Source: a virus
IMG/VR virus record: IMGVR_UViG_3300013125_000006
Span: 1 to 64,000 of that record
Length of the DNA stretch: 64,000 nucleotides
Direction: 5' to 3' (one strand)
The translations under genes and the position numbers were made by a program. The number at the start of each line of letters is the position of its first letter. Position 1 is the first letter of the stretch. The notes beneath the pieces were generated by a model that did no database searches, was not told where the DNA came from, and saw only the letters and a program-made list of their open reading frames with translations. This document shows positions 1 to 64,000 of the stretch, one piece after another.

Positions 1-903
1 ATTTCAGATCCATTTAAATATGCTATAGGATTAATATTTAATGATATACTAGATAATAGAAATAGATTTATAGTTCCTGGAGTTCCAGAAACATATATAG
101 ATTTTGAAATGGTTGATGGAGATAAATTCACTTACCAAAGACAATGTGGAAGATTTCAAAATATAGACTTTATAGAGTCTGATTTTACTGGATATGCTCT
201 TAGATATTATTATAAGTCAAAGGCATATCAAAAAAACTACCAAATCTATTTAGGAGGAGAATTAAAGGAAAAATTTTTAAATGGTATAAACTCTGGGATA
301 AAATATTATACTATAAAAGATACTAAATTAGAAGATTTTTTGCCAAAAATTTATGAAAAATTTTCTGAACTTTCACAATATGAAGTGAAAAAATTGATAT
401 TACATGGGTTTAGACGAATGCACAGCTCTTTAAAATATGGTTGTGCGGTATCACTCAACACAAAAAAATATTTTAACTGTGTGGCTCATATAGGTGCAAT
501 ATACCTTGAACCCTCAAAACAGTTGAAAGAGTATAGTATACGAAGAGACAAGAAACTAAGAAAGATTGAGGCTTGAAAAAGAACTCCTTTTGATGGATAT
601 TATTATATAGGATTAAATGAAAGTGCATTTGAACAATTTATTGAAGATAACAAAACTTCAAGAGTACTTTTATATTTTAGAAATATAATGGTTAGAAAAA
701 TTAAAGAAGAAATATATTATAAAGACAAACATTTATATATATTTAGGATTAAAGAAGAAAAATTTAGAGGCTGACTATATCTTTTAAAAGATGTAAAGCT
801 GAGAAATGTAGAATATATAGGAGAATCTATTGACCGTAAATTCTCGCCATCTAATATTACTTGAAAAGAATTAATAAAAAAATATGAAAAAGGAAAGTGT
901 TAA
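1..903 (+). CDS. Hypothetical late-region phage protein, 5' partial (TGA=Trp)
   Basis: Frame is open from position 1 through the 109..576 ORF. It reads through 3 TGAs to TAA at 901-903 and overlaps the next ATG at 884. Confidence 0.7.
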
Positions 904-3154
904 TACTTTTAACGAGGGAATAAATTTAGATTTAAACCCAATAACAACTCCAAGTAATGTATTAACTGATTGTATAAATGGAACATTTATAACTTTTAAT
1001 GGAGACGAATTAGCATTACAAACAGATGCTGGAAATACTACTGTAAATGTAGTAAAAAAGGTAATTCAAGGAGATACAATAGAAACTGTAAGATTGAGTG
1101 ATGGATTCTATCCTTTAGGAGTAGAGGAGTATGGAGGAGTATTATACATAATATCTGGAAAAGAACCTGATAAAAATGTATTAGAATTTAATGATGCTAA
1201 TATATATTCAAAAGGAGAAATAGTATACACAACTAGAAATGGTGTAGATTATTACTTTGAAAGTTTATCAGATAATAATTTAAATACATTACCATATCAA
1301 AGTACTAAAAATTGATTATTTATAGGAATAAGAAAAGATTTTATAAATAAGTATGGACAAGTTGAATTTGGAAGTTATCCAAGCCCAGAGATAATAGATT
1401 CAGAAAAATTTGATTCTTCTAAAGTATTTCAAATATACAACTATTCTGGGAAACTTCCTGAGAATTTTAAAACAGAGTTATATTCTCCATCAGTAATAAG
1501 TGACTCTATATTTCAGGCGGGAGTATATGTAACATTTTACCAGAATGAAAATGAGGATTTAGATACTGATAACATATCATATTATGCATTTGATAATATG
1601 TATGGATTTATTTTTCCAAAGAAAAATTTAGATACTTCTCAAAGAAAAATATATAAAGTAAAATTATATCAACAACTTACCAATGGATTCATAGATTTAA
1701 CAGAGGACGTGTGGCTTAAATATGCCAGATTTGTTCAATTAAATTACGATCAAGAATTAAATTCAGAATCTATAATAAGATTTTGGTTTAATGATTCTAA
1801 TTTTAAATATTATTGTCCACATAACTATAAAGGAAAACTATTAATGTCTATAGAATTAGAAGAGTTAGATGTATTTAGACTAAATCCAATAGTAATAGAA
1901 TCTGGAATTACTGATTATGTAGTAACTTTTCCAATAACATTAACTGAAAATTGCGACTGATTTAATGTGTTATCTCCAGTAGTAACTGTAGCTTATACAA
2001 TAGATGGAACAGAACCAAATACAGAGATACCAACTAACGGATCTAATTTTAGGGAATTGCATTTACCAATAGGAGGAGTATTTTTAGAACTTCCAATAGA
2101 TGAATATTCTGGAAAAATATTAAAATATAAAATAATACCAGAATTTACTAGTGGAGGTTCAACATTTTGGCCAGCTTCAATGTATTTTCCACAACAATTT
2201 ATTGATAAACATACAATAAATGGAAGTGTATTAGTAACTGGACAATATGGAGATTATGCTTTAAAAGTAGAATATGAAGAATGTTATCCAACAGGTTCAG
2301 GATATAAAATTATTACTGAATTATCTTTAACTGATATAGATGGAAATTATGTAGATAATACATTGAGTCCTTCAGTAGATGTATATAGTTTTATAGAAGA
2401 ATCGGCATCTCCATCCGGAGAATGAGTTGGAAAATATATAGTTGATTCTAATAATAGAGCAAAAATAACAGAGTATAATCCACTACTTCCATTGACAGCA
2501 CAAGAATATATTTCTTCATTAGTAGAAAATACAACAGTAAGATTCTACGATGGAAGTTGTTTAACAAATCCAACTGCATATATAACTATACAAGTAAATA
2601 GAGACTTTAATGTTGATATACCAGTAGTTGTTTATCAAGGCTCATCACAGATATATGGAACTAAAGTAGGAAATCTCACATATAGATTTGAAGTATTAAC
2701 AGGAATAAACTTCTCAGTACTTGCTAAAGAAGGAATAGGAGCTTATGATACTCTTTCTTACATAGATAATATATCTTCTGATAAAACTATAAAATTTGGA
2801 TTAATAACTGTATTCTATATAAAATCCTATCATACTGGACTACAATACACAGATTATATACATACAAATGTTAGTTCAGAAGTATTTGGGGCTAGAATAT
2901 TAAGAAGTAGATTTACTATTGATCATTCATCTGGTTCTTCATATTCAGCAGAAACACTACTTCCAGTAGATATAGAATCAGGAGATAGTTCACTACTATG
3001 TGAATATACTTACAATGAAACATCTTTCCCAAGATATGATTTAATATTTAATAATATAGCAACAAATGACTATGATAATCTTGTTGGAGTTAATATTTCA
3101 ATAGAGGGAGATAATCACATCTTTTATACAGAAAATTTAAATATAGGAAATTAA
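884..3154 (+). CDS. Tail stabilization/muzzle-like protein, N-terminal-type part, 756 aa (TGA=Trp)
   Basis: ORFs 884, 1598, 1967 and 2492 share a frame and are separated only by TGA. The N-terminus NTFNEGINLDLNPITTPSNVLTDCINGT and the motif EFGSYPSP resemble crAss-like tail stabilization (P22 gp10-like) proteins. Confidence 0.65.
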
Positions 3155-3155
3155 T

Positions 3156-6100
3156 ATGCCATTACCAACAATAGGGCTTTATATAAATAATGGTATGTTC
3201 GGACTCCCAAAAAAAGGGAGTCTGAAATATCAATATAGTCCTTTTATAAATTTGCAAAACCCACTTCCGGATGCAGATAATCCACTTATTGGACTTACTA
3301 TAAATAGTGAGCTTGCTAATATAAATATAACGGAGCCTGTAGATTTGAAGGCGGAAGTCTCATATGATGATTCAGTAAATTTGACAGTAATTGATAGAAA
3401 TAATTCCTTGAAAATAGTAAACTCAAGATTTTATCAAACTTCATCTACTACATATGAAATAGCGGATAGAAAAGGAAATTTAGATACAAATATATATTCT
3501 GAGGAAAATTTTAAAATAGAGGCAGGACTAATAAAATCAGTTAGAACAATTTCTACTTTAGATTTTCTTGGATTAAAAGATGGTGGACGTCTTCCTGTTG
3601 GAAGTTATACTTTTTACTTTAAGGTTGCTGATGCTGATGGAAATGAATCTGATTTTATAGCGGAATCCGGGAAAGTAGTTTGTCATATAGGAGCAGTAAA
3701 TCACCCTCAATCAATTAGGGGAGGACTTATGGATGAGGTAAGTAATAAATTAATTAAATTTAAATTAAATAATTTAGACTTAGCCTATGATTATATAAAT
3801 ATATACTATACTAGAACTTCAGGATCCTCAGAAGAAGAAATAACAAAAGCATACAGAATAAAAGATAAATATAAAATAACTAATAACAATGTAGATTTAT
3901 CTATAACTGGATATGAAGAACACATAGAAATAGATATATCAGAAATAAATACTAGTTATACAAACTTTGACTCTGTACAAACTTTAGAAAATTGCCAAAA
4001 CATTTCATTTGCAGGAAACATTACAAATAATTATGATCTATTTAAAACATTGGAAAAGTATAGTCTATTTGTAATTCCAGAGTTAGCATATGATGAAGTT
4101 GGAATTGGTAATTTAGATCATTTATATAATGAATCTGATATATCTAATGGATACGAATATTATAATACAAAAAATATTTATTATAAACTTGGAAATTGGG
4201 ATGATGAAATATATAGATATGGAATTGTTTATATATTAAATAATTATACACTATCACCAGTATTTAATATAAGAGGAAGAAAGATAGTAGGACTAACAAA
4301 TGATTACACTCATTATAATTTATATGATGATATCAATTATTCAGAAGATTATATATTGGAAGGAACAAAAGATAAAAATAATCCAGAAAATATTAAAGGA
4401 GTATTTAAAATATCTGCGGAAGAAAAAAATACTTTTAATAACCTTGATTCTATAAAACCATTAGGAATAAAATTTAAATTTGTAAATAGTATTGTAGATG
4501 GAGATGGATTGTTTATAAAAGGATTAAAAGATCTTACAAAAGGATTCTTTATAGTAAGACAAAAAAGAATCCCAACTATTTTAGCTCAATCTATTGGAAT
4601 TGCCACAAGTGAAAAAGCAAAAATACCAGTAATTAAAGCTGTTTCTAGGACAGAAAAAATTGGATATGAATATTTAACGCAGGGATTTTTAAATAAACGA
4701 AGTGGGGAAGATTTACCAATACTTTCACCAAAATTATTTAAAGTAGACTCAGTTATAAAAAATGCTCTATTGTGTCCAGAAGCAAATCTAAGAAGAAATA
4801 TATTCAATACTTTTTTTAACTCTTCTCAATATATATTAAAAGAATTCAACTACAGTCCTTCAAATCAAACATTTCTAGAATATGAAGGTTCTGCGCCTAA
4901 TAGTTTTACATTAAAAGGATTGAAGGAAAATGCTAACGATGTTTCGTTTAGTGCAGAATTAACATTAGTAGAGCCAGAAATTGATTTAATAAGAAATTCT
5001 CAGTATGAATTTTCTTCAAAGGCTGGGGATAAAAACATAGCATATAAACATTTAGACCCAAATCTAGGAAGTTATGAAGATGTAGAAAATGAACAAACTG
5101 ATTGAAATACTACTACATCAAAAGTAAGAGGAGTTTATAATACCTTTGTAGGAACAAGTATAGCAAGCCTATCCCACGGAAAATATTATAATATTTTAGA
5201 GAAGGATTATAATTTTGAAGAAAGATGGCAAGATTACTTCAGGGTAAGATATAATGATGCTAATTCATTTTATCCTGTAGGAGATAGAACTTCTTGAGAT
5301 AATATGGGGAATTATTACATAGAAGAATTTGGGTATAATGAATATATTACAGGAACTTTATTTAGAGGAGATTGTTATATAAACACAATAACCCATAGAA
5401 TTAACTGAAATTTTATAGATCCAGAAATGACTACAAATAAAAAGATTGTAGATCCGTATACTTGGGCAAAGAATTTTAGAATTAAAAGAAAAGCTTCTAA
5501 AACTATTGAGGAAAGCTTAGGATCAGTTGTGGTTACCAATACTTTATCCTATAATAAATTATTAGATTTATTTACATATAAAGATATTTATGAACCAGAA
5601 TTTAGTGTTGGTGAGTCAGATCCTGGAACAAGTCATGAAATAGCATCAGGACTATTAGAACCAGATGATAAAAAGTTTAAAAAATATTCAGTAATAAATG
5701 GATTATTTGGAGCAGAGAAAATAAATAGACCTGATGTAAATGCAGTGCCACTTGGACAATGGGTAACTTTTAAAATTTGTAGTAATGTAAATTTAGCATT
5801 AAGAGATTTAGATTTTTCAAATCCACAAGAAGAGGCAATCCATAGAATGAAAAGAGGATTCTATCCACTACAAAATATGGATCCAAACAATTCTTTACCA
5901 GAATCAAGTGTAATAAATAGTGGAATAAGTAAAACTATTGGAGAAAAGAATTATTATGAAATTCCAGATGTTCCATTTATAAAAACAAATTTTTCAACAA
6001 GGATTTATTACTCAAATACTTTGCAATCATCTGCTTTCACAAATGGAAATAGGATTTTTAAATCAGTTAATTTTAAAGACTATAGTAAAGAATATGGTTC

Positions 6101-7436
6101 AATAATAAAACTAGTTGAATGATTCAATTCTTTAATAGTTGTTCTTGAACACGGAGTATTTATAATACCAGTAAATGAAAGAGCAGCTATGGCAAATGCT
6201 TCTGGCCAGACTGTTTATATTAATACAAACAATGTACTACCAGAAAATCCAATAGTTTTATCACATACTTATGGTTCTTTATGGGAGGATTCTGTAATTA
6301 AAACAACTAGATATGTTTATGGAATTGATACAGTAGGAAAAAAGATTTGGAGAACAAACGGAAAAACATTTGAAATTTTGTCTGATCTAAAAATTCAAAA
6401 ATTCTTAAATGATAATATAAAATTAAGAGAAAGTGATACTGATAAAACTGTAAACATTAATTTTGTAAAATCACATTATAACGCATTCAAACAAGATGTT
6501 ATGTTTATTTTTAAATATAATGATGTAAAATGAAATTTATGCTGAAATGAACTTACAAATAAATGGGTAACACAATATACATGATTTCCTGAATTTTCAG
6601 AAAATATTAATAATATTTTTTATACCTTTGCAAATCGAGATAGTCATAAATTAGCAGACAATAAATTATATAAACATGGTTTTGCAGGACTGGAAGAAGA
6701 ACAAGGAGATATTAAACCTGCGTTTTGATACGATACTCAATATCCATTTGAATATGAATTTATAGTTGGAACTGTTCCAGGAGTTCAAAAAATATTTGAT
6801 ACTTTAAAAATAATATCAAACTTTGCAGAACCTGATTCTTTCTACTATGAAGTTGTAGGAGAAGGATTTGATTGGATGATGTATAAAGATTTAATATTGA
6901 AATTAAATGATACTACATTATATAGTATTGAAGATATAACTATGTCTGGAATCCCAACTGAAAAGAATGAAACAAATGTTATGCTAAGATATGCCAGATA
7001 TTTGGATAATACAACAACCGTAAAAAAATTACCTTATATTTATATACAATCATTTAATGTTGATGATGCGGATTCTTTTTATAGAGACAGGGGTACAATA
7101 GTTCCTCCAGTAAATATGTCTGTTTTAAGAGATGTTTCTATAAGAGAATATAATAAAACAAAAGAAAAACTGGTAAATAGCTATCAAAAAGGTGCTAATA
7201 TAAAATCCTTTGGAAGAATGAGGGGAAATATGCAATATTTAGAAGATGCATGGACTATACAAATTCAACCGATAATTTTTAAATATGCTTATATGGTAAA
7301 TAATACATTAACATTTTCAAATAATGTAGAAATGAAGATAAGGGACAAATATTTAAAAGTTAGAGTAAAATATGATGGCACTCAATATGCTATAATAAAT
7401 GCAATAAAAACATTATTTACAATAAGTTATGCATAA
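3156..7436 (+). CDS. Tail stabilization/muzzle protein (P22 gp10-like), 1426 aa (TGA=Trp)
   Basis: ORFs 3156, 5427, 6189 and 6876 are joined through 8 TGAs. Motifs are FRGDCYI, KWNLCWNELTNKWVTQYTWFP (three of these W are TGA) and the C-terminal IRDKYLKVRVKY, typical of crAss-like muzzle proteins. Confidence 0.75.
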
Positions 7437-8685
7437 AATAAGTAAATATCAAAATCCGTGAGGAACATTGAGTCCAGAAGGATATTTAAATGGATTTATT
7501 CCAAATTCAGATGTTTTAAAAAGTCTTTTTCCAATTAATATTACTGAGAATTCTTTAAATACTCCACAGCAAGACTTAAATACCTTTTTTAACTTTAGTC
7601 AAAAATTGGCTGCATCTAATTTTAAGCCTATAGATTATCAATTCGGAAAAAACACTAAAGAAAAACTTGGAGAAAAATCACTGGTTCCTGACTTAACAAA
7701 AAGGTCAGGAACTGGTACTTATCCAGGATTAGAACCAGGAAATACATTACAATCTTTTTTGGGAAAAGAAGGAGTATTGAATGTTCTTGGGAATGCTCCG
7801 GAAGTAATAGATGCAGGACTCAATTTAGCAGGAGCAAAACAAGCTACTATAAAAGGTTTGGGAGATGATCTTTTTTCAAAAGGAACAACTGCTTTATGGA
7901 AAGGAGCATTACAAACTGGAAATCCATATGCAATAGCAGCAGCTGGAGTATTAAAAGGAGTAGATTATTTAAATAGATATGCAGGAAAAAATACTAAAAA
8001 ACAAGGAACTGATCAAACATTAAACACTGGAGGATATAATTTTCAACTAAGTGAAAATGCAGGACAAAAAACTACTCTATCAAAAAGAAAGTGAGCAAAG
8101 AATATAAATAGTACAACAAATAGAGTTGATACACAAAATTTATTAGCGGCTAATGCTGCATATAAAGATTTAACAAATCAAATATCTGCATCTAATACTT
8201 ATGGAGATATTGTTACAAAAAATCAAAAAAATCTACTTGGAGGAAATAGTTTAAATTTACTCTCATCAAAAAAAGGTGGTAACATACCATATGCTAAAAA
8301 TGGAACCAAAATTAATAAAGTAAGATTAGGTATCATTAAAGATAAAGTAAGAAGAAATATTGAAAAAATGAATGTTATACCAGAAGGAGCTTTACATGCT
8401 AGAAAAAATAATTATGATGGGGATCTTGGAGAACAAGTAACTAATAAAGGTATTCCAGTAATAACATACGAAAAGGATGGAAAGATACTTCAACACGCAG
8501 AGATAGAAAACTCTGAAATAATATTTCATAAAGAAGCTACAAACAAATTTGAGGAACTTTTTGATAAATATAAGAATTCTGACTCAGAGGAAGGTAAGAA
8601 AAAATTAGCATTAGAATGTGGAAAATTACTTGCAGAAGAAATTATTGAAAATACTAAAGATAATGTTGGACTATTAAATGATTAA
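7429..8685 (+). CDS. Virion cargo/structural protein, 418 aa (TGA=Trp)
   Basis: ATG at 7429 is in frame with ORFs 7468 and 8368 through 2 TGAs. Gly/Ala-rich middle; NVIPEGALHARKN and AEIENSE motifs are seen in crAss-like virion proteins. Confidence 0.65.
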
Positions 8686-8687
8686 CA

Positions 8688-9230
8688 ATGAAGTACGATA
8701 TTAAAAAAGCGAAATCTGGGATTCATATAAAGCCAGAAAATAAAGGAAAATTCACAGAAACTAAGAAAAGGACTGGAAAATCTACAGAAGAATTGACCCA
8801 TTCAAAGAACCCTTTAACAAGAAAGAGAGCAATTTTTGCACAAAATGCTAAAAAATGAAAACATCAGCAAGGTGGAAAATTAGAGGAACAAAAAAAGCTT
8901 AAAATAGAGTATGATAATTTGAAGAAATTTTATTTAGAAGCTAGAGAAGCAATAGGTAAAAATGATACAGAAAAGTTAAAAACTTTAGGTAATTTTGCTA
9001 AACCATATTCTTCTAATGATTTAACTAGGGATTATAATACTTTACAAAGTATAAGAAAAAAATTGGATTTTAGTCCAATTGAAAATTTTTTAGAAGAATT
9101 CAGCTTAACAATTCCACATGCTGGACAGCAGATAAGAGGAACAGTAAACGAAATTACTGGACTACATCTAAAAGAAGGCGGCAAAATAAATTATGATATT
9201 TCTAAAATTTTAGACCTGTGGAAAAAATAA
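8688..9230 (+). CDS. crAss-like virion protein with IHIKPENKGKFT...RKRAIFAQNAKKWKH motif, 180 aa (TGA=Trp)
   Basis: ATG at 8688 is in frame with the 8919 ORF. The TGA at 8856-8858 falls on the Trp of the recurrent NA(R/K)KWKH motif. Confidence 0.75.
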
Positions 9231-9796
9231 ATATAAGTATAAAAGATAAAATTTATACTGTAGAGGTAGCAAGTACTCAGGAAGAAAAAGAAGTAGGTTT
9301 ACAAAATAGAGATTCTCTCAAACCTAATGAAGGAATGTTATTTATATTTGAGAGTGAGCAGCCTGTTTCATTTTGAATGAAGGATACTAAAATTCCACTT
9401 GATATAATTTTTTTAGACGAAGATTTAGAAGTAATATTAATAAAAGAAGGAGTTCCTACTTCAGAAGAGCCATTATCAGAAATTGCTAATTATGTATTAG
9501 AATTAAACAAAGATTCTGGCGTAGAGATAGGAGACAGTGTAATTATAAAATATGATAAAAATACAAAAACAGATAGTAAGATGCTAGTACTAGATTCAAA
9601 TGGAGAAGTTCAAATGAAGTTAGAAGGTGGAGAAAGAATATTTTCAAGAAAACACACAAAGACATTAATACAATTTGCAAAAAAAGCATCTATTACAAAT
9701 AAGGATAATGATTATGTAGCATTAGGAAAAAGAATGTTTAAATTTTTAGAGGCTCAGCAAAATGCTGAACCTGAGTATGTTAAATCCAAAAATTAA
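9218..9796 (+). CDS. DUF192 family protein with C-terminal extension, 192 aa (TGA=Trp)
   Basis: GTG start at 9218. The sequence EVA...GLQNR...GMLFIF...FWMKDTKIPLDIIFLD matches the DUF192 signature, and its W is the TGA at 9374-9376. Confidence 0.85.
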
Positions 9797-9807
9797 ATTA
9801 AGTAAAA

Positions 9808-10062
9808 ATGAAAGTTTTAAAATTTCAAGAAGGTGGAGCAGCACCAGCAGCACCAGCAGCTCCTGCACAACAGGGTGGTCCAGAAGAACAGATAGTACAA
9901 ATGGCTCAGCAGATTATACAGCAATTAGGACCAGAAGCAGCAGCTATGCTTGCACAAGTGTTGGTTCAAATGCTACAAGAAATGTCTGGACAACAGGGAC
10001 AACAGGGACAACCAGTTTATGCTAGAAAAGGAACTAAATTGGTTCTATTGGGCAGGAAATAG
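9808..10062 (+). CDS. Small Ala/Gln-rich virion-associated protein, 84 aa
   Basis: Clean ORF beginning MKVLKFQEGG, with short 9-bp tandem repeats (gcagcacca, ggacaacag), followed by a terminator. Confidence 0.75.
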   Translation: MKVLKFQEGGAAPAAPAAPAQQGGPEEQIVQMAQQIIQQLGPEAAAMLAQVLVQMLQEMSGQQGQQGQPVYARKGTKLVLLGRK

Positions 10063-10070
10063 CCTACCTT

Positions 10071-10110
10071 TAAAGGGAAGCAGGTAAGTTCTGTCTTCCC
10101 TTTATTTTTA
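10071..10110 (+). terminator. Rho-independent terminator
   Basis: Stem TAAAGGGAAG-CAG / CTG-T-CTTCCCTTTA followed by a T-rich tract, directly after the 9808 gene. Confidence 0.7.
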
Positions 10111-10142
10111 TTAATCTTACATAAACAAAATAAAATTATAAT

Positions 10143-13100
10143 ATGTCACTAATCAGAAAACTACAAGACGGTAATAAAATATTACCTGATTTAGATACAA
10201 TCTTAAATGAAGAGCTTGGAAAATTTGCATTAAAAAGCAAAGACGAAAGAAAAGTAAGGGATGCATTAGCAGAATTAAGAACTTACGATTCTGAAAACAA
10301 TGGAGCATTTAGGGCTGATCAGGTATCTAGAAGATACACAGTAACAGGTACTGGTGGTGAAAAATTTGAAGGAAGTCCAGACGATATTCACACAAATTGA
10401 TTTACTGGGAATCTAAAAATAAAAAATGATCAAGATGCAATGTCTGTAGCAGCTGCTATTTATAATAATGCATTAAAAAGGTCTGAACAAACAGTACCAA
10501 CTCAACAAAATATGACTAAATCTAAAGTTAGTCTAAGAAATTTAAGAGATTATATAGTAGACGCATATGGAACTGAAGATATATTCCAAAAAGAATTCAA
10601 TGATAAAATAAAAAATAATGATGAGAGAAAGCGTAAAGTATTAGACTATACTAAACGATATTTAGAAGAATATGGTGGAAATGCTGAAAAGAATAAAGAT
10701 CTTGCAGAATATGAATACTCTGATGATGTAAAAAATATATTAGAAAATTTCCCTAATCTTAGTTGGGATCAATTAAATGAAAGAGTACATAAATTTAAAT
10801 GGAATTTAAATGATTTCTTAATGGGAGATAGTGAAATATCTTCTATAAATGAAGAACAGAAAAAAGCAAATGTTGAAAGAGAGAAAGCTAATGAACTAAA
10901 TACATGGACAAGTAGGGGAATTTCTGCAGAAATTGCTCAGAATTTATTTGGATTAGGATATAATAAATTATTAGATCAAGTATCTTTCCCTGATTTTACA
11001 GAGGAACAAAATAAAGCAATTAATGAATATATAAAAAAGAAAAATGGTCTAATAACTACTAATGCTCAAGATAAATATTTTGTATTTGATAGATATGGAA
11101 ATCCAATAAATGCCACAGGGGAAGACTTTAATCAATTTCATCCTTTATATGGAAAAGCATGAAATAATACATTAGAGAATGGAATGACTTTTCTACAGGG
11201 TAAATATCAAGCAATTGATTATGGTGATGTTGGTAAAGGACTAAATATTCCATCATATCCAGGTTGGATAACTACAGGATGGACTAAAAATTCACCAGAA
11301 GAAGAAAGGGCAGTAGATTTTTTAGGGAATCCAGATTATACTAAATATATAACTTTAAAAAGACCAGGTTTTTCTACTATAAAATTAAGTAAAACTCCTC
11401 AGGGAAACTATATGGATTCTGAGGGTAAATTATATCCAGATATAAAAATAACTGGATTTAAGGAAATGGAATCTAATGGAAAAGTAATAAATCCCTTTGA
11501 TTTTAATGTTAAATATTGGGAAGTACCATCAGAATTTAAATCTATAATTCCAGATAAAAAATCTCTATATAATCCTGCAGAACATGAAGACGAAATAATA
11601 AATTTAATAACAAATAATGAATCTGCAGAGATAAAAGAATGGCAAAAAGATTCAATAAAAGAATTTATTGCAGCTTTAAAACATCAAGCAGCAACTGGAT
11701 CAGAAAAAGAAAAAGTTGAGGCTCTTAGAAAACTTTCTGGATTAAATGAATTAATAAAGAAATATACAGATATAAAATTTAAAAAAGGTGGAATTTTAAA
11801 AGCTCAATCTGGAGTAAAATTAGAAAATTTTGCAAAACCATTAGATGCACCAACTAAAATCAATGTAAATAAAGAAGTTCCAAAGGTAAAAGATATTTCA
11901 TCATTAGTAAGAGGGGCCTCAACTGAAACATTAGCAGAATTAGGATTAAATGCTGGAGCATTACTTCCTGGATTTATTGGGGCAGGAAGTGCTCTTGCAG
12001 CAACTGTATTAGAAACAATAAATGATGCAAATGATGATGATGGATGGACTTGAAAAGATACAGGAAATCTGGCATTAAATTTAGGATTAGTAGGAGCATC
12101 ATTTGTAGGTTTAGGAGGATTGAGAGGAGTAGTAAAAGGTGCTAAAATAGGTACTGAAGTTGCAAAAGGACTTAAGGAAGCTTCAACTATTGCAGACTTA
12201 ACAAAAATATCAAAATATGCAAAAGGAGAAAAGGAAATATTAGGAGCTTTAGAGGTAGTTGGAAAATTTTCAAAAGAAAATTATGGTATTTCTAGCTTAA
12301 AAGAAATAAAGACTTTGGCCTCTTCAAAAGAACAAAAAGAAGTAATAGAAGCACTTGGAACCTTAGAGGGATTTACCAAAGCTGTTGCAGGAGCGCCAAA
12401 ATTAGCCCCAACTATTGCAGGAGAAAAGCTACTAAAAGGAGCAGATTGAACATCTAGAAATCTGGCTTATGGAATGGCAGCAATGAATATTCCAAATGCA
12501 GTTCAGGCATCTAATAAAATTATACATGGAGATTTTAAAGATTTAAGTGTTGATGATATTAGTTCTTTAACAGCTGTAGCATTTGGAGCAAAAGTAGCTA
12601 CTCATAGAAGTAAGATAAAAATTGGTAGAAAATATGGAGTTGTTCAAGAAAATGGAAAAGTAAAGTCTATTTCAGCAGAAATAAATGGAAAAACAATAGA
12701 AATAACAGATCCGGAAATTATAAAAGAATTTAAATCTTTTAATATCAGACCTTCATCAAAAAAAGAATCATCAAATAAAATTAAATCTGCATTTGTTAAT
12801 GAGTATAACAAAACAGCAGGTGAAGATGGAAAACTTAAAGTTGAGGATTTAAAAGAATTTTCTCCAGAATTAAATAAAGAAATATTAGGAACAGATGTAT
12901 TAAGAGACAAGTTTGACCTGAGTAAAAATCTAATGTTGCAAGAAAAAGGTATGAAATGGGCTAAAAAATATAAATTAGCTGGAGAAAAACCTAAAGCAAC
13001 TATAGCAAAAGAAAATGAAGCGCCTACTCAAAAAACTGTTGAAAATGTAGATACTGAACAAATTCTAAAACCAGGAGAAGCACCACAAAATCCTATTTCT

Positions 13101-14402
13101 ACTATAAATCTAGGACAGAAGGGTAAGTATTTAATTGCATCTAAAGAAAATGAAGTTGCAAAATGGGAAAAATCATATAAAGATCAAGTAGATAAATTAA
13201 TGAAAACCATAGAAAATACAAAACCAAAGTCAAATAAAGTAAAGGACTCTAAAGCAGCAAATAAAACTGTAGAAGAATTGTGGGGTAAAATATTAAAATT
13301 AGAACAGGAGAGAATTAATAGAATGGCCCAATTTAAAAAACTTAAATTTGGGGGAATTTTTAAATTCCAAGCAGGAAGTAGTTTTAATATACTAGGTGAA
13401 AAATCTATAAAGGATCTTATAAAAGAATTGCCAAAAGGATTAGATAGAACCGGTTTGGCAAATCTTACAATGTATGCTAATACTATAAATACAAATAGAT
13501 ATATTGGAGATCAACAAAGAAAAGCAACTGCAAATTCGATTTATAAAATACCATATTTAGAAAAAGTAAATATGAGAATTGGTAGTGAGCCTTTAATAGA
13601 GGCTAATTCCCAAGCAAATAAAATGAGGTCTCAAGGAGCTAGAATTGCTACTACAACTTCTGATATTGATAAGGGAAATGCTGTTAGATTAGAAGCTGAA
13701 AATAAAGCTTCTGATATAATGACTAAAGGAAATTTAATAAACACTGATAGAATTGATAAATTAAGAAATTATCAAATTGATAACAACCAGAAAGTAGATC
13801 AAACAAATTTATCTATAGCAGGTAAAAACAGAGGAATTGTTGCAGAAGCTATGAAGAATATCAATTTAATAAACTCTAATCAAGCCCTAGCACAAAATGC
13901 AGCATTTACTAATTTAGTGAGAGGAATTGATAAAAATGCATCTGTAAGAGATTATAAAACTGCATTGGAGGAATATACTAACTTATCAAATAGTGATGTA
14001 TTAAAAGCAAAGATTAAAGAGTATGAAAATTTAAGTGGTCAAAAAGGTTTAGAAGAAGTTCAAGCTAAGTATGATAATTTGAAAAATACTTTAGGTAAAG
14101 ACTTTACTACTCCTTTAGAAGAATCTACTCCATATCTAGAAAGAAAGAAAAAGCTTGAAGACTTACAAAAAGAACTTGAAATACTTTACGAGCCTATAAA
14201 AAAAGCTCAGATAAATTTACAAGGAAAACAAGCTTTATTATATATGAAGAAAGGCGGAGGCCTTACAAAAGAAGATAAAATTGAATTAGAAAATATAAAG
14301 TTCAATCACAAAAAAGCTTTGGATGAACTAAGATCTTTCTATAAAACAATTTTACAAAATAATGAGTTAATGCAAAAAGCTTTAATAAAAGTATTTAAGT
14401 AA
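10143..14402 (+). CDS. Large ejected cargo protein with predicted transmembrane hairpin, 1419 aa (TGA=Trp)
   Basis: Five same-frame ORFs joined through 4 TGAs. Hydrophobic Gly/Ala segments LGLNAGALLPGFIGAGSALAATVL and LALNLGLVGASFVGLGGL; helical C-terminus. The position after the muzzle gene matches crAss cargo proteins. Confidence 0.7.
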
Positions 14403-16309
14403 TGAAGAAAAAAATTAAAAGATTGGCAGATGGGGGTGGATTCGCAGCATTCACCCCTATTATTCATTCAGCCCCAACTCCACAAATTTCACAACCTGCA
14501 AAACAGACTGGCAGTACTGAGCCAGAATCAAATTCAATTATAGATGAAAAAATGTTGGAATACCTATATAAGAATAGGGGACTTGTAAATGATGTTAACA
14601 AGTTAGTATCTGATTTAATTAAATTAGAATCATCTTCTACTACACCATATTTAAATAAACAGAACAGGATTGCAGCACTACAAATAACAGCTAGAATAAA
14701 TGAAGTAAGTCAAAATAAAGAGAGTTGGAATGATGCAATAAAAATAGCTAAAGAAGCCGGAGGGTTAAGTGAGATAGCAGTTGATACATATGGAAGAATA
14801 TTCTCAAAAACTCCTGATAATCAAATAAAATCTTATTCTCTTGAAGAATATAAAACTAAAAAAGATAAAATAAGACCATTAAGCGTACAAGAATTAATGT
14901 ATGAAAGACAGTATAATCCAAATCTTACTGGTAAGAATGAAGTATTTACTGTAGCTGAAAATGCAATAGGAATAAACAATATTACAGATCATATAAAAAA
15001 TATAGTAACATCATTAGCAATAGAATCTGATGAATCTGAAAAATTCTATGAAAAAGAGAAAGTAATTAATTACTTACAATCAAAAAATATTAAAAATCCA
15101 ACTAAACAGGAAATAGAAGGATTAGTTGTTTTAAATGAAATAGCAAATTCTCCTGGAGATTATGTATCTGTAAATAAAAAAATAACCTCACAAAGAGGAA
15201 ATATAGAAAAAGCATTGGGATATATTTGGAGTACTTTAGGAACTCCGGCACAACAAAAATTAAGAGCAGTATCTATAACAAATAATATAGATAATCCCTT
15301 ACAACTAATTTATGATATGCTTAATGTTCATACAGACCATTCAGAATCATTATCTATAACACCAAAGACATTACCAAAATCAAAAGAAGAATCTAAGAAT
15401 TCAGATAAATCTATAAGTTTATCTGTCCCAGAATTATTTCATGGAGATAGGTTGCATACACCAGGAATGTTTTATGAAATAAATAATCCATCAGCAAAAG
15501 TATCTTTAAAAGTAACTGCAACAGGAATAGGATCATTATTTAGTCTTACTAAAAATGGAGAAATCTTAGGTCCAGAAACTTTAAATAGAGTGCTAATATC
15601 TGATAATTATCAATCAATACTTAATCAAGAAAAAGTATATTTAGGAGATGAAAAAGTAGACCCAATGCTATTAAGAGAGTTAGCTTATACAGGACAACAA
15701 GTTGCAAAGGTATATATGCCAGTAAGAGCAGATGGATCTCCAGATTTAGGACAAATGGAAAAATTTAACACTATTTTCCAGGAATTTTCAAAAAATAAAA
15801 ATTCATGAACAAAAGAACAGGCTGAAAAATACTTTAAGCAAAATGGATTTTCTAATGTTATAATAAAACAAATCTCTAATCAAGATGGAACCGTAGATAA
15901 AGTAATTGCAGAATCTGGAAATGTAAGACCTTTCTTGGCAATACCTGTAATAACTAGTTCATCATCTGATTTATCAGATAATCCTTGAATGACTAAAATT
16001 ATTGGACCAGGACTAGATGCAGCAGAGCTATTATTAGAAGAAGCTTTTACAGTTTATGGAGGAACTCCTTCAAAACCAACAAAAAAACTACAAATACCAC
16101 ACTCAACTTTTGGAGGAAAAGATCCATATCAAGGTGTGGCATTTATAGCATATAGACCAGAAGCAAATGCTATATTAAGTGCAACACAAAGACACTTAAT
16201 TGGTACAGCCCCAACAGATGAAGACTTATATAGAAATTTAAACTTTAGTACAGCATCACAAAATCCGTCTGGAATAAATTCATCTTCTGATGTACTTAAG
16301 GATAATTAA
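14402..16309 (+). CDS. Virion cargo protein, 635 aa (TGA=Trp)
   Basis: ORFs 14402 and 15989 are joined through 2 TGAs. Start overlaps the upstream stop (TAATG). Confidence 0.7.
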
Positions 16310-16324
16310 AAATAATAATGTAAT

Positions 16325-19300
16325 ATGGAAATATCAAAACCTAATGATATATTAATTGCTACGATAAATAGTCCAGGATCTACTCCGTATGATTTTTTAT
16401 CAAATAATATAAGAGGTGATAATACATCATTTTTTACAAAAGATGAGTATAAACAAACAAGTTATATACAAGATGCATTTAAGGATGATAAAGGAAAATT
16501 TGATGAAATAGCTTTTGATAAAGCTTATGATTTGGCAAAAAATAATTTTTACTTAATAACTAATGCAGAATATTTAAAATCTCTCAATGAAATAGAATAT
16601 AGTCCATTTGATGTTACTAGACCAAAAGAGGCTAAAACTATTAAAGTAGGAGCTTCTTTTGAGAAGGAATATAATCCTTTTGAAGAGAAAAAAGGATGGA
16701 CTGGAATAGGCTCAGTAGATTTGAGTAATTTATCAATGAGAGAATTGGCTCAAAAAGGAAAAATATATGATCCAACAACAAAGACATGGTCAGAAGAATC
16801 AATTAATGATTTATCATTAGTAGATAAATTATTTGGAGATACTTATGTATATGCACAATATGATGAAGATGGACAACATTTAGATCTATCTTCTGGGATG
16901 ATTGTATCTCATAAAAAAGGAGACTGGAAAATAAATGAAGAAGGAAATCTATTTATTGAAAAATTAGCCGGAAGAGAAATATATGGAAAACAGGTTGTAA
17001 ATCCGATGGATGTTTTAACTACTGATGGATCTATAGTTAATAATTTTGATTTCCTAGATTCAGATGGAAGAGAAAAGTCAATTGGAGGAACAATATTAAA
17101 AACAGCTGTTGAAATAGCACCATTACTAATACCAGAAATTGGTATATTTAGAGGAGCTATGTCGATACCAGCTTTATACGGAGGATTAAGAGCTTCTATA
17201 GGACTAGCAACTGCTATGCCAACCTTATATAAATCAATGGAAGGATTGTTAGTAGGAGATAGTAATACTACTGTTACTCAAGGTGCAACACAGCTAGAGG
17301 GATGACTATCTAAGTATGCTCAATCTAGTGTGTCAGATGAAGGCTCAGAATCTTTATTTGGAGTTGAGCAAATGACACAAATGGTTTCTAGTATATTTTC
17401 ACAAATATATGAACAAAGAGCTGCTGCAAGTTTATCTAAACTAATATACAGAGGAGATAAATTAGTAGAGGGAGAAACAAAAAGACTTGCTAATGAAATA
17501 AATCAAAAATTAGTATCAGAAGCTTTAGAAGGTAAGATAAAATTTGAGGATATAGGAGCATTGTCTCAAGCTGCAATGGAAAAAATCCCAACATTACAAT
17601 CAGTAATAAAAAAACAAAGTGATTTATCAAAGGCTCTTTCTCTTGGTTATATGGCAATTGTATCAACCAGTGATATTTATGGTCAAGCAATAGAAGGTGG
17701 ATATGATAGAAGGACAGCTGGTTTTGCAGCTTTAGCAGCAGCAGCTGGACAATATGGTATAATGATGAATAACAGAATGGGAACATGGTTTTTAGATAAA
17801 ACTACAGGATATTCAGAAGAAACCAACAAAGCCCTTATGAGAAAATCAGTATTGCCATGATTAAAAGACATAGAAACAGGATTTAAATCTGTAAAAGTAA
17901 ATGTAACTGAAGGTAAAAAAGAACTTGGAAATGTATTTGGAAAAATAAAAAATTCAATGCAAGGCATATTTATGAATCCAGCAGTAGTTGGAGAAGCAAT
18001 GTGGAAAAATGCTTTAGTAGAAGGTGTCGAAGAGGTTACAGAACAAGTTGTACTAGATGCAACTAAAGGAATAGTAGATACTATGTCTTATCTTGGATTA
18101 ACAAAGAAACAAGGTTCGTTAGGTGGATGGAATAATATATTTAGTAAACAAGGCTTTGAAAATTACTTAGCTAACTTTGTTGGAGGTATTGTAGGTGGTG
18201 GATTATTTGAATTCCATAGATCGGTATTAGCTCCCTGGATTGATCCGTCTATTATGAATAAAGAAACACAAAAGTCTTTATATGAACTTATTGCTGCTGG
18301 ACATAAGGATGATATTATAGATATTATTAATTCAAAGAAATCAAGTTTTGGAAATAATTATGTTACTCCAGTATCTGAAAATGGAGAATTTAAAGAAGCT
18401 GGAAAAGATAATATATCTCAAGCCGATTTAATAGCTGAAAAAGCAATTGAAATGGTTAATATAATTGATGGAATATTAAATAGCCATGATTTGATAAAAG
18501 ACGATTCTGAAATAATAAATAAAGCAATTAGAGATAAAATAATTATAGATCAGTTAAATGCTACAAAGCCTGAAAATTCTACAATAGGATTAGAAGGATT
18601 AGTTCTAGAGGACTATAAGTCAAATATGGTAAAAATAGTAGAACTAGAATCACAAATGAAAAATTTAACTGATTCAGTAGAGGATACTAAAATAAAGTCA
18701 TTACTTAAATCAGAATTAAAGAATTATGTAGATAATGTAAATTTAATATTAGAAGGTAAAAAAGGAGTAGAATATTTAACTAAATCTTTATTATATTTGG
18801 TAAAAGACGTACATTCTCCATTTTTAAAAATAAGTAAGCCAGATTTTGTAAAAGAAACATATAATGTAAATTACTTCGATCTGCCAACATCAGGAATAGG
18901 ACTTACAAAAGAAAGAATGGATAAAGAATGAGATGAATATATTACATCAAAAGACCTTAAAAAGGATTTAAATACAATTTATAAAGTATATACTGGTTTA
19001 GAGCAGATTTTAAATGATCCGATAGCAAAATATTCTGAAACAGGTTATGATGTAGAAAGGTTAAAAACCATACAAAATATCTTTGATTTAAAAAAGACAA
19101 TAGACTTGTTTAATACAGAATCTTCTCCTGAACAAAAGACTTTAGCATTACAGAGGTTTATAAAAATAAATGAAGAATTACAAAATAGCAAGATAGTAGC
19201 TCCTTGGACTGTATATCATAATGATATGTATAATCAGTTAAATAATTTAGGACTTATAAAGAAAGCTACTATTAATGTTGATGAAAATGGAGAAGAAACA

Positions 19301-22300
19301 TATGAGTTAAGTAATTTTGATGATTCTGAATTAAATACAAATACTGAAGAGGGAATAACTGTAAAACAGAAATTACAATCTATTATAGAATCTTATTTTA
19401 AATTATTTAATATAAATCCTTTAAATGCTGAATCAGTAATAGAAAAATTAAATACTCAAATAACTTTAGAAAATAAAGAAGTACTAAATCAGATTTCAAA
19501 TATACAGAAAAAAGGAATATTATCAGAAGAAGATTTGAATAAAATAGAGGAATTAAAGTCTAAATTATATAACTTTAAAATAGGTAATATAAATGAAACT
19601 CCAAGAATTAAAGAATTATTAGAGATATCCAATTTAAAAATTACTAACAAATTAGGAGAGTTAGGAATAACCATGGATGAATATAATAAGTATTTATTCA
19701 ATAAGAGCAATGAGAATGTATTTTCTAAAACTTTTGAAGAATTATTATCCAAGTTTGAAACAAAAGATTGAACCGATTTAAACAAAGATCAATTACTTGA
19801 ATTTTTAACAGAATTAAATACTCTTGGAATAATTGACTTTTCTTTAACAGAGATGTCTTCAATTTCTTCAAATGCAAGAGAAATTATAGAAAATGAAGTG
19901 TCAAAACTTAATAACTCTGAATTATCTGAATCTGAACTTTTTGACATAAAAATTTTATTAGAACCATTTATAAATACAATTAAAAATATTATAGATTCTA
20001 ATAATTCAATGCTTAATAATGACTCCTCCAAATCTTTTGAGGAATTTATTAATGATGAAGTAAATTCAGTTAATGAACAGAAAGAAAAATTAAAGCCAGA
20101 AATATTTAAATTACATAATTATGCATTAGATTTATTAATAAAAGAATTGGAATCAGGCAATGCGGATAAAGAAGTTTTTCTGGAGACAGAAAAACTAATT
20201 AATGATGAAAAAATAGATTTAATAGCAAGAATATTTCCCAATATAAAAGATTTTGAATATTCAAAATTAGAGGAAACTATAGATTCTATAGTTCTTTTAC
20301 AAAGTAACTTACTAAATGAATTTGAAGACTTTGAAAATGACATAGGAACATATTCAGAGCTTAGTGAAATAAGAAAGTTAATTGAAGGAGAGGAAGAGGC
20401 TTTTAAGAATGATTCAAATTATAAAGGAATTTTTCCAAATATAGAAACATTAAACTTCATTAAAAATAATTATGATTTGGGATTATCTTTAGCATCACTA
20501 AATGTTGCCCTTAAAGATTCTATTAAATCACTTAGTGATAATAAAATTGTTATTGATAAAATAAATAAATTTAATGATTTAGTCTCCAAAGGAATATCTT
20601 TGAAATCAAATCCTTTATATGATTTTATTAGGAATTTTGTATTAACTTTGTCATCTGGTTCGGAAAGCAAAACTACTAAAATTTTTGATATACTTGAAAG
20701 AGAGGAAACTATGTTAAAATCTTTATCAAGTGTAACTAATTACTTGGCAGAGGATATTAAAACTCAGGATTTTTTACAGGCTATTGATTATTTAAAAATG
20801 ATTAAGGCAGTAATAAATGCCATGTCTACAACTAAAGTAAGTTTTGGTGAACCTTATGGATTTATTCAGAGTAGAATAAATTATGCAAATAAATATGATA
20901 AAGAGAATGATGTTTTAAAATTAAAAACAATTTCTTCTGATTTAGCATCATTAATGGCGCAAGATGTAGATATACTAATTACTAAACTTGGATTCTTAAA
21001 AGAATTATCAATGTTTAATAAGGGAAAAATGACACTTGAACAAGAAGAAATAAGATCAAGAGTCGAAAATCTCCTAGTTGATAATTGGAGAATATCAATG
21101 TCTAAAATAAATCCATCATTTTTACCACTTGAAAAAATAAAAGAAATATTAGCATCTACTGAAAGTAATTCAAAAAAATTAATGCAAATAGAAAATGTAG
21201 TATTTTTGCATAATGTAAACAACAAAGAAAAAGCTTTAGAGGAGTTTATAAAAAATCTTGATTTTGCAGATTCTGATGAATTTTCTCAGATGGATAGAAA
21301 TATATCTAAATTAGAACAGTGAGATTTGGCTGTTTATTATGCCACTACTCTTGCAATGAAATCTGAGGATTTTAGTATAAGATCTTTTATTACAGTAAAT
21401 AGTGAATTTAATAAAGCACCATTCTTTACACAAGAATTTGCAGCAAAAGTAGTAAAAGCAAGTACTATTAATCCCGAATTATTTGCTAAAATTTTAGAAT
21501 TAAAGAAAAATTCAGCAAAAACTACAACAGATTTTATTACAATAGTACTTGGAGGAGCTGGAACAGGAAAAACATCTGCAATATTTGGAATGGATATTGA
21601 CAATTTTAGACAAACAAATAATAATACAAATATATGAATTTCAGCTCCGGCTGATTTACAAAAAAATAATTTAGTAAAAACATTAGAAAATTCTGTTGGA
21701 AAAAATAAGCTTACAATAGAAGATTTTAATAAAGCTAAACTATTTGAAAAATTAGGCATTTCAGAAATAGCAGAAAAAATAATATCTGAAATTTCTCAAA
21801 TAGAAGATGATAAGGTAGTTAAGGAATATGTTAAACTTGAAAATGGTATTATTACTTTAACTGATAAAGTATTAAGTAATGAATGAATTACTGATATAGA
21901 GGAAAATTTAAAAAATCTACCTAATTTATTATTAATTGACGAAGTAACCCATTTCTCATCTTTTGAACTATATTTATTAAATGCTATATCTAAACATTCT
22001 TATTATAATAAGAATTTAGGTTTTATGAAAATAATTGCAGCTGGAGATCCGACTCAATTAGGATATCTTGCTAATGTTAATAAGAATTTCTATAGTTATA
22101 ATGTAGACGCAATAAATGCTATTTTTACCCCAAGATTATGGTCAAGTGTCAGATCTTCAAATGGACAAAAGAGACTAAATAATGATAGATATATAAGAAT
22201 AGTAAGAGAAATTGAAAAAATATATAAAAATAGTAAGGGATATTATGATAAAGCTGCAGAAGATTCTTTAAGATATTTAAGGAACAATGTCGAATTAAAT

Positions 22301-25300
22301 ACTCTTTCATATTTTGAGGCTCAAAATGATTTTGCTGGAGATAAGATAGTAACAGCGCTTAATAAAGAAATAGTAACTACAATAAAGAGTCAGATGGATA
22401 AAAATCCTGAATTTACTTTAGGAGTACTTACTGAAGATGGAAAGCTTCCAGAAGATTGGAATACTTTATTAAGTGAAGTTGGGTTAATAACACCAGAAGA
22501 CACATCAAGAATAAAAATATTTACCCCAAGTAATATACAGGGAAGTGAAGTAGATTATTTTATTTTTGATGCAAATCTAATTAAAAAATATGACAAAATA
22601 AGAGACCAATTAAAAGCATTTTATACCTTTATGTCGAGATCTAAAGTTGGGTCTTTTATAATTGACAGTAGTAATATACTAAGTAATTTAAATATATTCA
22701 ATGGAAAGAAAGATTTATTTCCTTCTAACTTTGAATTAATGACACCTGAGGTAATAAAAAATGCAAAAGAGAAAAGAATAGAAGATCTTAAAAAACTTCT
22801 TGGAGAAAATCTACAAGTATCAGATTATGATAATTTTAAGTGAGATATTGGAGAATTATCTGATCAAGAATTTACAGACTCAAGATTTGTAACTAGTGAT
22901 ATTCCAGAGCCATTGGATTTAAATGAAAATTCAGACGTATCTAAAGGAGAAAATTTAACACCAGAAGATTTAAAAAATGGCTTTAAAATATTAATGCATA
23001 GTTTTTACAATAATCCTAATGCAATAGTAGATACTAAGACTAAGACTATCAAAACTAATTCTAATGCTATAAATTCAGACTTAAATTTTATTTCTGATAT
23101 AGGCAGTGATAAATTTAATGGGGTGATTTCTAGTTGGATAAAATTAAAGAATTATGTATTAAATAACCTATCACAAAAACAAATTAGAAGTAATGATTTT
23201 GAAGAATTCTTTAAGGAGGCTTTTAAAGGAGATGTAGATTCATCTGAATTAATTTCAATAGAACCTATTTTAACTGCAACTAAGTATAATAAAAATATAA
23301 ATACACCATTTGCTAAACATGGATTTAAAGAAGACAAAACCTTAGGAAATGGTAAAACATTTATAACCTTATCTGCAAAATTAATATTAGGTCAAAAAGT
23401 ACATTATATTACATTAGCTGCTTTTGGTACAGAGGAACAAATACTTAAGAAAGCTACAGAATATAATGTTGACAATGTTAAAATTGAGGAAAAATTTAGA
23501 GAAATAGAAAAACTTCTTGAAGCTTCTCAAAATAATTTCTTAGAATTACCAATAGATGATATTGAAAATATAAAAATAATAACTAGTACAAGATTAGAAA
23601 AAGTATTTACTAACAGTAACAAAAGAGTTACTTATGACTTAAGTTCTCTAGAAGAAAATTTCCCAGGAATGAATATAAGTGAAATTAGATTTTTCCCAAG
23701 AAGTTTAGAAGAATTTAAAAAACTACTCAAAAAATATACTTTTGGGCCTGAGAGATTTTCAAATCAAGGATTATCAGACAGTGAGATAGAAAAGAAGATA
23801 AAAGTTCTTTTTGAGGGAAATAGAGACAAAAATGGGAAATTAATAAAAGATGCTGATGGTAAAACAAATTCAGGATTAAAAAATAAACCTTATATAGTAG
23901 TTTCAACTAAGGAAGATTTAGATGGAAACGAAAATGTAAACACAACACAAGCAGTTTTAATTCCAATAGGTTCAAATCAAAGAAATTTAGATACCTTAAC
24001 AAAAGAGGTAGAAGATTTACTAGAAGAGAGAAGATTGGATATGGAAAATGGGTATACTAATAACAAAAAAATAAGTCCAGAAATAAATGCAAAAACTGAA
24101 ATTTTATTAAATAGATCAGATATATTAAGTGTATTGATAAAATGGGGAAAAACAAAGTATGATAATGGAACATTATTAGATTTGTTAACTAAAGAAATAG
24201 AATTTTCATTGAGTGATACAGTAACAGGAAATAAAACTTCAGTATTTGATATCTTTTCTAGATTTAAAAATAGCAATGCAGAAACTTCTGTAGCCTCTAG
24301 GGAAAATATGAAAAAAGTTATAGACTTTGTAAAAGAAGCTCTGGCTAAAAATGAAAATGCAACAGTTGCAGAGATAAAAGAATCTGTAGTATCTAAAATG
24401 GATAAAATGACTGGATGGCATTGAACATTTTTCAATATTTTTGGATATGAAAAGATCATATCAGATTTAGAGGATGAGAAATTTTTAGAGCTAATGTTAA
24501 AAGGAGAAATTAATGACAAAGTTTTAGAAGTCTTTAATAATTCTAAAGGCCATGAAGAAATGAAAACTATCCTGAGTACTTTGGTACAAAGTTTAACTGG
24601 ATTTAAATTCTATTATTCAATCCCAATTAAGCCAGCAAAAATAGAAGGAGGACCATTTATTGTAAATCCTGCCATTGATGGCTCTAATGGATTTAAGAAA
24701 GAATTATTTGCTGATAAATTTTTCATAAATGTAGCCCCAGAAGGACCAAGATTGTTATTAAATATAAATACATTTTTAACGGCAGTTCCAATAGACCAAT
24801 CACAAGTTATTTCTACTCCGCCTGCTCCGCCTGCTTCAAAAACTACTAAAAAAGCGACTAAAAATAAAGTAGTTCCAGAAGTATTGGATCAAACTTTAGT
24901 CTCTGATGTTAAGTTAAATTCTTCTCTAAATGAAGATTTAAAATTAGCAAATTCTTTAGTAAAAGAATATGAGAAAATAGTAGGAGTAGTTAATCCTATG
25001 GATACTATGACTAGAATAGCAAATTTCTTAAATAAAAATTTCAAATGAGGAATTTCAGAAATAGTTAGTGATGGTGAAAATTTCAAATTTACTACTCCAA
25101 ATGGAGACTTTGAAATTAAGGCAGAAATTGTTGGAAATAAAATTAATAATTTATTAGATCAATTTGTAACTGCATATTTCGTAGGAAAGCATATTAATCC
25201 ATCTGAGAATTTTGAAGACTTTGTATATAAAATAGGAAGTCAAATAATATCAGAAGATATTAGAGAAAATCTAAGTTTGGTATTAAAATCAATTAGTAAA

Positions 25301-25537
25301 ATAGTTGGAGAAGAAAAACTTATTAAATTAATAGAAGATAATGTATCTAATTCAGCATATGATATGTTAGATGATGTATCTAAAATAGAAGTATTAATAA
25401 ATGGATTAGGATTATCTGTTTCAAAAAGTGGAATTTCAATCAAAGAGTTATGGGAATTTCTACAAATAAGTAAAACTGATCCTCAATTAAAAGCAATAAA
25501 AGAACAAATTAATAATTTGTTAGAAACCTGTAAATAA
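16325..25537 (+). CDS. Giant virion protein (~3070 aa) with SF1 helicase-like P-loop domain (TGA=Trp)
   Basis: Ten same-frame ORFs joined through 10 TGAs with no TAA/TAG. Motifs: IVLGGAGTGKT (I), IWISAP (Ia), LLIDEVT (II), AGDPTQ (III), IQGSEVD (V), FYTFMSRSK (VI). Confidence 0.8.
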
Positions 25538-25546
25538 ATATTATAA

Positions 25547-28500
25547 ATGAGTAAATGTGATGTAAAATATATAGGAAAAATAATTAGTCAAATAGACGAT
25601 TTCTTTCTTATAGAAGAAGACAAAAGCCTAGAAAATTTAGAATCATATGTCAAAGAAGGGATTCCTGGGTTACACCAGGACTTCTCTTTGGAGACCTATA
25701 TTAAAAATTCAAAAGACTTTAGTGATATGTTTTCTGGATTAGTTGAATTATATGATCTATCTTTAGACACCTATATAAAAGGAATAGATTCAAAATTTAT
25801 AAACACAAAAAGTAATGTATCAAGAAATTTTTCAACAGATAGAATAGTTGATTTATTCCATACCTTACCATTAGCAAAAGCAAGATTTGAAAACTTTTCA
25901 ATTAAAAAGATTTTAACTGCCTTTTTAATAGGACAAAAGTCATCAAATAAATTCGTATCTTCTAATTCAGAAATTTCTAAAAATTTTACTGCATTAAAGA
26001 ATGATTTGTTTTTAAAAATACAAGATTTTTTAAGTAGTAAGAATATTATTAAAAAATCTGAAATACAGGATTTATACAATAGTAATGGAGATATAATAGA
26101 CTATAATCATTATAAAAAAATAATGAATCTTATAGATGATTATTTCTTCTCGGATGAATCAAAGTTAATTAAGACATATTCAAATAAAAAAGGTATTCCA
26201 AACTTATCCATGGATACAGTAGAAAATTCAGATTTATTTGATTCCTACAATGCTAGTATATTATTATCTAATTTTGACTCTGTATTACAGGAATATTTTA
26301 GTGGAATAGTGGATATAAATTATAACTTATTTAATAATCTAAGAAGTAATTTAGAATCAGGAGACAAATATTCTAAGAAAATAGAAGGAATAAAAACAGA
26401 GTATTGGAGAAAAGATACTCATGAGACTGAAAGCAGTGAAGAGGGAGAAAGTAAACTTATAAAGCTACTTGTTTCCACAATTCCAATATATAATAAGAAA
26501 GGTATTGATAGCGGAGTAACTATGGAAATGAAAGATCTATATCTTATAGCTGCAATGATTTCTGATTTTGAAATTGTAAACGGAAATAGATTAAAAAATA
26601 AAGAAGGAAGCAATTTTATATATTTCAATGAATCTCCTAAAAAAGCATTGTTACAGTATTTGGATAATGTGGATAAAGCTTTTAATGGTTTAGATGGGGA
26701 TACTTTATATAAAGAACATTTTCAATATAATTATGAGTTTATACTATCACTAAAAAAGTTTATAGAATCAGAAGAATTAAATATATTATCTAAAGAAGAT
26801 AATTCTAAGGAATCTATTATAGAAATGATAGCCCAAGTTATAAATAATAATTTTGGAGCATCCTATCTCACATATAATTCTAATGGTAAATATACTATTA
26901 GAGAAATGTATAAACAAAATTTTAATACAATTCATTTGCAAGATTCTGTATTTGAGAAAATCTTAAGATCTAAAAATGAAAAATTATATGATGTAGAGAA
27001 GAATAAAGATGAAATAGATGAACTTTTTAAAAATATAAATGATGGAACAAATTTACTGCTAATTCCAAAAGAAGCTAAGATTGCAATAAATAGTTATATT
27101 GGAAAAAGGACAGGAATATATTTATCTTATCTAGGATTTGACGATTTAATAGTAGATATTAGAAAACATCAAGAGAACCTTACAGTAACAGGATTCAAAA
27201 ATATGCTTACAAATTTTAGTAATGCTGTCATTGAAGATAGGGCAAGAATAAAAAAAGCAGTAGAAAATAAACAAATAACTGATACTAGTAAAGATATAAA
27301 TTCTGGGGATTACATACAATCTCTAAATAATAATTCTTTATTTAAAGGACATATAAATGCATTTCTAATAAATTATCCAGTAAAAGCAGTTATGAATATT
27401 AATTTATTAAGTGGTGAGAAATTACCAACTTTTAAACTGGCTAATCTTACTCAAAAAGATACAGAAATATTTGAATTACAGAGAGATTTTGAAAAATCTG
27501 GAACTTCGTTATTTAAGAGTCTTCTAATAAAAGATACTCCAGCTATATTAGGAACAGGAACTAAATTAGAGCTGATAAATGGAGAAGACAATAAATCTGC
27601 ATCAAAATTTAATATTCAAGAAAATTTTACATCAGACTTTCAATTGGATTTCTTAAAAAATATAGAGAGTAATGGAAACTTTTCAATAATGCTAGGGAAT
27701 TACTCTGATAAAAATACTATATTGACAAAAATAATCAATGGAAGTTTTAAAATTCAAGGTAATTCAAAGACTATTTTACAATATTCTCAAAAAGAATTAT
27801 TAAATATTGTAAAATTACAAGGAGGAAGTTTTTATAAAAATACGTTAGTAAATGTATTAGCTGATTTAAATTTCTTATTAGGAAGAACTGATAAAAGAGT
27901 AGTAGAAACCAATGTTAAGAAAATAGAATCTGATATAAAAGAATTGAATATAATATTAGAAAATACTGATGTAAGAACATTATCAAAAAAAGCATCAGAT
28001 AATGGTATTAAAATATTAGAAGAACTACATTTTTCAAAATATGAAGGAAAATTTAAATTAAATCAGTTACTTGTTGACAACTATAGAATATTTAATGATG
28101 ATGATTTATTTAATGATTTTGTAAAATTACAAGAAAATGAAGTAATAAGGAAATTTAAAAAATATAATAAATCATCAGAAATTAAATTTCTTAAAGATAT
28201 TGACTTAAAAAAAATATCTGAGAAATTAGGAATAGAAGAAAAAGAATTTCCAAAGAAGGAAACAAATGGAAAGGAAAATATAGATTATACACAAATAGAA
28301 TCTTCTGGAGAACTTAATCCATTACTTAAAAAATGGTTATGAACAAATGCTTTATTTAGAAATGAATATTTATTTGTAACAGGAAAAGGTGAATATATGC
28401 ATCCTCATAAAGTCAAGAGTTTATCTTTTAGAGGAAATTCTAATGGATTATTATCAAAAAATGATAAAGAAAAAACCGCATATTGGAAAAATTTCCAAGA

Positions 28501-31500
28501 AGAAATGAGTGGAAGATTATCTTCTATGGCTAAACGTAATGTAATTTATACAGCAACAATAGAATCACCAGTAAGAAATAGCAAGTTAGGAGTTCCTGAT
28601 GATATAAATATGGCTGTAATAGATGATCACAGAGATGAATTATTTAATATAACTGGAAATACAAAAAATCAGGAAGTACATGATGGTTCTTCTTATATAA
28701 ATTATATATACAGTTTAATGCTCGATAATTCTTTTCCAGGAAAAGGATATAATGGAACAAAAAAACAATTTGCAACATTTGTTACTGAGTCTGGAGTAAC
28801 CATAAAGAAAGACGCAGAAAGTGTAATAACAAATAGAAAAATACTTGATTCAAGAAATTCAAAGATATCTTTTTTAGGAAAGCAAAAACAAATGCTTGGA
28901 ATTGATGTTCAATTACCAGCTTCTTTTAAATTTAACGAATCTTTTAAAAATGAATTCTTCTTTAATAAATTAGGAGTTATATATAGAATAGAAACTATAG
29001 ATATTACTAAAAATAACTATGCAATGGTTGTATCAAGGAAAAATGGAAATAAATGGACATTAGAACAGGAGCCAATTTCTGGAAAATTTAATAATTTATA
29101 TCAATTATGGGAATTATTTGGAGCACAATATTCAACTGATATAGACAATAATTTTAATGAGGGTTCAAATGAACTATTGTATAGAATAGTAACTACTCAG
29201 AATGGGGAAGGAAAATATCCATTAAAAAATGCAATGATTCATGTATTATCAAATATCTCAGCTGTAAAAGCAGGAGCTGCAAATGTTAATGATAGAAAAC
29301 TATGAACATCAGATGAACCATTAGCCTATACATCATTTAAAAATAGATTTATGGGACCTCAGCTTGATGCTTCTCATGATGCTAATGATTCAAGAATTAA
29401 AGAAATTACTCAGGTAATATCTTCCTTAGCTCAAAATTCTGATACAGCACATTTAGCACAAGAAGCATATGAGGATATAGCAACTGTAATAAAGAATGCA
29501 GCTAAACCATATGTAAAATATATGAAATTTGGCAAGGATATAAATAAATCTGATTTATATAAATATTTATCAGAGAAATTTGTAAAAACAATAGAAAATT
29601 CTAAAGGAGATAATATAGCAAAAATACTTGTTCAATCTTTTTCTCAAGATACTATAATACCTTTTAGTAACCAAAATTTCTTTATTCCTTTTGTAAGAGA
29701 TGTAATAACAAGAATGAATAATGAGTTTATTTCAAGGTACTATTCTGGAATAGGGGCTGTTTTAATTCCATCACATGGTATTATACAAGTATATGATATT
29801 CCACAGGCAGATGGTACAGTAAAAATAATGACTCAAGCAGATATAACTAAGGAAGCTTTAAGTGCAGGTATATTTGAAGGAGTAGCTTCAAATGATGAAC
29901 TTATAGAAGCCCACATAAGAAAAATAGCTCCACCACAAGACATAACTTGGGGCGAAATAATGCTTGGAGATACTGTAGAAGTACCAAAAGAACCAAGAGC
30001 TGAAGCCAGAGAATTATTAAAAAATAATTTGGGTTTATTACAATCATTAAAAGATCAATATGGAGACAATGAATTATATATAAATCAATTAGTTTCTAGA
30101 TATTTAGATTGAAATTTTGGAAATAATAAAATACCGAAAGAAATAGATTTTAATAATTTTAACATTTTCTTAGCAGAAGATGCTTTATCAAATGATACGA
30201 GTATTGAAATGCAGGAAGTAACCTTGAGTAATCCTGATATATATTATTATTATAAAGAATTACATAGTGGAAATGAACCTGTAAGAAAATTAACTAGACC
30301 AAGAGACTTAAAACCAAGTGAAATAACTTTTACATGAAATGGAAGAAAAAATCTATTTGATTTGGATTCTATAAGGCTTAGATATAAGTTCGAGAAGATG
30401 TATAAAAATAAAATGCTTAATGAATCTGACAAAGAGTTTATTCATTTAAGTAATTTTTATACTAAAGTTTCAAATGGCAGAAATCTTATTGAGGACTTTA
30501 AAACTGATAGCACTCAAGCAAGTAATATATTAATTAAGTACCTAAATCTATGAACAAAAAGAAATTTAAACTTATTAGAACTTAATAGGGTAATGAAATC
30601 TGTAAATACTTCCACAATGGATGAAATTTTCGGGGAAGATAATTTAGTAAAATTATTTAGGGAAGTTAAAGATAGTTACATGAATATAACAGAAGAAATA
30701 TCTGATTATGATTTTAAAGCTGCAGAATTAATACTAGGTAATTTATATAATTCTAAATTCAACACTGATAGTAATAGTTCAATATATGAAATAAAATCTA
30801 AAGGAAGTGAATACTTTAAAGAATCTTTAGAAAAATTATTTGAAGAGGATTCATTTAAAGCAGATATGAAGTTAATAGTAGAAGGAGTAGATCATCCAAT
30901 ATATATAAAATATACTGATAAACTTCCAGGAAATGATTATAAATTAAATATAAAACTAGAAAGACCTCTTGATAATGGGGATATTACTAGAAAATTTGTT
31001 AGACTTAATGAAAAGGGAGAAAAAATATATGTAATTCCAGACCATAATTATGTAAGAGCTATAGAGCAAGACGGAAGAGAAGTTATTTATGTAAAAGCTG
31101 CCTCATCAGTTAAATCTAAAGAAGGTAAAATTCTAAATATTGAAGAACCCTTTAAAGAAAATTTAGCTAATCTTATAAATTCTTTTGAAGGATCTATAAG
31201 AACTATAGTTCCATTAATGGGTTCTGACAGTGATATAGTTGATAAACTTAAATTAAATAAAGTTACTTTAAATGAATTTTCAAAATTTTCTAATTATGTT
31301 CCAATAGATAAAAATAATTTAGATACTGAATGATTTGAATTACATAAAAAACATATAATAGATAAATTGAGTAAAAAAATGTATGCTTCTTGAGAAAAAT
31401 CTCATGAATTTGTAGTTGCACGTATCCCTGCTCAATCTATGCAATCATTTATGCAAATGCAAAATATTGCTTATATGCAAGGAAATTCAAATGATGCATT

Positions 31501-34500
31501 TGTATCAGTTTGGCAAATATGATTACAAGGCAGTGACTTTAGATAATATTGGAGTCACTATAATAAATCTCGTTAACTGCGGGGAACTCCTGAGAGTTTT
31601 TACTACAAACTTAGACTAGTAATAGATCTAAGGGCTATAATTAACTATTATAGATATTGTAAAAAGGTAAAAAATTGGACAATCCGCATCCAAGCGTCCT
31701 AGATAAAATTTATAAAAATATAGACTTTTAAATGGATAAAATTTTATAAATTTGTATTTAGGATGAAGGTTCATCGACTATCCCGGAGGGGAGTAGAAAC
31801 TTTCATTTAGTATTAATTATTAAATGAATTCATTATGTTTAAAAGAAAAATTACTAAAAAGTTAAATGTAGAACAAAAGCAATTACTTATTGCTTTATTA
31901 TTAGGAGATGGAACTATTTCATCTAATTATGTTTTTAAACTTTCTCATGGAGAGGATCAATTAGAATATTTAAATTGGAAGATACTACTTCTAGATAGTT
32001 TAAATATAAAAAATAATGGTTTAAAAACATATATATCAAATTCAGGATATAATACTGGTAAAAAAGTTTTATATTCGCAAATGTCTTTAAATGCTACTAT
32101 AAAAGCATTAAGAAGATCTGTTTATTTACCCAAAAAGACTTTATCAAGAAATCTTTTAAATTGGTTAAATACTCAGGGACTTGCAATTTGGTATATGGAT
32201 GATGGACATATTAATGTTAATACTTCTAAGCAAAGGACTACTATCCAACATACAATAAAGTTTGCAACTTGTGTAAAGCTAGAAATAGCAACTATAATTA
32301 TTCAATATTTTTTAGAAAAATGGGATATAAAATTTAGACTTTTAAATGAAGGGAAAAATACATATTCTATTGCTTCTAGTACGGAAGCTGATGCTGAAAA
32401 ATTTTGTAAAATTGTAAAACCTTACATACAACAAGTTCCTAGTTTATTATATAAAATAAGAAAAGATTTAACTAAAGAAGAATTTATTCAAAAACAAAAT
32501 GAAGGTTTCGAAATGCGAGACATTATATATTAAATATAATGAAGATATAGTCAGTCTTTGTATGAAAGTATAAAGGTTAAACGGATATTGATAAAGCTTA
32601 TATGCTTGGATCTGGATTTAGTTCTAATGGACAATTTGAAGCTATATCTAAGATAAGTAATTATTCTAGTATAGATCAATTAAATGTGCTGGAAAAATTT
32701 CCAATACCAACCAATAAGAAAATAGAATTATCTACAGATGGTCTAGATTTAACAAACGAAACCAAAGAATTTTTTACTTATAGTAAAGAAGAGTCATTAA
32801 CAGATGTCATAGATAATATTGAAGAAACAATTGCAATGAATGAATTATCTGTAAAGCAATTAAATTTACTAAATATTATAATAAGAAAAGTTAATGATTA
32901 TGTAAAAAATACTGGAAATAGAAATGTTTTTACAACTGATAATAATAAGGATGCAAAAATATTAATAAATTTAATAAATAAGCATAATCTAGATAATGGG
33001 TATGTAAAAAATAAACACTCTGTAAAAAATTCCATTGTATCAAAAATAAAACAAATCATATCTTCTCCAAGTAATCAAATTTTAGCAAATATTCCAGTAG
33101 ATGTTGAAGTTTGGCAAAATGCTGCTAATGCAGCAATAGCCTCAAAAAACATAGAAAAAGAATTTTTGTCTTCATATGATATGTTTAGTTATTATAAACA
33201 ACAAAGAGACGCATCAGTAGGTAAGGATGATGTTGGTATAGCTGCTAATGGACTTAAAGTACTGTTTGCATTAACTAGTTATTATAACAATTACTTCAAT
33301 AATTTTTCTTCAAATAATTCAGAGGATATAAGAAGAAGTAATAAAACATTTATAAAAGAATTTAAATTCTCAAATGGAAAAACTTACAAAATTGGTGCTA
33401 TTAGTGATGTAGGTATGGATGATTCTCAAAAAGCTGCAATAGAAAAAGCTATTGGTAATTTTGATGCATTTAGAAATGATGCAGCAATTTCTTTATCTAG
33501 TTTTACATCTGCAGCAACTGATAATGCTAAAGAATTACTTATGGCAAAAATTAATGCAACAGTAGAATTAGCTTCAATGCATATCTATTTACTTACATTA
33601 GGATTTACTCCTGGTCAAGTTTCTGAAATAATGACATCTGAAATAATAGATGATGTAATCAGTTCATTAGAAAGTAACTCTTTACTAGGTGAAAATAGTA
33701 GTATTATACCAGTTATATTTAAGAACTTAGAAGGGACATATAAAAACAATGAATCAAAATCAAATGACTTAGCAGTACTAAAAGATATATATGATGGAGC
33801 ACAGGAAATTAAATTCTTAGCAAAAATCTTAGGAGCCAATCAAAAGAGATCTGCAAATGTAGAAAAAATAAATGACTTTTTAACATCTTTAGAAACTACT
33901 CTATATGCTAGAGAAAATAATGTGTTTGGCAATGATTTAAGACTTCTTAATGAGTGAAATAAATATAAAGATTCTCCAGATAAAGGAAAAGCTAAGGAAG
34001 TAAGAGAAGTATTTAAGGGATTGGTTGATAAAATTATGCAACATAATAAAGCATTAAATTCAAAACTGGATAGAAAATATGTAGAAGATTTACTTGAAAA
34101 AGCTAGCAATGTATCAGTAAGTTATGTAGATGAACAGGGGAAAAGACATTCTAAGTATGTAAGTATTATAGGAGGAAATTTTGATTTTAGATATTTTGTA
34201 GATGGATCAAAAGAGAATGATGAATACAGAAAATTAACAAAACAATATTATAATTTAATAAAAAATACTTATAATATATTTGATGTAATTGATGAAGTCC
34301 CACATTTTAAAGAAATGATAAATGGAATAATGCTTTCTCATAATATCTTAATGAATACTTCTATTAAATATGCAACTGCATTTACAGTAGTAAAAGATGT
34401 ATTAAGGGAAAATTCTCATAGAGTAGTATTTAGTGGTAAGGAGGATAATCCTAACCCAAGTATAAAAAATCAAATGGGAAATCCAGGATTATATCCACGT

Positions 34501-35538
34501 ATAAGTGATCAAATGATAACTAAATCATTATCTGGTATAGATGTTATGTTAAAATCAAAGTGGTTAAAAAGTGAAGCTACTTCTAAATTAACTTTTAATG
34601 TAACTAGTTTAATAAAACAATTAAATGATTATAATAGAGAAGCTAAAAAAGATGTAATAAAAAATTATTTAGTATATACGTCTGACGAAGCTTGGAGTAA
34701 TGATAATGTATCAAACTTTTCAAAGAAAGTAAATGAAGAAGATGCAGAAGATACAATAATAACATTAGACACTAATTATGGCATTGCAAATTTCAAAAGA
34801 TTAATGGAAGATATATTACTCCCATTATTACAAAAAAATTCTAATATATTATTAGACTCCTTAAAAATACAAGAAGTAAAAAATATATTTGGATTAAGAA
34901 CTTCTGGAATAGTGTCTACATTTTCATTAGGAGAATTAAACAATGCAGTAGTTAGAGATAAAGCCCAAAAATTAATAAAAGCATTTAATGATTTAGACAA
35001 CAACTCAAGTACTAAAAATTTAGTAAAAAATTCAGCAAATGAATTATTAAGATGAAAGGATTTATTCTATGTGTATAATTTATTATTAAATAATGAAAAA
35101 TATGGAAGTTTAAGATTAACCCCACTATTTGAGGATTATATAAAAGAAAAAGATTCTTTAGGATATGATTATGTGATGTTTTCTTCAAAGATAGATTCAG
35201 GAGAAATAAATTTATTTAGCATAGAGGATATTATGAACGAATATCCTGAATACAAGACAGCTTTAGAATCTGGGGATACTGAAACAGTAGAAATCATAAA
35301 AAGAAAAGCATTTAAACAACTTTCAAATGATATATTATTCTACGCTTTACAAAGTGGAGGAAAATTAACTATAAACAATGGGGCAAGGACTAATGAGAAA
35401 TTATCTGTTACAAATGGAGATTTCTTAGTAGTAACATCAATTACAGAAAGTCAAGATGCTAAGAAAACACAATCTGAATTTAGTGAGGTACTAAGATTAC
35501 TAAAAAGCAGAGGATTTATAATTAAATTTGAATGTTAA
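25547..35538 (+). CDS. Virion-packaged DNA-dependent RNA polymerase (crAss-like two-barrel RNAP), ~2980 aa; exons 25547-31540 and 32584-35538 (TGA=Trp)
   Basis: Same-frame ORFs joined through TGAs. ARIPAQSMQS, then GSDF|DIDK is reconstituted across the intron, giving the DxDxD-type catalytic motif of crAss RNAPs. Also HDG, GPQLDASH and DVGIAAN...ATDNAKEL motifs. Confidence 0.9.
31541..32583 (+). mobile_element. Group I intron in the RNAP catalytic motif
   Basis: P1 pairs exon AGTGACTTT with GGAGTCACT, with U.G at the splice site. P10 pairs AATATT with exon GATATT. Core elements AACTGCGGG, AATCCGCATCC, GTTCATCGACTA and AAGATATAGTC; terminal G at 32583. Removal restores the frame. Confidence 0.9.
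31835..32533 (+). CDS. Intron-encoded LAGLIDADG homing endonuclease, 232 aa
   Basis: LIALLLGDGTI and LAIWYMDDGH motifs; located inside the RNAP intron. Confidence 0.9.
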   Translation: MFKRKITKKLNVEQKQLLIALLLGDGTISSNYVFKLSHGEDQLEYLNWKILLLDSLNIKNNGLKTYISNSGYNTGKKVLYSQMSLNATIKALRRSVYLPKKTLSRNLLNWLNTQGLAIWYMDDGHINVNTSKQRTTIQHTIKFATCVKLEIATIIIQYFLEKWDIKFRLLNEGKNTYSIASSTEADAEKFCKIVKPYIQQVPSLLYKIRKDLTKEEFIQKQNEGFEMRDIIY

Positions 35539-35541
35539 ATA

Positions 35542-38500
35542 ATGGGAAAGTGTAAGTATATTTTAGAATTACCTGGAGGGGGAGTCATAACACTCCCCTC
35601 AGGTTTTGAAACTTTGGAAAAAAGTAAAACAATAGATAAATTATATGATAAATATTTTTCATCTAATAATGATGAAGAACAGCAGGAAGTGTTAAGAGAA
35701 TTATCTGGGTCAATAAAAGCTGAAACTAAATATAAAATAACCCCTGAAAAAATAAAAACTATTATATTAAAAAATAAAGACAAAGAAACCTTCTATAAAG
35801 AAATAAATAATATAATAGAAAATTCAGGTTCTTTTGATTCTCTTGGATCTGTATTATATGATTATTTATCAGAGGATAAAGGAAAGAACTATAATAAAAG
35901 GTTATCAGAACTAAAGCAGAAATTACAGAAACCTAGAAAATTAAGTTACTTTCAAAATATAGGAGCTTCTGGAACATTAGGTTTAACAAATTTAGTACAA
36001 GAAAGATATAGAGTAAATTCCAAAAATGAAGAAAATAAAATATTTGGATTTTACAATGATACTACTAAAAATCTATTAACTTTCTTAAAAATTCTTGCTG
36101 ACACCTATAAAAATAAAAATAGAGAGAATACTATATATGGAATACAGGGACAATTTCTAGTAAATGCATGGTCCATGGATGATATAGTATTATATGAACT
36201 TAACAATGATTTGTCTCTATTCTTAGGACTGTTTAAAAGAGAAGCATTAAAAGTAGATAAATCAAAACTTATGCCAATCTTAAAAGAAATAAATAAGATT
36301 ATAAAGTTTAAAAAGTATGGAAAAATAGACATTAATGAAGAAGATTTTGATATAAATAAATTTTTTATAGGGGAATTGGAAAATAATAAAGTGCAGCAGT
36401 CACAATTAGAAAAATTATTGGCATTAAGTACTGATAAAGATATATCAAAACAAATTGATCAAATACTTAATTTAGTTGCATTAACAATAAATCCAGAAAG
36501 TTTGGGATTAATAAAATCAATTAAAAATTTATTCTGGCAATTATTTCCAGAGACATATGGAAAGAACAATATATTAAAAGCTGTTGAAACTGAGAAATTT
36601 ATAAGTAAAGAATTAGAAATAGAAAAGGTATACAAGAATGATTTACTTCCATTTGATAGAATGAGTTCTCAAGTCAGAGATCATAACTATTCAATAATAC
36701 AAACAATAGAGGGAGACTTATATGAGAATAGTGTAAAAAATATTATACCATATCAGGATATAGTAAAGTTTCCTAGTGGTGACAAGGGTGTATTTGCATT
36801 AGTAACTCATATTTTTAAAAGAGGAGAAAATGTAATAGTCTATGGTAAATTTAGAAATCAATATGGGGAAATAGAAAGAATTGATAATGTTTTTAAACCG
36901 GGAGAACTTCAATATAGAAAACTGGAAGATCCAATATCACCAATGATAGAGGATGAAATAGTATTACCAAATGATGGGATGATGATAATATCAAAAGCTG
37001 AAATGAATCCAAAGATAGTAAAAGAAATAATATCTAAAGGAGATTTGGTAAATGGAAATCTAGTAGTAGGAATATATCCAAATGTAATATATGTGCAGAC
37101 TCCAGATAAAAAAATAAAATCAATTGGGTATGGAAAAATAAAATCAATGAAAGCTCTCAAAGCTTCCCAACTAAATAATGATAAAAAAATAGAACCAAAT
37201 AAATTTGTACAAATAAATGATGGAACTCAGTTAACAAAAGGAGATTATTTTTTATTTGAGTTAGATGGAAAAAAATTCTATAAGAAAATACTATTGGCGG
37301 ATGATACATATGTATACTCAATTGTAAAAGGTACAAAAGGAGCCGCGATAATGCAGACTGAAAAGAAGAATTTAATAGGCTTAAAGGATGCAGAAGGTAA
37401 ACTTACTATTGAGGATATATTAAGATTAAAAGAGGAAGTTAAAAATATTACTAGAAGTACAGCAACAATGTCTTCTTTCAGCAATAAAGAGCAAGCTAGA
37501 CCAGGAGATTTTTTCTTTTTTATGGATGGAAATACAAAAAAATATGGGGAAGTCTTGGAAGATAATAAAGTAATAACATATAATGAAGATATTACTGATA
37601 AAATAATTCTAAACTTAGATAAATTACCAGAAGTATTATTTTTTACTGATAGAGATATTTCTACAGATTATTTTTTATTTACTATAAGAAGTAACCAATT
37701 TGAAATTTCATTTAAAGAATATCCTGATAATGTAGCACTTGAAAAACAAGTTATATATGTAATACCAAAAAATTCAGATTTAAATAGTATTAAATTATTA
37801 ACAGGAGGATATGCAAATATAGGAAGTTACATAGAACCAGAATATTTTAACCCAGAAAAACATATAGATATTACAGATCTAATGAAAGAAAAATTAGGGC
37901 TGGATAAAAATCAAAATATGTGAGTTACTAAAAAATCTTCGGAAAGTAATAAATTCAAAAGAAATTTAGAATCTTTAATGGAAATAAAATATTTTGATTC
38001 TCTAGATTTACAAACTAAAAAAGAACTAGGAGTATTATTTCCTGGAGTATATTTTTCTTTATATAAAGCTAATGAAATAGATTCAAAAATTTATAGAGTA
38101 ACTTCAGTTAATGAAGACAAAGTAATTGCTCATTTTAATAGTATAAGTCCAACTGGAAAAATAATAACAGTTGAAAAAGAATTTAATATTGATGATCTTT
38201 TAAATAGGGGAAATGATAAAAATGCAATAGTAGGAAGTATAGCAAATTTATACATACAAGAAGGAAATAGAAAAATAGGAGCAGTATTAAAAGAAGTAAA
38301 TAAAGTGTCTGAAGAGGCAAAATTGGAATCTAGACCAGCTACTAATAAAGCAATAAATAAACTAATTAAAAGTTTATCAAAAATATCTAAGAAATTAGAT
38401 ATGGAAGTTTCTTTAGTAGAGGAAAAAGAAGGAAATTTTAAATCAAACCAAAAAGCAAAAATAGAGACAAATAAAAAGGGAGAAACAAGAATATTAATAA

Positions 38501-38946
38501 ATAAAAATATAGGACAAACAGAAGATGTTGTGCACGAATTTTTACACTTATTTTTAACTCCTTTAAGATATAAACATCCAGAAATATATCATTCTCTTAT
38601 TCAAACTGTGATTAAAAATCCAGATATGAACATAACTGATGCAGAAGAAATATTTGTTTCATATGTAGCATCAAAACTAGAAAGTCAGGAAGATTTTTTA
38701 GAAAGTTTCCAGGACATGGAATCTTTTGTAAATGGATTAAAAGTGGCATTAGGAGAAGTAAATGATGATTATATAGTAAGCTTTGAAGAAGATCCTATAG
38801 AATTATTAAAAACCCCATTAATGGACCTATTTCAAATAGATAGGAATGATATAAGCAGTGAATTAATGAATTTAGGAATGGTTACAACTGAGCCAATGAT
38901 GAGAGAATGAATGAAAAATAATAATATAATCTTAAATTGTAGTTAA
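35542..38946 (+). CDS. Large virion protein with zincin-like metallopeptidase motif, 1134 aa (TGA=Trp)
   Basis: ORFs 35542 and 37978 are joined, with readthrough to TAA at 38944-38946. EDVVHEFLHLF (HExxH) with a downstream EE. Confidence 0.75.
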
Positions 38947-38947
38947 A

Positions 38948-41900
38948 ATGGGACAATGTTTTTATTATAAAAATGGCGAAAAAGTAGAAAATATTCAGGA
39001 TATAATAAAAAGTTTTTTCAAAGACAACTTTCAATTAAAAAATGCCGCAATATTTAGTAGTACAGAAATTCAGTCAAGTACAATAGATGCTATAAAGAAA
39101 ATAAAAGACACAAATTCATTTTCTAATAACGAAGAATTATCTGTTACTGATTTAATTACAAAACAAAATGTTGGTCTTTTTAATTTGTTAGGAATATCCA
39201 CAAAAGGAGGAAGATTGGCCCCAGAATATATTGAAGAAAATAGAATTTACAGTTATGTGAAAGAAAAATTAGATTCTATAAAAGATGATGTTGATATAAC
39301 AGGATTAGAATATACTCAAAATAAATTAGAAACTTTAAAGAATACCCCTGAGTTTTCAGGAGTTTCAGAAAATAAATTAGTATACTTATTAAGTCAAATA
39401 GAATCTGATATTAAATATGAAGAGGAAACTAAGAACTTCGGAATATTATTGCATGATGTAATATCTTCAAAAATAAGAGATACTGGCTATAAGAATAAGG
39501 TGTTAAAATATATAAAGGATAATAAAGGGAATAGCATATTAGGAGACTATTCAGATGAAGAATGAGTAAATAAAATTGATGAAATTTCTGATTCAATAGT
39601 AGAGAAAATAAAAAACATAGAAAAATCTGGGGCTTTTATAACTGAAATTTTTCTATCAAGTCTACCAAATACTCCTATAAATACATATTCAAAAGGATTA
39701 AAGGGTAAAATAGACTTAATAGCTGTAGACTCAAATGGAGATCCTCATATCTTTGAAATAAAAGTATCCAAAACAAATTACGATGATTGGGACGCAGCAA
39801 AAACATTAACATTAGATTGGCAGCTTGCTTTATATAGACAATTGCTTGGACAACACGTAAATATAAACAAAACAATGCTATACGTTATTCCTGTTTGACT
39901 AAGTGTAAAAGGTAATCCAAATGGAATTATTGTTCAAAATATTGTAAATAGAAAGTCAATAAGAAATAGTGGATTGAACGATACTGGAAGCATAACAGTA
40001 GCAGCTAATAAAATAATTCCAAGGGCAGTAATAGCAGATTATGATCCAGAAAGAATGGATATTTTAACAGATCAATTACATAAATTAATCCCAAATTATG
40101 AAGTTAAGACTGGGATAGAGGATTATGATGTAGATTCAATAATTGAAGCAGCAAGGAAAAGGTATGACAAAGAAAAAGTTTGAAGAAAATGGAACAATTT
40201 TGATGATGCACCTGGACTCAAAAAAGGTTATATAGAGGCTGCAACAGAAGAGGAATTTAGAGATCAAATTGAAAAATATGTAGCACATGTAAAGACTCAA
40301 GTAAATAGAAATGTATCTATATTAAAAGATGCTATTATATCAGCTATAAAAACTAATAATCCTATTCAAACAAGTTCTTATAATTCTGAGAAAGACATCA
40401 CGACTAATCACCTACTCAAAGAATATTTAAACGAAGAGTGGTCTGTAATTGATAGTATTCCTGAGGCATTAGCTATGGGATTAATAGTATTGAAAAATAA
40501 TAAGAATGGAAACATAAATTTAATTAGTTTATCAGCAAATCAATTTTATGCAACTGCATTAGAAAATGATTTACCAAATGTGAATTATGGAGATTTAGAG
40601 TTTTTAAAATCATTTTTATTTATAAATACTTTTAAAGATATGCTGATGCCACTTGGTAGTGGAAAATTAGCTCAAATAATAATATATAATCCATTAAATA
40701 ATCAAGTATATTCTAGGAATACCTATAATAAATTTGATGAATTTGTAGATAGAATGTATACTATAGGGTTTAGGGAGGAATTAAAACTAGATAAAGAAAA
40801 GCACATAGCTGGAATAACAGATATTGCTTTGTATAATCTAGATGCAAATTTAAGAAAATTTGATGGCTCTAATAAAGATGAAATAAATGAAATTTTTGCA
40901 AAGTTTAGAGAAACTAGTTTAGATGAAATAGATTTGGAACAGTTGATTGATATACAAAGAACTTTGTATGAAAAATTTCCAGACTATAAATTAAAAACTA
41001 TAAATCCAACTTTAAACTTTGATGATCCAAAAGAAGTTTTATTGGCATTGTTACAAGTAGCAATAGTATCAAAATCTCAAATGGATTTAACAGGGGATTT
41101 TCAAAGACTTTCAAAGTTCAGCTTTGGATTTTCAGATTTTAAAAGTTTAATAGCTGCATTATATACTGATAATTTAGAGAAATATAATAGAGAAGGAAAA
41201 AGAATACAAGGAATTGTTCAAGGGCTTATATGAACAACTCCAGATTGAGTTGCTTCAAAAGACTTAAAAAACATAAATAAAATAATGTCCACTGCGAATC
41301 AGCATATAGGAGAATCTATGGTAGCAATATCAGAAATTATATATGGGCATACAAAAAAATATTATAAAGAGATAGGATTTAAAGAATTTAACCGAGGAGT
41401 TATCGGAGAAACACAAAGTAAATACAAAGATTTGTGGCTTCAAAAAGACGGAAAAGTATCAAATGAATTCAAAACCAAGAATCCATATGTAGTTGATAAT
41501 GAAAATATACTTACTGATGCTCAACGAGAATATTTAAAAAATATATTGTTTATAATAAATGTATTTCAATATCACATACCAGATTCTGAGGCAAAAAAAT
41601 TAGACCCTAATAAATTAGAGTCTTTAATGGAAAATGCCACACTTAAAGAAGCTATTGAAAGTGGTGAGTATTTTGAAATGCCTGTAATAAGGAGGGAAGA
41701 AATTTCTAGAGTCGGCGGGATTGTAGAATCTCCTGGAAAGTTATGGCAAGATAAAATAAAGCCATTTATGGGAGAGATAAACGATTTAGTAGATCCAAGA
41801 GAACTTCTTCCAGATCAATTGGATATTATTGAAAAACAAAAGATGGGATTTTATGAAATGTATGATGTATATGGTAGGCAAGATAGTAACTATATTGCAA

Positions 41901-43552
41901 AAGCAATTGAAAAACATACAGTAAATTATTTTGAATGGAACTTAGATACAATTGCACATAGAGTTGCATTTAATAAAATCAGAAAATTTACTATGGATAA
42001 AAAACTTCCTATTATAAATGCTTACATATGATGGATTAAATTTTTAGCTGGAAAAGAAAATGAAGATATATCAAATCAATTGGAGTATATCTCAAATCAG
42101 ATGAGTCTGTCTATATATGATGAACCAATAATTGATGATGAATTTAAAGATTATGCAAAAGTAACAGCAACTTTGAAAAGATTATCTACTGCAATGTTAT
42201 TAGCCTTTAGACCTGCGTTATTTGTAAAGGAAATGACCATAGGATTATTTAAAGGAATGTCTTTAGCAGCTACTCAAATATATGGAAAAGATCAATTTAC
42301 AGTGCAGGATTTAAGTTCAGCATATGCAAAACTATTAGCAATAGACCATAAATTCTCTGAAGAATTTAATTTAATTGATAGACTAAATCACTATTACAGA
42401 TTTGCGAATATGGATGTTAATACAATATCTAAAAAATTGCAAACTGATAGACATGGACTATTCAGAGGAGTTGGAAGATATATGTATATGTGTAATACAA
42501 TTCCAGATTATTATAATAGGTTATCTATATTTTTAGCTAAAATGATTCATGATGGAAGTTATGAAGCACATAATTTAATTGATGGAAAATTTATATATGA
42601 TGCTACTAAAGATAAGAGATTTGAATATTATCTTGCTAATAGAAAAAACCATATGAAGAATGGAAAATATATTGCTGCTCAAAGTGATAAAAAATACAAT
42701 GAGCAAAGGCAGAGATATCTAATTCTCCAAGATCAATTAAATAAGGAATATAGCGGAGAAAGAGTGTTTACAGAATATGATGAAGAATTAGTTCCAAAAG
42801 CATATTCAGAAATAGAAAGAACAAGTTTAAAATCTTTCTCTGATATGGCTTATGGATATTATGATAAAGATGCTCAATCACAAGCAAATAATACTTGGTG
42901 AGGAATGACATGATTACAGTTCATGCAATTCTGGCCAGGTAAAATGAAAATGTGATTTGCTACTCCATCAGAAGAAAGTCCAATGGGAAAAATTCAACAC
43001 AAATATATAGTAGATAAAGATGGTACTAAAATATACCAATACCATAAAACAATAGAATCAGAAAATGGAAATATATATACAGAAGAAACTGAGGAAGATA
43101 CTGGTGATCCAGTATTAGAATGGGTGGGAACTCCTTATGAAGGATTATATTATTCTGTCGTAGGAACTTTAAAAGATATATTTACATTAAATTTTTCACA
43201 CATAAAGAATTCAGAAGAAAGAAATAGAAGAGCTTTAATGGCACTTGCTGATGCTGGATTAATATTTATGTTATTTAAATTTGTTCAAATACTACTTGAT
43301 TCTTTTATAGAAGAAAATGGAACAGATGGAATATCTGGAAGTTTAGCTTCAATGTCTAGCTCCATAAATAAGAAGGTAACAAATGAATATAATGTATATC
43401 AGAGTACACTTGGAGGAGTTAGTTCAGAGCCTGTATTTTTATCTTGAGGAAAGAAAACAGCTAGTGATGTATGATCTGCATTGAATGGGGATAAAGATAT
43501 CACTGAGGTAATGACTAGAAATGTCGGTGCTGCAGAAGTATTCAAATGGTAA
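38948..43552 (+). CDS. Large virion protein with PD-(D/E)xK (RecB-like) nuclease domain, 1534 aa (TGA=Trp)
   Basis: Six same-frame ORFs joined through 11 TGAs. GILLHD...TE...LKGKIDLIAVD...IFEIKVS...QLALY lies largely in the stretch the ORF track missed (39566-39973). Confidence 0.8.
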
Positions 43553-43555
43553 TGT

Positions 43556-43600
43556 AAAAAAAAATAGCCCTACTGCGCAATTGCGGTAGGGCTATTTTTA
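43556..43600. terminator. Bidirectional intrinsic terminator between the convergent late and early blocks
   Basis: AAAAATAGCCCTACTGC-GCAATT-GCGGTAGGGCTATTTTT inverted repeat flanked by A and T tracts. Confidence 0.9.
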
Positions 43601-44245
43601 TATTAAGGAATTTGCATAATATTCTCTTATTGGAGAATAAAGTTTCATCCTTTCAAAATGTGTTGCAAAACTTTTTGCTGCGTCTTTTGCAGTAGAAGTT
43701 TTAAGAAGTTCTTTTAATGCCTTATTTTCATAAGTTTGTAATTCCTCCCAAATAAAATCAAGTTGAATTTTTGGGTCTGAATAATCTGCACCATTATTTT
43801 TAGCAAATTGTATTAAATTATTAAATCTATTATTATGCCATTGAGCAAGTCCATAAGAAGTTTTATTGTCTCCATAAACTGATGGATTAAAATTAGATTC
43901 TGCCTGTAAATTTCCAGCAATTCCTGCTGCTTGTTCTTTAGATAATCCCTTAGAAACAAAATAATTTACTACATATTTCCCAAATTCATTTATAGGTATC
44001 TTAGTAGTATTAGATGATTTTTTTGGAATAGTAGGAATATTTAATCCAATAAAATTTATAGATTCTTTAGTTTCATCTGGAGGTTCTGGAATACTTTCAG
44101 ATTTAGCTTCCTCAAATTGTAAAAAATTTGATATAGCTGGATTTTCAGGAGTTATATCATTATCTAGATAATATTTAACAATATCCTCTTTATCAGGATT
44201 AGGCGTAAGTTCAATTGGTTTAAAGGTTGCAAAATTTGATTCCAT
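43598..44245 (-). CDS. Phage tail-type lysozyme (Phage_lysozyme2-like) with N-terminal low-complexity region, 215 aa
   Basis: YFVSKGLSKEQAAGIAGNLQAESNFNP...YGLAQWH...QLDFIWEEL. The start is placed at MESNF (44245) because the longer track start runs into a terminator. Confidence 0.8.
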   Translation of the reverse strand: MESNFATFKPIELTPNPDKEDIVKYYLDNDITPENPAISNFLQFEEAKSESIPEPPDETKESINFIGLNIPTIPKKSSNTTKIPINEFGKYVVNYFVSKGLSKEQAAGIAGNLQAESNFNPSVYGDNKTSYGLAQWHNNRFNNLIQFAKNNGADYSDPKIQLDFIWEELQTYENKALKELLKTSTAKDAAKSFATHFERMKLYSPIREYYANSLI

Positions 44246-44307
44246 TTTATGTAATTTTAAAACGCAAAAATAATACAAATAAATTAAAATAATTGTATAA
44301 TTAATGT

Positions 44308-44352
44308 AAAAAAAATTTGGGGACAAACGATTACTCGTAAGTCCCCAAATTT
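44308..44352 (-). terminator. Intrinsic terminator ending the minus-strand early operon upstream of the lysozyme
   Basis: Stem AAATTTGGGGAC / GTCCCCAAATTT with a poly-U tail on the minus strand. Confidence 0.75.
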
Positions 44353-44387
44353 AAAAATACAAAAAAAAAATAAACAAAACACAAAAA

Positions 44388-44648
44388 TTAATACACATAG
44401 GTATTAATAATTATTCCTTTCTTATCAAATGCAGTAAGAACAGTCAAATCAACTGAATTTGCTGCATCTATAAGAGCTCTTCTAAGATCAAAGATTCCAT
44501 TATTAATTAGAGTCAAGATCCCATTTAATTCTTCAGCAGAAATATTTTTATTCTTTTTAAATAAAACGTAGTCTACTATGAATTTATTAACATCTTCTAA
44601 TTCTACTTTCTTTGATGTAAGTATTTTTTTAATTAAATTCTTGTCCAT
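44388..44648 (-). CDS. Hypothetical protein
   Basis: ATG ORF in a tightly packed minus-strand operon. Confidence 0.6.
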   Translation of the reverse strand: MDKNLIKKILTSKKVELEDVNKFIVDYVLFKKNKNISAEELNGILTLINNGIFDLRRALIDAANSVDLTVLTAFDKKGIIINTYVY

Positions 44649-44658
44649 TAAAAATATT

Positions 44659-45075
44659 CTAAAGTTCTATTTTAACGTACTTTTCATACATATTCATTAT
44701 AACATCAATTCCAACCGATTTCTCGCGCTCAGAATCTCTTCTAATACATTCTTCAACTGGGGTATCAAAATACTTCTCCGTGAAGGAAATACCTTTTATA
44801 TCAGAAATCCTTTTCCAATATTTATAGTGAATTTTTGAAAAATTCGTATCATCAACAATAAGAGATTTTCCAGTCCACAAAATTGCTAGACCCATTTCTC
44901 TTTCTATGTTTAATACCAGATCTTCAAAATCTCTAGAATATTTAGGATTGCCTAATAATATTCTTAAATCATCTTTATTTATTCTTACATAATTTGGATT
45001 ATCTAAACAAAATTGCTTAGCCCAAGTTGTTTTTCCACTTCCAGGTAATCCAACACAAAAAATTATTTCTTGCAT
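44659..45075 (-). CDS. Polynucleotide kinase-like P-loop kinase (AAA_33; kinase domain only)
   Basis: GLPGSGKTTWA, RINKDDLR, IVDDTN and TPVEECIRRD, resembling the T4 PseT kinase domain; no HAD phosphatase domain. Confidence 0.8.
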   Translation of the reverse strand: MQEIIFCVGLPGSGKTTWAKQFCLDNPNYVRINKDDLRILLGNPKYSRDFEDLVLNIEREMGLAILWTGKSLIVDDTNFSKIHYKYWKRISDIKGISFTEKYFDTPVEECIRRDSEREKSVGIDVIMNMYEKYVKIEL

Positions 45076-45281
45076 ATCACAAAATGTTCTATTATCATGT
45101 CTCCTTTATTAGGGCCAAAATAAGCTATTTCTCCTTTAATATAATCAACTAAAATAGCTTTATAAATTTTGCCTCTTTTAAATTTACCAAAATTTTCTAA
45201 GAATTTGCATCCATAATATACAAAAATATGATTTGTATTATTTGAAATTAATTCTTCATATGTTATAGGAAGGATGTTCAT
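45063..45281 (-). CDS. Hypothetical protein
   Basis: Short ORF overlapping both neighbours. Confidence 0.5.
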   Translation of the reverse strand: MNILPITYEELISNNTNHIFVYYGCKFLENFGKFKRGKIYKAILVDYIKGEIAYFGPNKGDMIIEHFVICKK

Positions 45282-46083
45282 TAGATATAATATTTAATAA
45301 TTCATAAGTCTTTCCTAGTAAATCCTCCATAGAACCATTATTTATAATATCATAATCAAATTTATAGTTATTCAGCTCATTTTCAGAAATATGTTTACTA
45401 GAAAAATTTTCAGGGACATCAGTCCTAATTATCTTGATTATAATGCCTTCAACTCTTTTAATAGCCTGCACTTCATTTTTAAATCTAACATCAGTTATAA
45501 TCCAATCTGGGGAAATATCTTCATAATCTGGAGATTCTACTCCTCCTTCATAGAAAATTGGATTATTATAAGCATATTTATTCATTAGAGCATTTACCCA
45601 AATATCTGGATGTATGACATTTCTCATTGCATTAGTGCCAATTTCCTGCAAAAAAGATCTGATTGTAGGAAATTCAGCACGAATAGCTCCATCAGTAATA
45701 TAATTATGGGCGTAATCCGCATCTTCAATTGAGGAAAAAATAAATTTTTTAAAATACAAATTATGGTCTGCATCTGTGTATTGTCTTTCAAAATAATATC
45801 TGTACCAGCTAGGATTCAAAAATTTAGCCTTAACTTCTGGAAGTTCTAAGTCCTCTATAGAAATATTAAATATTATAGAGCATACCTGTTTCAATGCATA
45901 GGCAAATTTTTTAATAGCCCACCCACATTTTAAATCATGTCCATTATTTATATAACTATTGAAATCTTCTAAAGAAGATGGATTAGTATATCCATTTCTT
46001 TTTCTATCAATATGATATTGAAACATTTTACCTACAGTATCCTTTCCAGATCCTATTTTTCCATGTATTCCTATTATTGCCAT
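45256..46083 (-). CDS. Deoxynucleoside monophosphate kinase
   Basis: IIGIHGKIGSGKDT, RSFLQEIGT, WIITDVRFKNE and HISE motifs of T4 gp1-type dNMP kinases. Ends at TGA, or at TAA 45238 if TGA is read as Trp. Confidence 0.85.
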   Translation of the reverse strand: MAIIGIHGKIGSGKDTVGKMFQYHIDRKRNGYTNPSSLEDFNSYINNGHDLKCGWAIKKFAYALKQVCSIIFNISIEDLELPEVKAKFLNPSWYRYYFERQYTDADHNLYFKKFIFSSIEDADYAHNYITDGAIRAEFPTIRSFLQEIGTNAMRNVIHPDIWVNALMNKYAYNNPIFYEGGVESPDYEDISPDWIITDVRFKNEVQAIKRVEGIIIKIIRTDVPENFSSKHISENELNNYKFDYDIINNGSMEDLLGKTYELLNIISNEHPSYNI

Positions 46084-46112
46084 ATTAATAAATATTAACT
46101 GAAAGATTATTA

Positions 46113-46286
46113 CTATACATATAATAGCAGGCAGTTAGAAGGATTAAAGTAAACAGAATATTCTTTATTTATATATTCATATAATTCGTATTCATCCATA
46201 TCAATTATAATATTTTTATCTATACTGAATATACTTACATTTTCATTCTCATAATCTAAGATTACAACTTTAAATCTATTCTCCAT
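46113..46286 (-). CDS. Small hypothetical protein (possibly frameshifted near the 3' end)
   Basis: MENRFKVVILDYENE... 57-aa ORF filling the gap between genes; below the track cutoff. Confidence 0.4.
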   Translation of the reverse strand: MENRFKVVILDYENENVSIFSIDKNIIIDMDEYELYEYINKEYSVYFNPSNCLLLYV

Positions 46287-46461
46287 ATTTTATCCTTTCC
46301 TCACATTCATCACAATATTGTGCAGGGATCTTTATATTACCTTTAGATGCTTCAATTTCTTCTGGAGTAAAAAACTCTTCTTCCTTAATTACTATATTAC
46401 ATTTAGAGCATATCAATACTCTAACATTTTTTATAGATTTAAATTTAGCTTTGTGCTTCAC
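46276..46461 (-). CDS. Small zinc-finger-like hypothetical protein
   Basis: CSKC...YCDEC motif pair. Confidence 0.6.
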   Translation of the reverse strand: MKHKAKFKSIKNVRVLICSKCNIVIKEEEFFTPEEIEASKGNIKIPAQYCDECEERIKYGE

Positions 46462-46759
46462 TTTTTTCTAATTGAAATTTTAGATTTAATATTGATTCAT
46501 ATGTAGACATCCCACCTTCAAATGGATATTTATTTTTCCATTCATTTTCTATATATGTTTTTTCTGAAGAATTAGTTGGTAGCATAGTAGCAAGCCTTTC
46601 AGATTCAACAATAATATAATCAATTACATCTTCATAATATCTTTTTTCTGGAATAAAAAAAGCACTAGATTCAGAAGATAATATAGCCTCTTTTTCAAAC
46701 CAATCTTCTTCCATATAAGCCTGAACCTCAGGCCATTCAATCAAAATATATTTTTCCAT
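46445..46759 (-). CDS. Hypothetical protein
   Basis: Begins MEKYILIEWPEVQAYME; sits in operon context. Confidence 0.6.
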   Translation of the reverse strand: MEKYILIEWPEVQAYMEEDWFEKEAILSSESSAFFIPEKRYYEDVIDYIIVESERLATMLPTNSSEKTYIENEWKNKYPFEGGMSTYESILNLKFQLEKSEAQS

Positions 46760-46844
46760 AATTATTTAATAATTTTTAAAAGGTACTCCTCCAAAAGTTC
46801 TGATAAACAAGTTCCCCCATTATAAAAACTGATATTCTGTGTAA

Positions 46845-47065
46845 CTCATAATTCCATTAAAAATTTATATAACTCATAATTCCATCTAGCATCTGCAAGA
46901 GCATTATGTTCATTAATTTGTTTTGGGTAATTAGTGGTACTCTTAATAGTTTCTACCATCTGTAATTAGATCTACTTTTTCTGATGCAAGGAATAGATCC
47001 AATTTATCTAATTTTTCTTCTAATTCGACTTGTTCGTCAATTAGTCTCCTTTTAAAATCACTCAT
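46845..47065 (-). pseudogene. Chimeric remnant: N-terminal coiled-coil fragment joined out of frame to the C-terminus of a DEDD 3'-5' exoribonuclease
   Basis: MSDFKRRLIDEQVELEEKLDKLDLFL stops after 40 aa. An overlapping frame gives YPKQINEHNALADARWNYELYKFL, the Rv2179c-like exonuclease C-terminal motif. Confidence 0.5.
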
Positions 47066-48165
47066 TATTTTTCTTTATTTTCTAAAAAGAATCTGTATTG
47101 AACAAATCCTCTTAAATTATTACACCAACCATAACGATTTCCGTTATTAGGATTTTCTCCAATTAATTCTTCTTCAAACATTTTTTTATGAACTATAGGA
47201 TAGTTTTCATAGTTTACTATTCCCCACTGATCTAGTGTTGTTGGATATTTACCTTTAATAAAAGAATAATATTCTAATTCAGTCATACATTTAGCTACAT
47301 GCTCAAATGGAGACATATGTTTATTCTTTAGCAGAGTGTGAAATAGTTCAATGTCTTTCTTATAATTTATTTCGTCGTCAAAAGTCATATAAGATAAACG
47401 AGCACATCTAGCAACAGCTACTGCTACTTTCAGTTCATCTATATCATAACAATTATCAAGTTCAACAATATCATAATCATGTAAAGCATTACTATCCATT
47501 TGATCTCCAAATGGTATATGCCATTCACCAGCTTGAAGTATCTGTGGAGTAGACTCATTACGAGCATCCCACATAGCTTCTGCTAATGCTTGAATATGAA
47601 TTTCTGCTTGAGATTTATTAATACTTCTAAAACCTTCTTCAGATAATACACCAGCTAAACCATGAGTATTAAGATAATCTTTTTTACTTTTAAAGACATT
47701 TTCTTGATTATCTGTATATTTAGGACACCTTAATTCAAAAAAGTTTTCCCACTCTGTAGCCGTTACTAAAGTAGTATGCCACATAAAAGGCTCTAATAAT
47801 CTATTACAGAGTTGTTTGGTAACAAATTCTTCTTTATTGAGAATTTTAGCGGCTCTTACAGCGTCTTTTCTTGCGTATAACCATTCCTCTTTTGCAACAT
47901 CAACCATAGTTTCATCAAGATATTCAACTCCTTGCATACCTTTATGATCTTTTTGCCAAGCTATTGGTATAAAAGGGTCTTCTTCAACCATTTTAACCAT
48001 TTTCTCAAATGGTATAGCCCTACTACTTGCAGAGTTTCTAGAAAATAATCTATGAGTCATTACTTCTCCATGAATGAATCTAGGATAAGTCAATAAAAAC
48101 GTAGTTATCCTATGTCCTTGAGGTGAGATACTGTCTGCTACAATTTTAGCTTCTATTTTTTTCAT
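47065..48165 (-). CDS. thyX: FAD-dependent thymidylate synthase
   Basis: THRLFSRNSASSRAIP ThyX motif, CARLSY and HMSPFEH. Confidence 0.9.
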   Translation of the reverse strand: MKKIEAKIVADSISPQGHRITTFLLTYPRFIHGEVMTHRLFSRNSASSRAIPFEKMVKMVEEDPFIPIAWQKDHKGMQGVEYLDETMVDVAKEEWLYARKDAVRAAKILNKEEFVTKQLCNRLLEPFMWHTTLVTATEWENFFELRCPKYTDNQENVFKSKKDYLNTHGLAGVLSEEGFRSINKSQAEIHIQALAEAMWDARNESTPQILQAGEWHIPFGDQMDSNALHDYDIVELDNCYDIDELKVAVAVARCARLSYMTFDDEINYKKDIELFHTLLKNKHMSPFEHVAKCMTELEYYSFIKGKYPTTLDQWGIVNYENYPIVHKKMFEEELIGENPNNGNRYGWCNNLRGFVQYRFFLENKEK

Positions 48166-48176
48166 TATAATAAAAA

Positions 48177-48425
48177 TTAAGAAATATCTTCACTCATATT
48201 ATTGATGGGATTTGTTAAATCATTTTTAACACTTCCAATAAAAGGATTGTACGTTCTTCTAAATCCAAATAATTTATTAATATCATTTTCATGATATAAT
48301 ATTTCACTAGATAGATAATATAATTTTCCCTTTAAATAATTTTTAATATATTTATTTTGTAGAATAAGATGCTCTCTATATTCTTCAAAAGACATATTTT
48401 CTGATCTCTTAGTTATTATCTCCAT
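48177..48425 (-). CDS. Hypothetical protein
   Basis: ORF in operon. Confidence 0.55.
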   Translation of the reverse strand: MEIITKRSENMSFEEYREHLILQNKYIKNYLKGKLYYLSSEILYHENDINKLFGFRRTYNPFIGSVKNDLTNPINNMSEDIS

Positions 48426-48636
48426 CTAAAATCTCTATTTTAAATTTATCAGAATCAAATTCATAAAAAATCTCTTCAATAGCATCACTGTCTGTTAAAG
48501 CTTTGATTATTAGTTCTTTTGAACAACTTTCTAAACTAGTAACTTCATCTAAATAATTGTAATTTAAGTACTCATTTACAATTTCTAATATAATTGAATC
48601 AGAAATATTAGTTTCACTTGTATACTTTATTTTCAT
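48409..48636 (-). CDS. Hypothetical acidic protein
   Basis: ORF in operon. Confidence 0.55.
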   Translation of the reverse strand: MKIKYTSETNISDSIILEIVNEYLNYNYLDEVTSLESCSKELIIKALTDSDAIEEIFYEFDSDKFKIEILDGDNN

Positions 48637-48643
48637 AATTTGT

Positions 48644-49045
48644 TTACTTTAAATTATGTTTAATTTTTAACTTTTCTTTATCTGCATTTGTTATAGTAGT
48701 TTTATTTCTGCCTATATGCCAAAAGCCACATTTACTACATTTATATGCTATTCTTTTATGAATGGTCTCAGGTTTAATATTATAAAGAATAGCTGCATGA
48801 ATTGCAGCTTTATCAGTTTCATATTTTACCTTATTTTATAAAACACTTCGCCAGAATTAACATCTTTATGAAAAAATGTTTTACATTCAAAAGCACCTGT
48901 TTCTATATCAGATGAATAACATTTAAAAGTATATTTCTTAGAATCGGAGGTTAAAATCAGAGACCCATTTATTATTTCTGCATGATTAATTGAATCAATA
49001 CTTCCAGGAAGAATTGATATAATTTAAAAAAGTGTTTTTATCCAT
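48644..49045 (-). pseudogene. Frameshifted gene with C-terminal AYKCxxCGxWHIG zinc-binding motif
   Basis: Three frames join as MDKNTFLNY / ISILPGS...EVFYK / NKVKYETDKAA...AYKCSKCGFWHIGR...LK*. The shifts fall at a TA repeat and an A run. Confidence 0.55.
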
Positions 49046-49063
49046 AAAAGAATCATTTAAATT

Positions 49064-51675
49064 TTAATTTTCAGATTCGATATCTTCAACTCCTTCGTCA
49101 AGAAGTTTAGTTTCTCTTTCATAAAATCTGTTAGATTTTTGTTTATATGCCTCAAAATCAAGTCTCTCAATTCTTAGAACTATACCTTCCTCAGGAACTT
49201 TATTTTTACACATAAAACAATCCCTTTCATTATAAGTTTGTTTTATTTCTGTTAAGAACTCTTCATTCCATTTTTGATCAGGAAAATTATGAGGCTCTTC
49301 TGCTAAATGATAGATGTAAGTAAAGCAGTCTTTAGCGAAACCATAATATAATTCAGGAACAGCATTTAATCCATTCTTTTTACAGAAATCTTGTACTTGT
49401 TTAGCACTAAATTCTATAACTTTACCATCCACATTTGTAGAAGTAATACGATAGATATAAATAGCATGTTTATTAGCTTCACAACCATAGTCATAATCCT
49501 TTTGAATAGCTCCTCCGTTAGGTAAAAATCCAACAATCTCATAATACAGAGTCATTCCTTTTGTAAGAAATGGTTCTAATTCTTTATGAGCAATTCCCCA
49601 AATATCTTCTCCATAATAATGTTGAGCATTTGGATTGAGTTCTTCGTTCTTTATAACCTTGCGACTTGAGTATAGATAATCGTAATTTTCAGTTCTTATA
49701 TTTACTTTAAATTTCGATAATAATTTTTCAAACCAATTAAGTTTTCTCTTACATAAAACATAGGAAGAAATTCCACTCGTACCATGAAGTTTAAAGCTGA
49801 TTTGAATTAAATCAGTTGGATTAATTCGATGTAAGTTTTTGTAAAGCATACTTGTCAGTATTGTTATCATAAAGGCTTTTTATCCTTTATTTCTAGGAAT
49901 TTCTTCCTTACTATAGATTGCTTCAGATCTATAGATATTCTGATTTATTCATCAGATAGCTCAGCGTACATTTTCACCTACGACTTTACGTTTAGGTGTT
50001 GGATACTCTTGGAGGAATTATATTCTATTTCTAGATTCATCCTCTACGCGTTACACTACTTAACTTTATTAAAGGTTAAGTTAGTTCGGTATTTCCAATA
50101 TTTCTTTAAATTTATTATATTTTCTATTCATAAAAATTGTAGAATTTTTATATAAAAGATTAAAAATAGATTCAATTTCAGATTTTTGATGTATAGATAT
50201 AGTTAAACAATTTTTATCAATTCTTTTACTTATAGTAAAATTAAATTTTTCTAAAAAGTTTGAAATTTCTAATAATATACTATGATCTAAACTAATAATA
50301 CTAAAATTATAATTAATATAATTATAAATTTTTTCTTCATCTTGTTTAGCAACATGTTTTTTAGATACTTTACTATATCCTATATGTCCATCTCCATCAA
50401 AATAGCCTCTGATAAAATGAAACATTAGTTCTTCTGGAACAATATTAATTATAGATTTAGTTAAATAAGTCTTATTTTCACCTAAACCAAAATCACATAA
50501 AGTGTTAACTATATCTTTAGAAGATATACTTAATTTACACATTGTATTAGTTTTTATTCCATAATTATTAATCCTTTCATCAGAAAAATTTATATTCGCA
50601 TTAGGAGATAATATATCTCGAATTTTTTCAAGAATATCTATATCTAATGTAGATATTCCTATACTAAATTTATAACCTTGATGAGAATCACCTTTATATA
50701 CACTACCATCAGCAATGTAAAAACCTAAAATATAAGCTTTTTCTTCTGAATCTATTTTATTAAAAAAATCATGTTTAATTGATTCTTTGACTATATTTAA
50801 TCTTCTTTTTATTCCAAATTTATTAAAATATTTATACATTGTAGGTACAGATACTTGATAAATTTCACACAATTCTTTGAATTTTAATTCTCCGGAATAA
50901 TATTTTTCTATTAATTCAGGATCAAATGATTTAATTTTTTCTTTTGCCATTTTTATATATTTTATAAGTAATATACAAATATACTATATAAAAATCAATA
51001 AAAATATTAAATCATAAAATATTTTAAATATTAAAGCAAACTTAGGATTCACCGAGTTTACCCAATAAAACTTTCTACATTTCTGTAAAAATCGACACAC
51101 AATGTATCTTCATGAAATCTAAATTGATTTTCTATCAATTTACTTTCATATTTCTTCGCTCTCTTATTACCTTTACCACTTCCAGGAAGTCCAGGAGTTT
51201 TAGATTTTTTGATTACATATTTTCTACAAATCTCAATCCCATTAAGTTCATCGAAAGTATCACCAATATTAATATTGACTTCTTTTGGATACCATAATCC
51301 TGTTTTAGATGGATTGAAAGTATCTGGGAAAATATAAGCTAAACAACCTATAGGCATAAATAATCCTTCAGATTTATGACCTCTAAATTTTACGCATCTT
51401 ATTCTTCCATTTTCTTCAAAATAACCTTTCTTAGTATTGTCAGCATTTAATTCTGGTTTTCTATAAAGATTATTTGCCTTTAAGAAAGACTCAGTTAACT
51501 GAGTTTCTAAAGGAAAGTATAATCCTATATCACCCTCTTTCGTACTTCTATCTACTATTACTTGGTTACCCATAATAATAGCAGCTTGTACAAAGTCACA
51601 GCCCGCTAATGGCACTAAAGTCTTAATCTCTACAACTACAGCTGCGTAATTATCATTTTTTGGCTTGTTTAACAT
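49064..51675 (-). CDS. RNA ligase (Rnl2-type) with N-terminal OB/tRNA-binding-like domain, 453 aa; exons 51675-51106 and 49855-49064
   Basis: Nucleotidyltransferase motifs KLHGTS, YYEIVG, PEEGIVLR and KQKS. The spliced junction reads FHED|TSMLYKN. Confidence 0.85.
50081..50950 (-). CDS. Intron-encoded LAGLIDADG homing endonuclease with N-terminal HTH, 289 aa
   Basis: AYILGFYIADGSV and FIRGYFDGDGHI motifs. Confidence 0.9.
   Translation of the reverse strand: MAKEKIKSFDPELIEKYYSGELKFKELCEIYQVSVPTMYKYFNKFGIKRRLNIVKESIKHDFFNKIDSEEKAYILGFYIADGSVYKGDSHQGYKFSIGISTLDIDILEKIRDILSPNANINFSDERINNYGIKTNTMCKLSISSKDIVNTLCDFGLGENKTYLTKSIINIVPEELMFHFIRGYFDGDGHIGYSKVSKKHVAKQDEEKIYNYINYNFSIISLDHSILLEISNFLEKFNFTISKRIDKNCLTISIHQKSEIESIFNLLYKNSTIFMNRKYNKFKEILEIPN
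50976..50983 (-). promoter_or_regulatory. Bacteroidota-type -7 promoter element (TATATTTG) upstream of the intron HEG
   Basis: Matches TAnnTTTG about 26 nt upstream of ATG 50950. Confidence 0.55.
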
Positions 51676-51685
51676 TTTATTAATT

Positions 51686-51947
51686 TTAATCTTGTTCTTC
51701 TAATCTATTTTCTATTAACCCAGCTACAAATCTTAAATCTAGTAGACCATAAGTTTCACCAAATGATTTTAATAGGTTCAGTGCCATTATACTTAGAAAT
51801 AAATTCTTCAACTTTTGATTCATCAAAAATATATAATAGTATTCCACGATGGCCAGCTCCTAGTGTTTCTACTGAAAAGTTTAAATTACAATCTTTAAGC
51901 CAATCTTTTACATAGTCTTTATTATTCCAAAATTTCGTCTTTTCCAT
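51686..51947 (-). pseudogene. Hypothetical gene with apparent single-base frameshift
   Basis: MEKTKFWNNKD...EPIK, then a shift at an A run into SFGETYGLLDLRFVAGLIENRLEEQD*, which ends just before the RNA ligase start. Confidence 0.45.
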
Positions 51948-52554
51948 AATATAATAAAGTTGTACCAGACTTATGAATATCAGTAGGTTGTTTACATTGA
52001 AAAGGCTCAAATTCTTTAACATTAAAAGGGATAGTAATTAAATGGCAGCCATTTATAGTTTTAATTATGTCTATAACATTGGCACCAATCTTTTCTGTTT
52101 TAGTATTTAATTTAGAAGAACATAATTCTATATGATGAATAACATTCTCTATTATATGAGCATCTTCAGTATCAATATCTACTATCCATAATTTCTCTGC
52201 ATCTGTAGAAGTCTGTCCACAAGCAGAATTATATACACTAGAAACTGATTGATATGTTTCACTTATCAAACAATCTGTTACTTTCTTAAGTGTAAGAAAA
52301 GCAACTTTTTTAAAACTTTTTCTATTTAAATCTATATATGCTCTAGCATTATAGAATTTACAAAGTTTTTGTATGCTTGAAAATCTTTCTTCCAATTGTT
52401 CATAAGATGTAGTATAATAGGTTTTAATTATTCTATCACAAACTGGCAAGTCAGGATTTTCTTTTCTTCTTTGAATTATTTGAAGAAAATAAAATTCATC
52501 TGAATTATTAATTCTTATATATGGAGAAAGTGATTTCAAATTATTAATTTCCAT
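51922..52554 (-). CDS. Conserved phage protein with DxD and TxxGxH motifs (possible AEP-like fold)
   Basis: FYFLQIIQRRKENP, KLWIVDID and KTINGCHLIT. Confidence 0.6.
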   Translation of the reverse strand: MEINNLKSLSPYIRINNSDEFYFLQIIQRRKENPDLPVCDRIIKTYYTTSYEQLEERFSSIQKLCKFYNARAYIDLNRKSFKKVAFLTLKKVTDCLISETYQSVSSVYNSACGQTSTDAEKLWIVDIDTEDAHIIENVIHHIELCSSKLNTKTEKIGANVIDIIKTINGCHLITIPFNVKEFEPFQCKQPTDIHKSGTTLLYYGKDEILE

Positions 52555-52558
52555 TTCT

Positions 52559-53002
52559 TTAATATAATTGTTCTATAAATGTATCTTGAAATTCAAATAA
52601 TGAATATGAAATAAGCTGTTGTAGAATTGCTTCATGATAATCTTCTTTGTTCCATTCATTCCATTCAACATAGTCAAATATATAATCTCTATACTCATGA
52701 TTTATATAATGATAAAGAATATCTTCTGGGGTTGTCTCAATTGTCACCCAAAGTTCATCATTTCTATAATTATACGATGGAGGACAATTTAATTCCCATT
52801 TAATAATCTTAAATGGAGTATGTTGATTTACAAGACTTACTATATACTCACAAAATCTATCAGTATATTCTTTATATTGTTCTTCTGTAAATTCTTCTTC
52901 TAAATTCCCATCATTATCATATCGCTCAATATTTCCTGGGTCATAATCAGTATTATAAAACCCAGGAAATATTTCGTCTATTATACTAACTGTATATTCC
53001 AT
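52559..53002 (-). CDS. Hypothetical acidic protein
   Basis: ORF in operon. Confidence 0.6.
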   Translation of the reverse strand: MEYTVSIIDEIFPGFYNTDYDPGNIERYDNDGNLEEEFTEEQYKEYTDRFCEYIVSLVNQHTPFKIIKWELNCPPSYNYRNDELWVTIETTPEDILYHYINHEYRDYIFDYVEWNEWNKEDYHEAILQQLISYSLFEFQDTFIEQLY

Positions 53003-53003
53003 A

Positions 53004-54179
53004 TTAGTCTAAATCATAACGCACTGATTGGAATACGGGTTGTAATGGAATACCTTCTTTAGACATCTCAAAGTACTTTATAGTTCCTTTTTTACCTATT
53101 ATTTCATCAATATTTTCTAGATACTCTGCTTTATGTTCTCTGGTTCCAACAGGTTTTGCTTCAAATAATTTTCCATCCTCTGTTTGACATATAAAACAAA
53201 AATCTTCCTCTCTTAGTTTTTTAGAATAGTCAACAATCAAAAATTCATCATCTTGATACATCTTAACTTTTATCATATCAGAGCCCCTTTTACCAAATTG
53301 ATATTCTTTATCAGGTTTTCTGGCAACTACTCCTTCAAATCCTTCTGAAACCCAGGCATCATGTAATTTCTGTATTTCTAGCCAACTATTAGTAAGAACA
53401 TGTTCTAAAACTTTTATTTTCTTAGAATCATTAAATTCAATTTCAATGCTAGTCAATTCATTTAGACGATTAGTAAACACCATATTAGGAATAGCTAAAT
53501 CATAAATCCAATACTCTAACTGCTCACATTTTGGAGACCAAGTTTCCAATCTTGCCAAACCAGAAATAACTTGTAGATATTGACCATGTATATATAATTC
53601 ACCATCTAAAACTAGCTCAGGATGGTTTCTTAAATATGGAGTTAATTCATTAATTATATGTCTTGCTGCAATATTATAATTTTTACCACCTCGACTAATA
53701 GTAATGCAAGAATCTATTTCTGGAGAATACTTTATCATACATCTAACTCCATTCAATTTTCTACTATTAAATAATGGTTTTTCAAAAATAGAATTTTGAC
53801 ATTTGTCGAATGATTTAGCAAGCATTGGTTTTAAATTTCCTTCTTGATCTGTTTTTAAACTTGGAACTAATTCGTCTAATTCAGAGGAAGTAATATTTTC
53901 AAACTTCTTTTTAGATAATAGCTCAAATTTTTTATAACCCTTATCTAAATACTTATTTATTATACTATTAAATTCTAAAGTAGCTTGTTGTAGTACAGTT
54001 CTTTTAGCCTTTCCCCGATTTATTAACAATTCAGGTTGAGAAGTCATTTTACCACCATATTGTCCAGTTCTTCTGGATATTAAAAATGAATTTCCATCTT
54101 GTTTTAAAGAAGCTATAGCTACCTGAACTTTATCTCTGGCATTTCTAGTTACTAGAACTATTTCGTAAATTAAGGTCAT
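53004..54179 (-). CDS. ATP-dependent DNA ligase
   Basis: KPMLA, SRKLNGVRC (motif I), VLDGELY (III), GFEGVVAR (IV), IKVK (V), and a C-terminal OB domain. Confidence 0.9.
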   Translation of the reverse strand: MTLIYEIVLVTRNARDKVQVAIASLKQDGNSFLISRRTGQYGGKMTSQPELLINRGKAKRTVLQQATLEFNSIINKYLDKGYKKFELLSKKKFENITSSELDELVPSLKTDQEGNLKPMLAKSFDKCQNSIFEKPLFNSRKLNGVRCMIKYSPEIDSCITISRGGKNYNIAARHIINELTPYLRNHPELVLDGELYIHGQYLQVISGLARLETWSPKCEQLEYWIYDLAIPNMVFTNRLNELTSIEIEFNDSKKIKVLEHVLTNSWLEIQKLHDAWVSEGFEGVVARKPDKEYQFGKRGSDMIKVKMYQDDEFLIVDYSKKLREEDFCFICQTEDGKLFEAKPVGTREHKAEYLENIDEIIGKKGTIKYFEMSKEGIPLQPVFQSVRYDLD

Positions 54180-54591
54180 TGTTTTTATATTTTTCTTGGC
54201 AAGATATACATAAATTTCTTACCCAACTTTTTATTGTTACTTTATCTGTATTATGTGTTCCACAAAATTCACAGGTATTATTGCATTCTGCAGTAGCATT
54301 ATCTACAAGAAAAGTAAAGCATTTGAAGTCTCCTTTAATTCTTAAGGATGCAAATTTTTGCTTTATATCTTCAATAAATAATCCTTTTTTTATATCAAAT
54401 AAGAGAAATTCTAGAAATGAAAAATACTTATTTTTAGATAAATCATATAAAAGATTATAATACCATAGCGGTATGAAAGAAGGTCTTATTATATAATCAA
54501 TTGATTTAAACATATCATTTATAATTGGAATCCAAGGATCTGGAATAGTTAATTCTCCATCATAAAGATATCTATATTTAAGCAACTTCAT
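54145..54591 (-). CDS. Hypothetical protein with C-terminal CxxC...CxxC
   Basis: IKQKFASLRI, TCEFCG and LCISC. Confidence 0.6.
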   Translation of the reverse strand: MKLLKYRYLYDGELTIPDPWIPIINDMFKSIDYIIRPSFIPLWYYNLLYDLSKNKYFSFLEFLLFDIKKGLFIEDIKQKFASLRIKGDFKCFTFLVDNATAECNNTCEFCGTHNTDKVTIKSWVRNLCISCQEKYKNNDLNLRNSSSN

Positions 54592-55076
54592 TATTTTCCA
54601 GTATGTCCAAACCCACCTAAACCTCTATCTGTTTCTGATAATGATTCAACTTCATTCCATATTGCATTCTCAAATTTATTAAATACAACTTGAGCAATCC
54701 TATCACCATCTAGTACTTGGTAAGAGGTATTAGACGTATTCATAAGAATGACTCCCCATAAATTTCTATAGTCAGAATCTATTGTTCCTGGGGAATTTAA
54801 AACTGTTATTCCATGTTTTAGTGCAAGACCACTTCTAGGTCTTATTTGAGCCTCATATCCAACTGGAATAGCAGTAGATATGCCAACAGGAATAAGAGCT
54901 CGTCCACCAGGAAAAATTACTAAAGTTTTAAATTCTGCATCAAAATTAGCATTATATAAATTATTACTATTTTTAATGCTTTTTAAATCCGCTCTTAAAT
55001 CCATTCCAGCAGAAAACTCAGTTTCATACTTTGGTAATTCATTACTAGAATGGTTTATTATTTCTATATTTATCAT
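54591..55076 (-). CDS. dut: dUTPase (trimeric)
   Basis: [29 protein letters not shown] and [10 protein letters not shown] motifs. Confidence 0.95.
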
Positions 55077-55077
55077 A

Positions 55078-55404
55078 TTAAATTAAATTCATTTCATTTT
55101 CTACTTCAAGTATCTTTATTTCTTCAATTGTATGGAATCCATATTCAGTTGAAGGGAGATAATTTAAAAAAGTTTTATAACCATCTAAATGGCCATATAA
55201 TTCTTCCGCATTTTCATCTAAATAATCTCCATAAGGAAAATTATTATAATGAGTAGCTCCTCTAACAGTATATGGCTTAAAATTAGAAATTTCATTGATT
55301 ACTGGAAGAATTAAGCTAAGATCTAGTTCAGAAATTTTATTTAATTCTCCTATATAATCACCATCATTTACATCAACTTTTATATAAATATATTTTACAC
55401 TCAT
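55078..55404 (-). CDS. Hypothetical protein
   Basis: ORF in operon. Confidence 0.6.
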
Positions 55405-55407
55405 ATT

Positions 55408-57801
55408 TTACTGTAATATATGTACATTATTTTTAGTTCTTGACAAAGCTACATATTGTAGCTGTCTTTTTTCTACATCATTTCTACATTGAGAAATGCT
55501 CCTCATATCTATTAACACATTATTTATCGAAGAACCTTGCTATTCTTCATTATTAGAAATATTTTCATATTTCATGTGGACTATATCTTGTATTTGTTTT
55601 GAACATGAATTTAAGGTTTTAAATAAATATCCTTTGCTGTTTATTTTCCCTTTATTTTTAAGAGCTTTAGTAATATTTCCAGTTTGAGCTGCATTTTTTT
55701 TATGCAATTCAACTCCAAAAATTATGTCTAAAAATTCAGTAATTTCATAAGGATAATTTACAACCTTAATAATATTATCATCTCCATCAAATATAACAGA
55801 TTTTTCCATAATTGATTTGCCCGCCATGGGATTATTTTTTCCCATTCTAGTTTTACTTAGATTCTCAGCAAATCCTCTTGGTTTAGATTTGGAATTTTTC
55901 ATTGCAATTAATTCTGAAATTCTATCTTTATCAATAGTATCTTGTAAAGAAAATGTATCTCCTCCATTACCTCCTAAAGTTTGATTAGTTAAATTATATA
56001 ATTTAGAAAATTTCTCTATATATTCAATTTCTTTATTATATAATGATTCTCCTTGAATTATCTCTAATAATTCTATTTTAGCAATTTCTGGTCATAAATT
56101 TTCAAAGTACTTAAATCTATTGTTTAGATTTCTAAGTCCTTTTAAATACTCCCTAAAATGAGCATAATGCATTTTAAGTCTGTCTTTAGGAGCAGATTCT
56201 GTCGCTCCTATATAAAAAATTTCATCATTAAGTGGATTTTTTAAGCAATAAATAAATCCTAAATCAACTATTCTATTATTTTCCATATTTTATAAATTTT
56301 AATTAATACTATACAAATGTACTAAAAATTATTCATAAAACATAACAAATACCCAACCTTTTCCAAATAGCTTATTAAAAGCTAAATGTACTCCTTTGCA
56401 GGATAGTCTCTGATCCTTTTTCCTAATTTAGGAAACTTGGATGCGGATTGTCCAATCTTATTTAATTTTTACTATACTCTAAATAATTACTTTAGACCCT
56501 ATATTATGTTACCATATATAGTTAGTATAAATAAGCTCTTAGGATATTCCCGCAGTTAAATTGGTTTTACAAGAGCCAAGATTTCAACTCTTATGTATTG
56601 TTACTGCATATCCATAGTCAATAGATTTCTTTCTTATTAATCTGTTTTCATAATATAAATTATTAGGAGTAGTAAAACTACTCAGAATTCTATAATATTC
56701 TTTCCAAAGCATACTAGACTTTCTAGACCCACGCATTTTATAATTAATAGCCTCAAGTCTAAATGCTTCTATAGTTAACCCAAGTCTTTTCGTATCATTG
56801 TAAGATAATTCATTAGATAATATATTAAAATCTAAATTAACATTATCAGTAGAATCAAAAACAGTTAGATTAAATCCTGGAAAAATTCCAACATTTGGGA
56901 TATTAATATTAATCTTCTTTGGCTCTTCAATAATTATATAATCCATTCCATTCCAAAAATTACCATAGCCAAATTCAAAATTATCATAACAAGTTAGAAT
57001 TTCATTTTTTCCATACTCTTCATTATTAAAATAGTAATTATGAAGTTTTTTATTAAATAATTCAACTCTGTCATTAGTATATGATAGTATTTTTGTCTCC
57101 ATAATATCAGTATTTTTTGTGGCTTCGTCTATATATTTTATACCCTCCCTAAGAAATTCTATAGGATTATTTGTAACATAAATAGAACCAAATTCTGATT
57201 CTCTAGTTTCAAAATTATTAATATAATTTTCTCTACTTAACAAGAGTATTTCAGATAATGCAGAATCTTCCTTTTGTCTAAAAATATGTGTTAAATAAAA
57301 TATATCTTCAGTATCAAAAACCTTGGAAAAGTAATCAGAATTTACAGGTCTTAACTGTGCAATATCTCCTATAAATAATATCTTAGAATTATGTTTAACA
57401 CACCTATCAATTAACAAATCATATAAATAATCATTAACCATAGACGCCTCATCAACAATTACTAAAGAATTGGATGGAAATTCCTCAGATGTTTTATGGA
57501 TAAGAAATTTTAAATCATTAAAATCTAAATCTATTAATTCAATATTAGGAGCAAGAGAAAGAAGTTTATGTATTGTCAAGGCAGTACTCTGGGTAAAATT
57601 TTGAAGCACATTTTTAGCTTTGTGTGTAGGAGCACATAAAACATAATTCTTTCTAATTTTATATAAAATATCTATTAATTCTGTGGTTAAAAAGCTTTTA
57701 CCAGTTCCGGCAAATCCAGAAATGGTAAAAGCTATTTTTGTTTTGGATTCTAAAAACTCTAGTATTAATTCCAAAGCTTTTTTTTGATCATCACTTAACA
57801 T
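55408..57801 (-). CDS. Dda/RecD-like SF1 DNA helicase, 448 aa; exons 57801-56587 and 55539-55408
   Basis: GFAGTGKS, APTHKA, IVDEASM, GDIAQL, the spliced motif V YAVTIHKS|QGSS, and motif VI YVALSR in exon 2. Confidence 0.9.
55540..56286 (-). CDS. Intron-encoded GIY-YIG homing endonuclease with NUMOD3-like motif, 248 aa (one TGA=Trp)
   Basis: GFIYCL...FYIG...R...E...LTNQTLGGNGG. ORFs 56286 and 55902 share a frame and are joined through the TGA at 56094-56092. Confidence 0.85.
56314..56321 (-). promoter_or_regulatory. Bacteroidota-type -7 promoter element (TACATTTG) upstream of the GIY-YIG HEG
   Basis: Matches TAnnTTTG about 28 nt upstream of ATG 56286, with a TTTG 24 nt further upstream. Confidence 0.55.
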
Positions 57802-57802
57802 A

Positions 57803-60800
57803 TTATCCACATTTACTTGACCCACAATCTCTGCATATCATACAACCTCCTTCATAGATAATATTATGACTTCCACAGTTATCACATACTGCTCCTGTTG
57901 CTTCAGTTCCATCAGGCACAAACAGCTTCAAAGATCTTATTAATCCAGCTTGAAAGCTATTCATACCTTTATTGGTAAAAGTTAGTCCATCAACTACTTT
58001 AATAACCTTTTCAGTCGGAGTACCTTCACGTAATAATGCAGAAACAAATCTTGCATAATTCCAATATTCTTTATTGAACACACGATTCAATCCTCCAACA
58101 GTATTTACATAACCATACTTATCAAGATATGAGAAATCATATCTAGAACCTTCTGGTAATGAGACTTTAATGATTTTACCACTTTCTATATAAGAAGGAA
58201 TTGGTAATTCATCTAGGTCATTTATTCCTGTAAAGATTTCATAAGCCTTATCTCCATAAACTCCAACAAAAGAAATCCAGTTCTTTTTATCTTCATTCTT
58301 GAATCTTAAGACTTTGCAATCTAATTCATCAGGTCTATGGTCACTCATTTTTGGGGTTTCTTCTTTTACAAGAATACCACTCCTACTTCCATCACGATAG
58401 CAATCGTTCTTATACTTTCATATAAGTTTGGACTATACCATAATCCTAGTGTCTAGGATTCTTCCATTATAGTCTCTGAACGTCTTGTAATCCATTTATA
58501 TTTATAACAAGATACGGGACATTCTCCAATATAATCTAATAATTTATTTAATGATTGATTATTAAAATAATATTTATAACTCATATTTCCTCGTTTATCA
58601 CAATGAGTAGTAACACTATTATCAATATTTTCTTTTAGTCAATTTAAAATAAATGGATTTAAATGTTTACAAGTAATTGCTCCTGCATTATTTAATGTTC
58701 CATTTTGTTTTTTAACTCCTCCATCGCCAATATACCACCACAATAAATTTATATTAGTTAATACAATATTTGGTAGTATTTTTCTATTTTGAGATTGAGT
58801 ATCCATTATTTCTTTTGGATAAAATAAATTATATAAATCTAAAAATTCGGGCCGAGTTTCTGTTTGAAAACTATAACAACCTGATTGTCTATTTATTTGG
58901 ATATTTCCACACTTAATTCCATTTTCAGAAAATAAGTTCATTATATATTCAATAACTTCTTTATGTTTATCAGTATATTGGAAATATGGATTAATTCCTT
59001 TTGGAACTAAACGTAATCCACCATCACCTAATAACATTCCTATTAATTGTTGTGTAAAAATTCCAGAAAAATTAATTTCATTCTTTTTATTAAATTTTTT
59101 CACGCTTTCTTTAACAGACCTTGGAGTAATACCTAACTTAATAAGTTCCCTTCGTATTGTCCCAATATTTAATGAATATTCTTGGGAAAGTTTATTCATA
59201 CTCTCTCCATTTTCATATTTTGTTTTAATTTCTTCTAATAGATTAGAATTTCGCTGCTGATTGTCCATTTTATAAAATTTAAAGGTTTAACATAATTGAC
59301 AAAGATACTAATAATCTTTGAATAAAATATTAAAAAATTTAAATTTTAACTATTACTATAATTTTCCTACCTTCACACTTATCCTCTCAGATTATGTTGT
59401 GGTTTATAGTATTTTAGGAGATTCCAGCAATTTAGAAAGTTTTCATTTGTTTGTTACCAAACAAAGCCGCCTATCTTTCGACGGTTATTCCTTTACAATT
59501 CATTTCATGAGCAAATTGATAGATATCTGAAATTGTCTTTTTTTCAGTATCTTTTGCCACATTAACAGTTGAGCTTATAGAATGTGTAGTATATTTTTGT
59601 AACATAGACTGCACCATGACTCTTTCTTCTGCACTAAGATCTTGTGCAGTATTATTATGCCATGGAGATTGTTTAATTAATTCATCCAATTCCTCTTTAG
59701 AGAATTCAGATAAATCTCCTGTATCTGGGTTAGATGTTATTAATCTATTTTCATTATACCAAACTTTTAATTTTGGATGAACAACATTATAGTTTTTAAA
59801 TCCAACTCCATTTTGATCAACAAAATCTGGAATTTCTCCAACATTACACTTCTTTCTTCTAATATAATATAAACTAAATACAGGTTCACAACCACTAGTA
59901 GTTCCTGCCATTATACTTATAGTTCCAGTTGGAGCGCATATGTTTTGTGTAAGTTCTTTATCTTACACTCTCCTCATTTCTAAGGAGTATCGGACTATAT
60001 CATCATCCTGATAATTAGGATGTTGGATTTTCGTGCGGGAGATTATTGTTAGGCTCACTCCCGTAGTCTCTGAACCTTCTAAACTCTTTTAACCTAAGTT
60101 TAGGTTGGCTGCTGATTAACTTGAACAATTTTTTTACAAAAATCAATAAAAATTTAAAAATTATTAAAATATTGAATTGTTTTTAGCTTTCCAGCAATTT
60201 ATCCAATTTTTCAAAACCTATTACTAGGTTAAGCCACCAAAATTAATGGTACTCCATGAAATATTTCTTCTTCCGAATATTCTCATTCTCTGCCATTCAG
60301 AAGGAAATTCCTGCATTAAGAAATTAAAAAATTTATTATTACCAATATAGTTAACTTCATCTAGTTCCTCATTATTATTGGAATATTCTTTATTTCCATC
60401 ATAATCTGGAAAAGGAGAATTTAATATAGCTAAATCTATAGTAGCATCTAACTCTGCCTTCATTTTTAATTTCATAAGTTCCCCAATAATAGGAGAATTA
60501 TAGTTAAGATTAAGAGCAGCCATCATATCTCCTAATGCTGTTATTCCAGTACCAGTTCTTCTACCAGCTTTTCCAATTTCATTAACTTTTTCCCAAAATT
60601 CTTTTTCTTTATTTTGTGAAATAGAAATTATTCTATTTATAGCCTCAATCTCTAAATCAACTAAAATATCAGCTATAATCTGTGCTTCATAAAACACTCT
60701 ATATGCTAAGTCCTTATTAATTTTTGCAAGAGGTGTAAAAGGAGATTGAACAAGGGAGTATAAATTAGAAGCTATTAACCTACAACTATCATATGGAGAT

Positions 60801-62731
60801 AAGGGTATTTCTCCGCATTGAGCAGTCATGACATGATTAAATAAGGCGGAATGATTTTTATTATCAGTTACACAATAAACATCACTATTTCCAATTAATT
60901 CTATAGATTCTATTTGAATAAATCTACTTGCATCTCTATTTGGATTTGCAATTAAAGGTATTCTATGAGTAATTAAACCTAATTCAATTAATTGTTTAAC
61001 ATAATAAGCAGAAATTACCAGTCTATAACAAGTTTGACAAGCATAAATTTCTCCTTTAATTTCTTTCTGCTGTTCTTCTTTAATAATACCAATAGTACTT
61101 CTAATACCCAAGGTTATTAACATAGATTTAACATTTGTTAAAAATTCTTTATTAATGGATGTTATTGCTAAAGATCCACCAGAATCATTTAATGTTCCAT
61201 CAGAATCTAATAAACCTGCCAACCATGCTAATCTAGTTTCTTTACAAACTTGAGTAGGAACAAAAGTCTTTAATGGAGACATTTGATTAACAATAATAGT
61301 TCTAATTTTATTATTAACTAAATCTAAAGTTCCATATTCTTTTACATTTAGATATGGGATTAAATCAATTTTTTCTCCATATAAATCTATAAAATACCTA
61401 GTATCTCTTCCTTTTTCTATGGAAATAGTGCCATCTCCTGCAAAAAATCCTTGAGTATATGCATTTTTATCTACACCATAAGAATCAGAAAATTCTATCA
61501 AGGGGTATACAAATTTAGACAATTTATCTCCAATTTTACAATCTTTTAATTGTTTTCTAATACCATCTTTTAAAATAAATTCATGATAATTGGTACAAGT
61601 TAAATCAGTACCATCAGAAAAAACAACTTTAAAAACTTGCTCATTATCAGAAGTTTGAAAGGGGGTTACTAAAGTCCATTCTTTGCCATTCCAAATTTCA
61701 ATTTCCTGATTAAGTAAAGTTACAATTGATTTAAATCCCTCTTTGGTTAATAAAGTTGTTTCTGGTGTAACACAAGGATTTGTAGATACAGCCCTAAATT
61801 TATCATAGACAGAAGCTGGATCATTTTCAATTATATTATCCCAGAATAATATTCCAGGTTCTGCGCTAGACCAAGCACAATGAATTATAGAATCCCACAA
61901 TTCTTTAGCTCTAACTTTTTTAATATATATTATTGAGTTATCTGTATGATCCTCAATATAAGTAAGTTCATTATAATTTACATTTAAATATTCTTCACTA
62001 AATATAGACAGGTCTTTCTCACAAGGCCATCTTAATATATAGTCTCTGTCATTTTCTACTGCATCCATAAAATCTTTAGAGATCCTAACAGATACATTAG
62101 CTCCTGTTACTTTAGTTAAATCCTGTTTAATTTTAATAAATTCAGGACTATCAGGATGTTTTATATCAATGCTCAACATTAATGCACCTCTTCTACCATC
62201 TTGACCAATAGTATTTGTTACCTGACTATAAAGTTCCATAAAAGGAACTACACCGCCTGTCGTTTTAGCAGCATTATTAACAAAAGCACCAGCAGGTCTA
62301 AGATTAGATAAATCAGTTCCATTGCCACCTCTTCTTTTATAAATTTCTGACATTTCTCTTGCAGTATCAAAAATTTGTTCTATGGAATCTCCTGTTTTAG
62401 TAACAAAACAATTTGATAGTGAAACAGGTTTTCCACTACCTATACCAGCTAGAACAGAACCTCCTGGAATGATATATTTAAAATCTTTAAATAAATCTAA
62501 GAAAGATTCATATCTATCTTTATTAGAAAGTCTTTCTCTACCATATTCACTTAATGATTTCCAGGCATAGTCAGTTAATTGTTCTGAATTTTTTTTAAAA
62601 TTATCTAGCCTTGCAAATTCAGAAGCTATTCTCCCAAAGAATTCATCCAATGTCTCTTTATTATGTTGATATTTAGATACCCAAGCATCATATGCTAAAT
62701 CATCCCCTAAAAAATAATTATTATTTTCCAT
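57803..62731 (-). CDS. nrdJ: Class II (adenosylcobalamin-dependent) ribonucleotide reductase with one intein and two group I introns; exons 62731-60246, 59936-59481, 58400-57803
   Basis: SLSNCF, RRGGNGTD, GRRGALM, EPG, TNP[intein]CGE, ST(I)APTGT, SGCEP, SISSTVN, KGITV|YRDGSR and a C-terminal Cys cluster. The spliced CDS is 3540 nt, in frame. Confidence 0.9.
58453..59268 (-). CDS. Intron-encoded LAGLIDADG homing endonuclease with N-terminal HTH, 271 aa (one TGA=Trp)
   Basis: LIGMLLGDGGL and LLWWYIGDGG motifs. Readthrough of the TGA at 58641-58639 gives the typical C-terminal IGECPVSCYKYKW, then TAG at 58453. Confidence 0.85.
59300..59307 (-). promoter_or_regulatory. Bacteroidota-type -7 promoter element (TATCTTTG) upstream of the RNR intron HEG
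   Basis: Matches TAnnTTTG about 32 nt upstream of ATG 59268. Confidence 0.55.
59937..60245 (-). mobile_element. Group I intron 1 in RNR (ORF-less, 309 nt)
   Basis: Core AATTGCTGGAA, AATCAGCAG, GTTCAGAGACTA and GATATAGTCC; P1 CCAT/GTGG. Removal restores WSTIAPTGT. Confidence 0.9.
60818..61774 (-). mobile_element. Intein (319 aa) with LAGLIDADG endonuclease at the RNR active-site NP|CGE
   Basis: Starts CVTPET, block B LTCTNYHEF, endonuclease motifs GFFAGDG and LAGLLDSDG, block F DVYCV; ends MTAQ before Cys+1. Confidence 0.9.
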
Positions 62732-62733
62732 TT

Positions 62734-63000
62734 TTATTCTTTCAGTATTTTATTTATTTCTTCCAACCAATTTGGGTTACTTTCAGACCATATTGCAGCA
62801 TATTCTTCTAAATTTTCATTTTCAAATACTATTAATGGAACAGCTTTTGTACCATGCCTAGTCATAATTGGAATCGCTTTCTTAAGATCTTTTAAATAAG
62901 TGATATTATATTTTTCAACATATATTTTTTCATCTATTTTATTTACAATATCTAATATAAAATCAACATCATCATCATAGATTACTTTAAGAATTTTCAT
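62734..63000 (-). CDS. Thioredoxin/glutaredoxin-fold-like protein lacking CxxC
   Basis: RHGTKAVPLIVF cis-Pro-like motif; immediately upstream of the RNR; contains no cysteine. Confidence 0.5.
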   Translation of the reverse strand: MKILKVIYDDDVDFILDIVNKIDEKIYVEKYNITYLKDLKKAIPIMTRHGTKAVPLIVFENENLEEYAAIWSESNPNWLEEINKILKE

Positions 63001-63023
63001 ATTAATTAATTACAATTATAGAT

Positions 63024-63362
63024 TTATTCATATACTGTAATTGTTCCCTGCTTTGGAAATACCTCAGTAATAAAGCCAGGATAATCAAATCCAGTGTATG
63101 GACTATAATTATATTTAGCTTCAAAATACTTATTATCACTGATCCTTTTAAAGACTGATAAATTAGTAGTATATCCCTTTTCTAAGTCAACATAAATTTT
63201 ATCTGAAATAATTGCAAAATCATCTGAAAAGTGATTTTTTATTTGATTTCCATTTAAGTCAAAATACTCATTATATATTTCTTCTGAGCAATTATCAAAA
63301 TAATACTCATTGATTAATGGCCCTATTTCAAATTCAGAAACTTTGATACGCTCTCTTTCCAT
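63024..63362 (-). CDS. Hypothetical protein
   Basis: ORF in operon. Confidence 0.6.
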   Translation of the reverse strand: MERERIKVSEFEIGPLINEYYFDNCSEEIYNEYFDLNGNQIKNHFSDDFAIISDKIYVDLEKGYTTNLSVFKRISDNKYFEAKYNYSPYTGFDYPGFITEVFPKQGTITVYE

Positions 63363-63419
63363 TATTATACTTTTAATAAACGATTAATAATCATAGTTTT
63401 TTCAAACTTTATCTTATTT

Positions 63420-63780
63420 TTAATAATTTTCTTCTTTTATCCATTTATATCCTTTATATATCTCATATCTTCCGTTATAACAATTTCTAATCATAGTAAT
63501 AGAATATCCTAATTCTTGATGTATTTCAACAGCACAACTCCATCTTTTAACTATATCTCCTTTTAAATCTAATTGTAAGATTGGAATAGATCTTGGGTTC
63601 TTTTCTAAAGTTTTTCCATACATGGAATTTCCCTCTCCTTTTCTAGATTCACTCATTTTCTTTCTAGTTTTCTCTGAAAATTTAATACCTACTATACCAT
63701 CTCCTCCATCAGTTGTATTATATCCAAATTGAGAATTAGTTGAATCAAATTTTTCGATAAATTCAACTTCTTTATCACAA
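63420..63780 (-). pseudogene. N-terminally truncated free-standing GIY-YIG homing endonuclease (NUMOD3/NUMOD1 C-terminal part)
   Basis: The frame upstream of the 63656 ATG reads CDKEVEFIEKFDSTNSQFGYNTTDGGDG, but no GIY/YIG motif or start codon occurs before an in-frame TAA. Confidence 0.6.
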
Positions 63781-63850
63781 ATTATAGATAATTTTATGAA
63801 AAAACTATATTTTGAAAAAATTATAACATTAAAGATATAAATGTGTTTTA

Positions 63851-64000
63851 TTAAATAATTCCTAGTAATCTTCCAATTAATAGGGTCTTTTCTGGTTTAT
63901 TAAGGATATCCTTTTTATCATCAGTAATAATTTGTGTAAAAGCATTATATACATCATATAAAGATGGATCTATTCCTTCTGGAATAAAATAACTGCTTTC
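63851..64000 (-). CDS. C-terminal fragment of a hypothetical protein (DUF932-like), partial
   Basis: Open frame ...LYDVYNAFTQIITDDKKDILNKPEKTLLIGRLLGII* running in from the window edge. Confidence 0.55.
   Translation of the reverse strand, partial: ESSYFIPEGIDPSLYDVYNAFTQIITDDKKDILNKPEKTLLIGRLLGII

Follow-up and report, generated by a model that had tools for sequence, protein, structure and literature searches.

Organization of the window

The window, the 64,000-nt stretch of DNA analysed here, is a portion of a large crAss-like phage genome and lies on a 77-kb contig. Its genes are arranged in two blocks, one on each strand, with the following features (TGA counts refer to in-frame codons):

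109..903, + strand: late gene, 264 aa, three sense TGA (574, 772 and 862)
884..3154, + strand: late gene, 756 aa, three sense TGA; no family match
3156..7436, + strand: Crassvirus muzzle protein, 1426 aa (Pfam crAss_MUZ, 90.3 bits, E = 1.3e-25), eight sense TGA (5103, 5295, 5406, 6120, 6531, 6543, 6582 and 6726)
7429..8685, + strand: late gene, 418 aa, two TGA
8688..9230, + strand: late gene, 180 aa, one TGA at 8856 (NAKK[W]KH)
9218..9796, + strand: DUF192 protein, 192 aa (Pfam PF02643, E = 5.5e-27), one TGA at 9374
10143..14402, + strand: giant late protein, 1419 aa, four TGA; a 1556-aa counterpart is found in MT835470
14402..16309, + strand: late gene, 635 aa, two TGA
16325..25537, + strand: giant protein, 3070 aa, ten TGA; MT835470 has a 2970-aa intact table-11 ORF
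25547..31540, + strand: polymerase-like gene, exon 1, eight TGA; ends in ...QI[W]LQGSDF, the first half of DFDID
31541..32583, + strand: intron-like insert, 1043 nt, splitting the DFDID (DxDxD) motif
31835-32533, + strand: LAGLIDADG homing endonuclease gene within the insert, no TGA, four TGG
32584..35538, + strand: polymerase-like gene, exon 2, two TGA; starts with DIDKAY
35542..38946, + strand: giant late protein, 1134 aa, two TGA
38948..43552, + strand: giant late protein, 1534 aa, 11 TGA
43598-44326, − strand: lysin-like gene, no TGA
43598..64000, − strand: replication and nucleotide-metabolism block in the standard code, continuing to 77264 of the contig

The frame of the first gene is open from base 1, and its relatives align from residue 1, consistent with an ATG at 109. 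The TGA at 7459, codon 11 of the 7429..8685 frame, is possibly located before the actual start.

CheckV estimates the contig to be ~43 % complete, leaving ~57 % of the genome missing; if this estimate is right, the full genome would be ~180 kb, and the two complete relatives, here called G002 and G003, are 172 and 213 kb, respectively. The genome is very AT-rich (~27 % G+C) and, by sequencing-run records, comes from lake water. Bases 1–20000 recur in Logan contigs of four lake-water runs with four single-base differences, none of which touches a TGA codon, and no indels. Logan contigs from lake-water runs also continue 1.2–2.7 kb past base 1, and the genome therefore continues upstream. Many short ‘joints’ in the Logan contigs, with sides of 20–24 letters, resemble spurious low-complexity matches to DNA of other organisms and were set aside.

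With crAss_MUZ, a signature virion protein of the Crassvirales is present in the window. The 77-kb contig lacks MCP, portal and TerL; in the complete relative G002 there is a Crass_capsid match at 46 bits. The muzzle proteins of the relatives that bear a tRNA(UCA) are just 51–57 % identical to that of the window. A PDB sequence search with the muzzle protein returned nothing useful, and a PHROGs search of the + strand late block gave almost no matches. Three group I introns score above the Rfam gathering score and others are weaker, and the endonuclease genes number at least six.

TGA as a sense codon in the + strand block

The initial annotation had described about 55–60 TGA breaks followed by continuation in the same frame, and 57 were counted: from 109 to 43552 the 14 + strand frames, read under table 4, contain 57 in-frame TGA, with TAA and TAG absent in frame. 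Each of the 14 terminates in TAA, and adjacent frames either touch or share a few bases. The accompanying claim that every true gene end is TAA or TAG thus held for these frames, with the correction that the TAA at 31544 is intronic and is no gene end. Off frame, TAA and TAG have a frequency of 9.7 % in the + block, such that a non-coding frame would stay open for ~10 codons. Set against that expectation, the frames extend over 14,237 codons without TAA or TAG (log10 P ~ -628), and chance is therefore excluded. In-frame TGA makes up 0.40 % of codons versus 2.9 % off frame, a tryptophan-like frequency.

Coding density and gene architecture both improve under table 4. Table 11 yields 45 stop-to-stop pieces of at least 100 aa (median 242 aa) covering 91 % of the block, as opposed to 15 such pieces (median 758 aa) covering 98 % under table 4. 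The table-11 sizes in the standard-code relative MT835470 are 1594/569/197/1556/614/2970/2281/[238]/991/809/1529 aa, and the counterparts in the window under table 4 are 1426/418/192/1419/635/3070/1999/[232]/978/1134/1534 aa. The giant-gene architecture predicted for the late block under table 4 is accordingly a mirror of the table-11 map of MT835470. Standard gene calling was also correctly said to shred the block and hide its motifs. The 3070-aa protein contains an AAA_19 (SF1 helicase-like) domain at residues 1733–1914 with TGAs at codons 1771 and 1854, and the 1534-aa protein contains a PD-(D/E)XK nuclease domain at residues 156–313 that is interrupted by the TGA at codon 206.

The tblastn alignments to relatives run uninterrupted over the TGAs of the window, and relatives keep TGA at the same sites. 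In six IMG/VR relatives of the 109..903 gene, all six have TGA at codons 156 and 252 and TGG at codon 222; likewise, the TGA at 8856 is conserved in four recoded relatives. At the level of frames and alignments, TGA is shown to be a sense codon throughout the + block.

In the standard-code relative, three orthologous late genes end in TGA; the late genes of the window all end in TAA.

TGA as tryptophan

Standard-code homologues were aligned and the residues opposite TGA tallied, which was the check proposed initially, and tryptophan was enriched (23–35 % of sites versus a 1 % background). In MT835470, W stands opposite TGA at 7 of 30 sites (P = 1.7e-8 against the 1 % background), with R at two, G at one and C at none; in MT835492 it does so at 6 of 17. 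Opposite the TGG codons of the window itself, the frequency of W is 41 % in MT835470 and 30 % in MT835492. W gives the best BLOSUM62 sum opposite TGA, and Gly, Cys and Arg show no enrichment.

The muzzle family allows the same comparison at greater depth. Its IMG/VR loci comprise 57 in the standard code, 13 recoded at TGA and 9 recoded at TAG (80 loci with DNA tallied). Among the 57 standard-code loci, TGG accounts for 44 % of codons at the TGA sites of the window versus 65 % at its TGG sites, and at sites 1143 and 1191 it is found in 56 of 56 loci each. At none of the eight TGA sites do the five most frequent codons of these loci include a GGN codon. Three sites are not W in standard-code relatives: 650 is Ala, 1130 is Tyr and 751 is Arg (AGA/AGG, 54 of 57 loci). 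In the 13 TGA-recoded relatives, the TGA sites of the window are occupied by TGA (44 %) or TGG (29 %) and its TGG sites by TGA (65 %) or TGG (30 %); judged from these alignments, the swap is a synonymous interchange. Among 120 database muzzle proteins W occupies seven of the eight TGA sites in 83–100 %, a figure that possibly reflects code-4 gene calling in part and was not counted.

Each of the motifs quoted in the initial annotation does contain a TGA at its bracketed position (9374, SF[W]MK; 8856, NAKK[W]KH; 6543, LC[W]NE; 6582, YT[W]FP). That these fall on conserved tryptophans was borne out for DUF192, where the TGA at 9374 aligns with a conserved W of two bacterial crystal structures (PDB 3pjy and 3m7a) and is W in both MT835470 and MT835492, and failed for LC[W]NE, which is site 1130, a Tyr in standard-code relatives. 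Codon usage points the same way as the alignments: the + block has 57 TGA and 70 TGG, and its tryptophan fraction is 0.49 % from TGG alone and 0.89 % with TGA, the early block having 1.03 %. Taken as statistics rather than site by site, these comparisons support the reading of TGA as Trp in the + block.

The standard code of the − strand block

The 52 table-11 genes of the − strand block (9,559 codons) contain 98 TGG and no internal TGA; internal TGA within the block is confined to homing endonuclease genes. About six core genes apparently end in TGA. Sense TGA is thereby restricted to one block, and two codes are present in one genome. The label ‘late’ for the + block follows from its gene content (muzzle, giant cargo proteins) and is presumptive.

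A TAA or TAG occurs 5–15 codons past the early genes that end in TGA. As a designed back-up stop this is uninformative, a stop being expected every ~10 codons in AT-rich DNA.

Decoding of UGA and alternative explanations

The 77-kb contig yielded no tRNA, whether whole or split by an intron. ARAGORN (default settings, introns allowed, and relaxed thresholds) detected no UCA anticodon on it, the relaxed and intron runs giving implausible matches only, and an Rfam search of the contig to E = 1 gave no tRNA-like match. Searches with RF-1 and tRNA-synt_1b (release factor and TrpRS) found none in the contig or in three relatives. The candidates that the initial annotation had named for decoding (tRNA(UCA), TrpRS and a release factor) were not found on this ~43 % of the genome; the complete relatives do carry tRNA(UCA). 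G002 and G003 each have one 74-nt cloverleaf tRNA with anticodon UCA and discriminator G, and its CU-UCA-AA loop resembles their own tRNA-Trp(CCA). In G002 it lies at the upstream end of the late-strand block, in a group of small genes that contain no TGA, and by synteny its expected position in the phage of the window is tens of kilobases upstream of base 1. Many recoded phages are without a detectable suppressor (Yutin 2021, PMC7886860; Borges 2021, 10.1101/2021.08.26.457843).

The genome is very probably a two-code genome whose missing part encodes a tRNA-Trp-like opal suppressor; a suppressor tRNA(UCA) in this phage would be an extrapolation from the relatives. In the proposed mechanism, the − strand block, with TGG only and TGA as apparent stop, would be readable by a host that presumably uses the standard code. 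The phage tRNA(UCA), encoded on the missing part as a tRNA-Trp-like opal suppressor, would then be made, and ribosomes would read through UGA. Full-length virion and cargo proteins would be possible only after this switch, and the recoding may thus have a timing function.

Four other explanations were weighed. In the first, the recoding is real and the decoder of UGA is a suppressor of the host, a divergent RNA missed by tRNA finders, or a modified host tRNA-Trp or RF2. The 77 kb free of tRNAs fit such a decoder, as do the finding of a TGA suppressor in just ~35 % of code-4 phage genomes (Borges 2021 preprint, 10.1101/2021.08.26.457843) and the several opal-recoded Zeta genomes without a detected suppressor (table, PMC12386605). 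However, ~57 % of the genome is missing, both complete relatives have a canonical tRNA(UCA), and the locus at which synteny with G002 would place it is off the contig, making this an unlikely explanation.

A table-4 host, with UGA as its own Trp codon and a code that the phage shares without any switch, would agree with the low G+C, which is like that of code-4 organisms, and with the suppressor not being found on the contig. Such a host is very improbable given the replication block, which uses TGG exclusively under the same AT bias and in which about six core genes seem to end at TGA. The relatives, moreover, encode their own tRNA(UCA), and standard, TGA-recoded and TAG-recoded members are mixed in the one muzzle family; the code therefore follows the phage lineage.

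Assignment of UGA to another residue, namely Gly (table 25, Gracilibacteria/Absconditabacteria), Arg, Cys or selenocysteine, is less credible still. Code-25 bacteria occur in lake water, Arg predominates in standard-code loci at muzzle site 751, and tRNAscan typed the tRNA-SUP-TCA of phage Lera as Trp or Arg (PMC12386605). Against this stand the excess of W over R, G and C in MT835470, the absence of GGN among the five commonest codons at the eight muzzle sites of standard-code loci, and the swapping of TGA with TGG in recoded relatives. The tRNA(UCA) of the relatives is a normal 74-nt cloverleaf with no long extra arm, a feature that tRNA-Sec has.

Finally, genuine stops at the TGAs, or artefacts (broken-up pseudogenes, mistakes of sequencing or assembly, or numerous short genes sharing a frame by chance), are suggested by the table-11 ORF list and nothing else, and have a negligible probability, as the frames are broken by TGA only and never by TAA or TAG, homology continues over TGAs that are conserved at the same sites in relatives, and assemblies of four separate runs reproduce the sequence without indels.

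Comparison with known recoded systems

Stop-codon reassignment in some crAss-like phages, which the initial annotation took as established, is indeed published (Yutin 2021, PMC7886860; Borges 2021; Zeta/Lera 2025, PMC12386605), and late-gene opal (TGA to Trp) recoding has been described for crAss-like phages, above all the Zeta group (Yutin 2021, PMC7886860; phage Lera, PMC12386605). The phage of the window resembles the Zeta group in several respects. TGA is Trp mainly in virion/late genes, including the muzzle, with replication genes in the standard code. Genomes are large (145–192 kb in Zeta; 172–213 kb in the relatives here, the contig being 43 % complete), large tRNA arrays with tRNA-SUP-TCA are present (here in the relatives), and both group I introns and homing endonucleases are numerous. 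Within the family, the code also shifts over short distances: some members are standard, others recoded at TGA or TAG. Unlike Zeta, which was described from human gut and mouth, the source is lake water, and the TerL, MCP and portal markers are off the contig.

The Borges 2021 preprint (10.1101/2021.08.26.457843) presents stop-codon recoding as a gate on late/lysis genes and describes the TGA-recoded Agate and Jade phages. As in these, standard-code replication genes lie beside recoded structural genes, a suppressor tRNA is the proposed switch, and the recoded block no longer uses TGA as a stop. The phage of the window differs in belonging to a different lineage, the Crassvirales. The RF1/TrpRS ‘code-change operon’ of Jade was not found on the contig or in the complete relatives and, unlike in the Borges model, the recoded block yielded no lysis cassette.

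Table 4 organisms such as Mycoplasma and Spiroplasma likewise have UGA as Trp and are AT-rich, theirs being decoded by tRNA-Trp(UCA). In these bacteria the whole genome is in table 4 and RF2 is lost. Here, in contrast, one block only uses UGA as Trp, and the other stops at TGA or avoids it.

Publications already cover this recoding, its confinement to late genes and the model of a suppressor tRNA, and no new question is opened. The practical value is correct annotation: ~45 fragments under table 11 become 13 genes under table 4 plus one splice. The recovered genes include the muzzle, the 3070-aa helicase-bearing protein, a polymerase-like protein of ~2980 aa and the nuclease-bearing cargo protein, together with the endonuclease gene inside the insert. 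Additionally, the case supplies an example from lake water, with standard, TGA-recoded and TAG-recoded relatives of a single protein family, and families of this kind lend themselves to studies of the frequency of stop-codon reassignment and of the genes in which it appears.

The polymerase-like gene and its insert

The single 2833-aa ORF of relative G002 aligns to the polymerase-like gene up to 31540 and resumes at 32584, and the DFDID motif is formed over this exon junction (31540|32584). The TAA at 31544–31546 falls within the insert. Rfam group I matches in the insert are weak and in the correct order (31578–31688, E = 0.35; 32540–32572, E = 0.09), which suggests a group I intron. The gene has no Pfam match, and a PDB sequence search with exon 1 gave nothing useful; from the DFDID motif alone, the spliced gene is termed RNA-polymerase-like. 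Crassvirales are characterized by a giant protein of several domains that bears a DxDxD polymerase motif and is encoded after the tail genes. According to Yutin et al. (PMC7886860), Zeta polymerase ORFs appear more disrupted than recoding accounts for, whereas table 4 and one intron-like insert give clean, continuous giant ORFs here.

A tentative and rather doubtful extension is that UGA decoding could be one of two stacked gates on virion-packaged enzymes in a freshwater lineage of giant crAss-like phages, with recoding acting as a dosage/timing device and not as neutral drift. On such a dual-gate reading, the polymerase-like gene would require read-through of 10 UGAs plus removal of the insert, and the insert splits the catalytic DFDID six codons past a UGA. 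UGA is absent from the MCP of relative G002, the most abundant of the virion proteins, and likewise from the endonuclease encoded by the intron itself.

TGA as a sense codon in the late block

The window comprises the first 64 kb of a single IMG/VR virus contig. The contig is linear (77,264 bp, ~27 % G+C, 43 % complete by CheckV), lacks a terminal repeat, and consists of two convergent blocks on the + strand (1–43552) and the − strand (43598–77264), with a sign change in GC skew at ~43.5 kb. Four lake-water runs yielded contigs that match bases 1–20000 apart from four point differences, none of them at a TGA. These contigs reach 1.2–2.7 kb past base 1, thus the genome continues upstream.

Under table 11 the + strand (late) block falls into ~45 pieces; under table 4 it forms 14 abutting frames of 180–3070 aa. 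The 14 frames contain 57 in-frame TGAs but neither TAA nor TAG in frame, and every one terminates with TAA, which confirms the sense-codon observation of the initial annotation; the four sites quoted there are all TGA, each within its motif. TAA/TAG frequency off frame is 9.7 %, so the open frames are not attributable to chance. TGA accounts for 0.40 % of codons in frame versus 2.9 % off frame. Late-block products include the following:

3156–7436, + strand, Crassvirus muzzle protein (Pfam crAss_MUZ, E = 1.3e-25)
9218–9796, + strand, DUF192 protein
late block, + strand, 3070-aa protein with an AAA_19 helicase-type domain interrupted by two TGAs
late block, + strand, 1534-aa protein with a PD-(D/E)XK domain interrupted by one TGA

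Little was recognized by PHROGs among the other late-block genes. Alignments (tblastn) to two GenBank relatives, MT835470 and MT835492, cross the window's TGAs. The former (117 kb, 36 % G+C, standard code) has syntenic table-11 ORFs of 1594, 569, 197, 264, 1556, 614, 2970, 2281, 238, 991, 809 and 1529 aa, an architecture shared with the window's table-4 ORFs. In MT835470, however, TGA terminates three of these late genes and the intron endonuclease gene, whereas all late genes of the window end in TAA. The late-block TGAs are sense codons within single genes.

Identity of the residue at TGA

Tryptophan lies opposite 7 of 30 window TGA sites in the comparison with MT835470 and opposite 6 of 17 in that with MT835492; the background is 1 % (P ~2e-8 each). 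Trp at the TGG codons of the window is conserved to a similar extent (41 and 30 %, respectively). The BLOSUM62 sum at TGA sites is highest for Trp, with no enrichment of Gly, Cys or Arg. The TGA of the DUF192 gene (9374) is opposite a conserved Trp of the bacterial structures 3pjy and 3m7a. Counting TGA raises the Trp content of the late block from 0.49 % (TGG alone) to 0.89 %; that of the early block is 1.03 %. The comparisons support TGA as tryptophan in the late block, as initially proposed, with minor corrections.

Muzzle genes from 80 IMG/VR loci were classed by in-frame stops as standard (57), TGA-recoded (13), TAG-recoded (9) or ambiguous (1). In the standard-code loci, TGG makes up 44 % of codons opposite the window's eight TGA sites and 65 % opposite its nine TGG sites; it is present in 56/56 at codons 1143 and 1191, and in about half at 714, 989 and 1126. 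In TGA-recoded loci, TGA and TGG interchange freely at both kinds of site. Distant relatives carry a residue other than Trp at three TGA sites (Ala at 650, Arg at 751, Tyr at 1130). Thus, of two muzzle motifs cited as family-conserved, YT[W]FP holds and LC[W]NE (site 1130) does not. Codon 751 (TGA, window 5406) is Arg (AGA/AGG) in 54/57 standard-code homologues and TGA/TGG in recoded relatives; it looks like an Arg-to-Trp replacement, a single base from AGA.

A split polymerase-like gene

A 1043 nt intron-like insert (31541–32583, + strand) divides the DFDID (DxDxD) motif of a giant polymerase-like gene. In the alignment with a single 2833-aa ORF of the complete relative G002, the match runs to base 31540 (…QGSDF) and starts again at 32584 (DIDKAY…). 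Because this ORF is uninterrupted across both parts, 25547–31540 and 32584–35538 form one gene of ~2980 aa in two exons, putatively a polymerase from its motif and position. The TAA at 31544 lies within the insert and so is not a gene end. The insert shows two weak group I intron matches in the correct order and carries a LAGLIDADG endonuclease gene (no TGA, four TGG). This endonuclease is 69 % identical to its counterpart at the same place in MT835470, the flanking exons only ~24 %, which suggests a mobile element passing between phages of different codes.

TGA in the early block

The − strand block encodes dNMP kinase, thymidylate synthase, RNA ligase, DNA ligase, a Dda-like helicase, ribonucleotide reductase, primase and exonucleases. 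Its 52 table-11 genes contain 98 TGG and no internal TGA, and nine of its ORFs end at TGA. Homology of core genes (e.g. helicase, dNMP kinase) ends at or ahead of the TGA, consistent with a genuine stop codon. TGA therefore has two uses in this genome, as sense in the late block and stop-like in early core genes. In three or four of the nine ORFs one homing-endonuclease profile extends across the TGA, and internal TGAs on this strand are confined to such genes:

window 55540–56286, − strand, homing endonuclease gene, profile across TGA
window 58453–59268, − strand, homing endonuclease gene, profile across TGA
contig 65169–66128, − strand, homing endonuclease gene, profile across TGA, which is opposite Trp of two MT835492 paralogues
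contig 75794–76405, − strand, homing endonuclease gene, perhaps with internal TGA, profile across it

Other insertions are apparent on this strand. The RNA ligase (window 49064–51675) is split into N-terminal (51058–51675) and C-terminal (49064–49870) ORFs with an endonuclease gene between them (50081–50950, phrog_4645), which probably marks a further intron or the insertion of a free-standing homing endonuclease. Residues ~412–567 of the ribonucleotide reductase ORF (window 59970–62731) match terminase and endonuclease profiles and look like an intein; the 3′ end of this ORF enters a group I intron (59970–60255, Rfam 80.9 bits). Further group I introns cluster near the contig end (contig 74633–77187), with a GIY-YIG-type endonuclease gene among them:

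contig 75625–75848 and 76951–77187, − strand, group I introns over the Rfam gathering score
contig 74633–74778 and 75357–75510, − strand, weaker group I intron matches

The last gene of the strand (window 43598–44326), which lacks TGA, matches PHROGs of endolysins and of tape-measure lytic domains. If a lysin, it is not recoded, in contrast to the recoded lysis genes stressed by Borges et al.

A candidate decoder

The initial annotation had proposed searching for a tRNA with a TCA anticodon, a Trp-tRNA ligase or a release factor; no tRNA, TrpRS or release factor was found on the contig, which covers less than half of the genome. Among relatives with muzzle proteins 51–57 % identical are G002 (172 kb) and G003 (213 kb), both rated complete. 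Each has 25–29 arrayed tRNA matches and, on the opposite strand, one solitary 74 nt tRNA with a UCA anticodon, G as discriminator and an anticodon loop (CU-NNN-AA) shared with its own tRNA-Trp(CCA). Neither encodes a release factor or TrpRS. From these relatives, a phage tRNA-Trp(UCA) would decode UGA in the window's phage. In G002, where recoded genes are on the − strand, the tRNA(UCA) is surrounded by small genes lacking TGA, close to the upstream end of the recoded block; by synteny, the equivalent place in the window's phage would precede base 1 by tens of kb. We infer a standard-code host because TGA is avoided as a sense codon in the early genes, even though the genome is AT-biased. Recoding may delay full-length virion and cargo proteins, as hypothesized by Borges et al.

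Comparison with known recoded phages

Recoding is known from 243 crAss-like phages, with TAG as Gln or TGA as Trp, mainly in late genes; suppressor tRNAs are present but do not always match the recoding, and branches of the intron- and intein-rich Zeta group (145–192 kb) variously use TGA, TAG or standard code (Yutin et al. 2021, PMC7886860). In Lera, the muzzle and ring genes are opal-recoded and a tRNA-SUP-TCA is present (PMC12386605). The same block structure occurs in other clades, for which a timing model was proposed (Borges et al., preprint 10.1101/2021.08.26.457843). The window is a further example, matching the published picture in all features compared; the lake-water source is the only clear departure. 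No publication on recoded Crassvirales from fresh water emerged from a literature search, a weak indication of novelty; the main value lies in correct annotation of the late block.

Among the relatives, MT835492.1 (L005–L007) appears to be TAG-recoded: reading TAG as sense increases its ORF cover from 69 to 129 kb, and 11 window Gln positions are opposite its stops. No suppressor is among the five tRNAs of this unannotated record. G003 (L052:15160–15566, L053:10862–11037) encodes a tmRNA, and odd tRNA-like genes lie beside tRNA-Trp in both G003 and the relative G001 (L048:12280–12455), namely a ‘tRNA-Tyr(ata)’ and an 82 nt tRNA with a two-base ‘tc’ anticodon (ARAGORN). In G002, the major capsid protein gene (Pfam Crass_capsid, 29206–30636, L057:9206–10636, − strand) and three Laminin_G_3 genes (32676–38598) have no TGA and 7–10 TGG each, amid heavily recoded neighbours.

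Follow-up and report, generated by a model that had tools for sequence, protein, structure and literature searches.

Four consecutive late proteins of a TGA-recoded phage are almost free of cysteine, and the few cysteines they have lie mostly at the termini that face a neighbour in the series. The arrangement is conserved in homologues of these proteins and recurs in crAss-like genomes. From the sequences, and by analogy with a solved phage structure, we consider it probable that each C-terminal cysteine is disulfide-bonded inside the particle to the N-terminal cysteine of the next protein, as a linear train.

Layout of the probable cargo block

The window is the whole stretch of DNA analysed, 64,000 nucleotides from an IMG/VR virus record (IMGVR_UViG_3300013125_000006) that is 77 kb long and has a completeness estimate of 43%. 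The carrier of the series is best explained as a large TGA-recoded crAss-like phage, and the series as its cargo, or ejected-protein, block. It consists of protein A, an RNA polymerase (RNAP), a zincin protein and a nuclease protein, with 8,720 residues in total. All of the proteins were translated with code 4, in which TGA encodes tryptophan.

16325-25537, plus strand: protein A, 3070 aa, member 1 of the series; contains an SF1-helicase-like P-loop domain
25547-31540, plus strand: exon 1 of the virion-type RNAP, residues 1-1998
31541-32583, plus strand: group I-like intron, 1043 nt
31835-32533, plus strand: LAGLIDADG homing endonuclease ORF in the intron, 232 aa
32584-35538, plus strand: exon 2 of the RNAP, 984 aa, starting DIDKAY
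35542-38946, plus strand: zincin protein (zincin motif HExxH), 1134 aa
38948-43552, plus strand: PD-(D/E)XK nuclease protein, 1534 aa, final member of the series
43565-43600, no strand assigned: G+C-rich hairpin followed by a T run, read from the sequence, directly 3' of the nuclease gene

An earlier note on this DNA had placed the four genes 9, 3 and 1 nt apart, and these gaps were borne out by the code-4 ORF coordinates. Its ORF and cysteine coordinates also agreed with the code-4 ORFs and the cysteine positions that we found. The hairpin after the last gene probably marks the end of the late operon, facing convergent minus-strand genes. No tRNA was found in the window.

We infer that the phage particle carries the four proteins and ejects them, from their position after a muzzle-like protein (phrog_15100) and from the virion proteomics of their counterparts in phiCrAss001 and phi14:2. 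The phiCrAss001 proteins gp47, gp49 and gp50 were identified as virion proteins by mass spectrometry (PMC10172136). The phi14:2 counterparts are virion proteins by mass spectrometry according to the record annotation.

None of the four giants matched a PHROG, and the only Pfam matches were AAA_19 and PDDEXK_1. The AAA_19 match of protein A scored 26.7 bits (cut-off 25.1). The nuclease protein matched PDDEXK_1 over residues 156-313 with 27.2 bits (cut-off 22), and the same domain is precomputed for many of its homologues. The zincin protein had no match in either Pfam or PHROGs. Its HExxH motif and downstream Glu are kept throughout the family, with H998, E999, H1002, E1035 and E1036 invariant in 47 sequences. 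In its AF2 model (pLDDT 81), Cys4 opens an N-terminal beta-hairpin and the final 8 residues form a free tail. A Foldseek search with the whole model was dominated by KOW/Tudor-like barrel repeats, and zincin structures were absent from the top matches. Sequence searches of the PDB with the RNAP, zincin and nuclease profiles gave nothing meaningful; matches to G-alpha and chorismate mutase (E of at least 0.005) were dismissed as noise.

Cysteine content and placement

Protein A has no cysteine at its N-terminus and a single cysteine overall, Cys3069 (TGT at 25529-25531), in the ending ..ETCK. Each RNAP exon has one: Cys4 in exon 1 (codon 25556-25558, MSKC) and the final residue in exon 2 (codon 35533-35535, ..KFEC). 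The zincin protein has two cysteines in all, Cys4 (35551-35553, MGKC) and Cys1133 (38938-38940, ending ..LNCS). The nuclease protein has Cys4 (38957-38959, MGQC) and an internal Cys1182 (42491-42493), and its C-terminal end (..EVFKW) is without cysteine.

Together, the four proteins have seven cysteines in 8,720 residues (0.08%), compared with 69 in 4,408 residues (1.57%) for the early proteins encoded on the minus strand of the window. As the earlier note had counted, six of the seven are at junction-facing termini, and both outer ends of the series lack one. The only internal cysteine is Cys1182. The binomial probability that at least six of seven cysteines fall by chance within the 24 junction-facing terminal positions is about 3e-15. 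All six junction codons are TGT, and they lie no more than about 30 nt from closely spaced gene boundaries. Two cargo-like proteins directly upstream of the series (10143-14402 and 14402-16309) have no cysteine.

The RNAP gene and its putative intron

The RNAP had been described as a protein of about 2980 residues with two terminal cysteines. This stood, with the refinement that the gene is made of two exons and a 1043-nt intron-like insert between them. When the exons are joined, the RNAP has 2982 residues, a cysteine at both ends and none inside. The insert splits the catalytic DFDxD motif between DF and DID: exon 1 ends in ..QGSDF and exon 2 begins with DIDKAY. In the relative L019, the orthologue lacks the insert and reads GSDFDIDKAY, and the consensus of phi14:2, phiCrAss001 and DAC15 is GSDFDIDK. 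Exon 1 showed 49% identity to the uninterrupted 2958-aa RNAP of L019 in an end-to-end alignment. The ending ..[IV]KFEC is common to the RNAPs of the relatives L017, L018 and L019. The terminal-cysteine rule itself also argues that the two exons form one protein.

A T ends the 5' exon and a G ends the insert. The Rfam Intron_gpI match was weak (32540-32572, 18 bits, where the gathering score is 50) and was confined to the 3' end of the model. The LAGLIDADG ORF matched PHROG 11023 (E = 8e-13); its cysteines, Cys146 and Cys191, are outside the cargo series.

A BLASTP comparison of exon 2 with phiCrAss001 gp50 gave E = 1e-6. With hhalign, the RNAPs of this lineage matched those of phi14:2, phiCrAss001 and DAC15 with 95.7% probability, over 81 columns only and with three sequences per side. 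A six-sequence RNAP alignment was so divergent that it could not serve to seed a scan, and the PDB search gave no sequence matches for the RNAP.

Conservation of the terminal cysteines

The zincin family was sampled with 51 near-full-length representatives, each from a distinct 50%-identity cluster. The N-terminal cysteine was present in 49 of them, the C-terminal cysteine also in 49, and both in 47; the four exceptions were truncated matches. Internal cysteines numbered 12 in 60,460 residues. When 47 zincin homologues with 20-51% identity were aligned, only 14 columns were invariant, and these included C4 and C1133 together with H998, E999 and H1002. Among the nuclease homologues, 31 of 32 have a cysteine at residue 3-4 and none of the 32 has one at the C-terminus. 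The protein A family shows the opposite arrangement, with a C-terminal cysteine (0-2 residues from the end) in 10 of 10 members and an N-terminal cysteine in none of the 10. The alignment of orthologous termini, which the earlier note had suggested as a check, placed the terminal cysteines among the handful of columns that are invariant in each family, and the outer ends never carried a cysteine.

A single-protein scan of IMG/VR and a tblastn search of 50,697 phage records with the zincin protein gave no matches. Profile-based scans recovered the close relatives L001 and L017-L019, which show the entire pattern; their protein A orthologue ends in ..KKC or ..WTC. We then have 19 crAss-like genomes in which the rule was checked, and all 19 obey it. 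They comprise 17 tabulated genomes plus cr10_1 and cr108_1, and include phiCrAss001, DAC15, phi14:2, p-crAssphage, Suoliviridae and Flavobacterium phage Fpv1. The N-terminal cysteine is at residue 3-6 and the C-terminal one usually 0-3 residues before the end. Some observations count against the proposed bonding between neighbours. The C-terminal cysteine of phiCrAss001 and cr10_1 lies 8-10 residues before the end, the cr7_1 and cr271_1 lineages have a dozen internal cysteines in these proteins, and small cargo proteins of Intestiviridae have an extra C-terminal cysteine with no evident partner.

Loss of cysteine pairs at gene fusions

In Suoliviridae and Fpv1, protein A is fused to the RNAP; the C-terminal cysteine of A and the N-terminal cysteine of the RNAP are both gone, and the other pair is kept. 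In Intestiviridae, the RNAP is fused to the downstream subunit; that cysteine pair is gone, and the pair between A and the RNAP is kept. The pairing logic of the earlier note, in which the C-terminal cysteine of one protein goes with the N-terminal cysteine of the next, is strongly supported by this comparison, through both the conservation and the paired loss at fusions. The gene for the first protein is found on the opposite strand in phiCrAss001 and DAC15, yet that protein still has its sole cysteine at the C-terminus. A DNA or translation signal at the gene junctions is thereby ruled out.

A proposed disulfide-linked train

In cyanopodophage A4 (Anabaena phage A-4L), cryo-EM shows a disulfide between gp27 Cys1715 and gp26 Cys5 in the pre-ejectosome (PMC12002296, PNAS 2025). 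The A4-type signature, i.e. a C-terminal cysteine in the upstream protein, a cysteine at residue 3-6 of the downstream protein and few cysteines elsewhere, was found at all three junctions in the window. Of the possible chemistries for these junctions, a disulfide is the likeliest, because the identical sequence signature in A4 is a disulfide by cryo-EM. BLASTP revealed no similarity of A4 gp26 and gp27 to crass proteins, so this precedent is an analogy.

Like the ejected proteins of other podophages, the four giants are purged of cysteine, with one cysteine spared at each end that faces a neighbour. In the proposed mechanism, bonding between these ends would link the four proteins covalently into an almost linear train of 8,720 residues in the order A-RNAP-zincin-nuclease. 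As the links would lie at the extreme ends, the topology would be that of a single chain, which would make the train the counterpart of the fused giants of other crassviruses and of the N4 polymerase, itself a single chain. Such a topology would make storage in fixed proportions and end-to-end passage via a narrow channel possible. The reducing cytoplasm of the host would then separate the parts. In crassviruses we infer the bond, the ordered passage and the reductive release.

A more general form of the proposal extends to crAss-like phages as a group, and we hold it tentatively, with slightly less than even confidence. Two to four separate giant cargo proteins, including the virion RNAP, would be joined after translation, by disulfides between their outermost ends, into a linear chain of 5,400-8,700 residues. 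This link would be evolutionarily interchangeable with gene fusion, would set the ratio and order of the proteins in packaging and ejection, and would be undone in the reducing cytoplasm of the host, so that the active enzymes are freed.

The cytoplasm in which gut crassviruses are assembled is reducing, and the lumen in which they live is anaerobic and low-redox. This makes the place and time of oxidation uncertain and counts against a disulfide, as does the finding of no thioredoxin-family gene in the 77-kb record. Crassvirus particles do contain intermolecular disulfides, as seen for the tail hub of phiCrAss001 with ring proteins (PMC10172136).

Alternative explanations

The pattern might come from chance or base composition, or the cysteine codons might be by-products of a nucleotide-level signal at the junctions, such as translational coupling or read-through. 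Six TGT codons within about 30 nt of tight gene boundaries would fit this explanation. However, the chance probability in the window (about 3e-15), the invariance of the cysteines down to 20% identity, and the survival of the pattern where the first gene has the opposite orientation and is far from its partner, make it barely credible, and the comparative sequence data have refuted it already. It is also very improbable that the RNAP and the zincin protein are each closed on themselves by an N-to-C intramolecular disulfide, the single cysteines of the first and last proteins being paired together. The even number of cysteines balances here as well, but the fusion losses would then widow their partners, whereas the head-to-tail scheme has them lost as exact partners, and the A4 pairing is between a C-terminal end and the next N-terminal end. 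The terminal cysteines might instead be bonded to the portal, to inner capsid or tail proteins, to small cargo proteins or to another molecule of the same protein. The small cargo proteins of Intestiviridae likewise end in a cysteine that lacks an evident partner, and the phiCrAss001 tail hub and ring proteins form disulfides. We nevertheless consider these partners improbable, as they leave unexplained the cysteine-free N-terminus of the first protein, the cysteine-free C-terminus of the last, and the joint loss of exactly the two facing cysteines in each fusion type.

Head-to-tail docking without oxidation is the likeliest of the alternatives, although we regard it as unlikely. The ends would share a metal ion or form a non-covalent clasp, in which the C-terminal tail of one protein is added as a beta-strand to the N-terminal hairpin of the next. 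The cysteines lie in conserved strand-like contexts ([IL]-x-[LI]-x-C at C-terminal ends and C-x-[YF]-x-[IL] at N-terminal ends), the hairpin opened by Cys4 and the free C-terminal tail of the zincin model would suit such a clasp, and reducing conditions prevail in the gut lumen as well as in the cytoplasm. On the other hand, two thiols make a poor metal site, and nearby conserved His, Asp or extra Cys are absent. The solved A4 case is a disulfide, and the purge of all other cysteines is expected if wrong disulfides must be avoided.

Three further candidates were rejected. For split inteins or ligation, the cysteines are at the wrong ends, and the proteins showed no intein-like domain. An N-terminal metal-binding motif does not agree with a cysteine that varies from residue 3 to 6 without fixed spacing or His, and CaaX-like lipidation does not agree with a C-terminal offset that varies from 0 to 3.

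Significance

Among the viruses of the human gut, crassviruses are the most abundant, and their cargo proteins amount to roughly 5 MDa. In the structure of phiCrAss001, the RNA-polymerase proteins inside the capsid were unresolved (PMC10172136). A conserved rule that can be read from sequence predicts which ends touch, and the organisation and delivery of the cargo thereby become testable in phages already cultured. If the disulfide train is true, the rule would explain why the other cysteines were purged from these proteins, why the remaining ones are at the extreme ends, where they leave a linear topology that suits a narrow channel, and why these modules fuse and split freely in evolution. 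The rule is also of use in annotation; it led to an unannotated gene in cr10_1 and indicated where crAss002 gp33 probably starts.

Comparison with known systems

The earlier note knew of no description of such linkage. For crassviruses and for a chain of several links this held: we found no paper describing the terminal-cysteine pattern in crassviruses, and the papers on phiCrAss001, phi14:2 and DAC15 do not mention these cysteines. It did not hold for a single link, which has been published for phage A4 (PMC12002296). The consecutive A4 ejection proteins gp27 and gp26 are free of cysteine but for their facing termini. The sole cysteine of gp27 is at residue 1715 of 1717 (ending ..NPCQF) and that of gp26 at residue 5, and the start of gp26 (MSKHC) is close to MSKC here and to MSKRC in phiCrAss001. 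In A4, a single link joins two proteins, neither of which is an RNA polymerase, whereas crassviruses would have two or three links in series. In the A4 paper, the bond is described as a local stabiliser of the folded complex; it is neither generalised into a conserved rule nor presented as a substitute for fusing the genes (PMC12002296).

The virion RNAP and ejection proteins of N4-like phages (Schitoviridae) and gp14, gp15 and gp16 of T7 are likewise ejected and strongly depleted in cysteine; T7 gp15 and the portion of gp16 that was read have none. The published explanation for this depletion is passage through the periplasm (PMC11445570). Unlike the proteins described here, they lack the conserved terminal cysteines. 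The N4 polymerase is a single polypeptide of about 3,500 residues, and the core proteins of T7 are held together non-covalently.

Much closer are the blocks of cultured crassviruses, namely gp47-gp50-gp49 of phiCrAss001, gp078-gp077-gp076 of phi14:2 (GenBank numbering) and gp078-gp076-gp077 of DAC15. They share a two-barrel RNAP with DFDxD, HExxH and PD-(D/E)XK domains, and the same cysteine rule; phi14:2 has four cysteines in 5,398 residues, and all four are terminal. They have three proteins and two junctions, compared with four proteins and three junctions here. In phiCrAss001, the zincin and nuclease domains are within gp47, whereas here they are separate proteins after the RNAP. The genes here also differ in reading TGA as tryptophan and in the intron-like insert of the RNAP gene.

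A preprint by Drobysheva reported that the three proteins occur fused in some cases. The giant proteins of Suoliviridae, Intestiviridae and Fpv1 (4,300-5,400 aa) contain the same modules in a single chain. In these giants, the join is a peptide bond, and the junction cysteine pair is missing exactly there.

Cysteine pattern of the giant cargo proteins

Under table 11, in-frame TGA codons (up to 11 per gene) break the late plus-strand genes of 1-43552, which are whole under table 4. The convergent minus-strand early genes (43598-62731) have almost no in-frame TGA, and nearly all of them are intact in table 11. No tRNA gene was found within the window. The record that contains the window is 77 kb long with an estimated completeness of 43%, and the contigs of its relatives measure 142-178 kb. 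Thus, this virus is a large crAss-like phage. The genes analyzed here were the following.

Cargo genes and their cysteines
10143-16309, two cargo-like proteins of 1419 and 635 aa that immediately precede protein A; no Cys
16325-25537, plus strand, protein A, 3070 aa; Pfam AAA_19 (SF1-helicase-like P-loop) match barely over cut-off; sole Cys at 3069
25547-31540 and 32584-35538, plus strand, RNA polymerase (RNAP) exons, 2982 aa when joined; Cys at residue 4 and at the last residue, no others
31541-32583, intron-like insert of 1043 nt with a LAGLIDADG endonuclease, splitting DF/DID
35542-38946, plus strand, zincin protein, 1134 aa, HExxH motif; Cys at 4 and 1133, no others
38948-43552, plus strand, nuclease protein, 1534 aa, PD-(D/E)XK nuclease domain; Cys at 4 and one internal Cys (1182)

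We found only seven cysteines in the 8,720 residues of the four giant proteins (0.08%); the early proteins encoded in the window have 1.57%. Six of the seven occupy the six ends that face a neighboring protein in the series; neither outer end has one. The probability of this placement by chance is about 3e-15. The cysteine counts of the earlier note agreed exactly with the positions in the translated ORFs.

The two cargo-like proteins upstream of protein A had no family match; they probably correspond to C1 and C2, channel-forming proteins of the cargo. Farther upstream, a muzzle-like structural protein (phrog_15100) has six Cys. The 5′-open ORF at 1-903 ends in ..KGKC and has three other Cys, and the ORF after it has no N-terminal Cys. 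This end is probably unrelated to the rule that cysteines are kept at junction-facing ends.

In the ORF list, RNAP appeared as two pieces, 25547-31546 and 32602-35538, which flank an ORF for a LAGLIDADG endonuclease (PHROG 11023). Its orthologue in the close-relative locus L019 lacks the insert, is uninterrupted (2958 aa) and can be aligned with both pieces over its full length. We set the exon bounds as listed because this alignment puts the break within the catalytic motif (..QGSDF / DIDKAY..). The 5′ exon ends in T and the insert in G; the Rfam group I match of the insert is weak and limited to its 3′ end. The break is flanked by no Cys pair, which fits one spliced protein. The motif GSDFDIDK is identical to that of the phi14:2, phiCrAss001 and DAC15 polymerases, and a profile comparison with crass RNAPs reached 95.7% probability, only for a short conserved segment.

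Conservation of the terminal cysteines

From 149 matches in a library of 1.84 billion proteins, we took 51 near-full-length representatives of the zincin family. An N-terminal Cys (first eight residues) was present in 49/51, and so was a C-terminal Cys (last eight residues). Both occurred in 47/51, the four exceptions being truncated matches, and only 12 internal Cys were found in 60,460 residues. Among the 14 invariant columns in an alignment of 47 members (20-51% identity) are C4, C1133 and the HExxH residues. For the nuclease protein, 31 of 32 homologues have Cys at residue 3-4, none has a C-terminal Cys and 19 have no other Cys at all. All ten protein A homologues have a Cys in the last three residues and none at the N-terminus. 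Four close-relative loci (L001, L017, L018 and L019), all TGA-recoded and with zincin proteins 24-41% identical, repeat the full pattern, including the C-terminal Cys of the upstream protein A orthologue.

We also read the cargo block in 19 known crAss-like genomes. In all 19, an N-terminal Cys is lacking from the first protein and a C-terminal Cys from the last. The N-terminal Cys lies at residues 3-6 and the C-terminal Cys 0-3 residues from the end, except in phiCrAss001 gp50 (8) and cr10_1 (10). The 5,398 residues of the phi14:2 cargo proteins include four Cys, each of them terminal: at the C-end of gp078, at 3 and 2179 of 2180 in gp077 (the RNAP with a solved structure) and at 3 in gp076. 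In phiCrAss001, the sole Cys of gp47 is 2339 of 2341, gp50 has three (Cys5, an internal one and Cys2404 of 2412), and the sole Cys of gp49 is residue 5; DAC15 shows the same pattern. Conservation in orthologues, which the earlier note had asked for, therefore extends over the zincin, nuclease and protein A families and these 19 genomes. The terminal-Cys feature is real and highly conserved.

In phiCrAss001 and DAC15, the first gene lies on the strand opposite to the other two, so a nucleotide signal at gene boundaries cannot have produced the pattern as a side effect.

Domain order along the series varies among lineages, and the rule holds in any order. HExxH is in the first protein in phiCrAss001 and p-crAssphage, in the last in phi14:2 and in its own protein in the window; region 216-318 of the window's nuclease protein matches phiCrAss001 gp47 1749-1866. 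Some small cargo-like proteins of Intestiviridae also have a C-terminal Cys (p-crAssphage gp47 and gp48, locus L003; crAss002 gp30, L006; cr11_1 gp62, L020). They end in ..QSCR, ..YRCGGHRR, ..FRCGGKKKIA and ..CGGGKKVRKRKR, with a recurrent C-G-G-basic tail, and no N-terminal Cys partner was seen for them in these loci.

The rule also corrected two annotations, both likely errors in public records. The annotated start of crAss002 gp33 (L006:15088-15190) is probably 32 codons too far upstream, and the true start is most likely the internal M-S-C. In cr10_1 (L009:24747-28357), an unannotated gene starting MKIIC lies downstream of the giant protein.

Gene fusions and the probable pairing of cysteines

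The terminal cysteines could pair head to tail, the C-end of one protein with the N-end of the next. Alternatively, the middle proteins could close on themselves N-to-C and the first protein could pair with the last. Natural fusions bear on this choice. In Intestiviridae (p-crAssphage, crAss002, cr11_1 and cr271_1), RNAP and the downstream subunit form one fused giant, which starts with MSC; the protein upstream of it ends in ..C-x, and the fusion site has no Cys pair. Protein A and RNAP form one protein in Suoliviridae cr50_1, cr1_1, cr10_1, cr52_1, cr118_1, cr109_1 and cr7_1, in the Steigviridae phage cr108_1 and in Flavobacterium phage Fpv1. In these, the giant has kept its C-end Cys and the last protein its N-end Cys, while the A/RNAP junction pair is absent. 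Both kinds of fusion thus lost exactly one head-to-tail pair, with the remaining pairs intact. Under self-closure, each fusion would break up two pairs, taking one Cys from each and leaving the other without a partner, so this scheme is disfavoured. The comparative sequence data favour head-to-tail pairing.

The terminal Cys of neighboring cargo proteins are probably joined by a disulfide, and the linked proteins may pass in order and be released by reduction. In the family logos, N-ends read C-x-[YF]-x-[IL] and C-ends [IL]-x-[LI]-x-C. In the AF2 model of the zincin protein (pLDDT 81), Cys4 begins an N-terminal beta-hairpin and the last eight residues are a free tail of low confidence. From this model, the C-terminal tail could plausibly join the hairpin of the next protein as an extra strand, clasped by the disulfide.

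The same model contains a row of small beta-barrels at residues about 400-900 (window 36700-38250), which match Spt5 KOW and Tudor repeats (Foldseek, probability up to 0.9, low TM). As KOW domains of Spt5/NusG type bind RNA polymerases, this modelled region may contact RNAP.

Comparison with known systems

The earlier note knew of no description of such cysteines. For crassviruses this held: a full-text search, with incomplete coverage of subscription papers, found no paper on them. The word cysteine is absent from the phiCrAss001 atlas (PMC10172136), and 'Cys' was not found in the phi14:2 RNAP preprint, which mentions occasional fusion of the three proteins. Elsewhere it did not hold, as a disulfide has been published for the cyanopodophage A4 (PMC12002296). 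In the papers searched, the feature is thus undescribed for crassviruses, with one published structural precedent elsewhere.

Crassvirus particles can contain intermolecular disulfides, those joining tail hub and ring proteins (PMC10172136). Ejected proteins of N4-like phages are purged of Cys, which has been explained by their passage across the periplasm (PMC11445570), and T7 gp15 and the part of gp16 examined are likewise Cys-free. Keeping only paired terminal Cys is consistent with this logic. In A4, the C-terminal helix of gp27 is inserted into gp26, and the cryo-EM map shows gp27 Cys1715 disulfide-bonded to gp26 Cys5 (PMC12002296). In the A-4L genome, gp27 (1717 aa) and gp26 (1114 aa, MSKHC) are encoded by consecutive genes and have a single Cys each, the same signature as in the cargo series of the window. 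The A4 proteins have no sequence similarity to crass proteins; therefore, the precedent is one of analogy, not homology.
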